Positions 1 to 64,000 of a stretch of 64,000 bases of DNA are shown piece by piece. The stretch is from an uncultured Gammaproteobacteria bacterium (GTDB lineage: Bacteria > Patescibacteriota > Microgenomatia > CAZETR01 > Amesbacteraceae), in the NCBI GenBank assembly GCA_964543035.1, contig CAZIVL010000001.1, positions 45,714 to 109,713 of the forward strand. The letters run 5' to 3'. A model generated the notes under the pieces. The model was not told where the DNA came from. It saw only the letters and a program-made list of their open reading frames with translations, and did no database searches. How positions within the stretch are numbered: the stretch's first letter is position 1; each line of letters opens with the position of its first letter. The translations under genes and the position numbers were made by a program.

Positions 1-427
1 CGTGTACGGCAGTTCCCACTGGAATATTGGAGAGAGGCAATGTATTTCCGACTGTGAGTGGGGCGTCTTTCGAGGCCACAATGGCTTGTCCGATCTTCAT
101 CCCTTCAGTGGACAAGATATATCTGCGGTCGCCATCTTCGTATTGGACCAAAGCCAGATTCGCAGTTCTGTTTGGATCATATTCAAATGCAATTACTCGA
201 CCGAGGGCGCCGTCTTTGTTTCTCTTCCAATCAATGGTTCTCAAAAATCTCTTTTGTCTCCCACCTTGGTGTCTCGTGGTAACCACACCACTCGAATTTC
301 GACCGGAGTTCTTTTTCAGGATTTGTGTCAGCCTCTTCTCGGGTCTCTTGCTGTCCAGATCCGAATAATCAAGAGTTGAGGAAAAGCGTAGTCCCGCAGT
401 AGTTGGTTTGTAGAATTTAAGTGACAT
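1..427 (-). CDS. rplB: 50S ribosomal protein L2 (N-terminal part; runs off window edge)
   Basis: Reverse-complement of 425-427 is ATG; translation MSLKFYKPTTAGLRFSSTLDYS matches L2 N-terminus; position after rplW in S10 operon order. Not in ORF track because no stop in window. Confidence 0.8.
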   Translation of the reverse strand, partial: MSLKFYKPTTAGLRFSSTLDYSDLDSKRPEKRLTQILKKNSGRNSSGVVTTRHQGGRQKRFLRTIDWKRNKDGALGRVIAFEYDPNRTANLALVQYEDGDRRYILSTEGMKIGQAIVASKDAPLTVGNTLPLSNIPVGTAVH

Positions 428-429
428 AT

Positions 430-711
430 TTATTTGACGTCAAAAAGATCAATTCTTTGACCCTTTTGTAAAGTAACAATCGCTTTCTTCATATTAGATT
501 TCTGCCTATATATCCATCTTTTTCCGGTTCGATAGGATTTTCCTGGCACTGTGATTGTCTGCACTTTTAGTACTTTTACTCCAAAAGTTTTTTGTACATC
601 ATTTTTTACTTGAGTCTTATTGGCATCTGGATTCACCAAAAATACAAACCTGTTCTCATGGGTGAGTTTGGTAGTTTTTTCAGTAATAACTGGTCTGATT
701 AGATTAGACAT
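430..711 (-). CDS. rplW: 50S ribosomal protein L23
   Basis: ORF 430..783(-); conserved L23 sequence begins MSNLIRPVITEKTTKL...; start trimmed to internal Met that overlaps rplD stop by 8 nt. Confidence 0.85.
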   Translation of the reverse strand: MSNLIRPVITEKTTKLTHENRFVFLVNPDANKTQVKNDVQKTFGVKVLKVQTITVPGKSYRTGKRWIYRQKSNMKKAIVTLQKGQRIDLFDVK

Positions 712-1309
712 ATCTTTTAGAAAGCTCCTCCAAAGCCTCAGGTGTAAAGTAAACTGTAGGATGCGAAAACACGTGATAAGCATTCAGCTGCATAGCCGTC
801 ATCAAAGACACTCGGTCGAGATTCCGCAAAAACTTACCATTTTCCAATTGAGCCTCAGATATTACTATCAGTTTTCGTCCTTCAAGTGCTTTTGCATCTT
901 TGGTTTTTTTGATTTTAGACAACCCTTCTAGGACAAATATTTGTTTTGCTTCAGCCTTTTTGTTCAAAGCAGTTAAAAGTGCCAGTCTACCCATAGACTT
1001 CGTCAGACTCATTTTGTGGTTTTGTAATCCATCCGGTCCAAAAGCGATTCCTCCACCTACAAAGATTGGAGCCGCATAAGATCCGTGTCTGGCTCGTCCA
1101 GTACCTTTTTGTCTATACATTTTGGCCGTTGTCTTGGAGACTTCCGCCCGAGTCTTGGTCTTGGCCACGGCTCTCCTTTGATTGGACAAATGCGTTCTCA
1201 CCGCTTGAGCCACTATTGCGGGTTTGCCCTTTATTCCAAAGACTGCCTTAGGGAGTGTGACTTTTTCACCTTCTTTTCCGTCAATATTGATACTATTTGC
1301 GGTGCTCAT
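704..1309 (-). CDS. rplD: 50S ribosomal protein L4
   Basis: 201-aa ORF; L4-like sequence (…KGTGRARHGSYAAPIFVGGGIAFGP…); operon context between rplC and rplW. Confidence 0.9.
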   Translation of the reverse strand: MSTANSINIDGKEGEKVTLPKAVFGIKGKPAIVAQAVRTHLSNQRRAVAKTKTRAEVSKTTAKMYRQKGTGRARHGSYAAPIFVGGGIAFGPDGLQNHKMSLTKSMGRLALLTALNKKAEAKQIFVLEGLSKIKKTKDAKALEGRKLIVISEAQLENGKFLRNLDRVSLMTAMQLNAYHVFSHPTVYFTPEALEELSKRYV

Positions 1310-1875
1310 GAGATCTTTTTGACAGTAAGTAACGTATATCTACTGGCTCCGGGGACAGAACCTCCCACAGTTACAGTCTTTTTGTCTGCGTCTACCTCTA
1401 GGACTTTTAGATTCTTGATCATGACCGTATCTACTCCCATATGTCCAGCTCTCCTCTTGCCTTTATACACGCGTCCAGGAGTGGTTGTGGATCCAGATGA
1501 TCCTGGGGCTCTTTCGCGGTCCGATTGACCGTGGGTTCGAGGTCCCCCACGAAATCCATGTCTTTTGACAGCTCCGGCAAATCCATGTCCTTTAGTAATT
1601 CCAGTAACACTCACCATATCTCCGACTTGTACCATTTCTGATACAGAAAGCTCAGTTCCAGGCTCCATCACTTCATCAGTTCTGATCTCAGAAATAACCG
1701 TTTTTTTGTTATTTTGAATCGAAAGTCGTAAGGCCGAATACTTATGCTTTTCAGTCGTTCGCAAGTCCAAAACGCGGGTGGGTAGTACCTGCAAAACCGA
1801 GGATCCCACCTGGGCTCCTGCCTCAGTATATTTACTGGTCATCCCGATTCTTTTTGCAAAAAAAGTTGTAATCAT
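1306..1875 (-). CDS. rplC: 50S ribosomal protein L3
   Basis: ORF 1306..1908(-); L3-like (…FAKRIGMTS…GHGFAGAVKRHGF…); start placed at MITTFFAKRIGM because the upstream 33 nt form a hairpin/U-run. Confidence 0.85.
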   Translation of the reverse strand: MITTFFAKRIGMTSKYTEAGAQVGSSVLQVLPTRVLDLRTTEKHKYSALRLSIQNNKKTVISEIRTDEVMEPGTELSVSEMVQVGDMVSVTGITKGHGFAGAVKRHGFRGGPRTHGQSDRERAPGSSGSTTTPGRVYKGKRRAGHMGVDTVMIKNLKVLEVDADKKTVTVGGSVPGASRYTLLTVKKIS

Positions 1876-1882
1876 TATAGAA

Positions 1883-1905
1883 ACAAAAAAAGCGCCATTG
1901 GCGCT
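1883..1905 (-). terminator. Hairpin (AGCGC-CAATG-GCGCT) followed by U-run on minus strand, between rpsJ and rplC; candidate intrinsic terminator/attenuator
   Basis: Seen directly: minus-strand reads gagcgccaatggcgcttttttt immediately 5' of the rplC start codon. Confidence 0.35.
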
Positions 1906-1994
1906 CATCTAAATCTTTAGAGTAGCCAATGTCAAAGCGGAGCAATAATCTGGCAATTTCGTCTGCTCACGTCTGAAGCTGATTATACCACAGC

Positions 1995-2303
1995 TTACAT
2001 TTTTACCTCAATGTCCACGCCGGCTGGCAGATCCAGGTTGGAAAGAGATTCAATGGTTTTGGGGGTTGGATCGTGGATATCAATCAGGCGCTTGTGGACT
2101 AGCATTTCGTAGTGATCCCGGGCGTTTTTGTCCACGTGAGGAGAAGTAGTGACAACGATTAGTTTGCGAGAAGTAGGCAAGGGGATAGGTCCTATAACTT
2201 TGGCCCCGGTTGACAGTGCCGTGTCCAATATTTTGGCCGCCGCTTCATCAATGACGCGATGGTCAAAAGCTTTTAGCTTTACTCGTAGTCGTCCCTTTGC
2301 CAT
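1995..2303 (-). CDS. rpsJ: 30S ribosomal protein S10
   Basis: ORF 1995..2315(-); S10-like (MAKGRLRVKLKAFDHRVIDEAAAKI…); start trimmed to MAKG. Confidence 0.9.
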   Translation of the reverse strand: MAKGRLRVKLKAFDHRVIDEAAAKILDTALSTGAKVIGPIPLPTSRKLIVVTTSPHVDKNARDHYEMLVHKRLIDIHDPTPKTIESLSNLDLPAGVDIEVKM

Positions 2304-2321
2304 ATTAAAGAGCAAGAATTA

Positions 2322-3500
2322 TTAAGCGATGACTTTAGTCACCACTCCCGCGCCGACGGTTTTTCCGCCTTCGCGAATTGCAAATCTCAAACCTTCTTCG
2401 ATAGCAACCGGTACAATCAGTTTCACCTTGATGCTGGCATTGTCTCCTGGCATGACCATTTCAGTTCCAGCAGCCAGTGTGACCTCGCCGGTTACGTCAG
2501 TTGTTCGGATATAGAATTGTGGTCTATATCCTGAGAAGAATGAAGTGTGGCGTCCCCCCTCTTCCTTCTTAAGGACATAGATATTAGCTTCAAATTCAGT
2601 GTGAGGAGTAATAGATCCAGCCTTAGCCAGTACTTGTCCACGTTCAACTGCTTCTTTTTCTACGCCGCGAAGCAAAAGCCCAACGTTGTCTCCAGCTTGT
2701 CCCTCTTCTAATTGTTTTCTAAACATCTCGACTCCAGTTACCACGGTTGAGGAAGTAGCTTTGATACCCACAATTTCAATAGGATCGTTGATCTTCACGA
2801 TTCCGCGCTCAATTCGGCCTGTGACCACAGTTCCACGACCCTTGATCGAGAAGACGTCTTCGACAGGCATCAAAAATGGCTTGTCTAGCTCGCGGACTGG
2901 TGTGGGGATATATTCGTCCACTTTAGCCATGAGCTCGAGAATCTTTTCTTCGTACTTAGCATCACCTTCAGCCGCTTTTAGAGCAGATCCACGGACGATC
3001 GGTACATCGTTTCCGGGATATCCATACTTGGTCAGCAGTTCGCGCACTTCCATCTCGACGAGGTCCAAGAGAGAGTCGTCGTCTACCATGTCACACTTGT
3101 TGAGGAAGACTACGATTGCTGGCACATTGACCTGCTTGGCCAAAAGGATGTGTTCGCGAGTTTGAGGCATCGGTCCGTCTGCCGCGGATACGACCAGGAT
3201 CGCTCCGTCCATTTGAGCAGCTCCGGTAATCATATTCTTGATGTAGTCGGCGTGGCCTGGAGCATCGATGTGTGCATAGTGTCTCTTTTCTGTCTCATAC
3301 TCTTGGTGAGAAAGATTGATGGTTACTCCTCGTGCCTTTTCTTCTGGAGCAGAATCAATGTCTTCGTATTTCTTAGCAACAGCCCAACCCTTTTTGGAAA
3401 GAACGGTAGTAATAGCGGAAGTCAAAGTGGTCTTACCATGGTCGACGTGACCAATAGTACCAATGTTGACGTGAGGTTTACTGCGGACAAATGTTGCCAT
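2322..3500 (-). CDS. tuf: Elongation factor Tu
   Basis: 392-aa ORF with [22 protein letters not shown] GTPase motifs and full-length EF-Tu similarity. Confidence 0.95.
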
Positions 3501-3511
3501 ATGTAAAAGGA

Positions 3512-3540
3512 ATTCTATCTGAGGCTAAATACTTTTGCAA
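3512..3540 (-). promoter_or_regulatory. Candidate sigma70-type promoter for tuf (TTGCAA-N17-TAGAAT on minus strand) embedded in the 3' end of the upstream LTD gene
   Basis: Minus-strand reading: TTGCAAaagtatttagcctcagaTAGAATtccttttacatATG; only 14 nt separate the LTD stop from the tuf start. Confidence 0.35.
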
Positions 3541-4369
3541 GGGGGAAGTTGCGACATTTTTTATATACGTGTCTCATGACAAACTTCATTAGCTCGGATT
3601 TTTTATATTTTTTGTACTCACCTAGCACTTGTGGAATCGGGATTGCAGTTGGAGTGATGGTTGGGATTGGCGCCGTAGTCGGGGCAATTGTTGGTGTTGG
3701 TGTCTGTGTCGGAATTGGAGTTTCTGTAGGAGATGGGCTTGGTGTCAGAGTAGGCTCCAAAGTGGGTGTTGGTGTGACAGTCGGTGTCGCCGTAGGCGTC
3801 ATAGTTGGGACTGGAGTAGTTGCGACAAACAAACTATTCTGTGGGTCAGGTATATCTCGCAACGAAAAATCCACCGAGTTGTCATCGGTATCATCTTCTA
3901 CAGGGAGTCTCTCAATACTTTTGCCAGCAGCGGGTGCAGCCACAGCAGTTCCCTCAAATGTCGTAGCCGTCCCCATACCCACCAGATCTTCAGTAGAGTA
4001 GCTGCTCGTGCCGGTTTTTTTCTGTAGAGATATGAAACTGTTTGCAGTGATAGAGCTGCTACTCGCAGAATATACAAAGTCGGGTGTAACTGGAATAGTC
4101 GCATAGGCAGGATTGCCAATCAGCAGATAGCCCTGTGCTTTTATAACTCCAGTCATCGACGCTACCAGGTTAGTGCTCGCTCCCACTCGCAGCCTCCACC
4201 CAGTCAGGTCCACATCAGACAAAGTTGGGTTATATAGCTCTACAAACTCGTCCGACGCAACCCCTCCCCCTACCTGAATTTCTGAAATGACTACATGGTT
4301 TGTTGCTGCCCTCGCAACCCCCGGAAGCAAAAGAAGCACTATAAGAAAAACGGGCAATATTTTTCTCAC
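3515..4369 (-). CDS. Secreted lamin-tail-domain (LTD) protein with Pro/Thr-rich linker
   Basis: N-terminal signal peptide ([21 protein letters not shown]); LTD-like segment [12 protein letters not shown]…EFVELYNPT…DLTGWRL; long PT-rich low-complexity tail. Confidence 0.6.
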
Positions 4370-4429
4370 TAAGATTTATGCTAACCCCTTTTTTCAATTG
4401 TCGTCAACAACTAAAACCTAAAAACGTAA

Positions 4430-4804
4430 TTATTTATCCTTCCACTCGTCAAACACACCGACACACCTATTTTCTATACATCTAGGAGAAGTTGCAAGGC
4501 AGAGGACAGAGCAAGTTGGTCCGCCAAAGCTTTTACAGTTATCTCCAATCTCGGACAAATATTTATCTTTGAAATTTTTATTTATATATGTTCCACAATT
4601 GCACTCATCGCAAGTATTAGCTCGCACTCGCACACACTCCGAGTCGCTGTTGCAGCTTTTATATCCTTCATACTGATCAGGAAGAACAAAATCGTAAATC
4701 TTATCTTGAATCACATCTTTTCTCTGAGATCTCAAGATTATGGCTCCTAGTCCCACTCCTAGAATCAAAAGAACGGCAACCAAAACGGATACTGTTTTCC
4801 CCAC
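4430..4804 (-). CDS. Small Cys-rich membrane-anchored protein (hypothetical)
   Basis: 124-aa ORF, one N-terminal TM helix, 10 Cys in the ectodomain; no family recognised. Confidence 0.45.
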   Translation of the reverse strand: MGKTVSVLVAVLLILGVGLGAIILRSQRKDVIQDKIYDFVLPDQYEGYKSCNSDSECVRVRANTCDECNCGTYINKNFKDKYLSEIGDNCKSFGGPTCSVLCLATSPRCIENRCVGVFDEWKDK

Positions 4805-4833
4805 AAATTATTTATAGCCCAAAAATCCCTAAC

Positions 4834-5085
4834 TTACCAAGCAATGATTACTCGAGATGGGTCCTCGGTACTAGTTTCAAATTTTTCGCCCGCTCCTCCT
4901 ACTCCCACATAACTCGCTCCCGCACCTGGAATGTTCAACCAAACAGCAGTTCCCGGTTCTAGATTATCAGTCAAAAAATCTGCAGCACCCTTATAGCCAC
5001 GGGCTGCGATACGAGGATCATCAACTGGCAAGTCAACAGTGACTTTTCCAACCACTTTTAACTGATGAATTGTTTCACCGTTCAT
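4834..5085 (-). CDS. Hypothetical 84-aa protein
   Basis: ORF 4834..5124 trimmed to MNGETIHQL… to avoid overlap with fusA; tight spacing within the fusA–tuf transcription unit. Confidence 0.4.
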   Translation of the reverse strand: MNGETIHQLKVVGKVTVDLPVDDPRIAARGYKGAADFLTDNLEPGTAVWLNIPGAGASYVGVGGAGEKFETSTEDPSRVIIAW

Positions 5086-5089
5086 ATTT

Positions 5090-7234
5090 CTATGCAGCAG
5101 CCTGCACTTTTCCACTCTTTGCAATTATCCCCTCAGCAATGTTTCTAGGCACTTCGTCATAGTGAGATGGTTCCATATAGTAGGAGGCGCGGCCTTGGGA
5201 CAGTGAGCGCAGCTTGGTGGCATAACCAGACAGTTCAGCCAGAGGCACATGAGCATTGATGATAGTCAGATGTCCGCGCTTATCTGTGCCTTGAATAGCA
5301 GCTCTCTTAGATGATAGATCTCCAATCACGTCTCCCATAAATTCGTCTGGAGTGGAGACCTCCACTTTCATGACTGGTTCTAGGATGGTAGGTTCTGCGA
5401 TCTTGGCCGTGTGTTGGAAAGCCATGGATCCGGCGATCTTAAAGGCCATTTCTGAAGAGTCCACATCGTGGTAGGTTCCGTCAAAGAGGGTGATCTTGGT
5501 GTCAACGGTTGGGAATCCGGCCAAGACTCCGTTTTCCATGGCTTCCACGATTCCTTTTTCGATAGGAGCAATAAACTCTCCTGGAATAGCTCCACCTTTG
5601 ATTGCGTTTACAAACTCAAATCCTGCTCCGCGAGGTAGGGGCTCCATCTTGATCCAACAATGTCCATACTGTCCGCGACCTCCAGATTGGCGAATAAATT
5701 TACCCTCTCCTTCGGCGGCCTTTTTCACAGTTTCCTTGTAGGCCACTTGTGGAGCGCCGGTGGACGCTTCCACGTTAAACTCTCGCTTCATGCGGTCCAC
5801 CAGGATCTCCAGATGCAGCTCACCCATTCCAGAGATGATTGTCTGCCCTGTCTCGTGATTGGACTTGATGCGGAAAGTCGGATCTTCGTCAGACAGTTTG
5901 TTTAGAGCCAGACCCATCTTTTCTTGATCGGACTTTGTTTTTGGCTCAATAGCCAGTGAGATGACGGGTTCCGGGAAAGAGATTGACTCGAGTACAATTG
6001 GTGCCGCTTTTTCACACAGGGTGTTTCCGGTAGTTGTTTCACGCAGTCCCACGAGCGCCACGATCTCTCCCGCATAAGCAGCGTCGATCTCTTCGCGTTT
6101 GTTGGCGTGCATGAGAAGCATTCGGGAGATTCTTTCTTCTTTTTGTTTCGAGGCGTTCCACAGAGATTGTCCAGCCTTGAGTGATCCCGAGTATATTCGG
6201 ACATATGTCAGTCGTCCTACGTGGGGATCAGTCTGGATCTTGAAAGCCAGTCCAGCAAATTTTTCTTCATTGATAGTCTTGCGGCTTACTTCTTCTCCGG
6301 TTTGAGGATTAGTGCCACGGACATGATCCACATCGACTGGCGATGGCAGATATTCGACTACCGCGTCCAGCATTGGTTGCACACCTTTGTTGCGAAGTGA
6401 TGCTCCTGCATATACCGGGACAAGCTTGTAGGCAATCACGGCTCTTCGCATAGCCGCTTTCAGCTCAGCAACAGTGGGCTCTTCGCCGGCTAGGAATTTG
6501 TTCAAGAGGTCATCGTCAGTCTCAGAGATTTGCTCGATTAGTTTGGTTCGCCACTTTTCTACCGTATCTTTCAGGTCTTCGGGAATTGGTTGTTCTTCGT
6601 ATTTAGCACCAGTTTCATCACCCAGCCAGACCAAGGCTTTTCTCTCGAGTAGTAACACCACTCCTCTAAAAGTATTTTCAGCCCCGATCGGGTAAGCCAT
6701 GACAGCGGGGTTTGCTCCCAGTCTATCAATGATGGCTTTGATCGTGCCTTCAAAATTGGCTCCGAGCTTGTCGTTCTTATTGATAAATATAATTCGTGGT
6801 ACTTTGTATTTGTCGGCCTGTCTCCACACTGTTTCAGTCTGTGACTGCACTGTTTCTTCTGCGTCGAGTACCGTGACGGCTCCGTCCAAGACGCGTAGTG
6901 AGCGCTCGACTTCGGCCGTAAAGTCCACGTGTCCGGGAGTGTCGATCAGGTTGATGCGATATGAGCCGTGTTCTACTGGGCTGTTTACATCAGATACTGA
7001 CCAGAAGGTGGTTGTGGCCGCAGATACGATTGTGATTCCGCGCTCTTTTTCCTGAGCCATCCAGTCCATTTGCGTGTCACCTTCGTCGATGTCTCCGATC
7101 TTGTAGGATTTGCCAGTATAAAAAAGAATTCGTTCCGAAGTAGTCGTCTTTCCAGCGTCAATGTGCGCGATTATTCCAATATTACGCACCCGATCTTGCG
7201 GGACAATTCGATTTGTTGTTTTAATATCTGCCAT
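5090..7234 (-). CDS. fusA: Elongation factor G
   Basis: 714-aa ORF; AHIDAGKTT, DTPGHVDF, NKMD motifs; full EF-G domain order. Confidence 0.95.
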   Translation of the reverse strand: MADIKTTNRIVPQDRVRNIGIIAHIDAGKTTTSERILFYTGKSYKIGDIDEGDTQMDWMAQEKERGITIVSAATTTFWSVSDVNSPVEHGSYRINLIDTPGHVDFTAEVERSLRVLDGAVTVLDAEETVQSQTETVWRQADKYKVPRIIFINKNDKLGANFEGTIKAIIDRLGANPAVMAYPIGAENTFRGVVLLLERKALVWLGDETGAKYEEQPIPEDLKDTVEKWRTKLIEQISETDDDLLNKFLAGEEPTVAELKAAMRRAVIAYKLVPVYAGASLRNKGVQPMLDAVVEYLPSPVDVDHVRGTNPQTGEEVSRKTINEEKFAGLAFKIQTDPHVGRLTYVRIYSGSLKAGQSLWNASKQKEERISRMLLMHANKREEIDAAYAGEIVALVGLRETTTGNTLCEKAAPIVLESISFPEPVISLAIEPKTKSDQEKMGLALNKLSDEDPTFRIKSNHETGQTIISGMGELHLEILVDRMKREFNVEASTGAPQVAYKETVKKAAEGEGKFIRQSGGRGQYGHCWIKMEPLPRGAGFEFVNAIKGGAIPGEFIAPIEKGIVEAMENGVLAGFPTVDTKITLFDGTYHDVDSSEMAFKIAGSMAFQHTAKIAEPTILEPVMKVEVSTPDEFMGDVIGDLSSKRAAIQGTDKRGHLTIINAHVPLAELSGYATKLRSLSQGRASYYMEPSHYDEVPRNIAEGIIAKSGKVQAAA

Positions 7235-7258
7235 AGTGAGAAACTTCAGTTTCGAGAT

Positions 7259-7307
7259 ATATGAAAGGATCCATGAGCGTCAGCGAATGGTAGGTTTCCT
7301 TTCATAT
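7259..7307. repeat. Perfect 11-bp inverted repeat (ATATGAAAGGA / TCCTTTCATAT) around GGATCCATGAGCGTCAGCGAA; rearranged variant of the GTCATCCTGA/GGATCCAG repeat family
   Basis: Seen directly in the fusA–dnaJ divergent spacer; core TGAGCGTCAGCGAA resembles the family core TGAGCGAAGCGAA. Confidence 0.5.
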
Positions 7308-7431
7308 AAAACCTATCATTCAAAAAAATAAAGCTCTTCAGCTCTTTGTGATTCTACCAGAAGCTCAAGCTAGTCACAATCCTCATCAACACTAGAATCT
7401 TTAGCACTCCCGCGTTACAATTGCCACATAT

Positions 7432-8307
7432 ATGGCCACTAAGCGCGACTACTACGATATTTTAGGCGTCCAAAAGACAGCCACCGCCGCCGAGTTAAAG
7501 TCAGCTTATCGCAAGATGGCTCTCGAATGGCATCCAGATAGAAACAAATCCGCCGAGGCCGAAGCCAAGTTCAAAGAGATCAACGAAGCGTATCAAGTTT
7601 TATCAGATGCCAAGAAAAAAGCTACCTACGACCAGTTTGGTCATGCAGCCTTTGACCCAGCAGCAGGCGGCGGTTACAGCGGTGGCAATCCTTTTGCCGG
7701 CGGTTTCCGCCAGGGCCCCTTTACCTATTCATATAGTACTGGGGGAGACAATCCGTTCGGCGACATGGGCGGATTTTCCGATCCCTTCGAAATTTTTGAA
7801 CAATTTTTTGGCGGCCAAAATCCCTTTGGTAGACAAGCTCCCAGAAAAGCTCATTATTCACTTCGCATTCCTTTCATGACTGCAGTCAAAGGTGGCACAG
7901 AGGAAGTAAAAATAGATGGCAAGTCACATACGATCAAGATTCCCGCCGGCGCCGATACCGGCACCCACCTTAGGTTTACAGATTTTGATATCACTTTCCA
8001 AGTCGACGAGAGTCCCGACTTCAAAAGAGATGGCGCAGATGTCTATGTAGATCATCCCATTTCTTTTACCAAAGCCATTTTGGGAGGCGATACGACTACC
8101 AAGACTTTGGATGGCACTCTGAAGATCAAGATCCGCCCCGGCACTCAGCCCGGTACTGTAGTGAGACTTTCAGGCAAGGGGATAACCAAGATCAGTTCCT
8201 TCAAAAAAGACGATCACGGAGATCTCTATATTAGACTTATTATCAAAATGCCCGAACAGCTGTCCAAAAAACAAAAGCAACTTCTAGAGGAGTTTGACCA
8301 TAGTTAA
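7432..8307 (+). CDS. DnaJ-class co-chaperone lacking the zinc-finger domain (CbpA-like)
   Basis: N-terminal J domain (DYYDILGV…HPDRN), G/F-rich region, C-terminal DnaJ substrate-binding domains; no CxxCxGxG repeats. Confidence 0.8.
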
Positions 8308-8334
8308 TTTGTAAGTTAGATTACAATCAATCAA

Positions 8335-8535
8335 ATGGAATATCCACTGGGTTCTGTAGAAAAAGGCTTGATCGTAATCGCAATCGCAATCCCTCTTGCA
8401 ATATTTGGCACATTCATCGCAAATCCGCCAGATGTTGGAAAATGGTTCGTTGGTGAAGGCATAGCGGAAATGGTGGTATTAGCATCACTTTTAGTGGCAA
8501 TAGCGAGAACAGAACACAAGTTGGACATTGGTTAA
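8335..8535 (+). CDS. Small putative membrane protein
   Basis: 66-aa ORF with two hydrophobic helices; overlaps an equally long antisense ORF, so uncertain. Confidence 0.25.
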   Translation: MEYPLGSVEKGLIVIAIAIPLAIFGTFIANPPDVGKWFVGEGIAEMVVLASLLVAIARTEHKLDIG

Positions 8536-9008
8536 CGTTTGATAGATCTTAAGATCTCCACCCCACCCATTTCTGCTCGAAGGAGATTTTCATCATTAAT
8601 TTCTTCTATTTTTATCCACTCGGGCGCTTGAGCATCCCCATCTTCGACCTCATCAACAGTCAGCAGCTCAAAAGTTAATGGTTTACATAAAAAATAATAG
8701 ACATAAAAATTGGCTGCCACATTAGACGGATTCCAATAATAATTGCCCTCGCTAAATCTAACAAGTTTTACTATTTCGACTTCAATTCCAGTCTCTTCTT
8801 TTATTTCCCTTTTTAACCCTTCCTCAATTTCCTCACCTTCATCTATTGCCCCTCCTGGGAAGTTATATTTTTGAGCCGCCCGAGATTTGGCCACTAAAAC
8901 CTTTCCGTCGTGGATTATTACGCTATAAGCGGTCGGGCGGAAATACACTTCCGACTCCGGAATGTCCTTCGTCTTCTTGGGCCCGTACAACGTCAAACAC
9001 TGCACCAT
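8532..9008 (-). CDS. NUDIX hydrolase
   Basis: Nudix box GGAIDEGEEIEEGLKREIKEETG. Confidence 0.8.
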   Translation of the reverse strand: MVQCLTLYGPKKTKDIPESEVYFRPTAYSVIIHDGKVLVAKSRAAQKYNFPGGAIDEGEEIEEGLKREIKEETGIEVEIVKLVRFSEGNYYWNPSNVAANFYVYYFLCKPLTFELLTVDEVEDGDAQAPEWIKIEEINDENLLRAEMGGVEILRSIKR

Positions 9009-9082
9009 TCGTACATCTTACCAGCCTCGCTAGTACTCTCACTTCGAACCTGATATAATCCCTTCAGTTAAGTGTTTTTCAG

Positions 9083-10201
9083 ATGGGGCGGGACGAAAAA
9101 CCCGCCTTTGTTTTGAAAACAAAAAATATGCAACGCTCAAATACCGCCAGATCCGATTTTGCCCTAGCCGTGGCCCAGATTGCCCACGAGAGGGGTCTGG
9201 ATTCACAGATCATCTTGGATTCTATCAAGTCAGCCCTCGTTGCCGCCTTCAAAAAAGATCATCCCGAATCATACAAAGAAGACCACGTTTATGACGTAGA
9301 CCTAGATTCTAGTTCTGGTGAGGCTCATGTCTTTGAAACAGAAGGTGACGTAACTGAAGAAGATGGCGTTATCACAGTCACTCCCAAAAAGGGCGCAAAG
9401 AGAGTAGACATCACTCCTCCAGGTTACGGCCGCATCGCCGCCCAGACCGCCAAGCAAGTCATCCTCCAAAAAGTTCGCGAAGCCGAAAAATCTCACATCG
9501 TAGACGAATATCAAAAGCGCATGGGAACGTTGGTCTCCGGCATGATCATTCGCTTTGTAGGCCAAGAGATAGTGGTGGACATTGGCAAGGCCGAGGCCGT
9601 CATGCCCAAGGAAGAGCAAGTCCACTCCGAGGATTACAGATTGAGTGCACGCATGAACTTCTTGGTTCACAGTATTCGTGACTCCGTTCGCGGCCAAGAG
9701 GTTGTGGTTTCCCGAGCCGACGCGGGTATAATTCGCGAGCTCTTCAAAAGAGAAGTCCCCGAGGTCAATTCCGGTGCTGTCGAGATCAAAGCTGTCGCCC
9801 GTGACCCCGGTTCCAGGACCAAGATCGCCGTTTACTCAAACCAAAATGGCGTCGATCCCGTGGGTTCATGTGTGGGTCAAAAAGGTGTTCGAGTACAAGC
9901 TGTCATCAGCGAGCTCAACGGTGAAAAGATCGATATCGTTCAATTCAGTGAAGACCAAGAAAAGTTTGTCGCCTCAGCCCTTTCTCCCGCCGCAGGCCTA
10001 TCTGTGAAAATAAACGCTGCAGCCGGTATCGCCCAAGTGACTGCTCCCCAAGACCAGCTCTCTTTGGCCATCGGTCGTGAGGGTCAAAATGCCAAGCTAG
10101 CCGGCAAGCTCGTGGGTCTGCACATCGATATCAAGGGCGGAGATGCTCCAAAAGAAGAGTCCCCAACAAATGATCAAGTCCAAACCCAAAATGACCAGTA
10201 A
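9083..10201 (+). CDS. nusA: Transcription termination/antitermination factor NusA
   Basis: NusA N-terminal domain, S1 and two KH domains; immediately upstream of infB; an alternative start is the Met at 9128. Confidence 0.9.
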   Translation: MGRDEKPAFVLKTKNMQRSNTARSDFALAVAQIAHERGLDSQIILDSIKSALVAAFKKDHPESYKEDHVYDVDLDSSSGEAHVFETEGDVTEEDGVITVTPKKGAKRVDITPPGYGRIAAQTAKQVILQKVREAEKSHIVDEYQKRMGTLVSGMIIRFVGQEIVVDIGKAEAVMPKEEQVHSEDYRLSARMNFLVHSIRDSVRGQEVVVSRADAGIIRELFKREVPEVNSGAVEIKAVARDPGSRTKIAVYSNQNGVDPVGSCVGQKGVRVQAVISELNGEKIDIVQFSEDQEKFVASALSPAAGLSVKINAAAGIAQVTAPQDQLSLAIGREGQNAKLAGKLVGLHIDIKGGDAPKEESPTNDQVQTQNDQ

Positions 10202-10287
10202 TCACGTTTCGTCATCAAAAAGGGTTTTGTAATTTAGGATTTGGAATTTGTTTGGAGCTTAGAATTTAGTTTTTAGTATTTAATTTT

Positions 10288-11688
10288 ATGTTGACCAATC
10301 GTCCTCCCATCGTAGTCATCTTGGGCCATGTCGATCACGGCAAGACCTCTCTTCTGGATTATCTGCGAAAGACTTCAGTAGTCTCCCGTGAAGCCGGCGG
10401 CATCACCCAGCACATCAGCTCCTTTCAACTAATCACCAATAACCAATCACTAATCACTTTCATAGATACTCCCGGTCACGCCGCCTTTTCTAATATTAGA
10501 AGCCGGGGATCAAAGATCGCCGATATTGCTATCCTCGTTGTCGCCTCAGGTGATGGTGTCATGCCTCAGACAAAAGAGTCAATTCAATTTATCAAAGACT
10601 CAAAAATTCCCTTCATAGTCGCCCTCACCAAGTCCGATCTCGATACCGCATCTCCCGATCGTGTGAAAACTCAGCTCACTGAAGTAGATGTCATAGTCGA
10701 GGATTATGGCGGCACCGTTCCTTGTGTCGCAGTTTCAGCAAAAACTGGCGCCGGGATACCCGATCTTTTAGAGATGATCGATCTGGTAAACAGCATGAAT
10801 CCCGCCCAGGCCGACCCCGAAGCCTCATTGGAAGCAGTCGTCTTAGAAAGTAGCCTCGATCCCAAAAAAGGGCCTCTAGCCACAGTTATCGTCAGGTCTG
10901 GCACACTGTCCGTAGGACTTACGCTTTTCCAAAAATCTCAAGTTGGCAAAGTTCGCTCACTTATCGATTCAGATGGAAATCAGATCAAGTCCGCTCTTCC
11001 CTCCACTCCAGTCGAGATCATAGGTCTCTCCGAAGTTTTGGAAGTAGGTTCCATTATCTCCACCCAACCCATCCTCACAACCAATCCCACTACTCACCAC
11101 TCACAACCCGCTACCTCAAAATCAGGTTTAGTGAACCTGATTTTGAAAAGTGATGTCCTTTCATCGCAAGAAGCTATTTTGAGTAGTCTGCCCAAGGGAG
11201 TAAATGTTGTCTCATTCTCAACTGGCGATGTAAACGAGTCCGATGTCGCAACCGCCCAGTCGTCAGGCGCCACTATCCTGGCCTTCAATGTCAAAGCTCC
11301 CAGTGGGGTAGCCAAGCTCGCCGAAGTCGACCATGTTTCGATAAAATCATTCAAAATAATTTATGAGCTTCTCGATACAGTTGCTCGAATGTTTGCTCCA
11401 GTAGTCACGGAGACGGTTTTGGGTAGGGCTACTGTCGCCGCCGAATTCAAGATCAATGCCGATCGTATTGCCGGCGCTCGTTGCACCGAAGGGGTTATTT
11501 CCAAAGGGGATCAGATCAAGATCCAAAGAGGGGAGACTGTAGTCGGGACGAGTAGACTCAAGTCTCTAAAAACCAGCAAAACCGAAATTCCCTCTATCAA
11601 GTCCGGAGGCGAGTTTGGCGCTGTCTTTAGCCCTTATGTTGACTTTAAGGTCGGCGACATTATAATCGCCTTCAAAGTCACATCATGA
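10288..11688 (+). CDS. infB: Translation initiation factor IF-2 (short form, G-domain onward)
   Basis: [21 protein letters not shown] motifs; 466 aa only (no long N-terminal region). Confidence 0.9.
   Translation: MLTNRPPIVVILGHVDHGKTSLLDYLRKTSVVSREAGGITQHISSFQLITNNQSLITFIDTPGHAAFSNIRSRGSKIADIAILVVASGDGVMPQTKESIQFIKDSKIPFIVALTKSDLDTASPDRVKTQLTEVDVIVEDYGGTVPCVAVSAKTGAGIPDLLEMIDLVNSMNPAQADPEASLEAVVLESSLDPKKGPLATVIVRSGTLSVGLTLFQKSQVGKVRSLIDSDGNQIKSALPSTPVEIIGLSEVLEVGSIISTQPILTTNPTTHHSQPATSKSGLVNLILKSDVLSSQEAILSSLPKGVNVVSFSTGDVNESDVATAQSSGATILAFNVKAPSGVAKLAEVDHVSIKSFKIIYELLDTVARMFAPVVTETVLGRATVAAEFKINADRIAGARCTEGVISKGDQIKIQRGETVVGTSRLKSLKTSKTEIPSIKSGGEFGAVFSPYVDFKVGDIIIAFKVTS
10431..10458 (+). 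repeat. Heptamer tandem array AATCACC-AATAACC-AATCACT-AATCACT inside infB
   Basis: Seen directly; encodes …ITNNQSLIT… just before the conserved ITFIDTPGH. Confidence 0.8.
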
Positions 11689-12557
11689 GTACATTAGACA
11701 CTTCCCTCATCCAGCCCGTCCTAAACAGTTCCCAGACCTTTACTATTCTTATTCCCAAAAATCCTCTTTATGACCACGTGGCCTCAGGTCTGGCTCTCAA
11801 ATTGAGCCTAGAAACAGCCGGCAAGAGAGTGACTGTCGCCTGTCCCGACCCCATGACCGTGGAGTTCAACCGTCTGGTAGGTGTAGACGCCATTACTAGT
11901 AATCTCGGTGGCAGAAATCTCCTCATCACTTTCGGTAGTCAGACCGACGTAGTAGACAAGATCAGCTATCACGTCGAAAATGGCGATCTCAGGCTCGTCA
12001 TTACTCCCAAAGAGGGCGCCCCAAATGTAGATCACAGTCAGCTCCAGTTTGTTCCTGGCACGGCCAAACCCGAAGTTCTCATCTTAGTCGGTGCCCTCGA
12101 TCTTACCGATTTTGGCCACATCTATACCAACACCAAAGAGCATTTCCAAGCCTCCAATGTCATCGCTCTTTCCCACACTCCTCCTACCAATCAGTTTGCC
12201 CATTATCATTTTTCCGACGCTGGAGTCTCATCTTTGTGTGAGCTCACCACTCATTTTCTAAACACTTTGACCCTGACTGTGTCTGACGATGCAGCCACCA
12301 ATTTATTATCTGGCATTGAAATAACCACCGCTGACTTTAAGTCTCCGGCTGTTTCCGCCGGTACTTTTGAAGCCGCCGCCAGTCTGCTCAAAAAGGGCGC
12401 CAGGAGACACAATCCCATCAAGCCCTCCGATTTCCCAGCTGGCGCCATTCCCCAAGGGGATAGTACTCCCGGTACAGCCGAAAGAGTCCAAGAAATAAAA
12501 TCTCCTCCAGCCGATTGGGTCGGCCCCAAGATTTACAACAACCCACCACTAATCTAG
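11685..12557 (+). CDS. Hypothetical protein (possible degenerate DHH/NrnA-like fold)
   Basis: 290-aa ORF overlapping the infB stop (ATGA); weak resemblance to DHH-family N-terminus but catalytic Asp/His motifs not evident. Confidence 0.4.
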   Translation: MSTLDTSLIQPVLNSSQTFTILIPKNPLYDHVASGLALKLSLETAGKRVTVACPDPMTVEFNRLVGVDAITSNLGGRNLLITFGSQTDVVDKISYHVENGDLRLVITPKEGAPNVDHSQLQFVPGTAKPEVLILVGALDLTDFGHIYTNTKEHFQASNVIALSHTPPTNQFAHYHFSDAGVSSLCELTTHFLNTLTLTVSDDAATNLLSGIEITTADFKSPAVSAGTFEAAASLLKKGARRHNPIKPSDFPAGAIPQGDSTPGTAERVQEIKSPPADWVGPKIYNNPPLI

Positions 12558-12558
12558 T

Positions 12559-12897
12559 ATGGCCAAAGTCTTATCATTTGAGGACGATTCAGACATGCGA
12601 AGTCTTGTTCGACATGTTATCAAATCAAGTGGGCACGAATTAATAGCAGAGGCAGATAATCCTTTCTCCGCCGTTGATGTAATAGCTAGATTTGCAGCCC
12701 AAGCTGGCATTGCTATCGTAGATGGAAATTTGGGATTCGGAAAAGACGATGGAAGTTTAGTGATCCAAGATTTGAAAGCTGCCAATTCAAAAATTATCAC
12801 AGTGGGGAATTCTCTTGATAGAGATGTTTTTGGGGCTGACCGCCAAGCTCAAAAAAACTTCAATTTGTTGAAAACTATACTGCAAGGTATAAGATAA
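12559..12897 (+). CDS. Receiver-like (CheY-fold) domain protein, hypothetical
   Basis: 112 aa; alternating beta/alpha pattern with acidic N-terminus (SFEDDSD) and an AIVDGNL segment reminiscent of receiver domains. Confidence 0.3.
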   Translation: MAKVLSFEDDSDMRSLVRHVIKSSGHELIAEADNPFSAVDVIARFAAQAGIAIVDGNLGFGKDDGSLVIQDLKAANSKIITVGNSLDRDVFGADRQAQKNFNLLKTILQGIR

Positions 12898-12901
12898 CAT
12901 C

Positions 12902-13183
12902 ATGGCAGAGCGATGGCAGAGTAGTGCCCAAACATTAGTCAATCATGGAGCAGAGGCAGATGACAATGGGACAATTAGAGTAAGGCTTCCAATGGAACCT
13001 GTCCCAGTACAAGCTACACGCCCAACTCCACCAGAAATACCTGGCTTTGAAATTATTAGACGCGAAGGCGATTTCCCATTGCTAGTCAGGGATGGATCTT
13101 CGATCAAGCCCCCACCCGCCAAAGTCGTAGAGCCCCCTGCTCCCAGAGAACGCCAATACGTCGAAATGGAACATATATCCTAA
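12902..13183 (+). CDS. Hypothetical Pro-rich protein
   Basis: 93-aa ORF. Confidence 0.3.
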   Translation: MAERWQSSAQTLVNHGAEADDNGTIRVRLPMEPVPVQATRPTPPEIPGFEIIRREGDFPLLVRDGSSIKPPPAKVVEPPAPRERQYVEMEHIS

Positions 13184-13195
13184 GCACATTTAACA

Positions 13196-13204
13196 TGGTA
13201 TAAT
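13196..13204 (+). promoter_or_regulatory. Extended -10 promoter element TGGTATAAT upstream of rpsO
   Basis: Seen directly; followed by a long AT-rich leader containing the TTAGGATTT…TAGAATTTAG motif. Confidence 0.4.
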
Positions 13205-13335
13205 ACCCACAGTCAAAAAGAGAACTAGCGTTAGTCGGTCTGGTTGCAGCACTCACTAACTCGCCCAATCTCTTTTTTTTCTAATTCTTTAGGATTTAGA
13301 TATTAGAATTTAGAATTTAAAATCATTTTATAAAT

Positions 13336-13605
13336 ATGGCTCTAAACACAGACGCAAAAAAACAAGTCATCAACAAATTTGCCCAAGGCAAAGGGGACAC
13401 CGGATCTCCCGAAGTCCAAGCCGCTCTTCTGACCGAAAAGATTTTGAAGCTCGTTGAGCACTTAAAGGAGCACAAGAAAGACAATCACTCACGTCGTGGT
13501 TTGGTAAGTATGGTCAGTAAGCGCAGACGCTTGCTCTACTATCTCCAAAAGAAAGACGCCCCCAGACACAAAGAAATCGCCAAGAAGCTAGGATTATCGA
13601 AATAA
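13336..13605 (+). CDS. rpsO: 30S ribosomal protein S15
   Basis: 89 aa, S15-like (…[15 protein letters not shown]…); rpsO-pnp arrangement. Confidence 0.9.
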
Positions 13606-13609
13606 GTCT

Positions 13610-13900
13610 ATGATCGGGCTGTTAAGAGCTAGGGAATCAGCCGAAAGAGAACTTGGCAGAAGTGACATTGATCATCCTGTAGCACAACGAGTAAAAGACT
13701 TAAGTGTTGCAGATGCCCTCCTAACTGCTCTTAAAGAAGGAGTTAGGTCAGATGCAGCATTAGGTCTCGCACAAGACTCATTGGCACGTTTGAATACAGA
13801 GCTCACAGCCGAAGAAAAGCTCGTTCTCTCGCCCAAGGCGCGAGCAAAACTAGAAGCAGATGAACAGGAAATTAAACAAAAATTACAAAATATTAGTTAA
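13610..13900 (+). CDS. Hypothetical helical protein
   Basis: 96-aa ORF between rpsO and pnp. Confidence 0.4.
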   Translation: MIGLLRARESAERELGRSDIDHPVAQRVKDLSVADALLTALKEGVRSDAALGLAQDSLARLNTELTAEEKLVLSPKARAKLEADEQEIKQKLQNIS

Positions 13901-14002
13901 TACTGTATAATACCAACTAACTCGAAGATTCGAGAGGTGCGAAGAGAACATTTTTTCTTCAGACTTCTTGAAAACAAACGCTTCGACAAAGAGTAAAAAG
14001 TA

Positions 14003-16225
14003 ATGAACAAAAATATAGTAACAAAAAAATTAACCGTAGCCGGTCGTGAACTATCTTTCGAAGTAGGTCGTTTGGCTGCTCAAGCCACGAGTTCAGTCCT
14101 GGCTCGTTACGGTGATTCCACCGTGCTAGCCACAGTCGTAGTCGGAAAAGAAGATCTCAAAAAAGATTACTTCCCCCTATCTGTCGAATATCAAGAAAAG
14201 TTATACGCAGGTGGTCGCATCAAAGGTTCCAAGTGGGTCAAGCGCGAGAGAAATACCGACGAAGATACTCTTTCAGCCAGACTCATTGATCGCTCGATTA
14301 GACCTCTCTTCCCAAAGAGTTTCAAAAACGAAGTCCAAGTCATCGTCATGGTCTTGTCCACCGACACAGACAACGATACTGATGTCCTAGGTATAAATGC
14401 AGTTTCCGCAGCTCTCGCCATCTCACCCATTCCTTTCGAAGGTCCAGTGGCAGCAGTCCGCATGGGACTCGAGAATGGCACTTTGGTTGTAAATCCCAAA
14501 AATGGCAATGCTGAAGGCGTAGATCTAGATTTGGTAGTCACTAGTACCGAGTCTCTCATCCCCATGATCGAAGCCGGAGCCAGCCAAGTATCCGAAGAAG
14601 TGATGTATCAGGGATTAGAGCAAGCCGTCGCCCAAAACAAGCTCATCATCGGCACTATCAACGAGCTCGTCTCGGAAGTCGGCAAATCAAAGATTGTTCT
14701 AAATAGAGCCGGTCCCGATACCAGTTTCGTAGCCGAAGTTGAGAAGATCGCCACTCCTCTTGTAGAAGAGTATTTAAAATCAGCCTCTCAAAAAGAAGGC
14801 AACAGTTTAGAAGATATCGTTTCTCAGCTAGCCGCCAAATATGAAGCAGCTCAAAAAAGCGAGATCCCAGGCATCATCGAAAACTTGGTGTACAAAGTTT
14901 TGCGCACCAATGTTCTGGAAAAAGATTTGCGTGCCGATGGTCGCAAACTAGATGAGATTAGACCCCTAGACGTCCAAGTGGGAGTTCTTCCCAGAGTCCA
15001 TGGATCGGCCATCTTCCAGAGAGGCCAGACTCAGGCTTTGACTGTTACTACCCTTGGGGCCCCGTCTCTTGGTCAGTCTACCGAGAGTGCCGAAGGAGAG
15101 GGCAACAAGCGCTACATGCATCACTACAATTTCCCTCCCTTTAGTACCGGCGAGACTGGCAAAGTGGGCAGTCCCAAGAGACGTGAGATTGGTCATGGCG
15201 CCTTAGCCGAGAGAGCTCTCATCCCAGTTATTCCATCCGAAGCCGAATTTCCGTACGCCATTCGCGTAGTTTCCGAAATTATGAGTTCCAATGGATCATC
15301 TAGTATGGCCTCCTCATGTGGATCCACCATGTCTCTTATGGACGCCGGAGTTCCCTTGAAGGCTCCCGTCTCTGGTATCTCGACTGGTCTTATCACCGGT
15401 TCAGACTATCCCAAGAATCCAAATAGTTACAAGCTGATCACGGACATTATTGGTCTTGAGGATCACTATGGCGATATGGATTTCAAAGTAGCAGGTACTA
15501 GTACAGGCATCACAGCTATTCAGCTGGATACCAAAGTTGCCGGTCTTACCCTGGACATTTGTAAAGAGACTTTTACCCGCGCCAAGGCCGCTCGTGCCGA
15601 AGTGCTGAAAGCCATGTTGGCAGTTCTGGCCGAGCCCCGAAAAGAAGTAGCCGCTACCGCTCCCAAGATCAGTACTGTTCAGATCCCAGTGGACAAAATC
15701 GGTGAATTGATTGGCCCCGGAGGCAAAAATATCAAAAAACTCATGGCCGACACCGGGACAACTGTAGATGTAAATGATGCTGGCAACGTCTTTATCTCAG
15801 GCGTAGATGCAGTTGGTACTGCCAAAGCTATTGCTTTTGTGACAGGTCTTGGCAAAGAGGCTCAGCCCGGAGAGATCTACGAAGGTACAGTCGAGCGCAT
15901 TCAGCCATTCGGTGCATTTGTAAACATTCTTCCCGGCAAAGACGGTTTACTGCATGTCTCCCAGATGGCCGAAGGCTTTGTCTCAGATCCAAATCAATAT
16001 GTAAAAGAAGGTCAGACGATCAAAGTCTGGGTCGTCAGTGTGGATGACCAAGGCAAGATTGCGCTATCCAGTTTGTTCGACGAAGCAGGAGTCCCAAAGC
16101 CCAAAGCTCGTGAAGAGCGCGCTCCTCGCCAGGACTTTGCTCCCCGCGGCGACCGTGGTGATCGTGGTGACTTCAGACCTCGCCCCCAAGGCCACTTCTC
16201 AGCCCCCCGCCGCCGTGGATTCTAA
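14003..16225 (+). CDS. pnp: Polyribonucleotide nucleotidyltransferase (PNPase) with RGD/RG-rich C-terminal tail
   Basis: Two RNase PH domains, KH and S1 domains; ends …PRGDRGDRGDFRPRPQG…RRRGF. Confidence 0.95.
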   Translation: MNKNIVTKKLTVAGRELSFEVGRLAAQATSSVLARYGDSTVLATVVVGKEDLKKDYFPLSVEYQEKLYAGGRIKGSKWVKRERNTDEDTLSARLIDRSIRPLFPKSFKNEVQVIVMVLSTDTDNDTDVLGINAVSAALAISPIPFEGPVAAVRMGLENGTLVVNPKNGNAEGVDLDLVVTSTESLIPMIEAGASQVSEEVMYQGLEQAVAQNKLIIGTINELVSEVGKSKIVLNRAGPDTSFVAEVEKIATPLVEEYLKSASQKEGNSLEDIVSQLAAKYEAAQKSEIPGIIENLVYKVLRTNVLEKDLRADGRKLDEIRPLDVQVGVLPRVHGSAIFQRGQTQALTVTTLGAPSLGQSTESAEGEGNKRYMHHYNFPPFSTGETGKVGSPKRREIGHGALAERALIPVIPSEAEFPYAIRVVSEIMSSNGSSSMASSCGSTMSLMDAGVPLKAPVSGISTGLITGSDYPKNPNSYKLITDIIGLEDHYGDMDFKVAGTSTGITAIQLDTKVAGLTLDICKETFTRAKAARAEVLKAMLAVLAEPRKEVAATAPKISTVQIPVDKIGELIGPGGKNIKKLMADTGTTVDVNDAGNVFISGVDAVGTAKAIAFVTGLGKEAQPGEIYEGTVERIQPFGAFVNILPGKDGLLHVSQMAEGFVSDPNQYVKEGQTIKVWVVSVDDQGKIALSSLFDEAGVPKPKAREERAPRQDFAPRGDRGDRGDFRPRPQGHFSAPRRRGF

Positions 16226-16228
16226 ACC

Positions 16229-16756
16229 TTGCCCCCAATTATGTCCGAGGTTTTAAACCATTTATTTCAAGCATTTACCCCGGATGAAAATCAGTTACGC
16301 TTCGTTGGAAACGCATTTGCTATTCAGGGCAGAGACCAAAGATTGTTGATCACTGCCAAGCACGTAGTCAAAAAAAAGAGACCTTTAGTTTTCAAAGCGT
16401 GGAAGTCGGATGAAACCTTCGATGATTTACGGTTTACCGGTCGGGGCTATTGGAACGACATTGCTCACGCAGTAATTGGAGGTTTCGGAGGTTTAGAAAT
16501 AGAGAGAAAACTCAAGATCTATCAAACATTGTCTTTAGTATCTCTAATTGACCATAGTTTGTATGAATCCACTTTAGCTATTCAGTATTTAAGGGGGTCT
16601 CAAATCGGATATTCGAGATCAAGCGGAAATCGTATTGGTATCCCAGGATCCTCAGGATCCCCAGTTCTTGACGAGCAAAACAACGTGGTTGGAGTACATT
16701 GTGGAGCTATTGATCTGGCCTCCGTCGTATGGGGAGTGGCCTACAGATTGAGATAA
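16229..16756 (+). CDS. Small trypsin-like serine protease (chymotrypsin fold)
   Basis: TAKHVV (His), D near residue 87, GSSGSPV (Ser) in canonical order; 175 aa. Confidence 0.55.
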   Translation: MPPIMSEVLNHLFQAFTPDENQLRFVGNAFAIQGRDQRLLITAKHVVKKKRPLVFKAWKSDETFDDLRFTGRGYWNDIAHAVIGGFGGLEIERKLKIYQTLSLVSLIDHSLYESTLAIQYLRGSQIGYSRSSGNRIGIPGSSGSPVLDEQNNVVGVHCGAIDLASVVWGVAYRLR

Positions 16757-16786
16757 TTAAGTTGTCAATTGTAGTAAACTAATTAC

Positions 16787-17830
16787 GTGGAAGATCAACT
16801 CACAGCGGATATCGCAAAACTAAAAGCCCGTGTGGACGGCATCAAGCTCCCAGATGATTTGAGAGAAAAAGTAGACCTGATGTTGGCTCGTCTTGAGCGC
16901 CAGGCCAAATACGGTGGATATTCTCTGGAGTATGAGCAAGTCAGTCATTACATCGACTGGGTAGCGAGTCTCCCCTGGGACATTTCTACCAAAGATATTT
17001 TGGATCTCGGTCACGCCAAGCAAGTTCTGGACTCACATCACTTTGGTCTAGAAGATGTCAAGCAAAGATTTTTAGAATATCTCTCGGTACTTTTATTAAA
17101 CGAGCAAACCAATCCCAATTATCACGCCCCCATATTACTTATGGTGGGCCTTGTGGGTACTGGTAAGACGACTCTAGCCAAAAGTCTGGCCGAGTCCATC
17201 GGTCGCAAATTTGTCCGTATCCCGTTTGGAGGCATGAGTTCAGCTCTAGATCTCAGAGGTCTCTCTCGCACTCATCCCGAGGCCGAGCCAGGTCAGATCA
17301 TCAAGGCCTTAAAGCGTGCTGGTTCCAAAAATCCAGTCATTCTCTTAGATGAGATCGATCGTATCGCCCCCTCAGCCCACGGCGAGATCATGGGTGTACT
17401 TGTAGAGCTTCTGGACCCCGAGCAAAACGCTGGTTTTGTAGATCATTATCTCGATTATCCAGTCGACTTGTCTCAGGTGTTGTTTATAGCCACCGGCAAC
17501 AATACGACAAATATCAGTACCGCCGTCATGGACCGCCTGGAGCCCATCACCATGCCTTCTTATACCGATGAAGAAAAGATTAGGATTGCCAAAGATTATA
17601 TTTTCCCCTCCGAAGTAAAAAGTTCCGGTCTCCCAGAAGGCGCTCTTACCATTGACGAAGCTGTTTGGCCCAAGATAGTGAGACCCTTAGGTTTTGACGC
17701 CGGTATTCGCACGCTGGAGAGGACCATCCAGGGCATGACCAGAAAAGTCGCTATGCAAATAGTTGAGGGCAAAGCCCAAAAGATTCATATCAACGACCAA
17801 AACGTAAAAACCTTCCTGCCCAGTTATTAG
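16787..17830 (+). CDS. Lon-like AAA+ ATPase module without S16 protease domain
   Basis: GTG start; Lon-specific segment (…YLDWVASLPWD…), Walker A GLVGTGKTT, LLDEIDR, LLDPEQN, sensor region; ORF stops right after the AAA+ domain. Confidence 0.75.
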   Translation: MEDQLTADIAKLKARVDGIKLPDDLREKVDLMLARLERQAKYGGYSLEYEQVSHYIDWVASLPWDISTKDILDLGHAKQVLDSHHFGLEDVKQRFLEYLSVLLLNEQTNPNYHAPILLMVGLVGTGKTTLAKSLAESIGRKFVRIPFGGMSSALDLRGLSRTHPEAEPGQIIKALKRAGSKNPVILLDEIDRIAPSAHGEIMGVLVELLDPEQNAGFVDHYLDYPVDLSQVLFIATGNNTTNISTAVMDRLEPITMPSYTDEEKIRIAKDYIFPSEVKSSGLPEGALTIDEAVWPKIVRPLGFDAGIRTLERTIQGMTRKVAMQIVEGKAQKIHINDQNVKTFLPSY

Positions 17831-17841
17831 TAAATAAACTT

Positions 17842-17880
17842 GTCATCCTGACCCCGCAGCTGCGGGGGAAGGATCCAGTA
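17842..17880 (+). repeat. Repeat family copy R1: GTCATCCTGA-CCCCGCAGCTGCGGGGG-AAGGATCCAGTA
   Basis: Seen directly, 12 nt after the Lon-like stop. Confidence 0.85.
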
Positions 17881-17887
17881 TCACCAA

Positions 17888-18109
17888 ATGAAAATAGTCC
17901 AGAACAAAAAATTACTCATAGGCTTAATCATTTACTTGCTGATTGGCATAATTTGGATGTGGACTGGATATACAAAATCAAACGCTCTGTTAATCGGTAT
18001 AGGCGCCGAGCCTGCTCCACTCGCCCAACTTATTACTAGTCCGTACATATATCTTTATATCCTCTTCTGGCCATTTTTTGTGTTTACCAATTTTCTGCAA
18101 ACTATATGA
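17888..18109 (+). CDS. Small membrane protein (hypothetical)
   Basis: 73 aa, two TM helices. Confidence 0.35.
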   Translation: MKIVQNKKLLIGLIIYLLIGIIWMWTGYTKSNALLIGIGAEPAPLAQLITSPYIYLYILFWPFFVFTNFLQTI

Positions 18110-18606
18110 AAATCGCCATTCTGTCAGACATTCACGACAATATTTGGAATCTTGAAAAAGCCCTTCCGCTTATCAAGTCCGCTTCCTGCAAAGCTCTGAT
18201 TTTTTGTGGTGACTTTGTCGCCCCATTTACTGCCAATCTAGTTTTCGAAATAGGCCTTCCCATTTATGCCTGTTTCGGCAATAACGACGAGGACCACCAC
18301 GCGATCGCTAGAAGATTAAATGCAACTCAATTATTTGCTTTAACTGATGAATTCGGAGAAGTCGAATTAGACGGCAAAAAGATTGCTTTCTGTCATTATC
18401 CAAAACTAGGAGAGTTACTAGCAGGTACTGGGGAGTACGCAGCCGTTTTTCATGGCCACACTCACGATGCTTATAACAAAAAAGTAGGGGAAACAATCCT
18501 AGCCAATCCCGGTAGCATCTGCGGTATCCAGGGTGGCAAGCCAGGTCTCGCCTCCTTCGGCATCTACGACACGACTGCTCATTCTTACGAGCAGATCACC
18601 CTATGA
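18106..18606 (+). CDS. Metallophosphoesterase (YfcE/MJ0936-like phosphodiesterase)
   Basis: Motifs SDIHDN, GDFVAP, GNND, GHTH. Confidence 0.75.
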   Translation: MKIAILSDIHDNIWNLEKALPLIKSASCKALIFCGDFVAPFTANLVFEIGLPIYACFGNNDEDHHAIARRLNATQLFALTDEFGEVELDGKKIAFCHYPKLGELLAGTGEYAAVFHGHTHDAYNKKVGETILANPGSICGIQGGKPGLASFGIYDTTAHSYEQITL

Positions 18607-18860
18607 AACTAATTCTGGCTATCCTTCTATGTATCAGCATAGTAGTTTTTTCTATCACACTTTTTATGAATAGCAGTTTCAAAACAGTTACCTACAAAAA
18701 AGCCAATCCAAAAGTAATTGATGCGTACAAAAAGCTAGAGGAAGAGCGTTCCAAGGGGAAAAGCATCTTTTTTACCCCAGTCCCAGATGATGTTTGCTTC
18801 GCCAAAGAAATATTTGGGAAAAGACTATTCGAAAGATGTATCAGCTACACTGATCTATGA
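18603..18860 (+). CDS. Small membrane-anchored protein (hypothetical)
   Basis: 85 aa, N-terminal TM. Confidence 0.35.
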   Translation: MKLILAILLCISIVVFSITLFMNSSFKTVTYKKANPKVIDAYKKLEEERSKGKSIFFTPVPDDVCFAKEIFGKRLFERCISYTDL

Positions 18861-18880
18861 CCACCAAACAATTCACCACC

Positions 18881-18956
18881 GTCATCCTGACCCCGCAGCA
18901 GCGGGGGAAGGATCCAGCTTATTTGTCCTATTCGACCCAACCGACCTATTTGTCAT
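18881..18956 (+). repeat. Repeat family copy R2 (GTCATCCTGA-CCCCGCAGCAGCGGGGG-AAGGATCCAGC) plus T-rich tail ending CTATTTGTCATATG fused to the udg start codon
   Basis: Seen directly; tail resembles the one after R4 (26114-26165). Confidence 0.85.
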
Positions 18957-19598
18957 ATGACCACACAGCAAAAGATTGAGGAACTAAACAAGATTGCCCA
19001 GGAGATCAGAGCCTTTAAGGGCTTGGATATCGCCAAAAATGCCAAAAATGCCGTTCCCGGCGAGGGCAGTCCTGATGCCAAGATTTTATTTATCGGCGAG
19101 GCCCCCGGCCAGGTAGAGGACGATTCTGGTCGCCCGTTTGTAGGCCGGTCTGGCCAGATGATGCGCACTGTTTTGACTGAGACTACTGGCATCAAACCGG
19201 AGGAAGTATTTATCACCAATATTGTGAAATACCGCCCTCCAGACAACCGGGATCCGTTTGATAATGAGATCGAGGCCTGTCGAGACTGGCTAGATCGCCA
19301 GATTGCCATCATTGCTCCCAAGATCATTGTCACCCTCGGGCGTTTCAGCATGGCCAAGTTCATCCCCGGCGTCACTATTTCAAAAGTCCACGGAATCCCT
19401 CACAACTCACAACTCACAACTGACAACCTACAACTAAAATTTATCGTCTTCCCCATGTTCCATCCCGCGGCTGCACTTCGCGGAACTGGCACCATGATGC
19501 AATTTAAGGGAGATTTTGTTAAACTGTACACACTTATCAACCCGCCCGCTCCTACCACTTCCCTAATTCAAGAAACAGTAGAAGAAGTACTCGCCTAA
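18957..19598 (+). CDS. Uracil-DNA glycosylase, family 4
   Basis: GEGSPDAKILFIGEAPG…GRPFVGRSGQ motif; HPAAALR near C-terminus. Confidence 0.85.
   Translation: MTTQQKIEELNKIAQEIRAFKGLDIAKNAKNAVPGEGSPDAKILFIGEAPGQVEDDSGRPFVGRSGQMMRTVLTETTGIKPEEVFITNIVKYRPPDNRDPFDNEIEACRDWLDRQIAIIAPKIIVTLGRFSMAKFIPGVTISKVHGIPHNSQLTTDNLQLKFIVFPMFHPAAALRGTGTMMQFKGDFVKLYTLINPPAPTTSLIQETVEEVLA
19401..19435 (+). repeat. Heptamer tandem array CACAACT x3-GACAACC-TACAACT inside the UDG gene
   Basis: Seen directly; encodes HNSQLTTDNLQL inserted between …KVHGIP and KFIVFPMFHP. Confidence 0.85.
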
Positions 19599-19603
19599 AT
19601 TTT

Positions 19604-21292
19604 ATGCAATTCACAAATCGTAATTTCAAGACTCAACCCGGCAGTCTCCAGATCTTTTCTCTCGGTGGCTTTGGTCGCGTGACCTCAAACATGTTTGTCT
19701 ACGAATACGAGTCAGACATTCTGCTTGTGGACTGTGGCATGGGCTTCCCCACCGAAGATATGTTGGGTGTGGACATCCTGATTCCAGACATCACCTATCT
19801 CCAGGATCGCATAGGCAAAATCCGGGGATTGGTCTTCACTCACGGCCACGAGGATCACACCGGCGCTCTCCCCTACATTCTCCCCAAGCTAGGCAAGATC
19901 CCGCTTTACGGCAGCAACTTAACAGCTCATCTGATCATGGAGAAATTGGCCGAATACGAAGGCATGCCCAAGCAGGTCAATGTCCTCCAGCCCGGCACTG
20001 TTTTACAGCTGGGCAAATTTACCGTGGAATCGGTCCGCATTTCTCATTCTATTCCCGATGCCACCAATCTTATTATCAAGACTCCCGCGGGCACCGTCTA
20101 TCATGGCTCGGATTTCAAATTCGATTTCACTCCAGTCGACGGCATTTTGCCAGACGTGGGCCGCATCGGTATGGCCGGTATTCAAGGCATCGATTTATTA
20201 CTCTCAGATTCACTCGGTTCCGAGAGGCGCGGTCTGACACCCTCCGAAAAGACTCTCGAAGGCATGTTCGAAAAAGAGATTGCAAAGTGCGAGGGTCGTT
20301 TTATTGTGACCACCATGGGCAGTAACATCAGTCGCTGGCGCCAGGCCGCCGAGGCCGCCATCCGTCACGGCAGACGTGTTGCCATTTCCGGCCGCAGCAT
20401 CGAGCGAAATATTGAAGTCGCGACCAAGCTTGGTTTCATAAATATCCCCAAGTCAGCTTTTGTCGAAGTGCGAGATGTAAAAAAGCTCAACCCAAAAAAT
20501 GTCTGTATTTTGATAGCAGGTTCTCAGGCCCAGCCAGGCTCTGCTCTAGAGCGTATGGCCACCGGAGATCATAGGGATCTCAAGTTGGCAGCCGGCGACA
20601 AAGTCGTGTTTTCCTCGGACTACATCCCAGGCAACGAGACTGCAGTCCAAGCCCTCATCGATTTGATAGCCAAGCTAGGTGTGGACGTGGTTTACTCCGG
20701 CATGACCGACAATCTTCATGTCTCCGGCCACGGCAGTCAGCAGGATCTGCTTCTTATGTTGGCACTCACCAAGCCCAAGTTTGCACTTCCCATAGGTGGT
20801 ACTTATCGCCACATGATCCAGTACGGAAGACTAGCCGAAGCCATGGGTTATGCCAAAGAGCGGATTTTACTTCCTGAGCACAATCAATCTATTATCGTGA
20901 CTCCTGGAAAAGCCGTCATGGGTCCAGTCATCGAGATGAAGAGTGTCATGGTCGATGGCTTGGGTGTTGGCGACGTGGGCAGTGTTGTTCTCAGAGATCG
21001 CAAGTCCCTGGCCGAAGAGGGTGTGGTCGTCGCCGTAGTCCAGCTCAGTCAGGCCAATTTGTCCAAAGTAGAAAATGTCGAGCTATTATCTCGCGGTTTC
21101 GTATTCGACAAGTACAATACGGGACTACTAGCCGAAGCCAGTGCCAAAGTGCGCCAGACTCTGGCCGCCAAATCTGGCAAGATCGAGTCTACAGTTCAGG
21201 CCCGCCAATACGTCTCAGATACTCTCGAGAGATTCTTGTTCGACAAGACTCACCGCCGCCCCATGATCCTCCCCGTCATTGTAGAGGTGTAG
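19604..21292 (+). CDS. rnj: Ribonuclease J (beta-CASP metallo-beta-lactamase)
   Basis: HGHEDH motif, beta-CASP region, 562 aa. Confidence 0.9.
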   Translation: MQFTNRNFKTQPGSLQIFSLGGFGRVTSNMFVYEYESDILLVDCGMGFPTEDMLGVDILIPDITYLQDRIGKIRGLVFTHGHEDHTGALPYILPKLGKIPLYGSNLTAHLIMEKLAEYEGMPKQVNVLQPGTVLQLGKFTVESVRISHSIPDATNLIIKTPAGTVYHGSDFKFDFTPVDGILPDVGRIGMAGIQGIDLLLSDSLGSERRGLTPSEKTLEGMFEKEIAKCEGRFIVTTMGSNISRWRQAAEAAIRHGRRVAISGRSIERNIEVATKLGFINIPKSAFVEVRDVKKLNPKNVCILIAGSQAQPGSALERMATGDHRDLKLAAGDKVVFSSDYIPGNETAVQALIDLIAKLGVDVVYSGMTDNLHVSGHGSQQDLLLMLALTKPKFALPIGGTYRHMIQYGRLAEAMGYAKERILLPEHNQSIIVTPGKAVMGPVIEMKSVMVDGLGVGDVGSVVLRDRKSLAEEGVVVAVVQLSQANLSKVENVELLSRGFVFDKYNTGLLAEASAKVRQTLAAKSGKIESTVQARQYVSDTLERFLFDKTHRRPMILPVIVEV

Positions 21293-21304
21293 TAAAATAT
21301 ATTT

Positions 21305-21490
21305 ATGGCACCCAAAAACAAGCTCATCAAAGGCAGTAGTATCCCTGTCGCATACCTTATTGATTACATCAAAGATGGATACACCATATCGGAGTTTCTT
21401 TCTTCCTATCCCTGGCTCAAAAGACAAAATGTGGAGAAGATTCTGGACGAGATAAAGCACAAGGAATTCTCGTTCGGACATGCCCAGTAA
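21305..21490 (+). CDS. DUF433-family small protein (putative antitoxin)
   Basis: 61 aa; …IPVAYLIDYIKDGYTISEFLSSYPWLKRQNVEKILDEI matches the DUF433 pattern. Confidence 0.55.
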   Translation: MAPKNKLIKGSSIPVAYLIDYIKDGYTISEFLSSYPWLKRQNVEKILDEIKHKEFSFGHAQ

Positions 21491-21869
21491 AAAGTCAGAT
21501 CTTCAACTATACGCCGATGAGTGTTTTCCGATTCCTTCCGTAACTTTTCTAAAATCACTTGGGTATTCAGTTATTCATGCATCAGATTTGGGTCACACTG
21601 CAGAGTCAGACAAATTTCACTACAAATTAACCCAAAAAATAAACCGTACACTAATTACTTTTGACCGAGATTTTTTAATATATAAGAATTCAAATCCCAT
21701 AAATCACCCAGGGATAATAGTCATATCCTGTGCACCATCGGAAATAAATCTCGTATGCAAAAAGTTTTTGTCAAAAATTTCAAAAAGCTCAGTCTCCGAC
21801 GCTTTATTGATAGTCACCAAAGACAAGATCACCAAATCAAAGCATGACGTCAAATCAGAAATAAAATAA
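21480..21869 (+). CDS. DUF5615/PIN-like (Mut7-C type) protein (putative toxin)
   Basis: 129 aa; LYADECFP…LGY start typical of DUF5615; 11-nt overlap with the DUF433 gene; AT-rich islet. Confidence 0.5.
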   Translation: MPSKKSDLQLYADECFPIPSVTFLKSLGYSVIHASDLGHTAESDKFHYKLTQKINRTLITFDRDFLIYKNSNPINHPGIIVISCAPSEINLVCKKFLSKISKSSVSDALLIVTKDKITKSKHDVKSEIK

Positions 21870-21895
21870 AAAGGATCCAGTATAATTTCTAGTTT

Positions 21896-22192
21896 GTGAA
21901 ATCAGTTTTCAAAAAAGACCGCTTCCAGAAAGCCCGTGGTCCATCCAAGCTTCTTCAGATTATTTGCGCTTCATGTAGTCACAATATTTGTCTCTACCAA
22001 AAAGACGGCCCAGGTCTTCTCAAGCGCATGTACTATGACCGTATAACTGGATTAAATAATTTTCCCGATCAATTAGCTTGTCCCAACTGTAAAAAAGTTC
22101 TAGGGACAAAAATGATTTACGCCAAAGAAAACCGCCTAGCGTACCGCCTACTTATTGGTTCCGTAGCCAAAAAAATCACCAAAACAACATGA
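21896..22192 (+). CDS. Zn-ribbon small protein (hypothetical)
   Basis: 98 aa with CxxC…CPNC. Confidence 0.35.
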   Translation: MKSVFKKDRFQKARGPSKLLQIICASCSHNICLYQKDGPGLLKRMYYDRITGLNNFPDQLACPNCKKVLGTKMIYAKENRLAYRLLIGSVAKKITKTT

Positions 22193-22214
22193 TTCTTCCT
22201 GGTATAGTGAGCAT

Positions 22215-23876
22215 ATGAAGCGAGCATTTATATTCTTCTTCATCTCCCTTCTTTTTCTCACTCTCGCCCTGATTATCACTACTCCTCGTTATCCCCGACC
22301 AGATCAAAAAAAGTCTTCAGTTATCACCATTACAGACAGCAGAGAATGGGCAAATTGCAACAATATCAGACAATCCATCGAGTACGACTCAAAGCGCTAT
22401 CTTGCCTGTTACGGCGGAGTCTTAGTGTTAGATTCAAACAATCAGGTAGTTGACCAGATTACGATGGCCGATGGACTAGGAAACCCGATAGTAAATTCCC
22501 TAGTCATAAAGAACAATCGTCTTTTTATGGGCACCCAAGATGGAGTAACCGTTTTTGACTTATCGTCTCGCAAGGCCCAAAAAATTAGCGTCTCCGAAGG
22601 ATTGGTAAACGGATCAAATATTTTTCTCAAAGAGGATGGAGAATCGCTATGGGTGGGGACTTTTAATGGTGTGAGTAAAATCAACTCAAAAGATTTATCA
22701 ATAAAAAACTACACCACCGAGTTAGGAATTAGTCCGGTGCACAATATCAGAGATATTCTTGTCACTCCTGTATCTGTTTATTTCACTTACGTAGGGGGAG
22801 GGGGATCAGCGGGAGGTGTGGCCAGGTATGACAAGCTCCAAGACCAATGGGAAAGTTTTTCACCTTCTGACTTTATATATCAGGACACATCAGAAGACCG
22901 TCTAGATTTTTCTAGTCTCACCCAAAAAGACGGCCAAATCTTGCTCGGAAATCCCTCAGAGGTCTGGCAAACTACCAATTCACCTCATAGCACATGGACA
23001 AAAGTGTCCAATCCAGAGGGAATCTTTTCCTACGACATAGACCCCTCTCCGGAGTTAACGGGCAGGCCAAACACGTTTGACAAGCTTTTGGCAATAATAG
23101 ACTCACACCTTTTCTTTTCTTCCGGATCCCAAATCTGGCAGCTAGATCTAAATACTTTTTCATTTCAAGATATCCTCACACTGTCACTGAGCCCTCATTC
23201 AAACAACATCTCTTTCGTTCCGGTAACGGGTTCGACCAAAGTTCTCATATTTGGTCAAAGTTGCGGTATGTTTTGCTCAGAGCCGGAGTTTGTCCTATAT
23301 GATTATTTAGCAAAAACGACAGAAACAATTGGGTGGCCACAAGAGTTAAAAACAGATCCGACTATGCCGGACTACGAATATCTCGATCCTCAATTCACAG
23401 TAGCAAGCCAGGGTGTCCCTCTGCCGTTTCTGTCAAACAATCAAGGAACATTTTTTCTTGACTTGCAAGACTTGAGTTGGAGCAACAGTAGCGATTTAAA
23501 ACCGACTCATATTCCCCCAAATGACAACCCTTGCCTACCAAATTATCTTTTTTCAGACATGGATGGCTTTGTAGCTATTTCCCACTGTACGCTTTCTACC
23601 ATAAATCACCCTTCACTACCCGTGGCTCCGCCCAAATACAGCCCTTTTCCAGATTGGCCAGCCACAGTGTATGCCCAGCCTGCAGTATTCTCACAGGATC
23701 TCGTTTGGACCGGCACAAATCGTGGCCTCATCGTATATTCACCCCAAACTCAAAAAACTCAACTTATATCCACCACCGATGGTCTGACATCAAATGAAAT
23801 AACCAAATACGTGGTATTAGACAAGTTGCTCATAGTTGCCACAGATGCAGGTCTATCAGTGCTCAAGTACAAATAA
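22215..23876 (+). CDS. Secreted/anchored beta-propeller protein with Reg_prop (two-component-regulator propeller) repeats
   Basis: N-terminal TM/signal; repeated …DGLxN…VxxDxxGxLWxGT… motifs. Confidence 0.55.
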   Translation: MKRAFIFFFISLLFLTLALIITTPRYPRPDQKKSSVITITDSREWANCNNIRQSIEYDSKRYLACYGGVLVLDSNNQVVDQITMADGLGNPIVNSLVIKNNRLFMGTQDGVTVFDLSSRKAQKISVSEGLVNGSNIFLKEDGESLWVGTFNGVSKINSKDLSIKNYTTELGISPVHNIRDILVTPVSVYFTYVGGGGSAGGVARYDKLQDQWESFSPSDFIYQDTSEDRLDFSSLTQKDGQILLGNPSEVWQTTNSPHSTWTKVSNPEGIFSYDIDPSPELTGRPNTFDKLLAIIDSHLFFSSGSQIWQLDLNTFSFQDILTLSLSPHSNNISFVPVTGSTKVLIFGQSCGMFCSEPEFVLYDYLAKTTETIGWPQELKTDPTMPDYEYLDPQFTVASQGVPLPFLSNNQGTFFLDLQDLSWSNSSDLKPTHIPPNDNPCLPNYLFSDMDGFVAISHCTLSTINHPSLPVAPPKYSPFPDWPATVYAQPAVFSQDLVWTGTNRGLIVYSPQTQKTQLISTTDGLTSNEITKYVVLDKLLIVATDAGLSVLKYK

Positions 23877-23915
23877 TTTTCCAAAAGTCTTCAAAGTCGG
23901 GGTATAATATTCGAG

Positions 23916-26093
23916 ATGCCCAGAAGTAGGTCTATTTTTGGCCGGCGTAAATTCCAGGTCAAGCTCAAACAATCCACAGTCAATTCTATTGGCGCCTCTA
24001 TCCTCTTCGCCATTTCTGGCCTCATCTGGCTCTCATTTATTCGCCAGGGCACTCTCCTTATTAGTCTCAACGATTTTCTGGTCACCAATCTCGGTTTTAT
24101 TCCCACGCTTTATTTCCCCCTCATTCCCATCTTTGGGGGACTGATGATTACCAAGATCAAGACTTCTCTTTCTTCTGCCAATGTTTTTGTGGGTAGTATT
24201 TTGACCCTCGCTGCCCTCATCGGTCTTTTTCACGATGGCTTTGTGGGTGCCCAAGTCTGGCAAAATCTCACCACTCTTATCTATTACCCCGGCGCCTTTT
24301 TGTTCTTGGTCGCCACTCTTGGCATTGGTCTCATTATTTCTTTCAACATTCCTTTTGAGGACGTTGTAAATTTTGTTTTGGATCTTCTTCGCAAGCTGTT
24401 TGGCATCTTTAGTCGGTTCAAAGGTCCAGACCTGGCCAATACTCCCTTAAATCGCCCCATCAAATTGGGTGGCCTTACGGGCAAACCTGCCGTTGTTCCC
24501 GCCAAACAAGCCTCGCTCTTTTCCAGTAAGCCAGTGGAGATCAAGGGCATGGGCACCAAGCCCGTTAACCAATCACCAATCACCAATAACCAAAAACCAA
24601 TAACCCCTCTCCCAGCCGCCGCCACCGACACTGTCTGGCATTATCCACCTCTTACTTTGTTGTCCGAAAATATTTCTGGTAAGGCCGACCGGGGAAATAT
24701 AAACAACAATGCCGCCATCATCGAAAAGACTCTCGAGGCTTTTGGCATTACGGCCAAAGTCATCGAGGTAAACATGGGTCCCGCCGTCACCCAATATGCC
24801 CTCGAAGTCGCCATCGGTACTAAGCTCTCCAAGATTTCGGCCTTAGGGTCTGACTTGGCTTTGGCCCTCGCCGCTCCCACGGGACAGATTCGCATCGAAG
24901 CCCCGATTCCCGGAAGGTCTCTGGTGGGTATCGAGTTACCTAACCGTTCTCCCGAGTTTGTCAGCCTGCGAAAGATCCTGGAGTCGGATAATGCCAAAAA
25001 TCACAAGTCCAAGCTGGCAGTTGCCATGGGTCTGGACGTCTCCGGCGAGCCTATTGTCGCCGATATCGCCAAGATGCCCCACGTTTTGATAGCAGGGAGC
25101 ACCGGTTCCGGAAAATCAGTCGCCATCAACTCATTTATCGCCTCTCTGCTCTTCAGAGCCAGTCCTCAGGAGGTCAATCTCATTATGGTGGATCCCAAGC
25201 GTGTGGAGCTGACGGGTTACAATGGCATTCCTCATCTTTTGAGTCCTGTGATCGTCGAGCCCGAAAAAGTCTTGTCCGCTCTCAAGTGGGCCACCGGCGA
25301 GATGGAACGCCGCTACAAGCTCTTTGCCGAGGTGGGAGTCAGAAATCTCGAGGGTTACAACGAGCTCTCCGGCTTCCAGGCCCTTCCTTACATAGTTATC
25401 GTGATAGACGAGCTCGCCGATATCATGTTGTTTGCCCAAGTTGAGGTAGAAGACACTATTACTCGTATCGCCCAGATGGCCCGAGCCACCGGTATTCACC
25501 TCGTGTTGGCCACTCAGCGCCCGTCTGTGGATATCATCACGGGTCTTATAAAGGCAAACATCCCGACTCGCATCGCCTTCTCAGTCTCTTCCATGATCGA
25601 TTCAAAAGTGGTCTTGGATCAGCCCGGAGCCGAGAAATTGTTGGGCAAAGGGGACATGCTTTATATTCCCCCAGATGCTGCCAAGCCTACTCGCATCCAG
25701 GGTTCATTTGTGTCAGACAAGGAGATCAAGAGCCTGATCGAGTTTTTGAAAAAGCAGGGTGTGGCTCCGCATTACACTGAAGAAGTGACCAATACTCCGA
25801 TCGGAAAGATTGGTGGTCGTGGCGGCCGGGGTAGCAGCTTCATCGCTCCCAATGGTGAGGACCGGGATGAATTGTTTGAGGATGCCCTCAGGCTCATCGT
25901 CCAGCACAACACCGCATCTGCTTCTTTCTTACAAAGAAAGCTCAGTATTGGTTACGCCCGTGCGGCTCGAGTCCTCGATGAGCTCTACGGAGCCGGCGCC
26001 ATTGGTCCAGCCGACGGGGCCAAGCCCCGCGACATCATGGTCTCCGACGTAACCTCATTCCTCAATCCAGCGCCTCAAGAACAGTCATCCTGA
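23916..26093 (+). CDS. ftsK: DNA translocase FtsK/SpoIIIE
   Basis: N-terminal TM helices; Walker A GSTGSGKS; winged-helix gamma domain at C-terminus. Confidence 0.9.
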   Translation: MPRSRSIFGRRKFQVKLKQSTVNSIGASILFAISGLIWLSFIRQGTLLISLNDFLVTNLGFIPTLYFPLIPIFGGLMITKIKTSLSSANVFVGSILTLAALIGLFHDGFVGAQVWQNLTTLIYYPGAFLFLVATLGIGLIISFNIPFEDVVNFVLDLLRKLFGIFSRFKGPDLANTPLNRPIKLGGLTGKPAVVPAKQASLFSSKPVEIKGMGTKPVNQSPITNNQKPITPLPAAATDTVWHYPPLTLLSENISGKADRGNINNNAAIIEKTLEAFGITAKVIEVNMGPAVTQYALEVAIGTKLSKISALGSDLALALAAPTGQIRIEAPIPGRSLVGIELPNRSPEFVSLRKILESDNAKNHKSKLAVAMGLDVSGEPIVADIAKMPHVLIAGSTGSGKSVAINSFIASLLFRASPQEVNLIMVDPKRVELTGYNGIPHLLSPVIVEPEKVLSALKWATGEMERRYKLFAEVGVRNLEGYNELSGFQALPYIVIVIDELADIMLFAQVEVEDTITRIAQMARATGIHLVLATQRPSVDIITGLIKANIPTRIAFSVSSMIDSKVVLDQPGAEKLLGKGDMLYIPPDAAKPTRIQGSFVSDKEIKSLIEFLKKQGVAPHYTEEVTNTPIGKIGGRGGRGSSFIAPNGEDRDELFEDALRLIVQHNTASASFLQRKLSIGYARAARVLDELYGAGAIGPADGAKPRDIMVSDVTSFLNPAPQEQSS
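24571..24605 (+). repeat. Heptamer tandem array AATCACC x2-AATAACC-AAAAACC-AATAACC inside the ftsK linker
   Basis: Seen directly; encodes NQSPITNNQKPIT. Confidence 0.85.
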
Positions 26094-26165
26094 GCGAAGC
26101 GAAGGATCCAGTACATTTCATTTTATTCGTCTTATCTGACTTATCGGTCTTATTTGTCATATTGC
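26085..26165 (+). repeat. Repeat family copy R4 (GTCATCCTGAGCGAAGCGAAGGATCCAGTA; supplies the ftsK TGA stop) plus T-rich tail ending CTTATTTGTCATAT
   Basis: Seen directly; tail followed by TATAAT and the rodZ-like start. Confidence 0.85.
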
Positions 26166-26182
26166 ATATATAATCACCTCAA

Positions 26183-26824
26183 ATGAAAACCGCCGGCCAA
26201 ATGTTACAAGAGACTCGTCTTGCCAAAAGACTGGATTACTCAGACGTAGCCAGGATTACCAAGATCAGGCCGCAGTTTTTGGAGATTATTGAGAATGACA
26301 ATTACAAACAGCTCCCCAGTGGCGCCGTAGCCAAGGGCTTCATCAGAAACTACGCCGAATTTTTAGGCTTGAAGCCCGATTACATTTCCGCCATATTCAG
26401 AAGAGATTTTGTGGAAAACGAGCGGGGAGAGATCATTCCTCGCGGTATGGCGAGTCCCATAAATAAGATTAGTATCTGGACTCCAAAGACGACCGTGATT
26501 GCAGGCGTCATAGCTCTCTTTTTGTCCCTGGGCGTTTATTTGATTTATCAGTTCAATGTTTTGGTCGGCCCTCCTAGTCTAAAGCTTTCCGAGCCCCAAG
26601 AGTCACAGGTCGTAGACACTGAGACCATAGTCGTCTCAGGGACTACCGATCCCGAGGCCACCATTAGAGTAAACGATCAGCCCATAGCCCTCGACAAGGG
26701 TGGTTCATTTTTTGTCCGCCTGCCCCTCGTTTCCGGGGAAAACAAGATTGTAGTAGTGGCCACCAGCAAATCAAAAAAATCAACGACCCTTGAGCGTGTC
26801 GTTACCTTGACATCCCGGCCGTAA
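26183..26824 (+). CDS. RodZ-like membrane protein (N-terminal XRE-type HTH, single TM)
   Basis: HTH segment …DYSDVARITKIRPQFLEIIEND…; TM; periplasmic C-terminus. Confidence 0.55.
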   Translation: MKTAGQMLQETRLAKRLDYSDVARITKIRPQFLEIIENDNYKQLPSGAVAKGFIRNYAEFLGLKPDYISAIFRRDFVENERGEIIPRGMASPINKISIWTPKTTVIAGVIALFLSLGVYLIYQFNVLVGPPSLKLSEPQESQVVDTETIVVSGTTDPEATIRVNDQPIALDKGGSFFVRLPLVSGENKIVVVATSKSKKSTTLERVVTLTSRP

Positions 26825-26846
26825 AAAAATATAGTAAGCAAACAAT

Positions 26847-27191
26847 ATGTTAACGACGCTAGTTCAGCTTCTTCTCGTCTCAGTCATCTGCACACTCACC
26901 GTGCTCACAGTCGTAGCGGGCATTCAGGTCTTTCACATACTGCATGAGTTTCGCCAGATTCTCAAGAGGATGAATCTCATTTTGGACAATACCAGGACTA
27001 TTTCTGACTCCGCAGCCAAGCCCATTAGTGCCGTCAACGAATTTTTCTCCGAAGTAAAGGGATTGGTCAATGAAACCCAGGATCAGATCGTCGACTCCAC
27101 CCCCGACCGTGTCATCACGCAGGCTGCATCCCAGCCATCCGCTGCCCGTCGCTTCTTCCACCGCGCCGGCCTGTCTCTGCGCGCCTCTTAG
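26847..27191 (+). CDS. Hypothetical membrane-anchored protein
   Basis: 114 aa, N-terminal TM. Confidence 0.35.
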   Translation: MLTTLVQLLLVSVICTLTVLTVVAGIQVFHILHEFRQILKRMNLILDNTRTISDSAAKPISAVNEFFSEVKGLVNETQDQIVDSTPDRVITQAASQPSAARRFFHRAGLSLRAS

Positions 27192-27222
27192 CTCTTATTC
27201 ACTTCAGTGGTAAAATTGGCCA

Positions 27223-29028
27223 ATGATTTCCGGCTCTGATGTTAGGAAAAAATATCTCGATTTTTTTGCAGTTCGCGGCCATGTCGTCATTCCTTCAGCG
27301 CCATTAGTTCCCGAAAACGACCCCACCACACTTTTTACCGGCTCCGGCATGCAGCCCATGTTGCAGTATTTACTAGGGGCTCCATATCCCGAGGGCAAGA
27401 CCAGGATTGTCGATTCCCAAAAATGTTTCAGATCCCAAGACATCGAAGAAGTGGGGGACAATCGTCACACCACTTCGTTTGAGATGTTGGGCAACTGGTC
27501 ACTTGGAGACTACTTCAAAAAAGAGCAGTTGACTTGGATGTGGGAGTTTTTTACACAAGAATTAGGTTTGGACAAAAACCACATTTTTGTCTCCGTTTTC
27601 GAAGGCGACACCGAGATTCCCAGAGATGATGAAGCAGTCGAGATTTGGAAAAGTTTGGGGGTCCCGGAAGAAAGAATTTTTTACTACAGCGACAAAAAAA
27701 ATTGGTGGAGCAGATCAGGTCCTAAGGCAAATATGCCAGTGGGTGAGCCCGGAGGCCCAGATTCCGAAATCTTTTACGACTTCGGAGAAGAGCATCAGTT
27801 TCATGAAAATTCCCAGTGGAAAAATGAAGAGTGTCATCCCAATTGTGATTGCGGTCGATTTATAGAAATTGGCAACAACGTGTTTATGACCTATGTAAAA
27901 ACAGATTCGGGATTTGAACCATTAAAGAAGAAAAATATCGATTACGGCGGGGGACTGGAGCGCATTGCTGCAGCCGTCCACGGCGTCCCCGATATTTTTG
28001 TGACCAGTCTTTACAAAAAGATTATTGCCGAGGTAGAAGAAATGTCAGGAAAATCATACGCCGATAACACAACGGCGTTCAGAATCATCGCCGATCATCT
28101 CAAAGCCTCAGTGTTTCTCATTGCCGACGGCGTTACTCCGTCAAACAAATCTCAAGGATATTTCTTGCGTAGACTCCTGCGAAGGAGTCTGGTGAAGTTG
28201 CAACAGCTTGGTATCTCCACTACCGATTTTACACCAATAATAAAAGCAATTATTGATACTTATTCAGACACCGACTATTTCAAAAATTCCCAAGTTACAG
28301 TTATTAGTTCAGAGATTTCGTCAGAAGCCGAAAAATTTGCCAAGACTTTAAAAGATGGGTTAAAAAGAATTGGTGATACCACACCTTTTGATCTCTTCCA
28401 GACCTATGGCTTCCCGCCCGAAGTCACCGAGGAATTACTCAAGCAAGAAGGCAAGTCTTTGGACTGGGACGAGTTCAACAAAGAAAAATCCCAGCATCAG
28501 GATTTGTCCCGTACTGCTGGAAAAGGCATGTTCAAAGGCGGGCTTCAGGATCAGTCGGAGATCACGACTCGCTATCACACTGCCACACATTTATTACATG
28601 CCTCACTGCGAAAGATATTGGGAGATCACGTCCAGCAAAAGGGTTCCAACATTACGGCCGATCGGTTACGTTTTGATTTTTCCCACGACTCCAAATTAAC
28701 TAATTCACAAATTCACGAGATTGAAGACCTGGTAAATCAACAGATTATTAAGGATCTTCCTGTCACTAAAGTAGAAATGCGCAAAACGGACGCACTCGCC
28801 CAAGGCGCTCTCGCCTTTTTCCCCGAAAAATATCCCGATGTTACCAATGTTTATTCTATTGGCGACCCTTCGACAGGCTCAGGGCAAGTTTTTTCAAAAG
28901 AGCTTTGTGGTGGTCCGCACGTGAATTCGACTGGTATTATTGGTAAGATAAAAATAACCCGTGAAGAATCCGCGGGTGCTGGCATCCGCCGCATATATGC
29001 AACTGCCCTTCCTCAAAAAGAAAACTGA
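27223..29028 (+). CDS. alaS: Alanine--tRNA ligase (compact, lacks C-Ala domain)
   Basis: Class II AlaRS catalytic core; editing-domain HxxxH (TATHLLH) and CGGPHV; only 601 aa. Confidence 0.9.
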   Translation: MISGSDVRKKYLDFFAVRGHVVIPSAPLVPENDPTTLFTGSGMQPMLQYLLGAPYPEGKTRIVDSQKCFRSQDIEEVGDNRHTTSFEMLGNWSLGDYFKKEQLTWMWEFFTQELGLDKNHIFVSVFEGDTEIPRDDEAVEIWKSLGVPEERIFYYSDKKNWWSRSGPKANMPVGEPGGPDSEIFYDFGEEHQFHENSQWKNEECHPNCDCGRFIEIGNNVFMTYVKTDSGFEPLKKKNIDYGGGLERIAAAVHGVPDIFVTSLYKKIIAEVEEMSGKSYADNTTAFRIIADHLKASVFLIADGVTPSNKSQGYFLRRLLRRSLVKLQQLGISTTDFTPIIKAIIDTYSDTDYFKNSQVTVISSEISSEAEKFAKTLKDGLKRIGDTTPFDLFQTYGFPPEVTEELLKQEGKSLDWDEFNKEKSQHQDLSRTAGKGMFKGGLQDQSEITTRYHTATHLLHASLRKILGDHVQQKGSNITADRLRFDFSHDSKLTNSQIHEIEDLVNQQIIKDLPVTKVEMRKTDALAQGALAFFPEKYPDVTNVYSIGDPSTGSGQVFSKELCGGPHVNSTGIIGKIKITREESAGAGIRRIYATALPQKEN

Positions 29029-31072
29029 AACAAAACGCGAGTATTTATTCGCGCTTGAGGTCAGTCACTCCGTCGTAAAAAGTGCTATCTGGACCGTAGC
29101 CAACAATCATCCTCAAGCAGTTTCAGTCAGCAGCTGTTTTTCTTGGGATGATGCCTCAGACGACAGTCTCATAGAAGCAGCCGACCAAGCTCTTACCGAG
29201 AGTAGCTTGCATCTCGATCATGCCGGCAAGATTCAGCCCGAAAAAGTGATTTTCGGCCTCCCCTCGGACTGGATTACTTCAGAAGAAAAGATTGTTCCCG
29301 AAAAGCTGCCAATTCTAAAAAAGCTTACCACCAAGCTGTCGCTCACGGCTATCGGTTTTGTTGTTACCCAAGAAGCCATTGTCCGTTTTATTCATAGCCA
29401 AGAAGGCGTCCCCACGACTGCTATTTTAGTCGGTGTCCGCCCTCATATTATTGAGCTGTCTCTCGTCAAGCTGGGCAAGATTCTCGGAACTCACATCATC
29501 AAGCGCGGGCAGGATATTGCCGAAGACGTCATCGAAGGACTATCTCGTTTTCCTCACCAGGATATGTTGCCGTCCCGCATTCTGCTTTACGACTCATCCC
29601 TGGATCTAAATGAAATAAAACAGCAATTACTTTCCCATCAGTGGCTCTCACATCATACTAAGTTGCCCTTTTTACACTTTCCCAAAGTAGAGATCTTGCC
29701 AGAAGATCATACTGTAAAAGCCATCGCTCTCTCAGGTGGCTCCGAAGTCGCAGTTTCACTAGGTCTTATGTCAGAGCCAGCGACGATCGAACCTGAAGCC
29801 CCTCCAGTGATTCCTGAAGTATCCGCCCCAGATGACAACTTAGGTTTTATCGAACACGAGGTCCAAGAAGAGGAGGTGCCAGAGGTAGTAAAATCACGTC
29901 TGACTATGCCCCAGATTTCTCTGCCCAAGTTTTCTGCCTCTCCCATTATCATCATTGTGGTTCTTCTCATTTTGGTGATCGGCTCTTCAGCTGCTTTGTG
30001 GTTCTTGCCGAGGGCTACAGTGGATCTGACTATTGAACCCAAAAAGACCGAGGTCAGTTTTGATCTTGTAGTGGACCCCAAAGGAAACGCCACCAGCTCC
30101 GGCTCTCCTATTATCTTGGGCAAACTCATGGAGACCCTGGCCTCTTCCCAAAAGACTACTGACGCCACCGGCTCAAAATTAGTCGGTGACCGCGCCAAGG
30201 GAGAAGTAACTATGATAAACGGCACGACTGCGACCCGGTCTTTCCCAGCCGGGACCGTCATCATTTCTCCAAGTGGGCTGAAGTTTACTCTCGACGCCGC
30301 AGTTTCTGTTGCATCGGCCTCAGGGACCGCTGATCCAAATTCATATCAGCCCGGCAAATCCAATGTAAAAGTGACCGCAGAAGCCATCGGCACCGACTCA
30401 AATATTTCCGCCGGCACCTCATTTAGAGTCGGCACTTTTTCCACCCTAGATTATGTGGCAAAAAATGACGCCGCTTTTGGGGGCGGCAGCAGTAGGCAAG
30501 CCAAGGCCATTTCAAAAACCGATATCGAGAGTCTGAGGTCTTCTCTTTCCGATTCCCTAAAGACTCAAGCCCAAGAGGATCTTGAAGCCAAGATTGATGA
30601 TGACAACAAAATAATTTTGGAGACTATTGTCTTAACGACTACTTCCGAAAAGTTCAATCACAAAGAAGGCGATATCGCAGACAATGTCACCCTCGAGCTG
30701 TCAGTGAAGGCTTCAGCCGTCAGCATTGCCAAAGCGGATCTCGATGCCGTGGTGGAAGAACAATTGGGTCCCAAGATTCCCGAAGGCTTTACTCCCACAG
30801 ATTCCGTCACTCCCCATTTTGTTTTCAAGTCCACCAAAGATGGCCTAACCAGTCTTACAACCACTGTGGAAGCAGAGCTCATTCCTGTATATGACCAGGT
30901 GCAAATCGCAAAAAATATCGTAGGCAAAAGGCCAGCCACGGCCCAGGAATATCTTTTGAGCCTGCCCCAAGTCAGAGACGTCCAGATGTCATACTTCCCG
31001 CCAGCTCCCGGGTTTCTCGTTACGCTTCCTCACGTGGCCAAAAATATTAAGCTAAATCTGGTCTCTCCCTAA
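28997..31072 (+). CDS. Actin-fold (FtsA/PilM-like) cytoplasmic domain - single TM - large extracytoplasmic domain fusion protein
   Basis: N-terminal ~330 aa align in pattern to FtsA/PilM (YLFALEV…, …TAILVGVRPHIIELSLV…) but nucleotide-binding glycine motifs are degenerate; TM at ~aa 320-345; start overlaps alaS 3' end. Confidence 0.5.
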   Translation: MQLPFLKKKTETKREYLFALEVSHSVVKSAIWTVANNHPQAVSVSSCFSWDDASDDSLIEAADQALTESSLHLDHAGKIQPEKVIFGLPSDWITSEEKIVPEKLPILKKLTTKLSLTAIGFVVTQEAIVRFIHSQEGVPTTAILVGVRPHIIELSLVKLGKILGTHIIKRGQDIAEDVIEGLSRFPHQDMLPSRILLYDSSLDLNEIKQQLLSHQWLSHHTKLPFLHFPKVEILPEDHTVKAIALSGGSEVAVSLGLMSEPATIEPEAPPVIPEVSAPDDNLGFIEHEVQEEEVPEVVKSRLTMPQISLPKFSASPIIIIVVLLILVIGSSAALWFLPRATVDLTIEPKKTEVSFDLVVDPKGNATSSGSPIILGKLMETLASSQKTTDATGSKLVGDRAKGEVTMINGTTATRSFPAGTVIISPSGLKFTLDAAVSVASASGTADPNSYQPGKSNVKVTAEAIGTDSNISAGTSFRVGTFSTLDYVAKNDAAFGGGSSRQAKAISKTDIESLRSSLSDSLKTQAQEDLEAKIDDDNKIILETIVLTTTSEKFNHKEGDIADNVTLELSVKASAVSIAKADLDAVVEEQLGPKIPEGFTPTDSVTPHFVFKSTKDGLTSLTTTVEAELIPVYDQVQIAKNIVGKRPATAQEYLLSLPQVRDVQMSYFPPAPGFLVTLPHVAKNIKLNLVSP

Positions 31073-31747
31073 ATGGCAAAAAAATGGGCCTTGGGTTTTA
31101 TCTTCTTGGGTAGTGTGGTTTTAGGCAGTGTCACTTTTCCGATATTGGCTTCCTGGGTCAGCTTTCAGATAGATCGTATGACCGCCCTCGTCGATCCATC
31201 GGCCACCTCGCATTTGATTACCACCCGTGAGCCAGTGTTCATAAATGTCTTGGGTTTTGCCACCACCGATTATTCTCTGCCGGCCAATTGGTTTCCCAGT
31301 GTCCAGTATGGTTCTCAGACTACTTCTACTCAAGTCAAATTTTTTTCCCTATCCATCCCCGACCTAGATATGTTTGACGTAGCAGTTGAAGTAAATGGCA
31401 ACGATCTCAAAAAAAACGCCATTCACTATCCCGGCACTTCACTCCCAGGCACTTATGGCAACTCAGTTATTTTCGGCCACTCGGCTCTGCCCCAGTTTTA
31501 CAAGTCAGGCAATCCTCTGACGATTTTCAATCCTTTGGTAAAAGCCCAGGTGGGACAAAGAGTAGTCGTCAGTTTTGACGGCGCCGTCTACACATATATG
31601 ATAAAAAAGATTCAGGAAGTGACTCCTGACAAAGTCGAGGTTTTGGGCCAGGCCTTCGACCGCCATACCTTGACTCTCATCACTTGTACTCCCCTTGGTA
31701 CTTACTGGCACCGCCTAGTGGTCACCGCCGAGCTGCTAGACGAATAG
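31073..31747 (+). CDS. Sortase-family cysteine transpeptidase
   Basis: N-terminal TM; His motif IFGHSA; catalytic TLITC; C-terminal Arg. Confidence 0.75.
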   Translation: MAKKWALGFIFLGSVVLGSVTFPILASWVSFQIDRMTALVDPSATSHLITTREPVFINVLGFATTDYSLPANWFPSVQYGSQTTSTQVKFFSLSIPDLDMFDVAVEVNGNDLKKNAIHYPGTSLPGTYGNSVIFGHSALPQFYKSGNPLTIFNPLVKAQVGQRVVVSFDGAVYTYMIKKIQEVTPDKVEVLGQAFDRHTLTLITCTPLGTYWHRLVVTAELLDE

Positions 31748-31791
31748 CCACGTTGTTCCCGCAAACGCGGGAATCTTGTATATTTACATTT

Positions 31792-31962
31792 ATGTCTCAA
31801 GAAGAAGAAAAATCTGATCAAACCAAAGGCTTTGCGCCGAGTGTGACTGGTGCACTTCTTACAGCACTAGTCAGAGATAATGAAGCAAGAGAGGATCCTC
31901 CTATCCAAATTGTGTTGGCCTCTGAAAAGACACGCGAGCCTCTAGATACTTCGTCATCCTGA
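31792..31962 (+). CDS. Small hypothetical protein whose stop lies in repeat R5
   Basis: 57-aa ORF (MSQEEEKSDQ…); weak. Confidence 0.2.
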   Translation: MSQEEEKSDQTKGFAPSVTGALLTALVRDNEAREDPPIQIVLASEKTREPLDTSSS

Positions 31963-31992
31963 CCCCGCAGCTGCGGGGGAAGGATCCAGTAC
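31953..31992 (+). repeat. Repeat family copy R5: GTCATCCTGA-CCCCGCAGCTGCGGGGG-AAGGATCCAGTA
   Basis: Seen directly; identical to R1. Confidence 0.85.
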
Positions 31993-32013
31993 CATTAAGA
32001 TATAATTCTGATC

Positions 32014-32367
32014 ATGAACATTCTTGGACTTGACTACGGTGCAAAATATATTGGTGTGGCCCTCGCCACGAGTCCCTTAGCAGAGCCACTGACGACAATT
32101 CCCACAGACCGATTTTTTGCCGAACTACCGGCCCTTATTGAGAAGCATCAGGTCACCCACATAATAATAGGTGATCAAACTCCACAGGAATTCATCGCCC
32201 AACTAAAAACTAATAACCAAGAACTAATAACCATTGACGAGACACTTTCATCTCACGACGCCCGCCAGTCTCTTCTGCACACCACCCAGACTAGAAGAAA
32301 AGAAAACGAGCACTCAGTCGCCGCCGCCATCATCCTCCAATCCTGGCTTGACTCCACCACTAAATGA
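32014..32367 (+). CDS. YqgF/RuvX-like putative pre-16S rRNA nuclease (Holliday-junction-resolvase fold)
   Basis: MNILGLDYGAKYIGVA… and …ITIDETLSSHDA motifs; contains the heptamer array at 32203-32237 (KTNNQELIT). Confidence 0.8.
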   Translation: MNILGLDYGAKYIGVALATSPLAEPLTTIPTDRFFAELPALIEKHQVTHIIIGDQTPQEFIAQLKTNNQELITIDETLSSHDARQSLLHTTQTRRKENEHSVAAAIILQSWLDSTTK

Positions 32368-32702
32368 TCGATAATACGGCCATGTCAGGTATCGAAACAA
32401 AAATCCAAGCTCGAAATGCAGACTCAGAGCTCTTGGGACAAGAATTTAAATGTACCGGTAATCCTGAAGTAGGAATTGAAGTCGTCGGATTAATGATATA
32501 CTTCACAACCTTCGATGGTGAAGGAAGAATGGTCGACGATAGGTCATGGAATCCACTTGCCGGTTGTACTTATCGAGGGGCGACAGGAGAATGTCTAAAA
32601 GGGGGCGGTTATTGCAGGGTAGCTGGGGCAGCCCCTCTTGCTGAGTATCACAGAAGAGTAAGTCAACTGAAAAAACTCGATAAATTTGACCCTTCCAGAT
32701 AA
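32364..32702 (+). CDS. Hypothetical protein
   Basis: 112-aa ORF, overlaps the yqgF stop. Confidence 0.3.
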   Translation: MIDNTAMSGIETKIQARNADSELLGQEFKCTGNPEVGIEVVGLMIYFTTFDGEGRMVDDRSWNPLAGCTYRGATGECLKGGGYCRVAGAAPLAEYHRRVSQLKKLDKFDPSR

Positions 32703-32750
32703 TATTCATTTAGTATTGACTCTCCCTGTTTCACATAGTAAGGTAACTGG

Positions 32751-32945
32751 ATGTTCAAGAATGTCATTTCTCCGGTCCAGGCTTGGCTTCTTTCCCAAGG
32801 TCGTTGTGTAGGCTGCGGCACCGATCTAGGTACAGCCAAGACGGAATCCCACAAATCCGGAGAAAAAGTCACTTGTGAGAAATGTGGTCGCATCTTCATC
32901 AAGACTTCCGGAAAATACCGCCGCGCTCTCTTTGAGGAAATATAG
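32751..32945 (+). CDS. Zn-ribbon small protein (hypothetical)
   Basis: 64 aa; CVGCGT…CEKCG. Confidence 0.3.
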   Translation: MFKNVISPVQAWLLSQGRCVGCGTDLGTAKTESHKSGEKVTCEKCGRIFIKTSGKYRRALFEEI

Positions 32946-33922
32946 TGAAAAAAGCTTTTCTTCTGTTTTTTGCTCTCTCTATCGTTTCATTTGCTTTTGG
33001 ATTAGGTGGCTATCTTCTGTGGGACTTTTATACAAAAGCCCCCACTCCGGGCTCAGATAGCAAGATCAGCTTCACGATTACCAAAAACCAATCTGCAGCC
33101 CAGACTATTGAGAATCTCAAGTCCCAGCAGCTGATCAAATCCGATCTAGCAGCCAAACTTTATTTGCGAGCCACTGGATTGGACCAAAAAATCAAGCCAG
33201 GAGCGTACCTCGTTTCTCCTGGTCTTTCGCTATCAGAGATAGTAGGAGTCCTCATAGATGGCCCCCAGGATATATGGGTGACGATCCCCGAGGGTTGGCG
33301 AAGAGAGCAGGTAGCCTCGCGCCTAAGAGAGACCATTGTAGGCTTTGATATCCAAGAGTTTTTGGCCAAGACGGTCCCTCTCGAGGGCCAGCTTTTCCCC
33401 GATACTTATCTGATTCCCACCGAAGCCACGGTGGACACTGTCTTGGCCATCTTCCAAAAAAACTTTGTCAAAAAATCTGGCCTCACTCTACCCCGCGACC
33501 GGGACATCCTGATTATCGCCTCCATGATTGAGCGTGAAGCCCGTGAGGGGACTGATAGGCCAAAAGTGGCTTCCGTCATCTACAACCGCCTGGAGATCGG
33601 TATGCCCCTTCAGATCGACGCTACTGTCCAGTACGCCCGGGACTCCGCAAAAGACTGTGCAACTGGTCAACTGAGAAACTGTGAATATTGGGAACCAATT
33701 TTTGATACAAAATTCCCATCTCTCTATAACACGTACCTAAAAAACGGCCTTCCTCCCGGACCCATTGCCAGTCCCGGCCTAGCCTCGATTCAGGCTGCCC
33801 TCGTGCCTGACCAGACCGACTTTCTCTACTATCTGACCGGAAACGACGGTGTGACGTATTTTGCAAAAACCCTGTCCGAGCACAACGCAAACGTCCAAAA
33901 GTACTTGCTTGACAAGCCATGA
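32945..33922 (+). CDS. mltG: Endolytic murein transglycosylase MltG/YceG
   Basis: N-terminal TM, YceG-like domain (…LQIDATVQYAR…YNTYLKNGLPPGPIASPG…). Confidence 0.8.
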   Translation: MKKAFLLFFALSIVSFAFGLGGYLLWDFYTKAPTPGSDSKISFTITKNQSAAQTIENLKSQQLIKSDLAAKLYLRATGLDQKIKPGAYLVSPGLSLSEIVGVLIDGPQDIWVTIPEGWRREQVASRLRETIVGFDIQEFLAKTVPLEGQLFPDTYLIPTEATVDTVLAIFQKNFVKKSGLTLPRDRDILIIASMIEREAREGTDRPKVASVIYNRLEIGMPLQIDATVQYARDSAKDCATGQLRNCEYWEPIFDTKFPSLYNTYLKNGLPPGPIASPGLASIQAALVPDQTDFLYYLTGNDGVTYFAKTLSEHNANVQKYLLDKP

Positions 33923-33951
33923 TATAACTGTTATAACCAAAGCTAATTGAG

Positions 33952-34008
33952 ATCGGCAATGCAAGTTGCCGATTATTTGCGCAGCAAAAGCGCCTTTTTG
34001 TTTTTTCA
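33952..34008 (+). terminator. Two terminator-like hairpins after mltG (ATCGGCAA-tgcaag-TTGCCGAT; then GCGC-agcaaaa-GCGC + CTTTTTGTTTTTT)
   Basis: Seen directly in the spacer upstream of rpoB. Confidence 0.4.
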
Positions 34009-34047
34009 GAAAGTAGTACTCAACTCCCGCCCAAAAAACCAACAGCG

Positions 34048-37000
34048 ATGTCGCAATCACAACGCCTTTACTGGGGTAAATCCTACACCAATTTACCCAA
34101 ATTGAGTCTCAATCAAATTCAGCTGGATTCTTGGAAGTGGTTTTTGGAAGTCGGAATCAAGGATGCCATAGCGGAGATTACTCCTATCGAAGACTTCACT
34201 TCAAAAAATTGGCACCTCGAGCTAGGTGGCCACTCCATAGAAAAACCCAGTATTACTCCCAAGCACGCTCTCAAAAAAGGCCTTACCTACTCAGTACCTC
34301 TTAGAGTCCAAGCCAAGCTTACCAACAAGCAGACAAACAAAACTACCGCCGGCGAAGTCTTTTTGGGAGATCTTCCCCAGATGACGGATCGTGGTACTTT
34401 TATTATTAACGGCGTGGAACGTGCAGTCATCAACCAAATCGTCCGTTCCCCGGGCGTTTATTTTGGCTCCGAGTTAGATGCCGCCTCAGGCAGACTGTTG
34501 CACACCGCCGAGCTGCGCCCAATCAGAGGCACCTGGCTTGAGTTCGAAGTCGCCCGTGGCGACTCAGTCACAGTCAGGATTGACCGCCGCCGCAAGTTCC
34601 CAGTCACCACCCTCCTTCGCGCCATGGGTTATTCTGACAATGCCCAGATTTTGGCCCTCTTCAAAGATGTCGACACCGATTCTAGTCACACTTATCTGGA
34701 TGCCACTCTGGCCAAAGATCCTACCAAGACAACCGAAGAGGCTCTGATCGAAATCTACAAAAAGATGCGCCCCGGCGAGCCAATTGTTTTAGAAAACGCC
34801 CAAAGACTCGCATTTGATCTTTTCTTCAATCCCAGAAGATACGATCTCGGCAAAGTCGGCAGATACAAGCTCAACAAGAGACTTCAGACAGAAGCCACCC
34901 AACAGGTTCTCACTCGTGACGATCTGGTCGGTACTATCAAGTACTTGATCGGTCTCCAAAATGGCGTGGGCAAGATCGATGACATCGATCATCTGGCCAA
35001 TCGCAGACTTCGAAGAGTGGGTGAGCTAGTCGCCCAGACTGCTTTTAGAGACGGACTCTTGCGACTCGAAAGAACCATCAAAGAAAAAATGAGTTTGGTC
35101 TCCACCGAAGATTTGGTTTCTCCCACCCAGCTGGTCAACGCCAGACCCGTCATCGCCTCAGTCAACGAATTCTTCAGAAGCTCTCAGCTGTCCCAGATTC
35201 TAGAGCAGACCAACCCCTTGTCCGAGATCGATCATTTGCGAAGACTCACCGTTATGGGACGAGGCGGTATTACTCGTGAGCGTGCTTCATTTAGTATCCG
35301 CGACGTCAATTCTTCCCAATACGGCCGCATCGATCCAATTAGATCTCCCGAAGGAGCCAACATCGGTCTCGTCACCTACCTCGCTTTGTATGCCAGAGTC
35401 AATGACTATGGCTTCCTCGAAGTCCCTTACCGAAAAGTTCTCAAAGATGAAAAAGGTGGAGTAACTCGCGTCAAAGTCACAGACGAAATCGTCTACCTGA
35501 CCGCCGACGATGAAGAGAGCTATCGCATTAGTCACGGCGATGTCCAGACCGACGAAAATGGTTACATTTTGGATACTTGGCTTCCTATCCGTTACCAAAA
35601 CGCTTTTTCAGAAGGACCCGCCGGTCAAATTGATTTCATCGACGCAGTTCCCAGGCAGCTTGTGGGAGCTTCCGCTTCACTCATTCCTTTTGTCGCCAAT
35701 GACGCTGCCAACCGCGCACTCATGGGTTCAAACATGCAGACTCAAGCCGTCCCACTTCTCAAGTCAGAGAGTCCAGTCGTGGGAACCGGCATGGAGATCG
35801 ATGTTGCCAAATCCCTAGGCTGGTGTGTCTACGCCAGACACGGTGGTGTAGTCTCATATGTAGACGCCGAAAAGATCAGTATCAAGCTCGACAAAAAGCC
35901 CGAAAGATTTGACGCCGCCGAAAACATTACTGTCAAAGGTGACGTCGAGACTTATCACCTCGAGAAGTTCAAGCGCACTTCCCAAAGCTCTTGTTTCAAT
36001 CAGGTTCCAGTCGTCACCATGGGCCAAAAGATCACAGCCGGCCAATTGCTAATCGACGGTCCCTCTACCCAAAATGGTGAGATCGCTTTAGGTCAAAATC
36101 TGACTATCGCCTACGCATCCCTCGATGGACTCGGGTACGAAGACGCCATCGTCATCTCAGATCGTCTAGTCTCCCAAGATCTTCTCACTTCCATCCATGT
36201 CGAAGAGCACGAAGCCGACGTCGTGGATACCAAGCTTGGCCCCGAAGAGCTGACTCGCGATATTCCCAATGTCGGTGAAGTGTATCTGGCTCATCTAGAT
36301 GCCGAAGGTATCATCACCGTCGGTTCCGAAGTCGGTCCCAACGATATTTTGGTCGGAAAAATTGCTCCCAAAGGCGAGACTGAGCTGTCTGCAGAAGAGA
36401 GATTGCTACGCGCCATCTTCGGAGAAAAAGCTCGCGATGTTCGAGACACTTCACTCCGCATGCCCCATGGTGAGCGCGGCACAGTCATCGATGTCCATGT
36501 CTTAGACCGGGATGCCGGCGACGAGCTTCCTCCTGGTGTAAACAAGCGCGTGGTCATCAAAGTAGCTCAGATCCGAAAGATCAGTGTGGGAGACAAATTG
36601 GCCGGTCGTCACGGAAACAAAGGCGTCATCAGTAAGATCGTCCCAGTCGCCGACATGCCTCATCTTGAGGACGGCACTCCTGTCGACATCATGATGTCTA
36701 CCCTCTCAGTTCTCTCTCGTATGAACTTGGGTCAGCTGTGGGAAGCCAGACTCGGTTGGGCCATGGAGAAGCTTGGTAAAAAAGTGGCCGTCCCCGTCTT
36801 TGAAAAGATCTCCGAAGACAAGATAGCAGACGTTATGACCCAAGCCGGACTCCCCGTATCTGGCAAGGCCTATCTATACGATGGTCGCACCGGTCAGCGC
36901 TGGATCGAGCCCACAGTTGTGGGAGTGGGCTACATCTTGAAGCTCCATCACATGGTCGAGGACAAGACTCACGCCAGGTCCACTGGACCATACTCTCTTG

Positions 37001-37428
37001 TTACCCAGCAACCTTTGGGAGGCAAGGCCCAAATGGGAGGTCAAAGACTCGGAGAAATGGAAGTCTGGGCGCTCGAGGCTCACAAGGCTTCTCATACTCT
37101 GCAAGAGATGTTGACCATCAAGTCCGACGACGTCGTCGGCCGTGCCAAAGCCTTCGAGGCCATCGTCAAGGGTACTGATATCCCGACCAGTTCTGTGCCC
37201 GAATCCTTCAACGTTTTGGTCAAAGAGCTCCAGAGTTTGGGTCTGCAGATTATTCCCCAAGGCGTCAAGATCAAGCCCGCAGACGATCCAGCTGCCAAGA
37301 CTGCTACTACTACATCTTCCACGCCCGCAGACGATGCCTCAGATGATGCTGTACAATTAGGAGCCGAAGATGCGGTGGCTACCGGCGAGTTAAAGATCGT
37401 CGAGGAAGGATCAGAAAACAATGAGTAA
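34048..37428 (+). CDS. rpoB: DNA-directed RNA polymerase subunit beta
   Basis: 1126 aa; full-length RpoB conservation. Confidence 0.97.
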
Positions 37429-40400
37429 AAAAGACGAAATCAAAATCGATCACATCCGCGATTCATTCAAAAATATCGCAGATTTTACAAGCTTGCAGAT
37501 CAAGCTGGCTTCCGATGAGGTCATAAAAGCCTGGTCCCACGGTGAGGTAACCAAGCCCGAGACCATCAACTACCGCACGCTGCGCCCCGAAAAAGACGGT
37601 CTGTTCGACGAGCGCATTTTTGGTCCCGTCAAAGACTGGGAATGTTACTGTGGCAAGTACAAGAGAATCCGCTACAAAGGTATCATCTGCGACAAATGTG
37701 GAGTCGAAGTCACTCACAGTCGAGTTCGTCGCGAGCGCATGGGTCACATCACTCTCGCTTGTCCCGTCGCCCACGTCTGGTATTTCAAGGGCGCTCCCTC
37801 CAAGCTGTCTCTTCTCATGGACGTCTCTCCCAAGAGCTTGGAATCAGTAGTCTACTTTGCCCAATACATCGTCACTTCAGTGGATCTCAAGCAGCAAGAA
37901 AAGACCGTGGAGATGCTAAAAAAGCAGGCCGAGGAAAAACGCGGAGAGATCAAAAAAGATTACGATGCTCGCATTGCCAAAATTCAAAAAGAAGGCGACG
38001 AATTATTACGTGATATCAAATCCCAAAAGATGGGGGACGATGCCAGGGCCTTGAGTCTCGACCAGTCAGGCCTCAAGCTCAAGCAAACAATTCAAGCCAT
38101 GCGCGAGCAAGAGATCTTGGAAGCAGACAAGACCGTCAGTATTTATCAGCTTCTTTCCGATATTGTTTCCTCCATTCGTCTGGCCAGTATCATCTCCGAG
38201 GATGAGTATGCCAAGTTGGTCGAATATGATTGTCTCGAGTTTGCCACTGTGGGTATGGGAGCCGAGAGTATCTTGGACGTCATAAAAAACATCGATTTAT
38301 CCAAGCTAGGTGCAGATCTTCGGGCCGAAGTCGGCAGTTCCACCGGTCAAAGACATATCAAAGCCACCAAGAGACTCAGAGTAGTCGACGGCCTAAAAAG
38401 ATCCGGTGTCAATCCCGCATGGATGGTTCTTCTCACCGTTCCCGTCATCCCACCCGATCTCCGCCCTATGGTTCAGCTTTCTGGTGGTCGCTTTGCTTCA
38501 TCTGATCTGAACGATCTCTACCGCCGCGTCATAAACAGAAACAATCGCTTAAAGCATCTTATGGATCTGGGCGCTCCCGAGATCATTTTGCGAAACGAAA
38601 AGCGCATGTTGCAAGAAGCAGTCGACGCTTTGATCGATTCTACTCAGAGAGCGACCAGAACTACCAGACTCCCCGCCGCGGCCAAATCCAAGTCGCTGTC
38701 AGATATGTTGCGAGGCAAGCAAGGCCGCTTCAGACAAAATCTCTTGGGTAAGCGCGTCGATTACTCAGGAAGATCAGTCATCGTAGTCGGACCTGAGCTC
38801 AAGATCAATCAATGTGGTCTCCCCAAAGACATGGCTCTTGAGATGTTCAAGCCATTTGTTTTGCGCCAGATGATCGTCCAAGGTCTAGCACCAAACGTAA
38901 AATCCGCCAAAAACTTGCTGGAGTCCAGACCTCCCGAAGTCTTTGATATCTTGGAAGAGATAACCAAGAATCACCCCGTGCTCCTAAATCGTGCTCCCAC
39001 CTTGCACAAGCTGTCTATCCAAGCTTTCTATCCTATTTTGGTCGAAGGTTCCGCCATCAAGATTCACCCCTGTATCTGTGCTGGTTTCAACGCCGACTTC
39101 GACGGAGATCAGATGGCAGTCCACGTGCCACTTAGTGAAAAATCCATCGAGGAAGTAAAGACTCTCATGACTCCCGAGAACAATCTGCGAAAGCCTTCCG
39201 ACAGTACTCCCATCAGTATTCCCTCCACCAAGGATATCGCTTTGGGTAACTACTATCTGACTTCCATCGATGCAGCCATTCCCGCCCACCCATCCGCTCT
39301 TTCCAATGCTTCTGAAGCCGTCCTCGCATATCACACTGGCAACATTCAGTTGCGCCAAGCCATCAAAGTCAATTTAGAAGGAACCATTATAGACACCACC
39401 GTCGGCCGCATTCTCTTCAACGAGATTTTGCCCAAAGAGCTACAATTTGTAAACGAAGACGTCAGAAGAGGTGTCATTGTGGGTCTGTTTAGAAAAGCCT
39501 TCAAGATCTATGACGCCGAAACTATCGTCAAGATGATCGACGATGTCAAGAATACTGGTTTCTGGGCCGGCACCATCTCCGGTCTCTCAGTTGGTATCAC
39601 CGACTGTGTGGTTTCCCCCGAAAAAGAGGCTGTTATCACCGCTGCCAACGGTCGCATCAGTGAAGTCGAGAGCAACTACGGCATGGGTCTTATCACCCAA
39701 GAGGAAAAGAGGAGACTGTCTCAAGAAATCTGGATCGAGACCACCGAAAAATTGGCCGACAAAACTTGGGATCTCTTTGACGCCGCCAACCACATTCGTC
39801 TCATCATCGACGCCCAAGTGGGTCGTGCATCTCGTGACCAGGTCCGTCAGATTTCCGCCATGCGTGGACTCGTGGTTGACCCATCAGGACGCATCGTCGA
39901 TCTGCCCATCAAGAGCAACTATCGCCAGGGCTTCTCATCTTTTGAGTACGTGACCGCCGCCCGCGGAGAACGAAAAGGTCTCTCCGATACCGCCATCCGT
40001 ACCGCAGACGCCGGATACTTGACCAGAAGACTAGTCGACGTAGCCCACGATGCCATCATTAGACTCGAAGATTGTAAGACAGCTACAGGACTTTCCATCT
40101 ACAAACCAGGTCGAAGATCCAAGCTCTTTGGGGCTCGCATCTACGGTCGCTACACAGCCGCCGATGTCGTGACCAAAGACGGTACAGTCTTAGTAGGAGC
40201 AGGCCAGATGATCGACGAAGCCGAGGTCAAAGCCATCGAAGAAGCCGGTGTCGAGGAAGTCATTGTCAGATCGCCTCTCACCTGTAATGCCAAGTATGGT
40301 CTCTGTGCCAAGTGTTATGGATTCAGTCTTGCTACTCTCAAGTCCGCAGACATTGGTGATCCAGTCGGAGTCATTGCCGCCCAAAGTATCGGAGAGCCAG

Positions 40401-41167
40401 GAACGCAAATGACCCTGCACGGAAAGCAAGGCGCCAAGACTCTAGGAAACGTCGACGTGACCCAAGGACTTCCCAGGATCGAAGAGCTATTCGAAGCCAG
40501 AATGCCCAAGATGGTTTCTCCTCTGGCCGAGATCCCCGGAACCGTCGAGGTCACCGAGACCGAAGATGGTTATAAGCTCAGAGTTCGAAATACTTCAGTC
40601 AAGCCAGTCGAAGAGCGCGAATACATCATTCCTCTAGCCGCCGAGCTCAGAGTTTCCGAAGGGGATCTGATCGCAGCTGGTAGCCAGCTGGCAGCCGGCA
40701 GTCTGGATGTAAAAGAGGTCCTAGAAGTCAGAGGCCTACGTGGCACCCAAGAATATCTGGTCGACGAGATCCAAGCGGTCTACGAATCCCAAGGTGTCTC
40801 CATTCACGACAAGCACTTTGAAGTTATCGTCAGAAAGATGAGTGACCGCGTCCGCATCTTGACTCAAGGAGACACGGCTTTGCTTCCCGGAGACATCATC
40901 GATCGCGCTCTCTTTGAAGACGAAAATGCCAAGGTCATAGCCGCCGGCGGTGAGCCAGCCACAGGTCAAGTGATTGTCTTGGGTATTACGAGAGCCGCCC
41001 TCAAGACCGGATCATGGCTCTCAGCCGCCTCCTTTATCGAGACCACTTCTCAGCTGTCTGACGCCGCTGTCGAAGGTCGCGTAGATCCTCTCTTGGGTCT
41101 CAAGGAAAACGTCATCATCGGTAGGTTAATTCCGGTTTCAGCGGCAGCCGCAGCCATTGCCCAATAG
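37421..41167 (+). CDS. rpoC: DNA-directed RNA polymerase subunit beta'
   Basis: 1248 aa; Zn-binding CxxC…CxxC, NADFDGD catalytic motif; 8-nt overlap with rpoB. Confidence 0.97.
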
Positions 41168-41191
41168 ATTTTGGTATAATTAGCCTCAAAT

Positions 41192-41626
41192 ATGCCAACA
41201 ATCAATCAGCTCATCAGAAAAGGTCGCAAAGCCAAAGGCTTCAAAGTCAAAGCGACCGCACTACGCAGGTCTTTCAATGCCAAGGATCGCCGGTTTGTGG
41301 ATACCAAGAGCCCCTTCAAAAGGGGAGTTTTAACCGTCGTTCGTACCATGACTCCTCGTAAGCCAAATTCAGCTTTGCGCAAGGTAGCCCGTGTCAGACT
41401 CTCAAACAAATACGAAGTTACCGCCTACATCCCAGGCATTGGTCACAACCTAGCCGAGCACGGTATAGTCTTGGTCAGAGGTGGTCGGGTAAAAGATCTT
41501 TCCGGAGTAAAATATCACATCGTCCGTGGCAAGTACGATTCCGCCGGAGTCGAGACCAGACGTCAAGGTCGCTCCCGTTATGGCACCAAAGCAGTTAGTG
41601 GACCCAAAGGCGCCGCAGCCAGTTAA
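41192..41626 (+). CDS. rpsL: 30S ribosomal protein S12
   Basis: [12 protein letters not shown]…[13 protein letters not shown]…. Confidence 0.95.
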
Positions 41627-41627
41627 T

Positions 41628-41669
41628 CATTAAACATTAAACATTAAACATTAAACATTAAACATTAAA
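41628..41669 (+). repeat. (CATTAAA)6 perfect heptamer tandem repeat filling the rpsL–rpsG spacer
   Basis: Seen directly, starts 2 nt after the rpsL stop. Confidence 0.9.
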
Positions 41670-41675
41670 GAAAGT

Positions 41676-42152
41676 ATGAGATCAAAAACCAAATCAATCA
41701 GAACCGTGTCCGCCGATCCAGTGTATAACTCGGTTACCGTGACCAAAGTTATAAACAGATCCATGATCGATGGCAAAAAGTCCGTCGCCCAAAAACAGAT
41801 CTACAAGACCATCGATATTCTGAAGGAAAAAACCGGCAAAGATGGCCTAGAAGTTTTCGAGCAAGCTTTGGAAAACATCAAGCCTCAGATGGAAGTTCGA
41901 GCGCGGCGCGTGGGTGGTGCCGCTTACCAAGTCCCTTCTCCCGTGCGTGGAGTCCGTCGTGATGCTTTGAGTATCCGCTGGCTAGTCACAGCAGCGAGAG
42001 CCAGATCAAACTCTGATTTTCACTCATACGCCGAAAAGTTAGCCGCCGAGCTCTTGGACGCCCTCAACAATTCTGGTGCCGCCATAAAAAAGAAGTTAGA
42101 TACTCACAGAATGGCCGAAGCAAACAAAGCCTTCGCCCATTTCAGATGGTAA
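41676..42152 (+). CDS. rpsG: 30S ribosomal protein S7
   Basis: S7-like 158 aa. Confidence 0.95.
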
Positions 42153-42199
42153 TTTTTATAAATACTTAATACTTTATACATAATACGTAATACAAATTT

Positions 42200-42799
42200 A
42201 TGTCACACTACACAGGACCAAAAAACCGATTATCCAGAAGAGAAGGCCTAGATCTCTTTGGCAAAGGCAACAAGCTCAGAAGGGCCGCCCAAGCTCCCGG
42301 CCAGCACGGCGCCAAGATGGTCAGACGCAAGTCCAACTATGGCATTCAGCTTCGCGAAAAGCAAAAGACCAGGAGATTGTACGGACTGGTCGAAGGCCAG
42401 TTCAGTGGCCTCTTTGCCAAGGCTTTGGAAGAAAAAGGCAAGACCGGTGAGATCTTGCTTCGCCTGCTAGAAACCAGGCTCGACAACGTAGTCTACCGCC
42501 TAGGTTTTGCCCCCACTCGTAGTATGGCCCGCCAGCTAGTTTCGCACAATCATGTCAAAGTAGACGGTAGGGTTGTAAATATCCCCTCCTTTCTGGTAAA
42601 ATCAGGTCATAAGATTTCTCTAGACGAAAAAGCTGTCCTGATTCCAGCCGTCAAGACTCGCCTAGAAAATAAAGACGTTGCACTCCCTGCCTGGTTGCAA
42701 AGACTTGATTCAACTGGTACCATTGAGCGCTTCCCCACAAGAAGCGAAATCGATACCCCAGTGAACGAGCAATTAATTGTTGAATATTATTCAAGATAA
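42200..42799 (+). CDS. rpsD: 30S ribosomal protein S4
   Basis: MSHYTGPKNRLSRREG…; S4 domain. Confidence 0.9.
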   Translation: MSHYTGPKNRLSRREGLDLFGKGNKLRRAAQAPGQHGAKMVRRKSNYGIQLREKQKTRRLYGLVEGQFSGLFAKALEEKGKTGEILLRLLETRLDNVVYRLGFAPTRSMARQLVSHNHVKVDGRVVNIPSFLVKSGHKISLDEKAVLIPAVKTRLENKDVALPAWLQRLDSTGTIERFPTRSEIDTPVNEQLIVEYYSR

Positions 42800-43716
42800 T
42801 GACTAAACCACAATTTACAGTAGTTTCCGAAAATGCATCTGCAAATTTTGCAAAGTTCGTCATCGAACCTCTACCTCAAGGTTTTGGTCACACTCTAGGC
42901 AATTCTCTTCGCCGTGTTCTATATAGCTCTATCCCAGGCGCAGCTATTACTAGTATTACCATAAATGGCGCCACTCACCAATTCACCAGTATCGAAGGCG
43001 TCCAAGAGGACGTCATTCAATTGGTTTTGAATCTAAAGCAGGTTCGCGTTTCTTACACTGGTGACAAGCCCGCTCATATCACTCTTTCCGCCAAGGGTCC
43101 AGGCGAGGTAAAAGCCGGAGATTTTGAGTTGACGACTGGTGTCACTATTGCCAATCCAGAGTTAGTCATTGCTCATCTTTCTGACAAGTCCGCCAAGTTA
43201 GAGCTCGAAGCCACTGTGGAAGCCGGACTTGGCTATTCTCCCGCCGAAGATCGCAGAAGTGCCACCGTGGGAGTCATCCCCATGGACGCCACCTTCACCC
43301 CAGTTAGTCGGGTAAATTACACAGTCGAAGCCACTCGCGTCGGCCGTGTTACCAATTTTGACAAACTGCTTCTCGAAGTAACGACCGATGGTACCGTATC
43401 TCCCAAGGCCGCTCTTTCCACTGCTTCCGCCACATTGGTCGAATACTTCTCAGCCATCTCAAATCCCGAGTCAGATGACGTCTCTTCTCCTGCTACTTCT
43501 TCTACCAAGACGACAGTTGGTAGTACCGTCGCCGTCGAAGAGTTAGATCTCCCAACTCGCATTGCCAATGCACTTCAAAAAGCAGGTTTCGCGACCGTTG
43601 CCGATCTGTTGTCTACTCCAAAAGAGACACTCGCTAAGGTAAAAAATCTTGGTGGCAAATCGGTCAAGATTATTGAAGTCGCGCTCAGGGAGCGTGGGTT
43701 TGAAATGACCCTGTAA
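42799..43716 (+). CDS. rpoA: DNA-directed RNA polymerase subunit alpha
   Basis: 305 aa; NTD dimerisation and CTD (…LDLPTRIANALQKAGF…). Confidence 0.9.
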   Translation: MTKPQFTVVSENASANFAKFVIEPLPQGFGHTLGNSLRRVLYSSIPGAAITSITINGATHQFTSIEGVQEDVIQLVLNLKQVRVSYTGDKPAHITLSAKGPGEVKAGDFELTTGVTIANPELVIAHLSDKSAKLELEATVEAGLGYSPAEDRRSATVGVIPMDATFTPVSRVNYTVEATRVGRVTNFDKLLLEVTTDGTVSPKAALSTASATLVEYFSAISNPESDDVSSPATSSTKTTVGSTVAVEELDLPTRIANALQKAGFATVADLLSTPKETLAKVKNLGGKSVKIIEVALRERGFEMTL

Positions 43717-43717
43717 C

Positions 43718-44176
43718 ATGTCTCACAATGTATTTGGAAAAAAACTCAATCGTGACACTGGACAACGCCAAGCTCTTCTAAAAGGGCTCGCGGGGGCTAT
43801 CATTCGCTCCGAGAGTATCGAGACTACCGAGGCCAAAGCCAAAGCCGCCAAAGATCTGATCGAAAAGCTCATTACCCAAGCCAAGCGGGGATCAGTGAGT
43901 GACTTGCGCCAGATCGAGTCCACCATAGTCAGCAAAGATCTTATAGACAAACTAGTGCACGACATCGCCCCCAGATTCAAGACCAGAAACGGTGGCTATC
44001 TTAGACTCATCAAGACTGGTATCAGAGCTGGAGACAACGCATCTTTAGTTCGCATGGAATTTGTGGCCGCTTCAGTCGCAGTCGCTCCGGAAGCCCCCAA
44101 AGCCAAAGCCCCCGCCAAAAAGACCACCCCTGTTAAAAAAGTTTCTTCAAAGAAAAAAGCGTCATCCCGAGTGTAA
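43718..44176 (+). CDS. rplQ: 50S ribosomal protein L17 (C-terminus extended through repeat R11)
   Basis: L17-like core; last codons …SSRV* are encoded by the GTCATCCCGAGTGTAA repeat variant. Confidence 0.9.
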   Translation: MSHNVFGKKLNRDTGQRQALLKGLAGAIIRSESIETTEAKAKAAKDLIEKLITQAKRGSVSDLRQIESTIVSKDLIDKLVHDIAPRFKTRNGGYLRLIKTGIRAGDNASLVRMEFVAASVAVAPEAPKAKAPAKKTTPVKKVSSKKKASSRV

Positions 44177-44191
44177 CGAGGGACCAGTACC
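44161..44191 (+). repeat. Repeat family variant R11: GTCATCCCGAGTGTAACGAGGGACCAGTACC between rplQ and rplM
   Basis: Seen directly; supplies the rplQ stop. Confidence 0.6.
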
Positions 44192-44192
44192 T

Positions 44193-44645
44193 ATGAAAAC
44201 ATACTCAATAAAATCTGGCGAGATCACCCGCAAGTGGCATCTTATTGATGCTAAGACTGGGAGATTAGGCAGGCTCGCGACTCAGATCGCGATTTTTTTG
44301 ATGGGCAAGCACAAGCCCGAGTTCACAGCTCACTTAGACATGGGTGATCATGTGGTAGTTATCAATGCAGCAGATGTAGAGGTCACTGGTCGCAAAGAAT
44401 TGCAAAAGGTCTATCACAGACATTCAGGTTTCCCAGGGGGCAAGAGAGAGACTCCACTTTTCAGAATGCGTGCCACTTTCCCAGAGAGAATTATTCTCAA
44501 AGCAGTCAGCGGCATGTTGCCAGATAACAAGCTCAAGGCAAAAAGACTTCTCCACCTCCATATCTTCAAAGACTCAAATCACCCATATACCAAAAACTTT
44601 AAAAAAATCACATCCGAATTAACTAATTCACAAATCACTAATTAA
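44193..44645 (+). CDS. rplM: 50S ribosomal protein L13 (with N/Q/T-rich C-terminal tail)
   Basis: ORF 44061.. trimmed to MKTYSIKSGEITRKWHLIDA; tail …ELTNSQITN is encoded by AACTAAT/TCACAAA/TCACTAA heptamer-like repeats. Confidence 0.85.
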   Translation: MKTYSIKSGEITRKWHLIDAKTGRLGRLATQIAIFLMGKHKPEFTAHLDMGDHVVVINAADVEVTGRKELQKVYHRHSGFPGGKRETPLFRMRATFPERIILKAVSGMLPDNKLKAKRLLHLHIFKDSNHPYTKNFKKITSELTNSQITN

Positions 44646-44653
44646 CTAAAACA

Positions 44654-45058
44654 ATGACAGACACCAAGCCAAAAATCGTAGCTTCCGCCATCGGTCGTCG
44701 CAAGTCGGCTATCGCTTCAGTGCGCCTGATTCCCGGAAACGGTGAGCTGACAGTCAATGGCAAGCCCGGGACTGAATATTTCCCAGGTCTTCACGCCGCT
44801 CCCAAGTACAATTCTCCTTTCAAGACTCTCGATGTCTCAAAGTACGCAGTCAGTGTCCGCGTGCATGGCGGCGGCCCCGCAGGTCAGCTAGACGCAGTTG
44901 TTTTGGGTATCGCCAGAGCGCTCGTTGAAGTAAAAGAAGCATTCAAAAAGCCTCTTCGCGACGCCGGTCTTCTGACCCGCGATTCCCGTGAGCGCCAGAG
45001 ACGCCACATCGGCACTGGTGGTAAGGCCCGCAGGCGCAAGCAATCCCCCAAGCGATAA
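44654..45058 (+). CDS. rpsI: 30S ribosomal protein S9
   Basis: …GRRKSAIASVRL…KARRRKQSPKR. Confidence 0.9.
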   Translation: MTDTKPKIVASAIGRRKSAIASVRLIPGNGELTVNGKPGTEYFPGLHAAPKYNSPFKTLDVSKYAVSVRVHGGGPAGQLDAVVLGIARALVEVKEAFKKPLRDAGLLTRDSRERQRRHIGTGGKARRRKQSPKR

Positions 45059-45063
45059 TTTTT

Positions 45064-45211
45064 GTCATCCTGAACGCACCCCTGTCATCCTGAGCGTCCT
45101 GTACCACTCATATCACACTCGCTTTTTTATTGTCATCCTGGACGCCCTGTACCACTCATATCACACTCGCTTTTTTATTGTCATCCTGAACGCAGTGAAG
45201 GATCCAGTACC
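45064..45211 (+). repeat. Cluster of four GTCATCCTG[A/G] heads including a tandem 48-bp duplication (GTCATCCTGRGCGYCCTGTACCACTCATATCACACTCGCTTTTTTATT x2), ending in …GAAGGATCCAGTACC
   Basis: Seen directly; begins 5 nt after the rpsI stop; the 3' part encodes the C-terminus and stop of the minus-strand GIY-YIG gene. Confidence 0.85.
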
Positions 45212-45486
45212 GCCAGATCATTCCATCCAGGATTATTCATTTCAATCAATTCCAGTTTCTTTTGTCTCTTCCACCCCTTAATTTTTTTCTCCACTTCAAT
45301 CGCTTCCATCGGCCTATCAAACTCCTCAAAATAAACTAACATCTTCAAACTATATTTACTAGTAAACTCCGAAAACCCTCCCTGTCTGTGCTGCCAAATT
45401 CGCTTTACTAGATCTCCTGTCATCCCTACATACAACGTTCCGTTTCTCTTGTTAGTTACAATATATACCCAATATTTTTTATCCAC
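45181..45486 (-). CDS. GIY-YIG nuclease family protein (YhbQ/UPF0213-like)
   Basis: YWVYIV…NGTLYVGMTGDLVKRIWQH…; 101 aa; GTG start; flanked on both sides by repeat clusters. Confidence 0.7.
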   Translation of the reverse strand: MDKKYWVYIVTNKRNGTLYVGMTGDLVKRIWQHRQGGFSEFTSKYSLKMLVYFEEFDRPMEAIEVEKKIKGWKRQKKLELIEMNNPGWNDLAVLDPSLRSG

Positions 45487-45514
45487 ATTTTCATTATGTC
45501 ACCCCAGTCGAACC

Positions 45515-45597
45515 TGTCATTCTGAACCGCAGTGAAGAATCCAGCTCATCCCCTTGTCATCCTGACCCCGCAGCTGCGGGGGAAGGATCCAGTACCA
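45515..45597 (+). repeat. Two adjacent repeat copies (GTCATTCTGAACCGCAGTGAAGAATCCAGC and GTCATCCTGACCCCGCAGCTGCGGGGGAAGGATCCAGTACC)
   Basis: Seen directly, between two minus-strand genes. Confidence 0.85.
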
Positions 45598-45598
45598 G

Positions 45599-46291
45599 TT
45601 ACAGATACCTAAAAGTAGTCAGAGCCTTTTCTATATACTCCGGCAGTTTTATGAGTCCAGTCGCGTCATCCCGGCTATAGATATTAGAAGAAATCAATAT
45701 CATTTGGTTGCCGTCCGGGATCATGACATAAGTCTCTCCCCATGACCCACAGTTACTAGTCGCAATCAGGGCGTTTTTATTCATAACGACGATATCTTGG
45801 TAGTAGCGCACACAAGCCGTAGTCGGTGGTTTATTTCGAGTCAGCCACACTCTTCTCGATCCGTTTTCATAGTTGTTGTAGACCTCGACTTTGTACAGAT
45901 CTTTACACAACTTATTTTCTTCGTTTGCTCCCCGGGGTAGGTAGCATTCCAAGATTGTTACATTCACTCCAGCTTTATAGTTACCCAGATCTTGTCTATT
46001 ACTAAATATTCCTCTCATGGTCGTGTCGTATTGGATAGAGAACCCCGCTTGATTATCTGTATATGTTTTCCAGCTCGGCTGAGTTTTGTATTGGATTATT
46101 TTTGATAGTGCGGCACTCGTGGGTTCCGGCATGTCCGTTTCAGGTGCGGGCGTTGGCGTCACGACCACCGTGTTTGTCACTACTTGTTTTGAGGTCGTAT
46201 ATCTACCAATGAGAAATCCACTAAACGTACACACCACACTCACCCCAAAAAACAAAAAGTATCTCAGTAGCTCTTTATGATGATTTTCCAC
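45599..46291 (-). CDS. Membrane-anchored hypothetical protein
   Basis: 230 aa; N-terminal TM, PT-rich linker, Cys-containing ectodomain. Confidence 0.4.
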   Translation of the reverse strand: MENHHKELLRYFLFFGVSVVCTFSGFLIGRYTTSKQVVTNTVVVTPTPAPETDMPEPTSAALSKIIQYKTQPSWKTYTDNQAGFSIQYDTTMRGIFSNRQDLGNYKAGVNVTILECYLPRGANEENKLCKDLYKVEVYNNYENGSRRVWLTRNKPPTTACVRYYQDIVVMNKNALIATSNCGSWGETYVMIPDGNQMILISSNIYSRDDATGLIKLPEYIEKALTTFRYL

Positions 46292-46317
46292 TTCTCCACA
46301 AGTTTATCAGATTTGTC

Positions 46318-47052
46318 TTATTTCAACACTATATTTCCATTAGTTCCAAGCTCCAAGGCTTTCCCAAACGATTCGGCCGTTTGTCCAAATCCAGTAGTCA
46401 TCCTGCCCGCCAGATGGTCGGGGTCCTTTCCATAAACCTTGCTATTATAATCACCCCACATCACAGTCGGTTGTTCAGGTCTAATCTTCGAGTAATCGCC
46501 CTCATTCTTCCAGTGGCCATCTGTTTTAAGTGGGGGCTTAGGAAAGGGAGCTTCGTGTCCTGCGGCCAAATCTCTCATAACTTCGCCAAATCTGGCCAAC
46601 ACTTCCACCGGCGCAGCCAGCTGCTTTGAGGAAAGTGGAAAGCTATCCGATCCAGGATGAAGTTTTCTATCATCCAAACTCATAGTCGCATGCTGAACTT
46701 GTACACCATCCGTATCTTCCGGACGAACCAGAAGTACCACGGGTATGTCGTAGGTTTTTCCATCTATATCTTTGAATTTTGCTTTATGATATGACACCCC
46801 TCGATTAGCTATTTTTGGTCGTTTACCGTCGCGACTTCCAGCAAGTGACAATTCTGGAGTGTGGACTACAGTTTTGGGATGGTATTGCTCTTCCATCTCC
46901 GCGCGTTCCTCAGGAGTAATGTTTCGATCGCCCCATATCTTAATAGCCGTAGTTAGACTACCTAAATTCACTTGTGTTTCAGAATTCAGTCCAGCCCAAG
47001 GATCTTCCACAGCTTTCACTCTCACCTCAGCCCCTATAGTTTCATCAGCCAT
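46318..47052 (-). CDS. Hypothetical protein
   Basis: 244-aa ORF, no recognised motifs. Confidence 0.4.
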   Translation of the reverse strand: MADETIGAEVRVKAVEDPWAGLNSETQVNLGSLTTAIKIWGDRNITPEERAEMEEQYHPKTVVHTPELSLAGSRDGKRPKIANRGVSYHKAKFKDIDGKTYDIPVVLLVRPEDTDGVQVQHATMSLDDRKLHPGSDSFPLSSKQLAAPVEVLARFGEVMRDLAAGHEAPFPKPPLKTDGHWKNEGDYSKIRPEQPTVMWGDYNSKVYGKDPDHLAGRMTTGFGQTAESFGKALELGTNGNIVLK

Positions 47053-47082
47053 AACCAGATTCTACCAAAATGCTAGACTAAA

Positions 47083-47727
47083 TTGGTGATTAAGAAATTT
47101 CTTATTCTTCTTGGCATTATTTTATTTCTAGTCTGGTTTGTCCCCACCACATCTAGGTTTCCTGTCCAAGATCTCGCTCCCGAAGATCTGGTGAAGGTCC
47201 AAGAGCTATTTGCAAAAAACAAATTAGATTTAGACAATTTTTACCCAACCCGAGTAATATCAAGCGAGTATGGCAACTTTCACGTCCGGGGGCATCAGGT
47301 CTTCAAAGGTGTGACAGTCTACCAAGATTTGATTTTTCATTTTGATGACAACGGAGACTACGAGTCTATTTCAGGATATCCAGCCGCAAATATTTCCTTT
47401 TCAAACAATCCCCAGATTACTCTTCCAGACACATTCGGATATCAGTATTTTCGTCCGATCCCGTTCACCCCAAAGCCATTCATACCTTCATATATAGCCA
47501 GTCTTAGATCCCGCTTTCTCATGGGCTTTCCCTACTTCTTCTTTCCTCAGCATGCGTCTCTTGCGATTTATGATCGTCATTCTGGAGAAAGTTACATGAG
47601 CCAAGACTGGACTCTGGTATGGGAGATCGTACCCTTTAAATTCGGCAATTACCCCCAAGTCTTGATCGATGCCTTTTCAGGCAAAGTTCTTTACTACGAC
47701 AACGGCATTCGGACTGGTACTTATTGA
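47083..47727 (+). CDS. Membrane-anchored hypothetical protein
   Basis: 214 aa; N-terminal TM. Confidence 0.4.
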   Translation: MVIKKFLILLGIILFLVWFVPTTSRFPVQDLAPEDLVKVQELFAKNKLDLDNFYPTRVISSEYGNFHVRGHQVFKGVTVYQDLIFHFDDNGDYESISGYPAANISFSNNPQITLPDTFGYQYFRPIPFTPKPFIPSYIASLRSRFLMGFPYFFFPQHASLAIYDRHSGESYMSQDWTLVWEIVPFKFGNYPQVLIDAFSGKVLYYDNGIRTGTY

Positions 47728-48410
47728 CTGGGTACTGCTACACTAAATACGTGTCCAAGAAGTTTGGTTTGGCAGTACTGACTGCTGGAGTAATGGCCGC
47801 AGCCGGCATGGGATTTAAGAATTTTGTAAACCCTTATGAGACAGTTTACAAAATAGCCGATGGGGACACTGTGATATTAGAAAACAACAAACAAGCAGTC
47901 AGATTATTTGGTATAGATTCCCCCGAACCAGAGTATTGTTACGGCGCTGAGTCGACGCGAAGACTTGACCAGCTTCTAAAGAAACGCAAAGTTCAGATCA
48001 AAGAACCGGTCGTGGACAAGTTTGGTCGCATTGTGGCGCTGGTTTATGTAGACGGCAAATCCATAAATGAGGCCATGATTCGAGAAGGTTTTGCCGCTTA
48101 CAGGAGCGAGCCGGGGAGTGAAAAAGAGACCATGAAAGCGGCGCACGAATATGCCAAGACAAACAAGATTGGTATTTATTCCAGTGCTTGTTCAGACGAG
48201 GCGCCAACAGATCCCAAATGTGATATCAAAGGCAACCACGATTTAGATCGCAACGAATTTGTATATCTTTTACCTGAATGTCCATATTATGGAGTGGTAA
48301 ATGTTCGTCGTTTCGAAGGGGACCAGTGGTTCTGTAGTGAGAAGGAAGCGAGAAAAGCCGGCTTCACCATTTCCCCCGCCTGCTCCATGGGCACAAATCG
48401 CTCAAATTAA
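47724..48410 (+). CDS. Membrane-anchored thermonuclease (SNase-like) with Cys-rich C-terminal extension
   Basis: SNase motifs (…DGDTV…RLFGIDSPE…, …GRIVALVYVDGKSINEAMIREGFA); N-terminal TM; C-terminal ~70 aa with 5 Cys. Confidence 0.7.
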   Translation: MTGYCYTKYVSKKFGLAVLTAGVMAAAGMGFKNFVNPYETVYKIADGDTVILENNKQAVRLFGIDSPEPEYCYGAESTRRLDQLLKKRKVQIKEPVVDKFGRIVALVYVDGKSINEAMIREGFAAYRSEPGSEKETMKAAHEYAKTNKIGIYSSACSDEAPTDPKCDIKGNHDLDRNEFVYLLPECPYYGVVNVRRFEGDQWFCSEKEARKAGFTISPACSMGTNRSN

Positions 48411-49169
48411 CTTCAACTGCTTCGTCTCGGTCGTGCGATAACTACTTAGTACACTCAACACCTCGTGCAACTTATTTTCAGGAAATAAGTGTTTTGGATA
48501 TATCTCGATTATTTCGATGTTATGTTTCTTGGCCAGTTCCAGTTTTCTATTCTTTAGCTGAGAATAAGCAGCAAGCTGTCCATCGAGTCCAAAAAATTCA
48601 ATCCATTTATCTCCAACTACAAAATCTACAGTAAATCCTTCGTCACCAGGATACGGAGCCCATCTTTGGTGATTAATTTTCTTACAACTCAACCAGTCGT
48701 CAATAATCATTTCAGATACTGAATCGCATACATGTCCATCCCGGGCTATATACTTTTTCGAAAATAATACCGGGTTTGGATCAAATCCTGCAGCCACAAT
48801 AGCCTTATTCCAAGTCCCAAAACGCCCTCTGGTTGCATGATAGTACTTAAACTCTCTTTTTAGAGGGATCCTCCCATTAGCCTTATAAAATTCTTGTATT
48901 CCATGTAGGATCACTTCTTTTGGGACGATCTGACTGTCACTATGACACTTGGCTGAACAATATCTTTTCCTACTTACAAACTCCTTGTTACAAAACTCAC
49001 ACTTTTTTCTCACCCCTGGATGCTTTGGGAATTTTGTGTTATTCACAGTTACAGCGCAACTACGCGAACAGTAATAGGAAACACACCTCAAGTCACTCAC
49101 TTTTCTATAAAAAACATTGCCACAATTTGGCCTACTACATACCAGGGTAATTCCATTACTTTTCCTCAT
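48402..49169 (-). CDS. Zn-finger protein with homing-endonuclease-associated (GRFGTWNKAIVAAGF) motif and C-terminal PD-(D/E)xK-like domain; putative nuclease
   Basis: Multiple CxxC pairs at N-terminus; C-terminal …VDFVVGDKWIEFFG… resembles restriction-endonuclease-like fold. Confidence 0.4.
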   Translation of the reverse strand: MRKSNGITLVCSRPNCGNVFYRKVSDLRCVSYYCSRSCAVTVNNTKFPKHPGVRKKCEFCNKEFVSRKRYCSAKCHSDSQIVPKEVILHGIQEFYKANGRIPLKREFKYYHATRGRFGTWNKAIVAAGFDPNPVLFSKKYIARDGHVCDSVSEMIIDDWLSCKKINHQRWAPYPGDEGFTVDFVVGDKWIEFFGLDGQLAAYSQLKNRKLELAKKHNIEIIEIYPKHLFPENKLHEVLSVLSSYRTTETKQLKLI

Positions 49170-49364
49170 AACCTATCACGTCCTACTTCCACACCGATCT
49201 CAATATTCAGTATAAAACCAAACAAAACCCCAAGTCAATATCCTATTTTAGTCGGGGAGCGGAGAGTCGCACTCCGGCCTCATGACCCCCAGCCACGAAT
49301 TCTACTGTTAAACTACTCCCCGATGTTTGTATTTTAGCTTATCTCAGGCTAAAATTTAAGCTCA

Positions 49365-50147
49365 ATGCTAGCCACTTTCAAAGAAACTCTAAAAAGTCTC
49401 CAGGACAAGACATACGGGGGAGAAATAATAAAAAAATCATTAAGCCAAGTCATCTGGTATTGGACCAAGTATCTTTTACTCTTCGCCCTCATCCCTCTTA
49501 TTTTGACCATCGGCAGTCTGACCTACTCAGTACCCCAGTTGCCCAATACTCTAAGAAACCAGCTACCCGAGTTTGTAGGTGGCATCAAAGATCACCAGTT
49601 TTTTACAAAAAATACTGAACCCTTGAGATTTCAGGATCCCAATTTTCTATTTGTTTTAGACCCATCAGCCTCCGAGAGTGCTCTCGCCTCAGTTTCAGCT
49701 GGCGTCGTCATTTCGCAGGATCAGATGTTTTTCAAAGACAATGGGACCACCAGATCCCAGGATTATTCCGACATTCCCGATTTTGAGATTGCAAAAAATC
49801 AATTAGTAGATTGGACCAATTCCAATCAGCTTCTCATCTGGGCAGTTCTCATGGGTATTGTAATCGTCTTAGGTATTATCCTGGTCGTTTTGTACTGGGC
49901 TTATCGTTTTATTACCTTTTGGATTTGGGCAGCAGTAGTTTGGTTACTGGCCCGGATTTTGAAAAAGACTCTCGTCTACACCGACGCTTTCAAACTAGTA
50001 GTTTACGCCTCCGTCTTACCCCTTCTCATCTCAGCCGTTTTGTTTGTCGCCCCGAGTGACGTCATGAGTCTCATTGGCTTTGGAGTGTTTATATTCTTTA
50101 CAGTCAGCTGGATAATTAATTTGAAACAGAGTACTATAAAGTCATGA
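49365..50147 (+). CDS. Integral membrane protein (hypothetical)
   Basis: 260 aa, several TM helices. Confidence 0.4.
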   Translation: MLATFKETLKSLQDKTYGGEIIKKSLSQVIWYWTKYLLLFALIPLILTIGSLTYSVPQLPNTLRNQLPEFVGGIKDHQFFTKNTEPLRFQDPNFLFVLDPSASESALASVSAGVVISQDQMFFKDNGTTRSQDYSDIPDFEIAKNQLVDWTNSNQLLIWAVLMGIVIVLGIILVVLYWAYRFITFWIWAAVVWLLARILKKTLVYTDAFKLVVYASVLPLLISAVLFVAPSDVMSLIGFGVFIFFTVSWIINLKQSTIKS

Positions 50148-50845
50148 TGCAGGAAGCTTGGAAGTTATTCAAAGAGTCTCTAAATATTCTTAAGGCTCAC
50201 TGGAAATATGCCCTCAAGACTTATGTTCTCATCAGTCTTCTCATGTTTCTTATTTTAGGAGTAGCCGGTTTAGTATTTGCTCTGTTGTACGCTCTTCTCA
50301 AAAGTTTCGCATTTCTCATCTTTATTGCAGCTCTCATAGGCTTTATAGTCCTGATCTTTTGGTTGGCTCCGGTATATCTATTGATTGCAAAACATTTGAT
50401 CGCCGGTGAAGAAGTAGGTTTGCAGACACTGTTTTCAGAAGCCAAGCCATTTATTGTTCCCCTGGGTTGGACTAGTCTAGTCACAGGAGTAATCACTATG
50501 TTGGGATTCTTCCTGTTTATTATTCCCGGATTGATTCTGGCGGTTTGGTATATGTTTACCCAGTTCATAGTCATCGAACAAAAATTGTCCGGCTTCAAAG
50601 CCATGGGTGCTAGTAAGTCTTTGGTAAAAGGACGTTTTTGGGAGGCAGCCTGGTTTATTTCTTTCGTCTCCCTCTTGTCCATCGTCATCAGTTTTCTAAG
50701 TAACATTGTCGAAGCTTCCCCCGCAGACATTCGATTGGCCGGCTCTCTAGTAGTGGCCGCAATTTCGTTTGTGATTAGCGCCGCCGCTCCCATCTACACA
50801 TATCTCGTTTACCGTCGATTTTCCTCCACTCCCGCAAAATCCTAA
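50144..50845 (+). CDS. Integral membrane protein (hypothetical)
   Basis: 233 aa, 5-6 TM helices; overlaps the previous gene by 4 nt. Confidence 0.4.
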   Translation: MMQEAWKLFKESLNILKAHWKYALKTYVLISLLMFLILGVAGLVFALLYALLKSFAFLIFIAALIGFIVLIFWLAPVYLLIAKHLIAGEEVGLQTLFSEAKPFIVPLGWTSLVTGVITMLGFFLFIIPGLILAVWYMFTQFIVIEQKLSGFKAMGASKSLVKGRFWEAAWFISFVSLLSIVISFLSNIVEASPADIRLAGSLVVAAISFVISAAAPIYTYLVYRRFSSTPAKS

Positions 50846-50896
50846 GGCAACACCCTCTTGCAATTCCGTACCTCATCTGCGATATTTGGCCCACGT

Positions 50897-51940
50897 ATGA
50901 CCGCTCAAGCCGATGCAAAAAATCAAGCGATAAAAATCGCTATGCAGCAGATTGAAAAACAGTTTGGTGTAGGTTCCATCATGAAGTTAGGGGAAAAAGC
51001 GGACAAATTTGTAGTGGATGTTATCCCGACAGGTTCTATCGCCCTGGATGTAGCTCTTGGCATCGGCGGCTTTCCCAGAGGTCGCATCGTCGAGATCTAT
51101 GGTCCAGAAGCATCTGGTAAGACGACTCTAGCACTTCATTGTATAGCAGCCGCCCAAGCCTCAGGAGGGACTGCCGCTTTCATCGATGCCGAGCATGCCC
51201 TAGATCCGGCTCGCGCCGAAGCCATTGGTGTAGATCTAGACAATCTCTACATTTCTCAGCCAGACACCGGTGAGCAAGCCCTCGAAATCGTAGAGACTCT
51301 TATCAGATCCGGCGCATTAGATGTCATCGTTATTGATTCGGTAGCAGCCCTAGTCCCGAGGGCTGAGATCGAAGGTGAAATGGGGGATTCTGTCATGGGG
51401 GTTCAGGCCCGCCTCATGTCCCAGGCTTTGCGAAAGATCACCGGAGCCATTTCCAAGAGTAAGACTGTCGTCATCTTCACCAATCAGTTGCGTATGAAGA
51501 TCGGCGTGATGTTTGGCAATCCCGAGACCACGACCGGTGGCATGGCTCTCAAGTTTTATTCTTCTATCAGGCTCGATATCAGAAAGATCGAGACTCTCAA
51601 AGAAGGCGATGTAGCTTATGGCTCCAGACACAGAGTCCGGGTAGTAAAAAACAAGATGGCCCCACCTTTCAGAGTCGCCGAATTAGACATTCTAAATAGC
51701 AAAGGTATTAGTAGAAGCGGCGGCCTCTTGGATGTAGGCCTCGAGCTTGGACTTCTGACCAAAAAGGGTGCCTTTGTCTATCACAACGACACTATTATCG
51801 GCCAGGGTCGGGCAGCCGCTGTCGAATATCTAGATGCCAATCCAAAGATCGCCAAACAGATCGAAGAGGCGATCTGGAAGATCATCAAAGATGGCAAGAA
51901 ACCACTTCCCAAGCAAGTCGGCGAAACAGAAGAAGAGTAA
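50897..51940 (+). CDS. recA: Recombinase RecA
   Basis: Walker [10 protein letters not shown]; full RecA similarity; start trimmed to [11 protein letters not shown]. Confidence 0.95.
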
Positions 51941-51949
51941 AATAAAGTT

Positions 51950-52393
51950 GTGGAAGAGTACAAGAGATTATTTTCCAGTTGTTTAAAACAGTTGGGGATT
52001 AGACCCAGAAGCGAAAAAGAGATCCGTGACTCGTTGTCCAAAAAGAGCTCAGACACCGATTTGATTAATCAGATTGTAGGCAAGCTCAAGTCAGAAAATC
52101 TTATTAATGATTCTGAATTTGCCACCTGGTATGTGGAATCTCGTAGTAGGTCTCGTCCCCGGGGTCTTCGTCTACTTCAATATGAGCTGAGTCAAAAAGG
52201 TGTCTCCGCTGACAACTTACAACTAACAACTGACAACGAAATCGCTTTAGCAAAAAAGGCTCTGGAGAAAAAATTGATTCTATGGTCAAACCTGCCCAAA
52301 CTGGAGTTCAAGATCAAAGCCCAGCGATTTCTCAATAGCCGTGGTTTTGGCTGGAGCGCGATTGAAGAAGCGGTCAAAAAAGCGTATAATTGA
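51950..52393 (+). CDS. recX: RecA regulator RecX
   Basis: Three-helix repeat architecture, position after recA; GTG start; contains heptamer array. Confidence 0.7.
   Translation: MEEYKRLFSSCLKQLGIRPRSEKEIRDSLSKKSSDTDLINQIVGKLKSENLINDSEFATWYVESRSRSRPRGLRLLQYELSQKGVSADNLQLTTDNEIALAKKALEKKLILWSNLPKLEFKIKAQRFLNSRGFGWSAIEEAVKKAYN
52211..52238 (+). repeat. Heptamer tandem array GACAACT-TACAACT-AACAACT-GACAACG inside recX
   Basis: Seen directly; encodes ADNLQLTTDNE. Confidence 0.85.
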
Positions 52394-52424
52394 TACATGT
52401 TAGTTCGCACACATACTTCATTTT

Positions 52425-53561
52425 ATGGCCGCAAACACACCATCGGACGAGGATAAGAAACAGCTTCTATCTCAGTGGGAAAAGTATCTCTCAGACGATA
52501 TTGCCAAGCTCATTGATCAGGCCCGAGTGGATTACACGGCCAGGGCTTCCGAGCTCGCCCAAGAGATCATAGTCGAGGCCATGCTTCATGGCGCCACCGA
52601 TTACACCGCCGAATACACAGTTTCTGTAGTCCAGCTTCCCAATGATTCTGTAAAAGGCGGCATCATCGGCAAAGGCGGGGCAAATATCGCCGCTTTCGAG
52701 AGAGCCACCGGTGTTGAGATCGAGATCGAAGAAGGCAATTCTATTAGGCTTTCTTGTTTCGATTCTACCCGCCGTGAGATTGCCAGACGAGCCCTGGAAT
52801 TTCTTATCAAAGACGGTCGTATTCAGCCCAGTCGTATTGAGGAAGTCGTCGCCCAGACCCGAAAGCAGATGGACACCATTTTGATGGACGAAGGTCGCAA
52901 GATCTGTGCCGCTTGTGGCGTCTACAATCTCGATCCCGAGCTGGTAAAGATCATTGGCAAGTATCGCTTCCGATTCTCATATGGCCAAAACCTAGGCATC
53001 CATACTATTGAGGAGACCAAGATTGGAGTTCAGATTGCCCATGACTTGGGACTTTCCGAGGAAGATATTCTCCACGTCCGCTTGGGATGTCTTCTGCATG
53101 ATGTAGGCAAGGTAGTCACCGACGAAGAGGGTACTCATGTTCAGCTAGGTGTCCAGCTCTTAAAAAAATATGGTCTCCACGATCTCGTCGTCAATGCTGT
53201 CGCCGAGCATCACGAGGACAAGCCATTTTCATCTACTATCTCCAGAGTCGTCTGGGTCTCAGATGCTATTTCCGGTTCCAGACCAGGTGCTCGCTATGAA
53301 CCCCACGAAGCATACGTCAAGCGTTTGACCCAGATCGAAGACATTGGCAAGTCGTTTCCCGAAGTCCTTGAGGTTTTTGCTTTCCAATCCGGCCGTGATG
53401 TGCGTATTCTAGTTCGCCCAGACATGGTTTCCGATTCGGAGTTGACGGTCTTGGTTTCCAAGATGAAGCAGAGGCTCGAGAAAGAAGTCCAGTACGTAGG
53501 TCAAATAAAAATCAGTGCTATTCGCGAAGTCAGAGCTACAGATATCACAAAAGCCAGGTAA
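52425..53561 (+). CDS. rny: Ribonuclease Y (KH + HD domains; lacks the usual N-terminal TM/coiled-coil)
   Basis: KH GGIIGKGGANI; HD motif LLHDVGK; recA-rny linkage. Confidence 0.85.
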   Translation: MAANTPSDEDKKQLLSQWEKYLSDDIAKLIDQARVDYTARASELAQEIIVEAMLHGATDYTAEYTVSVVQLPNDSVKGGIIGKGGANIAAFERATGVEIEIEEGNSIRLSCFDSTRREIARRALEFLIKDGRIQPSRIEEVVAQTRKQMDTILMDEGRKICAACGVYNLDPELVKIIGKYRFRFSYGQNLGIHTIEETKIGVQIAHDLGLSEEDILHVRLGCLLHDVGKVVTDEEGTHVQLGVQLLKKYGLHDLVVNAVAEHHEDKPFSSTISRVVWVSDAISGSRPGARYEPHEAYVKRLTQIEDIGKSFPEVLEVFAFQSGRDVRILVRPDMVSDSELTVLVSKMKQRLEKEVQYVGQIKISAIREVRATDITKAR

Positions 53562-53568
53562 CATCATT

Positions 53569-53598
53569 GTCATCCTGAGTCGCAGCGAAGGATCCAGT
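53569..53598 (+). repeat. Repeat family copy R8: GTCATCCTGAGTCGCAGCGAAGGATCCAGT
   Basis: Seen directly, 7 nt after the rny stop. Confidence 0.85.
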
Positions 53599-53740
53599 CT
53601 TCTCTCCATAATTCATAATTCCAGATTCATAATTCAAATTTAATCCCATATATCCATTTTTTCTCTTGACATCACTTCGGCTTTAATGTAACTTCACCAA
53701 CAGAAATGATATACAGATTTTTGAGAGGGGGTGAGCGTAA

Positions 53741-54013
53741 GTGACAAAACAACAAATGTTTGAGGTCGTCGCCCGCAAAGCTCACCTGACAAAAAAAGGT
53801 GCTCGTGAGGCAGTCGAGACTTTTTTGGAAGAAGTAAAAAAAGCTTTGAGCAAAGGTGAAAAAGTAGTTCTCTCAGGCTTTGGTACCTTTCAGGTAAAAA
53901 CGGTCAAAGACAAACCAGTGATAGTTCCTTTTACAAAAGAGCGAAAGATCGTAAAAGGTCACCGCAAAGCGACCTTTACCGCCGGCAAGACTCTGAAAAA
54001 GGCCGTCAAGTAA
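53741..54013 (+). CDS. hup: DNA-binding protein HU
   Basis: 90 aa HU/IHF fold (…GFGTFQVK…); GTG start after GGGGG RBS; TTGACA -35 upstream. Confidence 0.9.
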   Translation: MTKQQMFEVVARKAHLTKKGAREAVETFLEEVKKALSKGEKVVLSGFGTFQVKTVKDKPVIVPFTKERKIVKGHRKATFTAGKTLKKAVK

Positions 54014-54018
54014 AAGTT

Positions 54019-54049
54019 GTCATCCTGAGCCGCCGCGAAGGATCCAGGC
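54019..54049 (+). repeat. Repeat family copy R9: GTCATCCTGAGCCGCCGCGAAGGATCCAGGCTCAGG (with CCTGAGCC/GGCTCAGG inverted repeat)
   Basis: Seen directly, 5 nt after the hup stop. Confidence 0.85.
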
Positions 54050-54178
54050 TCAGGCAATAAATATCAGATACACATTGCCAAGAGATAATGGCATTGTAGA
54101 ATAAGCAAGTTCCCACGAAAGAATATAAAAACGAGGCGCAAGCCTCGTTTTTGGTCCCAGATAGAATAAAATAGATCC

Positions 54179-54970
54179 ATGCGCTTATTCCTCACTTTTT
54201 GCCACGCCACTTTTCAAGACGCTTCAGCATACCGTCTAGAAAGTTTGTTGTGGTTTGTCATTGAGTCCATTCCCATCCTTATCATGACTAGCTTGTGGAA
54301 GAGTCTGGAGATCTCAGGCCACATTTCCCCCGCTCAAGCCGGAAATCTCATTCTCTACTACGTCTTGTCGCTTTTGATAGCCAGACTCGCTTCAACTCAT
54401 TTTGAAGAATGGTTTTCTCTGGAGATCAAAGATGGCAAGATCAATTCAAGGTTGGTAAAGCCTTTCGCTTTCAAGACTTATCTACTAGCCGATTCCACAA
54501 TCTATCGATTAATGGGGACTTTCTACACTCTGCCTATATTTGTCCTCTTGGCTCCCTTGTATCTCCCCGCATTGACAGAAAATTTTTCGCCTGTAAAAAC
54601 ATTTTTATTTTTCTTTTTGATACTAGTATCTTTTTTCCAGAAATTTTTTATCAGCTGGCTCATTGGAATTTCGGCCTTTTGGTTTGACCAGACATATTTT
54701 TTGACCCATCTCAAATGGTTGTTAGAGGGTCTCATGGGAGGCGGATGGCTACCTATGACCTTTTTCCCTCTCTGGTGGCAGACAGTTTCCAGATTTACCC
54801 CTTTTTATTACTGGTATTTTTTCCCCATCCAAGTCTACATTACCCCCATGCCCAATTCAGAAATTATTGAAGGGATATTTATCAGTCTTGTGTGGCTTAC
54901 GATATTGATTTGGTTTGGCAGAGTTATTTGGCAGTCTGGTCTCAAGCGCCATTCCGCAGTCAGTGGTTAG
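54179..54970 (+). CDS. ABC-2 family transporter permease, type A paralog 1
   Basis: 6-TM pattern; LVKP motif; conserved C-terminal …GLKRHSAVSG; paralogous to 55784 and 59027 ORFs. Confidence 0.65.
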   Translation: MRLFLTFCHATFQDASAYRLESLLWFVIESIPILIMTSLWKSLEISGHISPAQAGNLILYYVLSLLIARLASTHFEEWFSLEIKDGKINSRLVKPFAFKTYLLADSTIYRLMGTFYTLPIFVLLAPLYLPALTENFSPVKTFLFFFLILVSFFQKFFISWLIGISAFWFDQTYFLTHLKWLLEGLMGGGWLPMTFFPLWWQTVSRFTPFYYWYFFPIQVYITPMPNSEIIEGIFISLVWLTILIWFGRVIWQSGLKRHSAVSG

Positions 54971-54973
54971 TAT

Positions 54974-55771
54974 ATGAATTTGACTCGATATCCAAAAATA
55001 TTATTCTTCTTTATTCGTCAGTCTTGGATGGCTGCGGCCGAATATCGAATAAACTACATCATTTGGTTGGTCATAGATATCGCATGGACACTCATGGATC
55101 TGATCATTACGACGGCTTTGCTAGGAACAACACAAGTCGTTGGTACCTGGGATCTTCCCAGAGCACTTATCGCCATAGGTGTATTTCGAATTATGGTTCT
55201 TCCTATTTGGAGTTGGTTTTTCCCGGCCTTTTCAGAGCTTCCCAGATTAGTTAGCGAAGGCAGGCTAGACCTGTTACTCAGTAAGCCCATCAATTCTCAG
55301 TTTCTAGCCTCTATTCAGAAGTTTAGTTTCAACCAATGGCCGTCAGTCTTGATTGGCATTGCCTACATTTATCACGGGGCCCAAACCGGGGGAATAGCTA
55401 TCACTTTGTCCCAGATATTCTTATTTATTTTGCTCATGATCATATCCTCGATTCTGGTTTATGGGGTTTATTTTTCCACCATGACATTGGTGTTATATGT
55501 TCAGAGACTGAACAATATTCCCTATCTTTTTACCGAGAGTTATTATGCTGCCGGCCGCTATCCGCCCCAGATCTACGGAGACCTATTACGTCGCGCGTTA
55601 GTCAGCGTTTTCCCACTGGCTCTCATTACGACTATTCCCGCCGAAAGTCTCTTCTTTCCCATAAACATTTCCCAGATCATGTATTTCAACTTACTGGCCG
55701 TAGTCTTTCTCCTAGTCAGCAGTTTCCTCTGGCACAACGGCCTCCGCCACTACTCTTCTGCCTCTTCATAG
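54974..55771 (+). CDS. ABC-2 family transporter permease, type B paralog 1
   Basis: Paralogous to 56584 and 59829 ORFs; ends …HNGLRHYSSASS. Confidence 0.65.
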   Translation: MNLTRYPKILFFFIRQSWMAAAEYRINYIIWLVIDIAWTLMDLIITTALLGTTQVVGTWDLPRALIAIGVFRIMVLPIWSWFFPAFSELPRLVSEGRLDLLLSKPINSQFLASIQKFSFNQWPSVLIGIAYIYHGAQTGGIAITLSQIFLFILLMIISSILVYGVYFSTMTLVLYVQRLNNIPYLFTESYYAAGRYPPQIYGDLLRRALVSVFPLALITTIPAESLFFPINISQIMYFNLLAVVFLLVSSFLWHNGLRHYSSASS

Positions 55772-55783
55772 TAATATTAGAGG

Positions 55784-56581
55784 ATGAAAAGTTTGCGTAT
55801 TCTTGTGGTCCTCATCAAAGCCAATTGGCAGAGCTATCTCCAGTATCGCCTCCATTCACTTCTGTGGGTCATAAACGGATCCATTGGCCCATTTTTGGCC
55901 ATGGCTATCTGGATACTTATTTCGACCAGTAGAGACGTAGGTTTGAATTCCACTCAGATCGGCACCTACTTTTTCATGAGCTTGTTAGTCTCCCGACTTA
56001 CCCAAGTCTGGACTTTGGACAAAGTTGGGCATTGGATCAAGGATGGTCATATCTCAAATGTATTGGTCAAGCCTCATAGCTATGTATTAGAAAATCTAGC
56101 CGAGCAGTTTGGTCAAAAATCGTCTCGTCTATCCATGATATTTATTTTCATGCTCGCCGCCTGGCCGCTACTATCCAGACACGTCAGTTTGAGTTTTGAC
56201 GCGGGTAGGCTTTGGTTGTCTGTCCTCGCCGTCATTCTGGGTTTTATCCTATTGTTTTCATTTGAACATGTCTTGGCCTTGCTCGCCTTCTGGACCGACG
56301 AGATAACAGGGGTTGCCAGAGTCCACGACACTCTCCAGGGATTATTTAGTGGGTATCTGGTCCCCATCGCTTTTATGCCGGCAGTTCTAAAAAGCATCAT
56401 GACCTATTACCCAGCCAGATTTGTATTGTCTTTCCCTTTGGAGATTCTGATCATCGAGATTCCATATCCCGAGATCATAAAGGGGTTTCTCATCTGTGTA
56501 TCCTGGATAGTAGGACTCGTAATTACATATAGGTTGGTGTTCAAAATCGCTGTTAAAAAATATAGTTCCGTCGGCACATAA
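55784..56581 (+). CDS. ABC-2 family transporter permease, type A paralog 2
   Basis: Same architecture; ends …KKYSSVGT. Confidence 0.65.
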   Translation: MKSLRILVVLIKANWQSYLQYRLHSLLWVINGSIGPFLAMAIWILISTSRDVGLNSTQIGTYFFMSLLVSRLTQVWTLDKVGHWIKDGHISNVLVKPHSYVLENLAEQFGQKSSRLSMIFIFMLAAWPLLSRHVSLSFDAGRLWLSVLAVILGFILLFSFEHVLALLAFWTDEITGVARVHDTLQGLFSGYLVPIAFMPAVLKSIMTYYPARFVLSFPLEILIIEIPYPEIIKGFLICVSWIVGLVITYRLVFKIAVKKYSSVGT

Positions 56582-56583
56582 CC

Positions 56584-57369
56584 ATGACTGCAAAAAGAGT
56601 GATCAAATTGCTGTTTGTATATTCCAGGATTAGTCAGATGACGGCCTGGCAGCATCGTTTTGGTTATTTTTTCCGTCTATTCAGAGTCGTCCTCGATCTG
56701 GGTATTTCGCTCATTTTTATAAACATTATTTTCCTAAAGACTCCCATGCTTGGCACTTGGTCCCAGCCCGAGGCCTTTCTGATCTACGCGCTTTATCAGA
56801 TCGTCGATTGCATATATGTATTTTTCTGCGGAGACAGCTTCCGAAATATGGGGATAGATATCAGGAGAGGCAATCTCGATGGATTTTTTACAAAGCCTGT
56901 CGACAGCCAGTTCATTGTCAGTTTCCGGACTATCTTTCCCTCAAGTATTTATAGAGTGATGTTGGCATTTGGTATCTTGTACTACGCCCTCGCAAAGCTG
57001 GCAGTGAATCCAGATATAAATAGCATCATCTGGTTCATCGTTAGCATGATCTCTGCCGTTCTTATCCACTATGCTCTAGTGTTCATGGCCGCGACCACAG
57101 CTTTCTGGTCCAGTGGGGGAGAAGCAGCAGAGATTATGAATACCGTCTTTTCCATTAGTAAATATCCCCTCGATGTCTTCAAGCGCCACACTATACTATT
57201 GCTCACCGTAATTCCTCTAATATTTATTACAACTGTTCCCGCAAAAGTTTTGTTAGACAAGCCAGGTCAGCTCCACTATTTCGCACCCTTCCTCGCAATT
57301 ATTTTATTGATTCTCTCGCGCAAGTTCTGGCACCACGCCCTCCGCCATTATTCTTCCGCCTCGTCTTAA
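56584..57369 (+). CDS. ABC-2 family transporter permease, type B paralog 2
   Basis: Ends …HHALRHYSSASS. Confidence 0.65.
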   Translation: MTAKRVIKLLFVYSRISQMTAWQHRFGYFFRLFRVVLDLGISLIFINIIFLKTPMLGTWSQPEAFLIYALYQIVDCIYVFFCGDSFRNMGIDIRRGNLDGFFTKPVDSQFIVSFRTIFPSSIYRVMLAFGILYYALAKLAVNPDINSIIWFIVSMISAVLIHYALVFMAATTAFWSSGGEAAEIMNTVFSISKYPLDVFKRHTILLLTVIPLIFITTVPAKVLLDKPGQLHYFAPFLAIILLILSRKFWHHALRHYSSASS

Positions 57370-57623
57370 TAGACATCATCGTGGGATCCCACATCAATTA
57401 GTATCACTTCATTCTCAGAAGCAAAAACAAAAATTACCCGTTTCTTATATGATATCGAAAAAGAAAATTGCCCCCTTAGTTTGCCAGTCAAAGCATGGGT
57501 TTTTAGTTTAGGATTGTATACGTCTTTAGATAACCAGCCCACTCTCTCGTCCAAGTTCTTTCTTTCCTCGTTCGATAATTTCCTCGCACTTTTTTTAAAA
57601 TGCGAAGAGACGCCAATCTTCAT
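57366..57623 (-). CDS. RelE/ParE-superfamily toxin
   Basis: 85 aa; …LKTHALTGKLRGQFSFSISYKKRVIFVF…ILIDVGSHDDVY pattern. Confidence 0.65.
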   Translation of the reverse strand: MKIGVSSHFKKSARKLSNEERKNLDERVGWLSKDVYNPKLKTHALTGKLRGQFSFSISYKKRVIFVFASENEVILIDVGSHDDVY

Positions 57624-57629
57624 ATTTGG

Positions 57630-57914
57630 TTACTTCAATAGATCAGAAACTTTCTGGCCAGGCTTTAGCCAGGTAGTTTTACCCTTTTTGTATTCAGATA
57701 TAGCCTCGTCGCGAACTCTGAGAAGATAATCCTCTTCTAAATGTTTCAACCTTTCAGCCTGAGCATTGTATGCACTAGGAGACATCAGAACCACATCGGG
57801 TACACCATTACTGACCACAACCATAGGTTCAGAAGTAGCTCTGACTTTATCAGCAAGCGTTCTATACTTCCTTTGCAGATCGGCTACAGTTGTAATCATG
57901 GGTATCAAGTTCAT
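57630..57914 (-). CDS. Phd/YefM-family antitoxin
   Basis: 94 aa; N-terminal …TVADLQRKYRTLADKV…EPMVVVSNGVPDVVLMSPSAYN… typical of Phd/YefM; upstream of toxin with 6-nt spacing. Confidence 0.65.
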   Translation of the reverse strand: MNLIPMITTVADLQRKYRTLADKVRATSEPMVVVSNGVPDVVLMSPSAYNAQAERLKHLEEDYLLRVRDEAISEYKKGKTTWLKPGQKVSDLLK

Positions 57915-58000
57915 ATAATTATCATATTACTATATATATGACCAATCGTCAATATTTGCCTAGTTGATAAACTAACAGTTTGAAGTGATAATCAATCTAC

Positions 58001-58984
58001 ATGCCAGTCATTGAAGTCAAAGGTCTCCAAAAGCACTTCCAGGTTCATCAAAAAGAGCCCGGTTTGGCCGGCTCCTTTAAGTCTCTGTTTCACAGAAAGT
58101 ACAATCTCGTAAAGGCCGTAGACAATGTGTCTTTTGAGATCGGCGAGGGCGAGCTAGTAGGCTTCATAGGTCCAAATGGCGCCGGCAAGACCACGACTTT
58201 GAAGACCTTATCCGGTCTTCTATACCCCAGTGCTGGTCACGTCTCAGTCTTGGGCTACACACCCTGGGACCGAAAGCCCGCATTTCAAAAGCAGTTTTCT
58301 CTGGTCATGGGCCAAAAAAATCAGCTCTGGTGGGATCTGCCAGCTATTGAGTCGTTTATCCTAAACAAAGAAATATACGAAGTCCCAGACGCTCAGTACA
58401 AAAAGACCCTAGACGAGTTAGTGGAGCTTTTGGATGTCAAAGATATTTTAAAGGTCCAGGTACGCAAATTGTCTTTGGGCCAAAGGATGAAAATGGAGCT
58501 CATAGCCGCCCTCATTCATTCTCCCAAGATTCTCTTTTTAGACGAGCCCACCATCGGTCTAGACGTAGTCATGCAAAAAAAGATGCGTGATTTCATAAAA
58601 GCATATAACCAAAAGTTCAACGCCACTATCATCCTGACTAGTCACTACATGGACGATGTCAAAGAATTATGTGAGCGCGTCATCATCATCGATCACGGTC
58701 GCATTCTCTTCGATGGCAAGCTGGCAGACATTATCAAGAAGTTTGCCGATCACAAGCTGATTACGGTTGTGTTCAGTAAAGCCGTAGACGAAAAAGTTTT
58801 GGCAAAGATGGGAACCGTCAAAGAGTTTGAGGCTCCCCGGGCTGTCATTTCTGTAAAAAGAGACAAAGCCACCAAGATTGCCGCCAAGCTTTTGGAGGAT
58901 CTTCCCGTGGAGGATCTCAACATCGAAGAACCCAAGATCGAAGACATCATCCGTGAAGTCTTCACCGGCAAGGATTTTGCCTAA
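58001..58984 (+). CDS. ABC transporter ATP-binding protein
   Basis: Walker A GPNGAGKTT, signature LSLGQRMK, Walker B LFLDEP. Confidence 0.85.
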   Translation: MPVIEVKGLQKHFQVHQKEPGLAGSFKSLFHRKYNLVKAVDNVSFEIGEGELVGFIGPNGAGKTTTLKTLSGLLYPSAGHVSVLGYTPWDRKPAFQKQFSLVMGQKNQLWWDLPAIESFILNKEIYEVPDAQYKKTLDELVELLDVKDILKVQVRKLSLGQRMKMELIAALIHSPKILFLDEPTIGLDVVMQKKMRDFIKAYNQKFNATIILTSHYMDDVKELCERVIIIDHGRILFDGKLADIIKKFADHKLITVVFSKAVDEKVLAKMGTVKEFEAPRAVISVKRDKATKIAAKLLEDLPVEDLNIEEPKIEDIIREVFTGKDFA

Positions 58985-58991
58985 CAGTTGT

Positions 58992-59024
58992 GTCATCCTG
59001 AGCCTCAGCGAAGGATCCAGGCTC
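58992..59024 (+). repeat. Repeat family copy R10: GTCATCCTGAGCCTCAGCGAAGGATCCAGGCTCAT
   Basis: Seen directly, 7 nt after the ATPase stop and ending 2 nt before the next start. Confidence 0.85.
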
Positions 59025-59026
59025 AT

Positions 59027-59827
59027 ATGAAAAAATATTTCACAATCTTCTCTCTCTCCTTTCAAAACGAATTTACATATCGCCTAAATTTTATTCTCTG
59101 GCGTCTTAGAAATGTCCTTCGCATTCTCATGGTTATCACTCTCTGGAACGTAGTTCTTGCGGGCAGAGGTCATGCTTTTGGTTACACTTCTGACCAACTG
59201 ATTGCTTATGTTTTTCTGGCCTCCGTAGTCCAGACATTAGTCATGGCCTCTCCTTCAAATGACAATATAGGTGGAGAGATATCAGGAGGAGATCTATCCA
59301 ACTATTTAGTTAAGCCCATCAGCTACATCAAATATTGGTTCACCAGAGACATGGCCAGCAAGCTTCTCAATATTATTTTTGCAGTTGCCGAGCTTACAAT
59401 TCTTCTTGCTTTATTCCGACCAGATATCACTTTCCCATTCACAGTGAATAACTTTTTTCTCGGTGTTCTTGCTTTGGGCTTAGCCATTACCTCTTATTTC
59501 TTTATCTCAAAAATGGCAGTATTCATCGCTTTTTGGATTCCCGAAAACACCTGGGGTTTTATGTTTATAGTTCTAGTATTTCTGGAGATGCTGTCAGGAG
59601 TCATCTTTCCTCTCGATGTTTTACCTACTGCGATTCGCTCAATAGTCGATCTCACCCCATTTCCATATCTCATTTATTATCCCATCGGTATTTATGTAGG
59701 CAAATTTACATCACCTCAAGTATTTTGGATCATATTAAAATCGATGATTTGGGTTGCCGCCGGCTTGTTCTTATCCAGTCGTATCTGGCGAAAGGGCTTA
59801 AAAGTTTATGCATCGGAGGGAAAGTAG
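59027..59827 (+). CDS. ABC-2 family transporter permease, type A paralog 3
   Basis: ORF 58988.. trimmed to MKKYFTIFSL (upstream part is the repeat). Confidence 0.65.
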   Translation: MKKYFTIFSLSFQNEFTYRLNFILWRLRNVLRILMVITLWNVVLAGRGHAFGYTSDQLIAYVFLASVVQTLVMASPSNDNIGGEISGGDLSNYLVKPISYIKYWFTRDMASKLLNIIFAVAELTILLALFRPDITFPFTVNNFFLGVLALGLAITSYFFISKMAVFIAFWIPENTWGFMFIVLVFLEMLSGVIFPLDVLPTAIRSIVDLTPFPYLIYYPIGIYVGKFTSPQVFWIILKSMIWVAAGLFLSSRIWRKGLKVYASEGK

Positions 59828-59828
59828 T

Positions 59829-60608
59829 ATGAGATATTTAAAAATTATCAATATATATTTTGTAAATTCACTTCAATCAATCATTGCAAATCCTATGGCA
59901 TTCTGGATATTTTTCATTAGTAAGTTTATTCGTTACGGATTATTTTTTATGTTTCTCTTTTTCCTGTCCTCATCTATTGGTTCTGTGGGTGGATATACCT
60001 CCACACAGATGCTTACTTTTTATCTAGTCTTCAGTTTGATAGACACCACCGGACAGATGTTTTACCGCGAGGTCTACCGATTTCGCCCATTAGTCCTCAA
60101 TGGGGGATTTGATGGTGTCTTGGCAAAGCCATTTCCTGTATTACTTAGAGTTCTGGTTGGGGGACCAGATTTTATAGATATGGGGATATTGGCTATCCTT
60201 GTTTTAGTTCTACTCTACATGTTGGCATTCGTCATTCATCCCACTGCTACCCATCTGTTTATCTTTATTTTGCTGTTTCTCAATTCGCTCATTATTTCTA
60301 CTGCTATTCACATCTTTGTCTTGGGTATCGGCATCATGACTTTATCCGTGGATCATCTCATCATGATTTACAGAGACCTATCAGCCTTACTTCGTATTCC
60401 CATCGATTTTTTCTCTGATTCTATGCGAGCTCTTTTCACTTTTGTTATCCCACTGGGCGTAATGTTTACATTTCCCGCCAAAGGACTCATGGGTCTTCTC
60501 TCGTGGCAAAACATCATTCTGTCAGTAACTATTTCAGTTGCAGTTCTTTATCTATCCCTTCGATTTTGGAAGTACTCCCTCAAGCATTACCAATCCGCCA
60601 GCAGCTAG
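59829..60608 (+). CDS. ABC-2 family transporter permease, type B paralog 3
   Basis: Start MRYLKIIN; ends …KHYQSASS. Confidence 0.65.
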   Translation: MRYLKIINIYFVNSLQSIIANPMAFWIFFISKFIRYGLFFMFLFFLSSSIGSVGGYTSTQMLTFYLVFSLIDTTGQMFYREVYRFRPLVLNGGFDGVLAKPFPVLLRVLVGGPDFIDMGILAILVLVLLYMLAFVIHPTATHLFIFILLFLNSLIISTAIHIFVLGIGIMTLSVDHLIMIYRDLSALLRIPIDFFSDSMRALFTFVIPLGVMFTFPAKGLMGLLSWQNIILSVTISVAVLYLSLRFWKYSLKHYQSASS

Positions 60609-60823
60609 CGAGTATCCCCTTGAGATAGAGCATGTCCAAGTTTGTTCAAAGCTGTTTCAATGCCCTTCACCACACCCTCAGCTAAATAAAACGGTAGACG
60701 GATTAAAAAACATGCGACCTGAGCAGTAGCCCTCTCTTGTTCCATCGCTTCTCCCGCTCTTAGTGTAGCGTTTGTAACTTCCGGATCAAGTCGTTCACTC
60801 ATGCGAGAGATTATAATACCAAT

Positions 60824-61699
60824 ATGCAAAAAGTGCTCATAATCTGTGGTCCGACTGCGACCGGGAAGACGGCGTTTGGGATAGAGATGGCAAAGCGGTT
60901 AAATGGCGAGATTGTCTCCGCGGATTCTCGCCAGGTCTACGTAGGTCGTGACCTGATCACAGGCAAAGACTTACCTCACAACTCTCAACCCACTACCTCA
61001 AATCTGATTTGGAAAGACCATGAGCTCAAATATTATTTAGTTAACGGGACCCCAACATGGCTCTACGACGTAGTAGATCCGGGAGAGGATTTCAACGTCT
61101 CTTTTTGGAAAGAGTGTGCAGACATCGTGATTTCGGACATCGTGTCTCGAGGAAAGCTCCCAATCGTAGTTGGTGGCACCGGATTATTTATAAAATCTCT
61201 CACCCAGCCGCTAAACAATATCTCTATAAAATCAGACCCCGAGCTTCGAAAAAAACTTGAGTCCATGTCAGTTGGCGATCTCTTTGATTATTTACAGTCC
61301 CTAGACCGGAATCGGTCTATGGGACTCAACGAGTCCGATGCAAAAAACCCCCGAAGATTAATTCGGGCAATAGAAATTTCAAAATTCAAACCGTCAAATT
61401 CTACCCACAACTCACAACCCACTACCTATAACTATTTGCCCATCTGCCTCTCCGCTCCCACTGCATATCTGTTTCCTCGTATCGACAAGCGAGTAGAAGA
61501 CCGTATTGCCGCAGGTGCTGCTCTCGAAGACCCAGTTCTGGCGTCAGATCCTCAGAAGTGGAAATATCACGAGCACGATCTGGCCAGACGCCAAATTACC
61601 TGGTTCAAAAAGCAGCCCGATTTGCTCTCGTTTGACATCTCAACTCCTGATTGGCAAGAAAATGCAATATCATTAGTCACAACTTGGTATAATAAATAG
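60824..61699 (+). CDS. miaA: tRNA dimethylallyltransferase
   Basis: P-loop GPTATGKT; DSRQVY motif; contains two heptamer-type insertions (60975-61002, 61401-61435). Confidence 0.85.
   Translation: MQKVLIICGPTATGKTAFGIEMAKRLNGEIVSADSRQVYVGRDLITGKDLPHNSQPTTSNLIWKDHELKYYLVNGTPTWLYDVVDPGEDFNVSFWKECADIVISDIVSRGKLPIVVGGTGLFIKSLTQPLNNISIKSDPELRKKLESMSVGDLFDYLQSLDRNRSMGLNESDAKNPRRLIRAIEISKFKPSNSTHNSQPTTYNYLPICLSAPTAYLFPRIDKRVEDRIAAGAALEDPVLASDPQKWKYHEHDLARRQITWFKKQPDLLSFDISTPDWQENAISLVTTWYNK
60975..61002 (+). repeat. Period-7 array CTCACAA-CTCTCAA-CCCACTA-CCTCAAA inside miaA
   Basis: Seen directly; encodes PHNSQPTTSN. Confidence 0.7.
61401..61435 (+). repeat. Period-7 array CTACCCA-CAACTCA-CAACCCA-CTACCTA-TAACTAT inside miaA
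   Basis: Seen directly; encodes STHNSQPTTYNY; near-duplicate of the 60975 array. Confidence 0.7.
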
Positions 61700-61701
61700 C
61701 G

Positions 61702-62697
61702 ATGCATAGAAGAGTAGAAATTTCTCATAAAACCATTGTATTTATCGCGGCTTTTTGCGCTTCCTTGTGGTTCTTGTTCCAGATTAGAGACATCTTGTTT
61801 CTTCTGTTCATATCTTTCATTCTTATGTCCGCTCTCAATCCGTTTGTAGATAGACTGGAAAAGCTTCGTGTCCCCAGAGCCGTAGGCATCGCTCTTCTTT
61901 ATATAGTTTTGTGGGGCTTTTTTGGCGGTCTCATAGCCGGTATCATTCCAGGATTTGTGGAGCAGACCAGTAGACTCGTAAGTCTTCTCCCAGAGACATT
62001 GTCCCAGATCGATTTTTTCAACAACAATCAGCAACAGTTTTCAGAGCAGATTATAACCAGGATTGGTGCCCTTCCCGAAAATGTCCTAAAAGTCATCGTA
62101 AGTCTATTTGGCAATATTTTAGGCGTCTTTACCACTCTAGTTGTGACCTTTTATCTGCTCCTTGAGCGCAAGCATTTGGACAAATACTTTGCCTTGTTAC
62201 TAGGAGAGGCCCATCACCCCAAAGCGACGAGAGTCGTCAATGAGATCGAAAAGAGATTAGGTGGCTGGGTCCGCGGCCAGTTGGTTCTCATGTTAATAGT
62301 CGGCATGCTTACCTACTCAGGCTTGATTGTTCTGGGGATAGATATTGCCATCCCGCTGGCGATTCTGGCCGGACTTTTGGAGATTATCCCCAACATTGGT
62401 CCCACCATTTCAGCCGTCCCCGCAGTTCTTATCGGTCTATCCATAAATCCTCTCATGGGAGCAGCCACTGCTGCCTTGTACTTCCTGGTTCAGTTCTTGG
62501 AAAACAATCTTTTGGTCCCCAACGTGATGAAAAAAGCCACCGGGGTAAACCCCATCGTCAGTATCATTTCTCTTATGATCGGCTTCAAGATGGCAGGCCC
62601 CCTGGGAGCCATCCTCTCCATCCCCACAGTTCTTATTATCCAGACCATTGGCCTGGAGTTTTTCTCCCTAAAGCACCTCGAAAACCTCTCTGAATAA
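61702..62697 (+). CDS. AI-2E family transporter (UPF0118/PerM-like permease)
   Basis: 8-TM topology and family-typical segments (…IPNIGPTISAVP…). Confidence 0.8.
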   Translation: MHRRVEISHKTIVFIAAFCASLWFLFQIRDILFLLFISFILMSALNPFVDRLEKLRVPRAVGIALLYIVLWGFFGGLIAGIIPGFVEQTSRLVSLLPETLSQIDFFNNNQQQFSEQIITRIGALPENVLKVIVSLFGNILGVFTTLVVTFYLLLERKHLDKYFALLLGEAHHPKATRVVNEIEKRLGGWVRGQLVLMLIVGMLTYSGLIVLGIDIAIPLAILAGLLEIIPNIGPTISAVPAVLIGLSINPLMGAATAALYFLVQFLENNLLVPNVMKKATGVNPIVSIISLMIGFKMAGPLGAILSIPTVLIIQTIGLEFFSLKHLENLSE

Positions 62698-62720
62698 GCA
62701 GGCAGTGATAACATTAGTTA

Positions 62721-63173
62721 GTGATTGTAGAGATCGATCAAAGTGGTCGTTTGGAACATCTGGATACTGATACGGTAATAGCTTACTCGAATGGCAAATC
62801 CAGGGCAGTCTTAATAAAAGTCACAGAAAAGCGAAAAATAATTCAAATCCTCAAAAAATCAGTTGTCTCCAGGGATCAGCTCATGCCTTTATTATTTGCA
62901 GTTACAATCTACGCGTTGGTTAAAGATTTACCCACAAGTGTGGTATTGGAAATCGATGAAGAATATACCGGTAAAGAAAAAATTATCTCCAGCTCTTTAA
63001 CCAGATTGCTAGGTTCAAGATGGAATGGACAAATTAGATTTAGACGGATAGGCAAACAAAGCCCCGCCCACAAGTTAGCTTGGGGAGTCCATGAATCGCA
63101 GGTTAAGAAGAGAAAAATTCAGAAGCTTGATCATAAGCAAATTTTAGGTATATTTTTTGGGGAAAAACACTAA
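62721..63173 (+). CDS. Hypothetical protein
   Basis: 150-aa ORF. Confidence 0.35.
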   Translation: MIVEIDQSGRLEHLDTDTVIAYSNGKSRAVLIKVTEKRKIIQILKKSVVSRDQLMPLLFAVTIYALVKDLPTSVVLEIDEEYTGKEKIISSSLTRLLGSRWNGQIRFRRIGKQSPAHKLAWGVHESQVKKRKIQKLDHKQILGIFFGEKH

Positions 63174-63175
63174 AA

Positions 63176-63245
63176 AAGTCGGGACTTGGCACACCTCTCG
63201 CTTTTACGAGGGGGGTCCAAGGCTTCCCCGACTTTGTACGTTTAT
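63176..63245 (+). terminator. Long imperfect hairpin (AAGTCGGG…CCCGACTT with nested CTTGG/CCAAG and CCTCTCG/CGAGGGG) followed by T-rich tract
   Basis: Seen directly downstream of the 62721 ORF and upstream of rnpB. Confidence 0.35.
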
Positions 63246-63293
63246 TATAGCAAACAGAGGCAATACCATGACCTGGAAGGGTATAATAGACCC

Positions 63294-63556
63294 GCCTGGA
63301 GATGGGCGACTACGCCGTCTTTTGACGGTGAGGAAAGTCCAGACAGCAGAAAGCAGGGTGTCCAGCATAAGCTGGAGCGGGTAACCGCCAGTTAGAGCAA
63401 CAGTGACGAACCGAGGTAAAGCTCGGGTGAAACGGGCAATCCTCCCCGCTGCAATCTCCGAATTGGCCGTTTGAGGTAGCTTTCCCAAGGCCTAAAGCAT
63501 GAGAGCATCAGAAAGATTGTCGCTGACAACAGAATCTGGCTTACTATTCTCCAGGC
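63294..63556 (+). ncRNA. rnpB: RNase P RNA (bacterial type A, compact ~263 nt)
   Basis: P4 strands GAGGAAAGUCC…GCAGGGUG and ACAGAAUCUGGCUUA; GGGUGAAAC and GGUAGC…GGCCUAAAGCAUGAG regions align to E. coli M1 RNA; P1 pairing GCCUGGAGA/UCUCCAGGC; TATAAT 5 nt upstream. Confidence 0.8.
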
Positions 63557-63590
63557 AAAATATAAATTTTTAGGGGTGTATAATAAATTT

Positions 63591-63752
63591 ATGCTCACAA
63601 ACATTTTGTCAGACGCTTCCGCCTTTAGAGGCCTGGTTTCTCTCATCTTTGGCGTTTTGATCCTCATGTTCCCCAAGATCCTGAATTATCTCATCGCCTT
63701 TTATTTCATCATCACCGGTCTGTCCCTGGTTGGTCCACTCCTATTTAGATAA
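63591..63752 (+). CDS. DUF3096-family small membrane protein
   Basis: 53 aa (below the ORF-track cutoff): MLTNILSDASAFRGLVSLIFGVLILMFPKILNYLIAFYFIITGLSLVGPLLFR matches the DUF3096 pattern. Confidence 0.6.
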   Translation: MLTNILSDASAFRGLVSLIFGVLILMFPKILNYLIAFYFIITGLSLVGPLLFR

Positions 63753-64000
63753 TGCCCTTCTTGCTGGATCCCACCGGCCCCGACTTCAGAAGCAGACCCA
63801 TTTTATTTATCGACCTCGAGGTTACAGGGCTTGATCGGCACAGACACGAAATCATCGAGATCGCAGCTCTCCGAGTCGACCAACCCACATTTGAGGTTAC
63901 CAATTCTTTTTATACAAAAGTAATTCCTTCGCACATCGAGACGGCCGATCCCAAGGCTCTCCAGATAAACAACTATTCCAAAGATGCCTGGACAGATGCC
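63752..64000 (+). CDS. DnaQ-like 3'-5' exonuclease (DEDDh), partial at window end
   Basis: Exo I motif ILFIDLEVTGLD…HEIIEIAA; ATG overlaps the previous stop (TAATG). Confidence 0.6.
   Translation, partial: MPFLLDPTGPDFRSRPILFIDLEVTGLDRHRHEIIEIAALRVDQPTFEVTNSFYTKVIPSHIETADPKALQINNYSKDAWTDA

Follow-up and report, generated by a model that had tools for sequence, protein, structure and literature searches.

Heptanucleotide tandem arrays in spacers and conserved genes of an Amesbacteria-like genome and its relatives

Introduction

Cyanobacterial STRR heptamers, described by Mazel et al. in 1990, reportedly form tandem families throughout the genome. Rickettsia palindromic elements are palindromic mobile elements of ~100-150 nt that lie in frame in protein genes, and repeats known from the ORFs of Borgs have unit lengths divisible by three. 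Rickettsia elements and other in-frame small repeats are mentioned in PMC1779305, and PMC9879509 describes Borg tandem repeats as fast-evolving, as originating independently in ORFs and intergenic DNA and as making disordered protein regions. For long simple-sequence repeats (SSRs) with units of 5-11 nt, the account of Mrazek et al. (2007) relayed in PMC4679880 gives heptanucleotides as dominant and sporadic across lineages, proposes slippage tied to a polymerase contact of ~7 nt as the cause, and assigns mostly multiples-of-three units to repeats in coding regions. TAACTGA direct repeats are known from marine Beggiatoaceae, some cyanobacteria and Bacteroidetes (MacGregor 2015, PMC4679880); this unit contains stops in its forward orientation, so that ORFs hold only the stop-free orientation. 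Geobacter metallireducens harbors sets of four or five tandem heptanucleotides, namely GGACCGG x4 at 49 sites and MTYCTGA x5 (PMC2700814).

Here we analyze a 64-kb stretch of DNA (the window) from a genome of the Patescibacteria/Microgenomates near Candidatus Amesbacteria. A preliminary description had reported heptamer arrays inside its housekeeping genes and had called the signature unusual, although heptamer repeat families, intragenic ones included, are already in the literature (PMC4679880, PMC2700814).

Results

Enrichment of period 7

Arrays of any period were called with one matched threshold of at least 16 matches in 21 lag comparisons. Eleven period-7 arrays exceeded it in the window, compared with 0-2 for each other period from 4 to 13, and the signal at period 14 was a harmonic of period 7. 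No period-7 arrays were found in dinucleotide shuffles of the sequence, which agrees with the earlier view that the signature is non-random. Seven strong arrays are coding (infB x2, udg, ftsK, ruvX, recX and miaA) and four lie in spacers, while a further miaA site represents an eighth coding array under the threshold. The four spacer arrays are held by ~3-4 kb of DNA (~6% of the window) and the seven coding ones by ~60 kb, so that density within the window is ~8 times greater in spacers. This comparison of coding and intergenic DNA had been proposed in the preliminary description, and its outcome contradicts the idea that the signature is peculiar to core genes. Units found in window loci include TTTAGRA, TTAAACA, AATACTT, AATTCAT, NACYAAT and CAACTNA, and the arrays are predicted to be unstructured as RNA, with no hairpin. 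They are not an artefact, since two other public assemblies are identical to the window sequence (same-species contigs, 100% identical) and the same sites bear arrays in related genomes.

Arrays in coding DNA

The coding arrays are 28-50 nt long:

10427..10460, + strand, infB site 1: CAACTAA TCACCAA TAACCAA TCACTAA TCACT; peptide QLITNNQSLIT
11088..11115, + strand, infB site 2: CACTACT CACCACT CACAACC CGCTACC; peptide PTTHHSQPAT
19393..19437, + strand, udg (family-4 uracil-DNA glycosylase, UDG): CACAACT x3, GACAACC, TACAACT; peptide PHNSQLTTDNLQL
24560..24609, + strand, ftsK: TAACCAA TCACCAA TCACCAA TAACCAA AAACCAA TAACC; peptide NQSPITNNQKPIT
32200..32231, + strand, ruvX/yqgF: CAACTAA AAACTAA TAACCAA GAACTAA TAACC; peptide QLKTNNQELI
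52206..52241, + strand, recX: GACAACT TACAACT AACAACT GACAAC; peptide ADNLQLTTDN
60972..61002, + strand, miaA site 1 (degenerate): CACAACT CTCAACC CACTACC; peptide PHNSQPTTSN
61401..61428, + strand, miaA site 2: CACAACT CACAACC CACTACC; peptide THNSQPTT

The gene identities given earlier are all backed by Pfam and the peptides quoted then were correct on re-translation. The earlier coordinates were at or near the arrays of infB site 1, udg, ftsK, ruvX, recX and both miaA sites, of which site 1 is sub-threshold; infB site 2 was absent from that list. With 14 of 21 lag-7 matches, miaA site 1 is weaker, yet it is a 20/21 copy of the site 2 array. The first infB peptide belongs to the IF2 G domain, where it is flanked by the motifs GGITQ and DTPGH, and the second lies in the linker joining domain II to the IF-2 domain. 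The FtsK peptide NQSPITNNQKPIT sits in the linker N-terminal to the alpha domain, and that of RecX in the linker joining helical domains two and three. In UDG, structure prediction places PHNSQLTTDNLQL in a putative beta-hairpin (pLDDT ~77-85), of which it would form both strands and the turn. The MiaA site 1 peptide is likewise predicted to provide the coil and strand start of a family-specific beta-hairpin insertion, and site 2 is a hypervariable loop predicted with low confidence (pLDDT 57). Stops are present in the off frames of the coding arrays and none in frame, and CAACY dimers are restricted to the sense strand.

The preliminary description had spoken of arrays inserted in frame and, for UDG and MiaA, of insertions relative to the family consensus. 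Insertion holds only for UDG (+4 aa vs the nearest short forms) and RecX (+4 aa vs congener L156), but not for IF2 site 1, RuvX, MiaA site 2 or FtsK. The IF2 site 1 segment has 16 residues, the length most frequently seen in 118 relatives, and is only 1 aa longer than in Thermus IF2; no net length change was found for RuvX against solved RuvX or for MiaA site 2 against solved MiaA, and the FtsK linker measures 12-15 aa in all relatives compared. MiaA site 1 lies inside a family-wide insertion of ~19 aa relative to solved MiaA. The surprising stability offered earlier as one option is borne out, for length, by the UDG array, equal in length in a congener at ~82% nucleotide identity, and by the MiaA site 1 segment, equal in length in 108 of 118 homologs.

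Two further candidates were rejected. The rplM tail, previously counted among the heptamer arrays, is at background level, with 12/21 matches at lag 7 and 13/21 at lag 8, and the alaS repeat has a period of 8. The 17-mer common to alaS and the rplM tail is real but starts at 28696 and 44619, not at 28687 and 44609; because ~0.1 such same-strand matches are expected by chance in 64 kb by our estimate, it carries little weight alone.

Arrays in spacers

Five intergenic arrays were found, all missing from the earlier list:

10255..10287, + strand, infB leader: TTAGAAT TTAGTTT TTAGTAT TTAATTT; ends at the infB ATG
13288..13325, + strand, rpsO leader: TTTAGGA TTTAGAT ATTAGAA TTTAGAA TTTAAAA; stops 10 nt short of the rpsO start
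41619..41676, + strand, rpsL-rpsG spacer: TTAAACA x6.7; spans the spacer completely, rpsL stop codon to rpsG start
42158..42196, + strand, rpsG-rpsD spacer: AATACNT x5; fills the spacer
53604..53645, + strand, weaker array ~100 nt upstream of the HU gene: AATTCAT AATTCCA GATTCAT AATTCAA

Each of the four strong spacer arrays stops 0-10 nt 5' of the start of infB, rpsO, rpsG or rpsD, and spacer arrays often extend all the way from the stop codon of one gene to the start codon of the following gene. The rpsO leader array is well kept in two congeners and absent in other Amesbacteria; together with the downstream leader it differs from congener L003 by 2 bases and 1 gap in ~51 nt, in a block of 84% identity. 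Where the window has 49 nt of array between rpsL and rpsG, congener L031 has none and the two genes overlap by 4 nt, and in another relative the array is swapped for ACTTAAT x6. The rpsG-rpsD array of a congener has an equal number of units in shuffled order, and the segment holding the array upstream of the HU gene is lacking in L156.

Same sites, different units in relatives

Array density was 0.17-0.23 per kb in the window and two congeners, 0.05-0.1 per kb in other Amesbacteria and ~0.015 per kb in other CPR loci, except for the unrelated lineage L021 (6 arrays in 19 kb). Homologous genomes do carry arrays at the same sites, a check suggested in the preliminary description, and the units differ: CACAACT, CAAATTT and CAACTGT in the UDG hairpin; ACCAATC, AAATTCM, TGCYAAT and GCTAACN in the IF2 hairpin; GACAACT vs TCAACTC in RecX; and AACTAAT vs TTAGAAA in RuvX. 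In L004 the third RuvX unit is TTCGAAA, where TTAGAAA would create an in-frame TAG. Identity between residues i and i+7 at MiaA site 1 reaches 28% over 108 homologs, compared with 2-11% at other offsets. Close congeners sometimes lack arrays that the window carries, and in L156 neither RecX nor MiaA carries one.

Within a genome, the same type of unit recurs in different genes; it is CAACYNA for L155 and the genus of the window, and CAACYNT for L154 and for L028. At MiaA site 1, the window and L155 arrays agree at 28 of 33 positions, although MiaA and the neighboring permease are only ~58-60% identical. Within the window, an imperfect 21-mer (CACAACT-CACAACC-CACTACC) recurs at infB 11095, miaA 60977 and miaA 61406 with 0-2 mismatches (0 expected by chance), and ITNNQxLIT coding strings are common to IF2, FtsK and RuvX. 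In-frame palindromic inserts are also present in the array-bearing loops of relatives.

Some units coincide with their surroundings. The final units of infB site 1 are the conserved I-T codons, from which the preliminary description had suggested local expansion, and the overlap recurs in relatives with other units (GCTAACA over CTA ACA in L004; CCAATCAC in L029). The rpsL-rpsG unit duplicates the stop-codon context TTAAT. Local seeding fits several sites.

Discussion

The arrays characterize this Amesbacteria-like genome and related ones, not particular genes. They probably represent (at a probability of about 0.6) heptanucleotide simple-sequence repeats of the STRR/long-SSR type that arise locally, are frame-filtered in coding DNA and become homogenised over time. 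A local stretch of 7 nt would be duplicated via slipped-strand mispairing or template switching during replication or repair and grow to 4-7 units, a step supported by the match of units to flanking conserved codons or stop-codon context. Any array could persist in spacers, which would explain why these carry the densest arrays. Survivors in coding DNA would need a net length change divisible by 3, unit variants without in-frame stops, and an N/Q/T/S/P/H/L/I-rich peptide tolerated in a hairpin, loop, linker or tail. Such a filter, presumably imposed by selection, would explain why the arrays keep to the sense-strand orientation, contain almost no G and reappear at identical permissive sites from one lineage to the next. 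Slipping by one or two units would shift the frame and soon run into an off-frame stop, leaving coding arrays length-locked and long-lived, and conversion-like turnover within arrays, perhaps also between them, would homogenise the units; lengths and units follow this pattern, and the mechanism behind it is the part that we infer. Slippage is likewise deduced rather than observed, because all available same-species contigs are 100% identical, with no copy-number polymorphism visible. The array peptides are most likely neutral filler, and the unstructured leader arrays may, speculatively, also influence translation starts.

Local slippage leaves the genome-specific unit types across genes and the choice of period 7 unaccounted for, and passive slippage hardly explains 7-nt periodicity at fixed coding length, because single-unit steps are frameshifts. 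The shared 21-mer, the genome-specific unit types and the MiaA match between the window and L155 suggest that copies pass between loci or that a sequence-specific process is at work. The arrays could be copies of tiny dispersed or mobile elements (~21-35 nt), or be written by templated or ectopic conversion, entering permissive sites in frame with no local origin, as precedented by Rickettsia palindromic elements and cyanobacterial small dispersed repeats. The same three observations would favor this, given that the unit types differ between genomes at orthologous sites and that the MiaA match persists despite deep divergence, as would the shared ITNNQxLIT strings and the palindromic inserts in the same loops of relatives. 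We nevertheless consider it unlikely: units often match local flanking codons or stop-codon context; array lengths and units vary continuously; terminal inverted repeats, hairpin, target-site duplication and conserved boundaries are lacking; and look-alike arrays can arise since few A/C-rich units avoid in-frame stops.

It is similarly doubtful that the arrays are functional cis-elements, recognized in DNA or mRNA by a putative heptamer-repeat-binding factor (for example a cold-shock-type OB-fold protein, ribosomal protein S1 or a nucleoid protein), with selection rather than homogenisation keeping the periodicity and leader arrays tuning translation of translation-machinery genes. The abutment of all four strong spacer arrays on start codons, the conservation of the rpsO leader above its surroundings and the family-wide periodicity of MiaA site 1 point this way; the lack of RNA structure is as expected of single-strand binding sites, genome-specific unit types could mirror co-evolution with a factor, and a like placement and proposal exist for Beggiatoaceae TAACTGA (PMC4679880) and Nostoc heptamer leaders (10.1101/2022.06.06.494920). 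However, the widely differing units between loci of one genome speak against a single sequence-specific binder, and arrays come and go from congener to congener at a given spacer or gene with nothing else changed. Least credible is compositional coincidence, or protein-level selection for N/Q/T/S-rich loops without any DNA-level repeat process. The coding strand is slightly A/C-rich and the peptides lie in loops where polar residues are expected, but the enrichment of period 7 alone and its absence from shuffles effectively refute this reading; moreover, with a period of 7 nt the same unit is translated in each of the three frames, an outcome beyond the reach of protein-level selection, and the same periodicity occurs in non-coding spacers.

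Comparison with known systems

As a bacterial simple-sequence repeat, the locus is of a known sort, with heptamer families described from cyanobacteria, Beggiatoaceae and Geobacter. It resembles the long SSRs of Mrazek et al. (2007), as relayed in PMC4679880, in tandem arrangement, greater-than-chance length, heptanucleotide units and sporadic occurrence among lineages, and differs in that 7 of 11 strong arrays are coding at period 7. Cyanobacterial STRR and Nostoc heptamers (10.1101/2022.06.06.494920) also form genome-wide tandem families, often beside start codons, and the Nostoc recO leader unit GAC(C/T)AAT matches family A of the window, [CA]AC[CT]AAT, at 6 of 7 positions; they belong to another phylum and comprise few fixed units, whereas the window has many unit types and frequent in-frame occupancy of housekeeping proteins. 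Beggiatoaceae TAACTGA (PMC4679880), one position different from CAACTGA/CAACTAA of the window, is alike in its sets of 2-6 copies, mostly few nt before start codons and including ribosomal protein operons, and in its stop-free orientation within ORFs. There, however, a single unit dominates and ORF copies mainly affect protein termini or hypothetical proteins, while the window has diverse units, and its coding copies occupy loops inside conserved proteins and recur at matching sites throughout the family. The Geobacter metallireducens arrays (PMC2700814) are similarly dispersed sets of 4-5 heptamers but GC-rich, of one BLAST-found element family and read as regulatory RNA or a binding site, in an account without comparative evidence on protein sites or turnover. 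The Borg repeats (PMC9879509) share rapid evolution, independent origin in both ORFs and intergenic DNA and the creation of new peptide segments; the 7-nt unit of the window differs, with peptides repeating only every 7 residues and length frame-locked. Rickettsia palindromic elements likewise add short peptides at tolerated surface positions of housekeeping proteins, whereas the window arrays are non-palindromic, unstructured, 28-50 nt long and often without net insertion. What is new here is the CPR/Amesbacteria lineage and the recurrence of arrays at the same protein sites.

Period-7 arrays in the window

Period 7 accounts for 12 of the 30 Tandem Repeats Finder rows in the window. Under a criterion that counts positions matching the base p nt downstream and requires at least 16 matches in 21 comparisons, the 64-kb window contains 11 arrays of period 7 and 0–2 for the other periods from 4 to 13, with period 14 appearing as a harmonic. 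Neither dinucleotide-preserving nor local shuffles of the window contained a period-7 array. The period-7 finding is real and statistically strong, and the preliminary description was right to place such arrays inside housekeeping genes: by Pfam, the ORFs with seven strong arrays encode IF2 (two sites), family-4 uracil-DNA glycosylase (UDG), FtsK, RuvX/YqgF, RecX and MiaA. The array at MiaA site 1 is weaker (14/21 at lag 7), yet it matches the 21-mer of MiaA site 2 in 20 of 21 positions. Unit types in the window are NACYAAT, CAACTNA, TTTAGRA, TTAAACA, AATACTT and AATTCAT. The peptides quoted in that description are correct. It overlooked a second infB array (11088–11115) as well as the intergenic arrays, and two of its items do not hold up: the rplM tail, with 12/21 matches at lag 7 and 13/21 at lag 8, does not rise above background, and the alaS repeat has a period of 8. 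The 17-mer said to be shared by alaS and the rplM tail exists, at 28696 and 44619 rather than at the positions first assigned.

Four strong arrays lie in spacers; the genes that follow them, infB, rpsO, rpsG and rpsD, start 0–10 nt after the array ends, and two of the four arrays span the entire spacer from the upstream stop codon. Since spacers comprise ~3–4 kb, or ~6% of the window, and hold four of the arrays, array density there is ~8 times that of coding DNA (ORF-based map).

Other elements in the window

17842–17876, 18881–18915, 26084–26109, 31953–31987 and 45180–45205, + strand: copies of a dispersed hairpin repeat
45556–45590, 53569–53595, 54019–54045 and 58992–59018, + strand: further copies of the hairpin repeat
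45083–45193: 48-nt tandem repeat, 2.3 copies, 93% identity, in the spacer after rpsI
63294–63556, + strand: RNase P RNA gene (archaeal Rfam model RF00373, 98 bits, above threshold)
28692–28716: period-8 repeat CAAATTCA x3.1 inside alaS, adjoining the 17-mer common to the rplM tail
28961–31072: 703-aa ORF 3' of alaS, no Pfam match at E <= 0.001

The hairpin repeat has the form GTCATCCTGA-(6–16 nt, often CCCCGCAGCTGCGGGG)-GAAGGATCC and occurs in nine copies against zero expected by chance. Most copies lie just 3' of gene ends, in the manner of REP sequences or terminators, and all share a single orientation. Its TGTCATCCTGA half starts each copy of the 48-nt tandem repeat. No bacterial RNase P model scored above threshold; the RNase P RNA region, which is overlapped by mechanically called ORFs, is 97% identical in the congener L156. 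At the period-8 segment of alaS, the encoded length presumably equals that of E. coli AlaRS. The strong shortening of housekeeping proteins that is typical of CPR was seen at 10288–11688 and 27223–29028: IF2 has 466 aa and lacks the N-terminal domains, AlaRS has 601 aa, RuvX 117 aa and RecX 147 aa.

Reading frame and composition

Coding arrays contain 0–4% G (11% in recX) and 73–83% A+C. The view that they are stop-free in all three frames proved wrong: most carry off-frame stops, and the used frame is free of stops because the unit variants are placed accordingly. CAACY-type dimers were found on the sense strand only, in every genome sampled; on our reading, their reverse complement would place TGA in frame. 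Spacer arrays contain stops in all three frames of the gene strand.

Protein segments occupied by the arrays

The arrays had been described as insertions relative to the family consensus, which holds for UDG (+4 aa relative to the nearest short forms, +1 to structure 4zbx and +8 to 1ui0) and RecX (+4 aa relative to a congener). It does not hold for IF2 site 1 (+1 aa relative to solved structures), for RuvX and MiaA site 2 (no net insertion relative to solved structures) or for the FtsK linker, which has 12–15 residues in all relatives. IF2 site 2 lies in a linker shorter than that of Thermus IF2, and 16 residues, the length of the IF2 segment in the window, is also the most frequent length in a set of 118 relatives. 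Compared with solved MiaA, the whole family has an insertion of ~19 aa, and MiaA site 1 falls within it. The arrays thus mostly overwrite variable segments rather than lengthen them. In AlphaFold models, the UDG array supplies the turn and the two strands (149–155 and 158–167, block pLDDT 77–85) of a beta-hairpin, whereas MiaA site 1 corresponds to coil and the first strand of a hairpin, at high confidence, and MiaA site 2 to a loop (pLDDT 57). The arrays offer tiny genomes a route to remodel protein loops and gene spacers, and, in practical terms, N/Q/T/S-rich peptides in CPR protein alignments are most likely repeat-derived filler, not functional motifs.

Other in-frame inserts were seen in homologs from relatives, both in the MiaA site 2 loop (P0133, P0134, P0142, P0148, P0152, P0164 and others) and in the UDG hairpin (P0068, P0096, P0119); examples are PSLKLREG..GVSY, SPRLGEGRG, PAGRQ and VRQAHHPEQGRG. 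Back-translated from protein only, these inserts resemble GC-rich palindromes of the CCCTCCCTTAAATTAAGGGAGGG type. Array-bearing loops may therefore also accept small hairpin elements.

The same protein sites in relatives

Homologous genomes carry arrays at the same sites of UDG, IF2, RecX, RuvX and MiaA (site 1), and the units differ. In UDG, the segment before the HPAA motif has the common form HGQPRFVDF-QGQ-KY-IVFP, and many relatives have longer forms at exactly the same turn. The units are CACAACT in the window, TACAACT-like in the congener L003, CAAATTT x4 in the relative L027 and CAACTGT x3 in the relative L028; relative to the short form, these four are longer by 12 nt, and the relative L029 by 21 nt. 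The closest relative after L003 (P0003, from L030) has the short form. A single ancient insertion was considered and rejected, as a rough neighbour-joining tree sets the long-form window and L003 among short-form sequences. The tree, too crude for counting events, suggests more than one gain or loss of the segment.

The interval from GGITQ to DTPGH in IF2 has 27 residues in non-Amesbacteria CPR. It has 27 in the relative L004 too, but is GCTAACN-periodic there; the window has 28 (ACCAATC-type), L029 29 (TGCYAAT), and L003 and L030 31 (AAATTCM). In RecX, the window has GACAACT units and the relative L154 has TCAACTC x4 at the corresponding place; the protein of L156 is without an array and 4 aa shorter. 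In place of the AACTAAT-type units of the window, RuvX of L004 has TTAGAAA TTAGAAA TTCGAAA CTAGAAA; in the third of these units, TTC occupies the very position at which TTA would give an in-frame TAG. The 12-residue segment at MiaA site 1 has equal length in 108 of 118 homologs, and its residues are identical at i and i+7 in 28% of cases versus 2–11% at other offsets (for example NIQ..NIQ, NLK..NLK, TIN..TIN, IVN..IVN). Heptamers were confirmed in the DNA of L154 (CAACTAT/CAACCAT) and of the relative L155 (CACAACT CACAACC CACAACC); L156 has no array at this site.

Gain, loss and unit turnover

Between the window and L003, the UDG array is equal in length and differs by substitutions alone; the first three units are identical in the window and differ in L003. 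In the window, the rpsL-rpsG spacer consists of TTAAACA units over 49 nt; in the relatives L032 and L033, it has 45 nt of ACTTAAT units, and the congener L031, in which rpsL and rpsG share 4 nt, has no array there. The TTAAACA and ACTTAAT units alike reproduce the TTAAT context of the stop codon. Five AATACNT units lie in the rpsG-rpsD spacer in the window and L031, in different order, and the miaA-permease spacer holds a TTTAGTA-type array in L156 and is a 2-nt gap in the window. The last infB units coincide with conserved I/L-T codons in three lineages with different units. Together, these comparisons, in which arrays appear, disappear and are reshuffled from one species to another, are consistent with local seeding, with gains and losses on the timescale of species divergence, and with units turning over inside arrays. 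No copy-number variants between strains were seen in the same-species contigs available, L001 and L002, both 100% identical to the window. As orthology fixes the site and reading frame of coding arrays in this CPR lineage, one can trace through many genomes how the arrays are gained and lost, exchange units and become homogenised, and the dynamics of heptamer repeats become directly measurable.

Source lineage and distribution

A search with the RNase J gene retrieved L003 at ~82% nucleotide identity, followed by Candidatus Amesbacteria RIFCSPLOWO2_01_FULL_49_25 (68% protein identity), which was in turn ahead of further Microgenomates and Patescibacteria. For UDG, MiaA and IF2, most of the named homologs are from Amesbacteria. 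Two public assemblies contain stretches identical to the window, so the arrays are no accident of assembly. Period-7 density is 0.17–0.23 arrays per kb in the window and its two congeners, 0.05–0.1 at other Amesbacteria loci and ~0.015 at other CPR loci. The exception among CPR is L021, a contig from an unrelated lineage of Patescibacteria (RNase J 40% identical) with six period-7 arrays in 19 kb (at 5267–6196 and 11654–11857, units including TTGTAGC x9, CAAGTTG and ACCAGAT). The L021 case indicates sporadic recurrence of the trait in CPR. A metagenome scan for ACAACTNACAACTNACAAC returned >120 matches on contigs with a GC content of 0.30 to 0.68 and is thus not lineage-specific; the matches are CAACTNA-type arrays, many ending just before ATG. 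The CAACTNA-type unit is cosmopolitan.

Departures from simple slippage

Several observations run counter to simple slippage. At the seventh position of CAACYNN, the window, its two congeners and L155 have A (15 dimers versus 1), and L154 and L028 have T (13 versus 0), in each case across different genes. An imperfect 21-mer is common to three window loci. At MiaA site 1, the array of the window and that of L155 agree in 28 of 33 positions, although MiaA and the neighbouring permease are only 58–60% identical. Coding periodicity also persists at fixed length though single-unit steps are frameshifts. Conversion between arrays, a genome-specific bias and an active process are possible sources of these misfits. 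The boldest reading replaces passive slippage with an active process, specific to the genome, that would write the arrays or homogenise them, such as ectopic conversion among arrays or synthesis of a favoured heptamer from a template; it would repeatedly rewrite the same permissive loops in conserved proteins and the leaders of translation genes. This reading is unlikely, with a probability of roughly 0.15. If true, it would explain why unrelated genes have genome-specific unit types in common, why arrays can be nearly identical between genomes that diverged deeply, and why the NACCAAT and NAACTNA families recur in CPR, cyanobacteria and Beggiatoaceae.

Comparison with known repeat families

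Bacteria have been known to carry families of heptamer repeats since ~1990. Among them, the short tandemly repeated repetitive sequences STRR1–3 of cyanobacteria have the units CCCCAGT, TTGGTCA and CAACAGT. These are absent among the window units; NACCAAT is one base off the reverse complement of STRR2. The host itself is not a heterocyst-forming cyanobacterium, as its nearest genomes are Patescibacteria/Microgenomates, Candidatus Amesbacteria. A search of the literature found no report of such repeats in Amesbacteria or CPR. Long simple-sequence repeats are defined by head-to-tail copies of a unit of 5–11 nt in arrays beyond chance length, and the 11 strong period-7 arrays agree with this definition. 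Like such repeats, the arrays are numerous and dispersed (13 in the 64-kb window, more in congener and family loci).

TAACTGA heptamer repeats occur in Beggiatoaceae, cyanobacteria and Bacteroidetes, mostly just 5' of start codons, including those of ribosomal protein operons, and their copies in ORFs adopt the stop-free orientation only (MacGregor, PMC4679880). The four strong spacer arrays of the window match this start-proximal placement, ribosomal protein operons included. No TAACTGA array was found in the window; the closest units, CAACTGA/CAACTAA, lie inside recX, and the leader arrays use other units. Nostoc leaders contain heptamers such as GAC(C/T)AAT x8 (bioRxiv 10.1101/2022.06.06.494920), one base off the NACYAAT unit. 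According to the account of Mrazek et al. 2007 in PMC4679880, heptanucleotides are the most abundant class of long repeats in most genomes, their excess perhaps reflects a 7-nt polymerase contact length, and coding repeats usually have units divisible by three.

Phase-variable contingency loci switch surface or virulence genes on and off through changes in repeat number, whereas the genes here encode the housekeeping proteins IF2, FtsK, UDG, RecX, RuvX and MiaA; the UDG array is instead equal in length in the congener, and the 100%-identical contigs show no variants. Mobile mini-elements of the RPE (Rickettsia palindromic element), MITE or SDR type have a palindrome, hairpin or terminal inverted repeats, which the window arrays lack. 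As to copies at different loci having more sequence in common than the unit accounts for, the observations point both ways: there are the imperfect 21-mer at three loci and the genome-specific unit types, but units also match their local flanks. RNA folding of arrays and leaders was no better than that of shuffles (MFE 0 to -0.6 kcal/mol within arrays), and Rfam at gathering threshold returned only one tRNA and the RNase P RNA, with nothing at the arrays. Borg-type amino-acid tandem repeats have ORF units divisible by three; the unit here is 7 nt, and the array peptides repeat at 7-residue spacing only. The arrays are of a known kind, that of heptanucleotide repeat families, here in a CPR lineage. 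What is new is that the same permissive loops in conserved proteins are occupied repeatedly, that coding arrays are length-locked and long-lived, and that units are homogenised within genomes, by a mechanism of origin and homogenisation that we infer.

Follow-up and report, generated by a model that had tools for sequence, protein, structure and literature searches.

In ClpXP and HslUV, the genes for the ATPase and the peptidase occur together, the peptidase assembles into a chamber, and the pore loops of the ATPase are aromatic. By the published definition, every Lon combines an ATPase domain and a protease domain in a single chain (PMC9569914). Polypeptide substrates of LonA are threaded by an aromatic/hydrophobic pair in pore loop 1, Y398 and I399 in the numbering of the Yersinia pestis protein (PMC7239648). 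LonC from Meiothermus taiwanensis is described as a Lon-like protease without ATP-powered unfolding (PMC3391209). Full-text searches of the literature found no earlier description of a protease-less Lon in CPR, Patescibacteria, or Microgenomates. Here, we examine two neighboring genes in a 64-kb window (the whole stretch of DNA that was analyzed, 64,000 nucleotides): ORF A, which encodes a small serine protease, and ORF B, which encodes a Lon-derived ATPase (Table 1). An earlier note had suggested that the two might form a split ATP-dependent protease or, alternatively, that the AAA+ module stands alone. The evidence favors the second suggestion. We put at roughly 0.6 the probability that ORF B stands alone as a non-degradative ATPase derived from Lon and that ORF A is an unrelated neighbor, adjacent by coincidence.

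Table 1. Features at and around the ORF A-ORF B junction, in window coordinates
Feature	Position	Strand	Remarks
pnp (PNPase)	14003..16225	+	Conserved upstream neighbor of the ATPase in the Amesbacteria-type clade
ORF A, minimal cytoplasmic PA-clan serine protease	16241..16756	+	171 aa; 175 aa if started from TTG at 16229
ORF A catalytic codons	His 16361-16363, Asp 16457-16459, Ser 16652-16654	+	Triad H45, D77, S142
-10-like box TAAACT	16775..16780	+	Between the ORF A stop and the ORF B GTG, 6 nt before the latter; no Shine-Dalgarno
ORF B, Lon-derived AAA+ ATPase	16787..17830	+	GTG start, 347 aa; profile, PDB, and AF2 evidence
Walker A/P-loop, G121-LVGTGKT-T129	17147..17173	+	G, G, G, K, and T invariant in 197/197
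Remodeled pore loop 1, S160-RTHPEAEP-G169	17264..17293	+	In place of LonA RRTY[VI]GAMPG
Walker B, I185-LLDEI-D191	17339..17359	+	D188 in 197/197, E189 in 196/197
Sensor-1 Asn238 to Arg-finger Arg250	17498..17536	+	N238 and R250 in 197/197
Sensor-2 Arg308	17708..17710	+	197/197
Extreme C terminus, F-L-P-S-Y-COOH	17813..17827	+	Consensus [FY]-L-P-[TS]-[YW]; tail census of 197 sequences
73-aa hydrophobic ORF	17888..18109	+	Second AT-rich lineage-specific insertion, GC 0.369

ORF B encodes a Lon-type AAA+ protein that stops after its ATPase domain, as had been read from the sequence earlier. The NCBIfam "lon" model, TIGR00763, was matched from position 249 to position 576 of 795 (E = 3e-98, 330 bits), and the equivalog cutoff of 608 bits was not reached because the model ends are missing. 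Pfam returned AAA (E = 5e-20) and Lon_lid (E = 8e-10). Moreover, residues 244 to 577 of the 793-residue LonA chains in the PDB cover ORF B end to end, with E = 6e-79 and about 40 to 42% identity over the whole protein. An AF2 model (pLDDT 79.5) folded into a three-helix bundle, an AAA+ alpha/beta domain, and a lid domain, and a fold search with that model found LonA or LONP1 in all 50 of the 50 best PDB matches. A PHROG search likewise matched ORF B to a full-length-Lon PHROG, and databases label the family "Lon protease."

The architecture of ORF B is that of a LonA core from which both ends have gone. The N-terminal three-helix bundle, which caps the LonA ring, is retained and is all that is left of the N-domain; the substrate-binding LON domain is absent, and ORF B begins at about LonA residue 244. 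At the other end, the stop codon falls right after the Lon lid, at position 576 of the 795-position lon model, and the S16 peptidase domain with its Ser-Lys dyad is absent. A tblastn search of all frames of the 64-kb window found no S16 domain, and no S16 similarity was found within 4 kb on either side of the ATPase in 80 loci or within 6 kb on either side in seven loci, in each case with a single E. coli Lon P-domain probe that divergent S16 domains could escape. Moreover, the next conserved gene lies only 276 nt from ORF B.

The truncated form is not peculiar to the window. The ORF B gene is present in at least 363 species representatives, and hundreds of clusters 346 to 350 aa in length are 56 to 92% identical to it. 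The related loci comprise seven reached via close homologues and 80 from GTDB species representatives, 87 in all, of which 83 are distinct because four genomes fall in both sets. The 80 species representatives come from many candidate phyla, and in every one of them the encoded protein ends 0 to 5 residues from the end of the window protein, and another gene follows directly. The comparison indicates that across Microgenomates the 347-aa form makes up a family of conserved length, subject to strong constraint.

ORF B retains, as judged from its sequence, every residue required to bind and hydrolyze ATP. The motifs of an active ATPase (Walker A Lys, Walker B Asp-Glu, sensor-1, Arg finger, and sensor-2) were each present in at least 196 of the 197 family members in which residues were counted. 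Pore loop 1, however, lacks the Tyr-Ile/Val pincer of LonA, and an acidic [DE]-[AS]-E-P-G is fixed instead. The position of the LonA Tyr is occupied by His in 99 members, Arg in 30, and Tyr in 16, and the following residue is Pro in 141 of 197 (H163-P164 in the window protein). Fixed acidic residues are found at position 165 (Asp or Glu, 195 of 197) and at E167 (196 of 197). The 16 members that still have a Tyr count against reading the loop as one that does not thread. The C-terminal FLP[TS]Y occurs throughout the family, irrespective of ORF A, and this conserved aromatic tail could be a docking element for some partner.

Comparison of the loci suggests that ORF B has its own -10 box and appears to be transcribed from it as a leaderless mRNA. 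A TAnnnT box ended 4 to 10 nt before the ATPase start in 54 of 77 loci (shuffles: mean, 20.6; SD, 3.9; maximum, 30), and one with an upstream TG was found in 30 of 77 (shuffles: mean, 4.8; maximum, 11). A motif resembling a Shine-Dalgarno sequence preceded the start in 2 of the 77. A generic scan for sigma-70 promoters and terminators performed at chance level and did not flag the TAAACT box. The same chance-level scan found no terminator-like site on the + strand between pnp, ORF A, and ORF B, and thus ORF A and ORF B may be cotranscribed here.

What the ORF B family might do can be outlined. In the course of its evolution, the family lost two parts of LonA, the substrate-binding domain at the N terminus and the S16 peptidase. 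The product would form a Lon-like hexamer and would spend ATP on the non-degradative remodeling or holding of clients, as a chaperone or an adaptor might, and not on feeding a protease chamber. ORF A most likely works alone. A bolder version is tentative, and the odds run somewhat against it: the Microgenomates ATPase may be a natural Lon without any proteolysis, an ATP-driven, non-threading chaperone or remodeler with an acidic pore, possibly the sole Lon-type protein in these reduced genomes, and the first protease-free branch of Lon.

Gene fission could also produce an ATPase of this length. The S16 domain of Lon would then be encoded elsewhere in Microgenomates genomes and would assemble in trans with the ATPase. 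Strong constraint on ORF B speaks for fission, as does the conserved [FY]LP[TS][YW] end, which falls exactly where the interdomain linker of LonA begins. The searches around the ATPase and across the window, limited as they were to one E. coli probe, found no such domain, however, and loss of the Tyr/Ile pincer argues against the delivery of polypeptide to any chamber. We consider fission unlikely.

The gene neighborhood raises the prospect of an accessory role in RNA metabolism, in which the ATPase would partner PNPase and RNase J and might, for instance, remodel a degradosome-like assembly or the Arg/Gly-rich tail of PNPase. The ATPase lies between pnp and the gene for RNase J: PNPase is encoded on the ATPase locus in 45 of 80 cases and RNase J in 54 of 80, and in 34 loci the PNPase match ends 400 nt or less before the ATPase. 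Moreover, the C-terminal tail of PNPase is basic and R/G-rich here and in relatives, whereas the pore loop of the ATPase is acidic. The order nusA-infB-rpsO-pnp-...-rnj-ftsK is conserved housekeeping synteny, however, and adjacency within it therefore carries little weight. In addition, the ATPase seems to own a promoter, and another whole clade has it beside groES-groEL, with the ATPase divergent from them in 17 loci. A role in RNA metabolism is, in our view, improbable. The divergent groES-groEL neighbor is a hint of a proteostasis link. A search that allowed up to four mismatches found no CIRCE/HrcA operator ahead of the ATPase or in the intergenic regions between it and groES. The pnp and groES-groEL contexts are each limited to one clade and may be a matter of inherited synteny and not of function. 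In the window, a CIRCE-like site upstream of dnaJ (7401) has one arm only.

ORF A is a chymotrypsin-fold protein with His, Asp, and Ser in canonical order, as the earlier note had stated, but its start was probably placed too far upstream. The likelier start is the ATG, which is that of the public gene call (P0121) and agrees with homologues that begin MSE; it lies 15 nt past the pnp stop, not 3 to 4 nt, and gives a protein four residues shorter. The motifs TAxHV, D[IV]A, and GxSGSP follow in canonical order, and the triad is invariant, with a GxSGxP motif, in all five of ORF A and four distant homologues. Profile matches were weak for ORF A: trypsin-like matches were confined to the GSSGSP stretch, and Pfam Trypsin_2 scored 27.0 bits against a cutoff of 27.6, over residues 139 to 156 only; the precomputed annotation of P0121 includes PF13365. 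An AF2 model (pLDDT 76, pTM 0.79) is a double beta-barrel that matches the catalytic domains of DegS/HtrA at a TM score of about 0.7 (E = 1e-7), with 13 to 19% identity to the structural matches; viral PA proteases match it as well. By eye, no signal peptide is apparent at the N terminus, and profile searches revealed neither a PDZ domain nor any other accessory domain. The family is extremely rare, with about 6 clusters among 5.8 billion. In searches of PHROGs and PADLOC, ORF A matched RT-Protease_XI at E = 2e-5; with both ORFs, these searches gave generic AAA+ or trypsin-like similarity only and no sign of a phage or defense system.

A two-component protease, with ORF A as its peptidase and ORF B as its Lon-type unfoldase, is favored by their common strand, the 30-nt gap between them, the want of a terminator-like site in that gap, and the intact triad and ATPase motifs. 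The linkage, however, is missing in relatives, an outcome that the earlier note had named as refuting its proposal. Near the ATPase, a homologue of ORF A was found in none of the 87 related loci (0/7 via close homologues, 0/80 species representatives), and no AAA+ gene was found beside homologues of ORF A in the three other contexts examined. In the closest relative (92% amino acid identity), 28 nt separate the pnp stop from the ATPase start. Concealment of ORF A in the assembly gap of that relative was considered and rejected, as the 28-nt join precedes the gap; the run of 100 Ns sits in a duplicated overlap inside the 5' end of the ATPase gene. GC3 is 0.395 in ORF A versus 0.47 to 0.60 in conserved neighbors. 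In other lineages the junction is occupied by a Phd antitoxin, a PIN toxin, a Fumble kinase, or unknown or membrane proteins, and no other protease was found there in relatives with large gaps. Downstream of ORF B, the 73-aa ORF had no homologue in the 80 loci and no Pfam or PHROG match. The best explanation is that, in this lineage only, ORF A was inserted after the pnp stop and ahead of the -10 box of the ATPase, as a single gene rich in AT. Because the junction accepts unrelated genes in other lineages, we conclude that the adjacency of ORF A and the ATPase is coincidental. The insertion seems recent, the ATPase lacks the translocating aromatic pore loop that an unfoldase needs, and ORF A, a PA-clan domain the size of a monomer, has no evident element that would form a chamber. 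Thus, a split protease is very improbable here, even as a recruitment in this one lineage.

That ORF B is an assembly error, a frameshift, or a decaying pseudogene of a normal lon has a negligible chance of being true: the "lon" match is partial and below cutoff, but the stop is shared by 80 of 80 relatives, the catalytic ATPase residues hold throughout the 197 sequences, and the downstream DNA has no room for an S16 domain and no similarity to one in any frame.

A split protease of trypsin fold and Lon ATPase would be a new class of ATP-dependent protease, and the evidence is such that the claim should be dropped. What remains, with the stand-alone ATPase, is a strongly conserved Lon derivative that lacks a protease and an N-domain and whose pore loop is acidic and degenerate; it occurs across ultra-small CPR bacteria that together form a lineage of class rank. 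If the genomes truly are without an S16 domain, this derivative is a natural experiment that splits the debated chaperone activity of Lon from proteolysis. Inference about CPR proteostasis would also be affected, as it would be wrong to tally the ORF B gene as a protease.

How this locus relates to known systems differs for the two genes. ORF A resembles the S1B and S1C proteases (the V8/Spl glutamyl endopeptidases and the catalytic domain of DegS/HtrA) in the order of its motifs and in its double-barrel model, but it is only 171 aa, has no accessory domain that we could detect, falls below the Pfam cutoff, and is extremely rare. ClpXP and HslUV encode the ATPase and the peptidase separately, as was proposed for ORF A and ORF B, but neither their co-occurrence nor their aromatic pore loop is found here. 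ORF B shares with LonA (the Lon of E. coli, B. subtilis, M. taiwanensis, and Y. pestis; MEROPS S16) the three-helix bundle with its conserved Y/W pair, Walker A and B, sensor-1, the Arg finger, sensor-2, and the Lon lid. LonA also has a LON N-domain and an S16 Ser-Lys peptidase domain, whereas ORF B has neither, and the Y-[VI]-G-A-M of LonA pore loop 1 is [HRYS]-P-[DE]-A-E in the ORF B family. The engineered E. coli module deposited as "Lon protease AAA+ domain" (PDB 6n2i) has nearly identical boundaries, and residues 10 to 344 of ORF B align on residues 12 to 339 of its chain with a target-normalized TM score of 0.63. That module, however, is a laboratory truncation with a canonical pore loop, whereas ORF B is a natural, conserved gene in which the loop has been remodeled. 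Finally, LonC is, like ORF B, a descendant of Lon that has given up one of two activities. The two are mirror images: LonC kept the protease and its ATPase is degenerate, whereas ORF B kept the ATPase and has no protease.

How much of Lon survives in ORF B, the AAA+ ATPase gene, is evident from its domain content. Pfam matches are to AAA and the Lon-specific lid, and the NCBIfam "lon" equivalog is matched over model positions 249 to 576 of 795 (E 3e-98), scoring 330 bits against a 608-bit cut-off because both model ends are unmatched. Residues 6-7 to 343-344 align with residues 244-577 of LonA, the canonical Lon protease (793-residue chains of solved structures; best E 6e-79), with 40-42% identity to LonA of B. 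subtilis and M. taiwanensis, and an engineered "Lon AAA+ domain" construct (6n2i) aligns with nearly identical boundaries. Moreover, an AlphaFold2 model built from 29 family members (pLDDT 79.5) has three N-terminal helices followed by alpha/beta and lid domains, and its best 50 PDB matches are all LonA or LONP1. ORF B is clearly derived from LonA. Searching every frame of the 64-kb window by tblastn with the P domain of E. coli Lon, a sequence that served only as a probe, gave no similarity to S16, the C-terminal peptidase domain of LonA. The match end and the tblastn result bear out the earlier note, which had read ORF B from the sequence alone as a Lon AAA+ module lacking S16; all the features it described are present.

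Features of the window around ORF A and ORF B
Feature	Position	Strand	Remark
rpsO	13336-13605		
pnp	14003-16225		
PNPase C-terminal tail	16126-16225		pnp 3' end
Segment without counterpart in nearest relative	16126-16761		
ORF A	16229-16756		175 aa, TTG start
TAnnnT box (TAAACT)	16775-16780		between ORF A stop and ORF B start
ORF B	16787-17830		347 aa, GTG start
ORF B C-terminal motif	17813-17827		residues 343-347
Hydrophobic ORF	17888-18109	+	73 aa
Metallophosphoesterase gene			3' of 73-aa ORF
Small hydrophobic ORF	18603-18860	+	85 aa
UDG-family gene			3' of 85-aa ORF
RNase J gene			3' of UDG-family gene
ORF pair	21305-21869	+	61 aa, overlapping start of 129 aa
RNase P RNA	63294-63556	+	~263 nt

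Truncation of ORF B is a trait that its family conserves. Among 5.8 billion protein clusters, a search turned up hundreds that are 346-350 aa long at 64-92% identity, all with AAA and Lon_lid and all without Lon_C; relatives bear such database names as "Lon protease [Candidatus Amesbacteria]," "AAA family ATPase [Patescibacteria group]," and "ATP-dependent Lon protease." At least 363 genomes among GTDB species representatives carry a relative, and the best 80, our detailed locus set, come from Ames-, Shapiro-, Gottesman-, Beckwith-, Roizman-, Woese-, and Cerribacteria and unnamed Microgenomates/Patescibacteria. The main rival explanation is gene fission, with an S16 partner encoded far from ORF B; within 4 kb on either side of the ATPase, none of the 80 loci has S16 similarity. 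A frameshift or assembly error is ruled out as the cause of the missing C terminus, as the reading frame stops 0-5 residues from the last residue of ORF B in 80/80 loci. The family ends in a conserved [FY]-L-P-[TS]-[YW]-COOH, its last residue, an aromatic, falling precisely at the point where LonA would enter its interdomain linker, and this end might be a docking element or merely the structural end of the lid.

The P-loop, Walker B Asp-Glu, sensor-1 Asn238, Arg-finger Arg250, and sensor-2 Arg308 show no or almost no variation across 197 family sequences, and the same holds for Tyr55 and Trp58 in the three-helix bundle, residues whose Y. pestis Lon counterparts (Y294/W297) stabilize the pore loop (PMC7239648). 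Pore loop 1 itself, however, differs: LonA has R-R-T-Y-[VI]-G-A-M-P-G, whereas the ORF B family has S-R-x-[H/R/Y/S/Q]-[P/A/S]-[D/E]-[A/S]-E-P-G. The Tyr is kept in only 16 of the 197 members, the next position is Pro in 141, and two positions are fixed as acidic (195-196/197). In LonA, Y398 and I399 form a pincer that grips substrate, and I399A impairs degradation with little change in ATPase activity (PMC7239648). ORF B misses three or four defining LonA features and thus is not a Lon protease. Its ATPase motifs are intact, and the reading we adopt is of an ATP-hydrolysing, nondegradative Lon derivative, inferred to be hexameric and to remodel or hold client proteins in a chaperone-like manner. 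The stand-alone AAA+ module, offered by the earlier note as an alternative, fits the data.

The ATPase gene is found in two settings. Neighbor clustering over the 80 loci gave RNase J in 54, PNPase in 45, rpsO in 37, FtsK in 34, and UDG in 32, and this synteny, as sole support, suggests that ORF B might act with PNPase and RNase J. That role is undercut, however, by a separate set of 17 loci from one clade, Roizmanbacteria and others (L032, L038, L050, L064, L066, L068, L069, L073, L076, L078-L081, L083-L085, and L087), in which the ATPase is divergent from putative groES-groEL (assigned from N-terminal sequences and protein lengths) with ~40-160 bp between. There, TTTTGTCAA-N16-TAGTCTGCTAAC is conserved directly before the ATPase ATG, a candidate promoter or operator distinct from CIRCE, and no CIRCE element was found; a 156-aa ORF lies convergent and 3' of the ATPase in 14 of the 17. 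Of 77 loci in the clade with the pnp context, 54 have a TAnnnT box, often TG-TAAACT, ending 4-10 nt 5' of the ATPase start codon (shuffles: mean, 20.6; standard deviation, 3.9; maximum, 30), and 30 have a TG upstream of it (shuffles: mean, 4.8; maximum, 11). Only 2/77 have a Shine-Dalgarno-like motif. The stretches concerned are 16768-16789 of the window and the regions 5' of the ATPase gene in L001-L087. The pattern suggests a leaderless ORF B transcript from the ATPase's own putative promoter; a generic promoter scan, itself at chance level, does not flag the TAAACT box. Read-through from pnp/ORF A into ORF B is possible, and no plus-strand terminator-like site was found between the three genes.

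ORF A is a genuine, though very rare, protease. Profile matches are weak and confined to GSSGSP (Trypsin_2, 27.0 bits versus a 27.6 cut-off), phmmer, run exhaustively against 1.84 billion representatives, detected just four small homologs (177-201 aa), and a profile search added two clusters. His45 (TAxHV), Asp77, and Ser142 (GxSGSP) are invariant among the homologs. The nearest solved sequences are V8/Spl glutamyl endopeptidases (E ~1e-3), and the AlphaFold2 model (pLDDT 76, pTM 0.79) resembles DegS/HtrA catalytic domains at TM ~0.7 and also small viral PA-clan proteases. The triad and fold agree with the chymotrypsin-like assignment made earlier; the 175-aa frame is present, but the ATG at 16241 is the likelier start because 171 aa is the length of the public gene call and homologs open MSE... 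In three homolog contexts examined (NUDIX plus hydrolases; Peptidase_M15_4/RibD_C; MerR/adh_short/NUDIX/RimK), no AAA+ gene was among the neighbors. Homologs P0122 (L088/L089) and P0124 (L093) are each followed by a convergent NUDIX hydrolase gene in otherwise different neighborhoods, which may be accidental or reflect a weak association.

The earlier note had also proposed that ORF A and ORF B form a split ATP-dependent protease. Seven loci reached through six close ORF B homologs (L001-L004 and L005-L007) share the order nusA-infB-X-rpsO-pnp-ATPase-(metallophosphoesterase)-UDG-RNase J-FtsK, with no gene between pnp and the ATPase, and tblastn (E <= 1e-3) found no ORF A similarity in the 80 species-representative loci. 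The seven and the 80 have four genome regions in common, which leaves 83 distinct loci; the pair is absent from all of them. In the nearest relative, L005 (92% protein and ~82% DNA identity), both flanks align and the pnp stop is followed by 28 nt and the ATPase GTG; therefore, ORF A is a clean ~540-nt insertion. ORF A is not hidden in an assembly gap there, as that junction was read directly and the 100-N run (5791-5890 of L005, also sampled as L008) lies in a duplicated overlap within the ATPase 5' end, flanked by a duplicated stretch of ~60 nt, where no gene can hide. This scaffold-join artifact shortened the ATPase's public gene call to 316 aa. Other lineages have a Phd/YefM antitoxin, PIN toxin, Fumble-type kinase, or membrane or unknown proteins at the junction and no protease. 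ORF A also stands out in composition: GC3 is 0.395 in ORF A, 0.37-0.42 in two other ORFs absent from relatives, and 0.44-0.60 in conserved neighbors. We reject the split protease because the genes do not co-occur, ORF A looks recently inserted, and the translocating pore loop of ORF B is lost. We conclude that the pairing is coincidental.

Other features of the window are noted. The 73-aa and 85-aa ORFs (GC, 0.36-0.37), wedged amid conserved genes, have no counterpart in relatives and no family match and, like ORF A, look like recent lineage-specific insertions in a housekeeping block. The PNPase tail is basic and Arg/Gly-rich (RGDRGDRGDFRPRPQGHFSAPRRRGF) and poorly conserved in sequence; relatives, L026 and L046 included, have GGFGGGDRGGSRGG repeats. 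Directly 3' of RNase J, the 61-aa/129-aa arrangement resembles a toxin-antitoxin pair, and at that position in the closest relative is a DUF433 gene. The top Rfam model for the RNase P RNA is the archaeal-type RF00373, not a bacterial type (98 bits; gathering score, 84; full-length match), in a genome otherwise Patescibacteria/Microgenomates. The larger unassigned ORFs are tuf, fusA, dnaJ, nusA, recA, YceG, and an HD/KH protein, with no protease among them.

Full-text literature searches gave no prior description of a protease-less Lon in CPR/Patescibacteria/Microgenomates. All Lon types (A, B, BA, and C) are defined as one chain holding both ATPase and protease domains (PMC9569914). LonC (PMC3391209) is the reverse degeneration: it keeps the protease and has lost ATP-powered unfolding, whereas ORF B keeps the ATPase without the protease.

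Follow-up and report, generated by a model that had tools for sequence, protein, structure and literature searches.

The window, by which is meant the whole stretch of 64,000 nt analysed, derives from an Amesbacteria-like CPR bacterium and contains a dispersed GTCAT-hairpin-TCCAG repeat represented by 11 full copies, three 5' heads and one 3' half, together with a gene for a small GIY-YIG nuclease (45181..45486, - strand; hereafter ssn) that has copies on either side and overlaps one of them. Every copy is on the + strand, which is the C-rich strand, and the placement is almost entirely intergenic, 0-20 nt past stop codons.

Identification and structure of the repeat

Searches of the window with GTCATCCTGA, allowing at most one mismatch, returned 20 matches, all on the + strand, where 5.05 were expected; 20 was reached in 0 of 100 shuffles. 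The same threshold applied to GAAGGATCCAG gave 11 matches, again all +, against 1.72 expected. A covariance model built from repeat copies of many genomes, with which both strands were scanned with filters off, recovered the 11 full copies on the + strand only with scores of 27.8-50.9 bits, the best score below these being 11.4 bits. These results establish a real repeat family restricted to one strand in the window, as had been claimed in a first-pass annotation of the sequence, the coordinates of which were correct to within 1 nt.

The repeat is an oriented hairpin of 28-37 nt with the layout 5'-GTC-[AT CCT GA (core) GA AGG AT]-CCAG-3', in which the tandem GA/GA of the stem is invariant. In all full copies the hairpin is preceded by H-GTC-A-Y and followed by A-T-C-Y-R-G. 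Exact arms recur in copies on at least 120 stretches, which represent more than ten phyla. Alignment of 40 distinct 28-nt copies revealed pairing in 97.5% of cells, and changes on both sides of the stem were present in 28 cells versus 5.3 in shuffles, a value equalled in 0 of 500 shuffles, with four of the seven pairs covarying. Within the window, the stem ATCCT/AGGAT is replaced by ATTCT/AGAAT in the copy at 45516 and by ATCCC/GGGA in that at 44161. The compensatory changes support the hairpin, in agreement with the earlier proposal that it is maintained in this way. The predicted folding energy of the short-core copies is weak (z about -0.5).

Location of the copies

The full copies away from ssn, all on the + strand and detected with the covariance model, adjoin the 3' ends of genes. 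Copies with a long core are located at 17842..17878, 11 nt past the stop of an AAA+/Lon-lid ATPase gene, and at 18881..18917, 20 nt past an 85-aa ORF, the latter with one loop change and followed on the 3' side by a tail comprised of a 9-nt phased repeat that extends into the udg start codon. The T-rich tail described in the first-pass annotation as abutting the next start codon was thereby confirmed for udg; the corresponding tail ahead of the rodZ-like gene ends about 20 nt before the start. The 3' half remnant, AAAGGATCCAG, is at 21870..21880 (+), immediately 3' of the stop of a 129-aa ORF. The copy at 26084..26111 (core GCGAAGC, 50.9 bits) contributes the TGA at 26091-26093 of its 5' arm as the stop codon of ftsK (ORF 23916-26093, with FtsK domains), and the TGA of the long-core copy at 31953..31989 ends a small ORF 3' of the sortase gene, with the ruvX start 25 nt beyond the copy. 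A variant copy at 44161..44187 (arms ATCCC/GGGA with one T deleted, 27.8 bits) encodes the C-terminus of L17 (...ASSRV*) including the stop, and the rplM start is 5 nt further. The remaining copies are at 53569..53597 (7 nt past the RNase Y stop), 54019..54047 (5 nt past the stop of the hupA-like HU gene) and 58992..59020 (7 nt past the stop of an ABC ATPase gene and 6 nt ahead of the next start codon). Copies that do not supply a stop codon or last residues start 5-20 nt beyond the upstream stop. The location at gene 3' ends and the donation of stop codons and last residues were thus as first described.

A stable hairpin at 7259..7307 (+; DNA fold -11 kcal/mol, z -5.6), the inner part of which resembles the repeat core, had been listed as a rearranged variant. 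It was not matched in the covariance model scan and, since both the GTC and the CCAG flanks are missing, its membership is doubtful, and it would rank as a degenerate relative at most.

The GIY-YIG gene and adjoining copies

The + strand between rpsI and ssn contains three truncated 5' heads (45064..45179, with starts at 45064, 45084 and 45132) and, within this cluster, two 48-nt tandem units at 45083-45130 and 45131-45178 (family D7, 94% identity). A full copy with the core ACGCAGT follows at 45180..45207 (+, 49.0 bits), antisense to ssn and overlapping its 3' end such that the last seven codons and stop of ssn (...DPSLRSG*) are the reverse complement of the copy. Two further full copies on the + strand are located beyond the other end of the gene: one with arms ATTCT/AGAAT at 45516..45544 (37.6 bits), 30 nt upstream of the ssn start, and one detected with the covariance model at 45556..45592 (family D1) with the long palindromic core CCCCGCAGCTGCGGGG and a DNA fold of -10.4 kcal/mol (z -3.4), flanked by ssn and the 3' end of a - strand gene encoding 230 aa. 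The region 45180-45592, between - strand genes, is the sole locus that tests the earlier claim that orientation is independent of neighbouring genes; elsewhere the copies follow + strand genes.

The deduced product of ssn is a single-domain protein of 101 aa, initiated at GTG, with residues 4-77 matching the Pfam family GIY-YIG (PF01541, E=1.7e-16). The ORF had been seen in the first-pass annotation without connection to the repeats. There are 433 homologues, and the 120 listed have 80-140 aa, mostly 94-116, with GIY-YIG as the sole Pfam domain in each. The only solved structures detectably related in sequence are the UPF0213/YhbQ-type small GIY-YIG proteins 1zg2 and 1ywl, which share the fold family and size; however, these matches are weak (E=1.6e-5 and 1.8e-3) compared with the 50-67% identity to homologues flanked by Ssn-related motifs (SRM), and we know of no repeat association for UPF0213. 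Residues Y8, Y19, R29, H33 and E66 are invariant between the protein and its homologues. Three of these, Y8, Y19 and E66, are offset by two residues from Y6, Y17 and E64 of Neisseria, mutation of which abolished cleavage (Chenal et al. 2025, Nat Commun, PMC11893778). The NCBI-derived gene call of 80 aa, starting at Met22, would be without the first catalytic Tyr. The full GTG-start frame is kept in the orthologue of the relative L133, and this conservation of the longer frame, the sole basis for the choice, argues for the GTG start.

The link between gene and repeat extends to metagenomic homologues. In 80 metagenomic loci, the density of repeats with this architecture is 2.4 per kb up to about 300 nt from ssn versus 0.11 per kb beyond, a 22-fold difference; at least one copy is present in 41 of the 80 loci and copies on both sides in 28. 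In the typical cassette ssn is enclosed by inverted terminal copies in the manner of an insertion sequence, whereas both flanking copies in the window are on one strand. Homologues P0003 (67%) and P0111 (59%) have GA-type repeats like those of the window on their flanks, and several homologues of other lineages end in ...PSLRSG, indicating that the same overlap of ssn and repeat recurs.

Comparison with syntenic relatives

The window and L133 both contain copies and ssn, and the orthologous sites in L137, L138 and L139 are empty. The site of the RNase Y copy (53569..53597) is without repeat in L138 and L139, and L17 of L137 terminates at its own stop with no copy present. A copy is present at the L17 locus of L133, where its TGA is the stop; L13 is also altered by a repeat in L133, and the spacer between rpsI and ssn contains a different array of heads and full copies at the same place. 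Since syntenic relatives are without them, the copies are insertions, the outcome of a comparison with related genomes that had been suggested at the outset.

The position of the copies raises the question of a function in RNA, in which the hairpin would be transcribed with the upstream gene and terminate or shield mRNA from 3' exonucleases. E. coli REP sequences are capable of such effects. Nine or ten copies are 0-20 nt past the stop of a co-oriented + strand gene, the hairpin structure is conserved, genes for PNPase, RNase J and RNase Y are within the window, and a mild excess of copies in other genomes is co-oriented with the upstream gene (58 versus 37). However, a T-run follows none of the copies and none is terminator-like by score, and hupA has a separate canonical terminator (hairpin and T-run, 54127-54152) conserved in relatives that are without the repeat, the copy at 54019 being wedged between the hupA stop and this terminator. 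The missing T-run and the conserved terminator retained by hupA led to rejection of a terminator role, one of those first proposed. Furthermore, a protective hairpin would need neither the conserved non-palindromic GTC and CCAG flanks nor the invariant GA/GA, at the ssn locus all three full copies run antisense to the adjoining genes, syntenic relatives manage without the repeat, and no match was found in Rfam. A primary function at RNA 3' ends is therefore unlikely, and a secondary RNA-stabilising effect is possible.

The presence or absence of copies between syntenic relatives is also expected of non-autonomous miniature mobile elements, selfish and with no host function, for which Ssn would be the mobilising nuclease and the copies spread by the ssn cassette or another enzyme. 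Three long-core copies identical to each other in unrelated flanks, the truncated heads, tandem units and fast-changing arrays adjoining ssn, and the inverted terminal copies typical of the cassette are in accord with this explanation. On the other hand, no strand-transfer activity is to our knowledge associated with a lone GIY-YIG nuclease, the window ORFs scanned yielded no transposase, and target-site duplications are not definable with spacers too diverged between relatives. The miniature element of the first-pass annotation is a viable secondary interpretation, in which the difference between syntenic relatives in the presence of copies is observed and a mechanism of mobilisation is hypothetical. 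Mobility as the whole explanation is quite improbable, although it is compatible with recognition of the repeats by Ssn, and the same idea was raised by the authors of PMC11893778.

Relationship to known repeat systems

RPE of Rickettsia and Correia elements of Neisseria are likewise dispersed palindromes that may be located within genes or at gene ends and add coding sequence or stops, as found here for L17, FtsK and Ssn in the window and L13 in L133. Those elements are about 100-150 bp in length and bounded by terminal inverted repeats, with TA target duplications in the case of Correia elements, in contrast to the single hairpins of 28-37 nt with asymmetric flanks and a GIY-YIG partner in the window.

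REP/BIME repeats, served in Proteobacteria by RAYT proteins related to IS200/IS605 Y1 transposases, are ssDNA hairpins recognised by a small dedicated enzyme, with copies flanking its gene. The repeat of the window shares with them a superficial likeness as a short intergenic imperfect palindrome with an oriented 5' flank, and a BIME-like alternating orientation is seen in arrays of relatives L129-L132. Pfam or NCBIfam scans of roughly 60 ORFs of the window revealed no Y1/HUH transposase; the partner in the window and relatives is instead the GIY-YIG gene, and the 5' flank is GTC rather than the GTAG of REP. A RAYT-type transposase encoded elsewhere, as first suggested, is therefore not the candidate partner. 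DNA-uptake sequences of a competence pilus were also considered, a secreted SNase-type nuclease and recA being encoded in the window. Uptake sequences are short, non-hairpin, on both strands and common within genes, whereas the window copies are almost all intergenic, on a single strand and hairpin-forming. Either assignment, REP or uptake, is highly improbable. The NTS of Neisseria, related to the repeat, acts after uptake and lowers transformation (PMC11893778), and the uptake signal of the first-pass annotation is unlikely.

The closest likeness is to the Ssn/NTS system, represented in N. meningitidis by SsnA and the NTS/dRS3 repeats. Binding of Ssn to the oriented hairpin in ssDNA is followed there by cleavage immediately upstream; the NTS/dRS3 of Neisseria is one of the SRM, and general features of REP/RAYT were discussed in the same report (PMC11893778). 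Both repeats are oriented hairpins of about 28 nt with a 5' GTC(A/T)Y flank and a 3' ATC-Y-R-G flank, sharing the GTC-[AT...AT]-CYRG architecture and the flank positions of the NTS consensus CGTCATTCCCGCGMAVGCGGGAATCYRG and published SRM motif. Both are present in many intergenic copies, and in both a gene encoding a single-domain GIY-YIG protein of about 95-100 aa has copies to either side. Exact copies of the NTS consensus flank close homologues of the 101-aa protein: the surroundings of P0068, 58% identical to it (5e-36), contain two exact NTS-consensus copies and five matches to the published SRM motif. The sequence CGTTGTTCCCGCAAACGCGGGAATCTTG at 31752..31779 (+), just past the sortase stop, is a degenerate relic of a canonical-type NTS, as judged by comparison with the NTS consensus of PMC11893778.

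There are also differences. The stem of the window repeat, ATCCT-GA-(core)-GA-AGGAT, contains a tandem GA/GA internal loop and a T:A pair, on account of which the published degenerate SRM search motif and the NTS consensus matched none of the window copies, two or three stem positions being off. The copies in the window are all on one strand, so that ssn is flanked by direct and not inverted copies, and several give essential genes a stop codon or the C-terminal residues. Patescibacteria are unmentioned in the text of PMC11893778, and the host here is a CPR bacterium resembling Amesbacteria.

On this basis the repeats are very probably SRM, and the GIY-YIG nuclease most likely recognises them on single-stranded DNA. 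The protein is likewise a probable Ssn-type enzyme, a placement made through the proxy homologue P0068. The binding site of a dedicated protein thus becomes the most likely of the roles first listed, with ssn encoding the candidate, and the earlier interpretation was overall partly supported. From homology with characterised SsnA enzymes we infer the enzymatic activity of the protein, which would bind the hairpin plus the adjoining 3' C, depend for catalysis on GTC on the 5' side of the hairpin, cleave ssDNA a few nucleotides 5' of GTC, and be inert toward dsDNA, RNA and the complementary strand. The inserted copies have built up at the small number of neutral sites that this very compact genome offers, for the most part right after stops, a placement that is the reason why the TGA of the 5' arm or codons of the element now terminate several genes. 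The cellular role could be the trimming of incoming or exposed ssDNA, leading to limited recombination, and/or selfish maintenance of the ssn cassette. The repeat of the window would then be a sequence variant of the kind described in 2025, present in an ultra-small (CPR) bacterium.

The repeat family and its position at gene ends

The number of repeat arms in the window exceeded expectation, with 20 occurrences of GTCATCCTGA (at most one mismatch) versus 5.05 expected and 11 of GAAGGATCCAG versus 1.72 expected. A covariance model was built from 40 distinct 28-nt copies drawn both from the window and from numerous other genomes, and both strands of the window were searched with filters off. 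The 11 full copies scored 27.8-50.9 bits while the next best match scored 11.4 bits. These results confirm that the repeat family described in the first-pass annotation is real and uniformly oriented, since all 11 full copies and every match to either arm are on the + strand. The canonical full copies begin at 17842, 18881, 26084, 31953, 45180, 45516, 45556, 53569, 54019 and 58992, each carrying the flanks [T/C/A]GTCAT...ATCCAG (10/10). The variant copy at 44161 (+) has kept the 5' flank, but its 3' arm is missing the T. Three truncated copies that retain the 5' arm (5' heads) begin at 45064, 45084 and 45132 (+), the latter two within 48-nt tandem units, and a 3' half copy is located at 21870 (+).

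The window is ~81% coding and all full copies (11 per 64 kb) are intergenic or touch only the final codons of a gene. The stop codon of ftsK is the TGA within the 5' arm of a copy, the variant copy contains the end of the gene encoding L17 (...ASSRV*), and other copies begin 5-20 nt past the stop codons of genes encoding an AAA+ ATPase, an 85-aa ORF, RpsI, RNase Y, HU and an ABC ATPase, in agreement with the gene-end position and donated stop codons proposed earlier.

A 49-nt sequence at 7259-7307 (+), previously considered a rearranged variant, was not counted as a family member since both flanks are absent and the covariance model gave no match. It forms a very stable hairpin (-11 kcal/mol, z -5.6 by DNA folding) with a core-like centre and lies between the divergently oriented fusA (-) and dnaJ (+). 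Two repeat copies directly precede four phased 9-nt units (YTATYNGWC) at 18919-18958 and 26123-26162 (+). The two arrays are 75% alike, one extending to the start codon of udg and the other stopping ~20 nt short of the rodZ-like start. The phased motif was absent from all 219 other loci, and could be a protein-binding array or promoter element. Short-period direct repeats rich in A and C, of the ACTCACAACTCACAAC and ACCAATCACCAATAAC types, were also observed on the + strand at 10428, 19405, 24561, 32195, 52208, 60974 and 61403, mostly within ORFs where they probably encode low-complexity linkers.

Full copies preceded at a distance of ~20 nt by an isolated 5' head (GTCAT plus arm) recur in several phyla, being found at 45064-45093 of the window and at genomic or metagenomic loci L125, L133, L143, L158, L066, L210 and L217. 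Heads were located 19-25 nt upstream of 14 of 360 full copies, some of which are from redundant contigs of one organism, versus three or fewer at any single other upstream distance. One possibility is that these heads are scars of cleavage and repair. Two short-read Logan contigs (L121 and L122), carrying an rpsI gene identical to that of the window, stop 69 nt past the rpsI stop codon within the cluster of heads, indicating that the repeats break assemblies.

Structure of the repeat

The repeat has the layout 5'-GTC-[AT CCT]-GA-(core)-GA-[AGG AT]-CCAG-3'. DNA folding of each copy produced a near-uniform topology comprised of an outer stem of 5 bp and an inner stem, separated by a 2x2 GA/GA internal loop. 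This topology was shared by nearly all copies, although the folding energy was persuasive only for those with long cores (-10.4 kcal/mol, z about -3). Real support for the hairpin comes instead from covariation. In the alignment of 40 distinct copies, 97.5% of cells were paired and changes on both sides of a pair were found in 28 cells versus 5.3 in shuffles, a number reached by 0/500 shuffles. Covariation was evident in 4/7 pairs (CG/UA/GC and GC/AU), consistent with the earlier proposal that the hairpin is maintained by compensatory change, and G9, A10, G18 and A19 were unchanging. The arms ATCCT/AGGAT are replaced by ATTCT/AGAAT in copy 45516 and by ATCCC/GGGA in copy 44161. Cores closing with at least 2 bp accounted for 79% of 137 copies from other genomes versus 9% of shuffled cores.

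Insertion into gene ends and independence from terminators

Comparison with syntenic relatives revealed that the copies are insertions. Locus L133 (~82% nucleotide identity) has the ssn-like gene, encoding a single-domain GIY-YIG nuclease, after rpsI as in the window, but its heads and full copies are arranged differently. In L133, the gene encoding L17 is ended by the TGA of a repeat copy, and another copy (9958-9985) lies within the 3' end of rplM (9531-10001), yielding an L13 tail of ...IVSSHPERSEGSSTIQA* and a protein of 156 aa versus 139-141 aa in L137 and L138. The same region of L137 (~84% identity) contains neither the ssn-like gene nor copies and its L17 ends on its own stop codon, and the more distant relatives L138 and L139 have no copies after the genes encoding RNase Y and HU. 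No target-site duplication was identified by comparison of filled with empty sites, the spacers being too diverged for alignment. The clustering after stop codons is best read as insertions that would survive at only the neutral positions of very short spacers, in which case the TGA of the 5' arm, present in one frame, would serve as a stop codon incidentally.

The first-pass annotation had also raised the possibility that the repeats terminate transcription. The terminator-like sites in the window include no repeat copy, and all copies are followed by CCAG then mixed sequence. Copy 54019 is wedged between the stop codon of the HU gene and the hairpin plus T-run terminator of that gene (54127-54152), which is conserved in L138 and L139 where the repeat is absent. 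Thus, the copies are independent of terminators, and a role as intrinsic terminator is rejected for lack of a direct T-run and of a terminator-like score. A second suggestion, that the repeat is a DNA uptake sequence (DUS/USS), is likewise rejected. Such sequences are short, non-palindromic, present on both strands and frequent within genes, whereas the repeat is a 28-37-nt hairpin on one strand with nearly all copies intergenic.

A GIY-YIG gene is linked to the repeat

The ORF at 45181-45486 (-) encodes a 101-aa protein comprised of a single GIY-YIG domain (PF01541, E=1.7e-16, residues 4-77) and no other domain. The last seven codons and stop codon of the gene (...DPSLRSG*) are the reverse complement of copy 45180-45207. 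Two further copies (45516-45544 and 45556-45592) are located on the other side, 30 and 70 nt upstream of the start codon, and the cluster of heads lies beyond the 3' end. The physical link between repeat and gene is not confined to the window, as copies also flank the gene in relatives L123, L125-L133, L036 and L061. The sequence ...PSLRSG also ends several homologues from other lineages, indicating that the same overlap of gene and repeat recurs.

A search retrieved 433 homologues. Those listed (120) range in length from 80 to 140 aa, mostly 94-116, and GIY-YIG is the sole Pfam domain in each. Residues Y8, Y19, R29, H33 and E66 were invariant among 12 homologues. The closest solved structures are UPF0213 proteins, weakly matched (E=1.6e-5). 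The public gene call (P0001) is 80 aa starting from Met22 and is without the first catalytic tyrosine. The first 21 aa of the frame with the GTG start are conserved residue for residue in L133, suggesting that the public annotation is probably truncated.

The association was further investigated with 80 metagenomic loci in which the density of repeats of the generic architecture was 2.4 per kb up to ~300 nt from the gene and 0.11 per kb beyond, a 22-fold difference. Copies were present at 41/80 loci and on both sides of the gene at 28/80. In the usual cassette, a sense copy is located ~35 nt upstream (39 sense vs 16 antisense) and the copy 20-30 nt downstream is antisense (36 antisense vs 17), so that the terminal copies are inverted. 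Downstream of another ssn homologue, at ~3330-3890 of loci L129-L132, two types of repeat alternate in +/- orientation with a pitch of ~76-97 nt. The copy number of this array varies between samples, and the arrangement resembles the REP BIME arrays of E. coli.

It was originally proposed that the repeat might be the binding site of a dedicated protein such as a RAYT-type transposase encoded elsewhere. The role as binding site is retained as the most likely one, by homology, with the GIY-YIG gene within the window as the partner; the transposase is not. No Y1 (HUH) RAYT transposase was found among the ~60 window ORFs scanned and the flank is GTC rather than GTAG, results that reject the REP/RAYT reading. 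PADLOC reported nothing for the Ssn protein. The same tool matched a 255-aa protein with a homing-endonuclease-associated HNH_repeat, encoded at 48402-49169 (-), to candidate defence family PDC-S69 (E=2.4e-12); the gene adjoins those for tRNA-Pro and a secreted SNase-type nuclease.

Relation to the Ssn family and its target motifs

SsnA of Neisseria meningitidis, which belongs to CDD family cd10448, is a protein of 94 aa with a single GIY-YIG domain and catalytic residues Y6, Y17 and E64 (PMC11893778). Its target is the oriented hairpin repeat NTS (CGTCATTCCCGCGMAVGCGGGAATCYRG), to which it binds solely as ssDNA and solely on one strand; it cleaves a few nt upstream of the repeat and reduces transformation by DNA bearing NTS (PMC11893778). 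Homologues across many phyla have Ssn-related motifs (SRM) on their flanks (PMC11893778). The window protein likewise has a single GIY-YIG domain without an additional DNA-binding domain and retains the catalytic Tyr, Tyr and Glu, with Y8, Y19 and E66 apparently corresponding to the Neisseria residues shifted by two. The homologue P0068 from a genome of candidate division CPR2 is 58% identical (BLASTP 5e-36), and on the flanks of its gene the NTS consensus is matched exactly twice and the published SRM motif five times. By this proxy, the window protein would belong to the Ssn family (cd10448). Homologues P0003 (67% identical) and P0111 (59%) are flanked by repeats with the tandem GA/GA stem (GA-type), as in the window.

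The repeat has the same architecture as NTS, GTC-[ATCCTGAGC GAA GCGAAGGAT]-CCAG compared with GTC-[ATTCCCGC GMAV GCGGGAAT]-CYRG. The published flanks are HGTCWY (5') and RNCYNB (3') for SRM and CGTCAT...ATCYRG for NTS (PMC11893778), and the 10 canonical copies conform to the SRM flanks. As described for SRM, the repeat is multi-copy and mostly non-coding (11 full copies in 64 kb) and flanks a small GIY-YIG gene, at the window locus on both sides. No window copy matches the full search motif, HGTCWYN(0-2)YYVSBRHN(0-5)WNVSBRGN(0-2)RNCYNB, or the 28-nt NTS consensus; the sole match to the SRM motif in the window is a chance site at 30130 (-), and the motif also misses the GA-type copies of relatives. 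Since the misfit is restricted to the stem (the T:A pair and tandem GA/GA) and both flank parts fit, the repeat represents a distinct stem class of SRM rather than a literal member of the motif. Ssn-type systems were already known, published in 2025; the present case is a stem-class variant, in a CPR host, with the copies unusually on one strand. Just past the sortase stop codon, a sequence at 31752-31779 (+), CGTTGTTCCCGCAAACGCGGGAATCTTG, is a degenerate version of NTS in its canonical Neisseria form. This relic suggests that a second SRM class formerly resided in the genome.

Orientation of the repeats

The strand exclusivity in the window is genuine. The ~10 independent sites are all on the + strand (two-sided binomial p ~0.002), a result confounded by the + orientation of nearly all flanking genes. 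The sole informative locus is that of the ssn-like gene, where three full copies are antisense to both adjoining genes on the - strand and those upstream have the opposite orientation to that in the usual cassette. The + strand of the window is C-rich irrespective of gene direction, with GC3 skews in + strand terms of -0.273 for + genes and -0.068 for - genes. In L096, a second contig of the genome containing L133, the + strand skew is unusually strong (+0.26) and four copies are on the - strand with one on the +. A general link between orientation and GC skew across phyla was rejected, with 67 negative versus 70 positive. Multi-copy loci in other phyla mostly mix strands, as do those of other Patescibacteria, indicating that the one-strand pattern is specific to this lineage.

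A reading that unites these features is that the repeats persist on one replication strand only, so that orientation records the direction of replication and Ssn acts on the replicating DNA of the cell as well as incoming DNA. Separately, the GA/GA stem may mark a distinct specificity class of Ssn. We regard these readings as speculative and rather unlikely. As part of the former, the cassette of the window may have lost the usual inverted flanks in conformity with the one-strand rule. Two causes of the pattern are possible: cutting by Ssn of forward copies exposed as ssDNA at the replication fork, purging one strand, or insertion of copies by a fork-coupled ssDNA route like that of IS200/IS605 elements.

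Distribution and host

A scan of one genome per species identified at least 120 stretches with exact arms. The matches listed are from Fibrobacter, Opitutaceae/Lacunisphaera, Bacteroidota, Alphaproteobacteria, organisms labelled Gammaproteobacteria, Chlorobiales, Acidobacteriota, Melainabacteria, Planctomycetes, Ignavibacteria and, within Patescibacteria, Absconditabacteria, Gracilibacteria, Peribacteria and Saccharibacteria. The GA/GA-stem class with identical arms spans more than 10 phyla. A GIY-YIG gene is present in only 3/120 of the 8-kb stretches listed, as expected if a single gene or a small number of genes serves the dispersed copies. The long-core variant GTCATCCTGACCCCGCNNNNGCGGGGGAAGGATCCAG gave no matches in a metagenome scan, and no repeat match was found in Rfam at the gathering threshold for the whole window or at E<=1 for the ssn locus. 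Literature searches with the raw repeat sequence or the encoded peptides GTCATCCTGAG, VILSEAKD, CHPERSEGS and SLRMT returned unrelated primers only.

The gene content of the window is housekeeping, and the best named relatives of its RecA are Candidatus Amesbacteria (Microgenomates, CPR/Patescibacteria) with ~82% identity. Contig L096 is titled 'uncultured Gammaproteobacteria bacterium' and shares WGS prefix CAYHIN01 with L133. Since L133 is ~82% identical to the Amesbacteria-like window, either this title is incorrect or the bin combines more than one organism. The highest-scoring model for the RNase P RNA at 63294-63556 (+) was archaeal, not bacterial (RF00373, 98 bits with a gathering score of 84), and the sole nucleotide-level match between the window and L138 (63327-63543, 82% identity) overlaps it.

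Proposed role and implications

Based on the characterized homologues, the protein would bind the + strand hairpin on ssDNA and would cut a few nt 5' of GTC. In the cell, ssDNA bearing the motif, incoming or otherwise exposed, would be trimmed and recombination thereby limited. Natural competence is reported for cultivated Saccharibacteria, another lineage of Patescibacteria (PMC10633639).

The results provide an enigmatic repeat with a concrete partner within the window. Essential genes, namely those encoding L17, FtsK and, in a relative, L13, have had their 3' ends rewritten by the repeats, which also break short-read assemblies, and this is of consequence for the annotation of MAGs. The published search motif overlooks the whole tandem GA/GA stem class, and consequently neither the surveys of such systems nor the catalogue of biotechnologically useful ssDNA-cutting specificities is complete. 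The one-strand arrangement offers a simple genome-wide test of Ssn action on ssDNA exposed during replication. Overall, the findings place an Ssn-type pairing of protein and site among ultra-small, host-dependent CPR bacteria.
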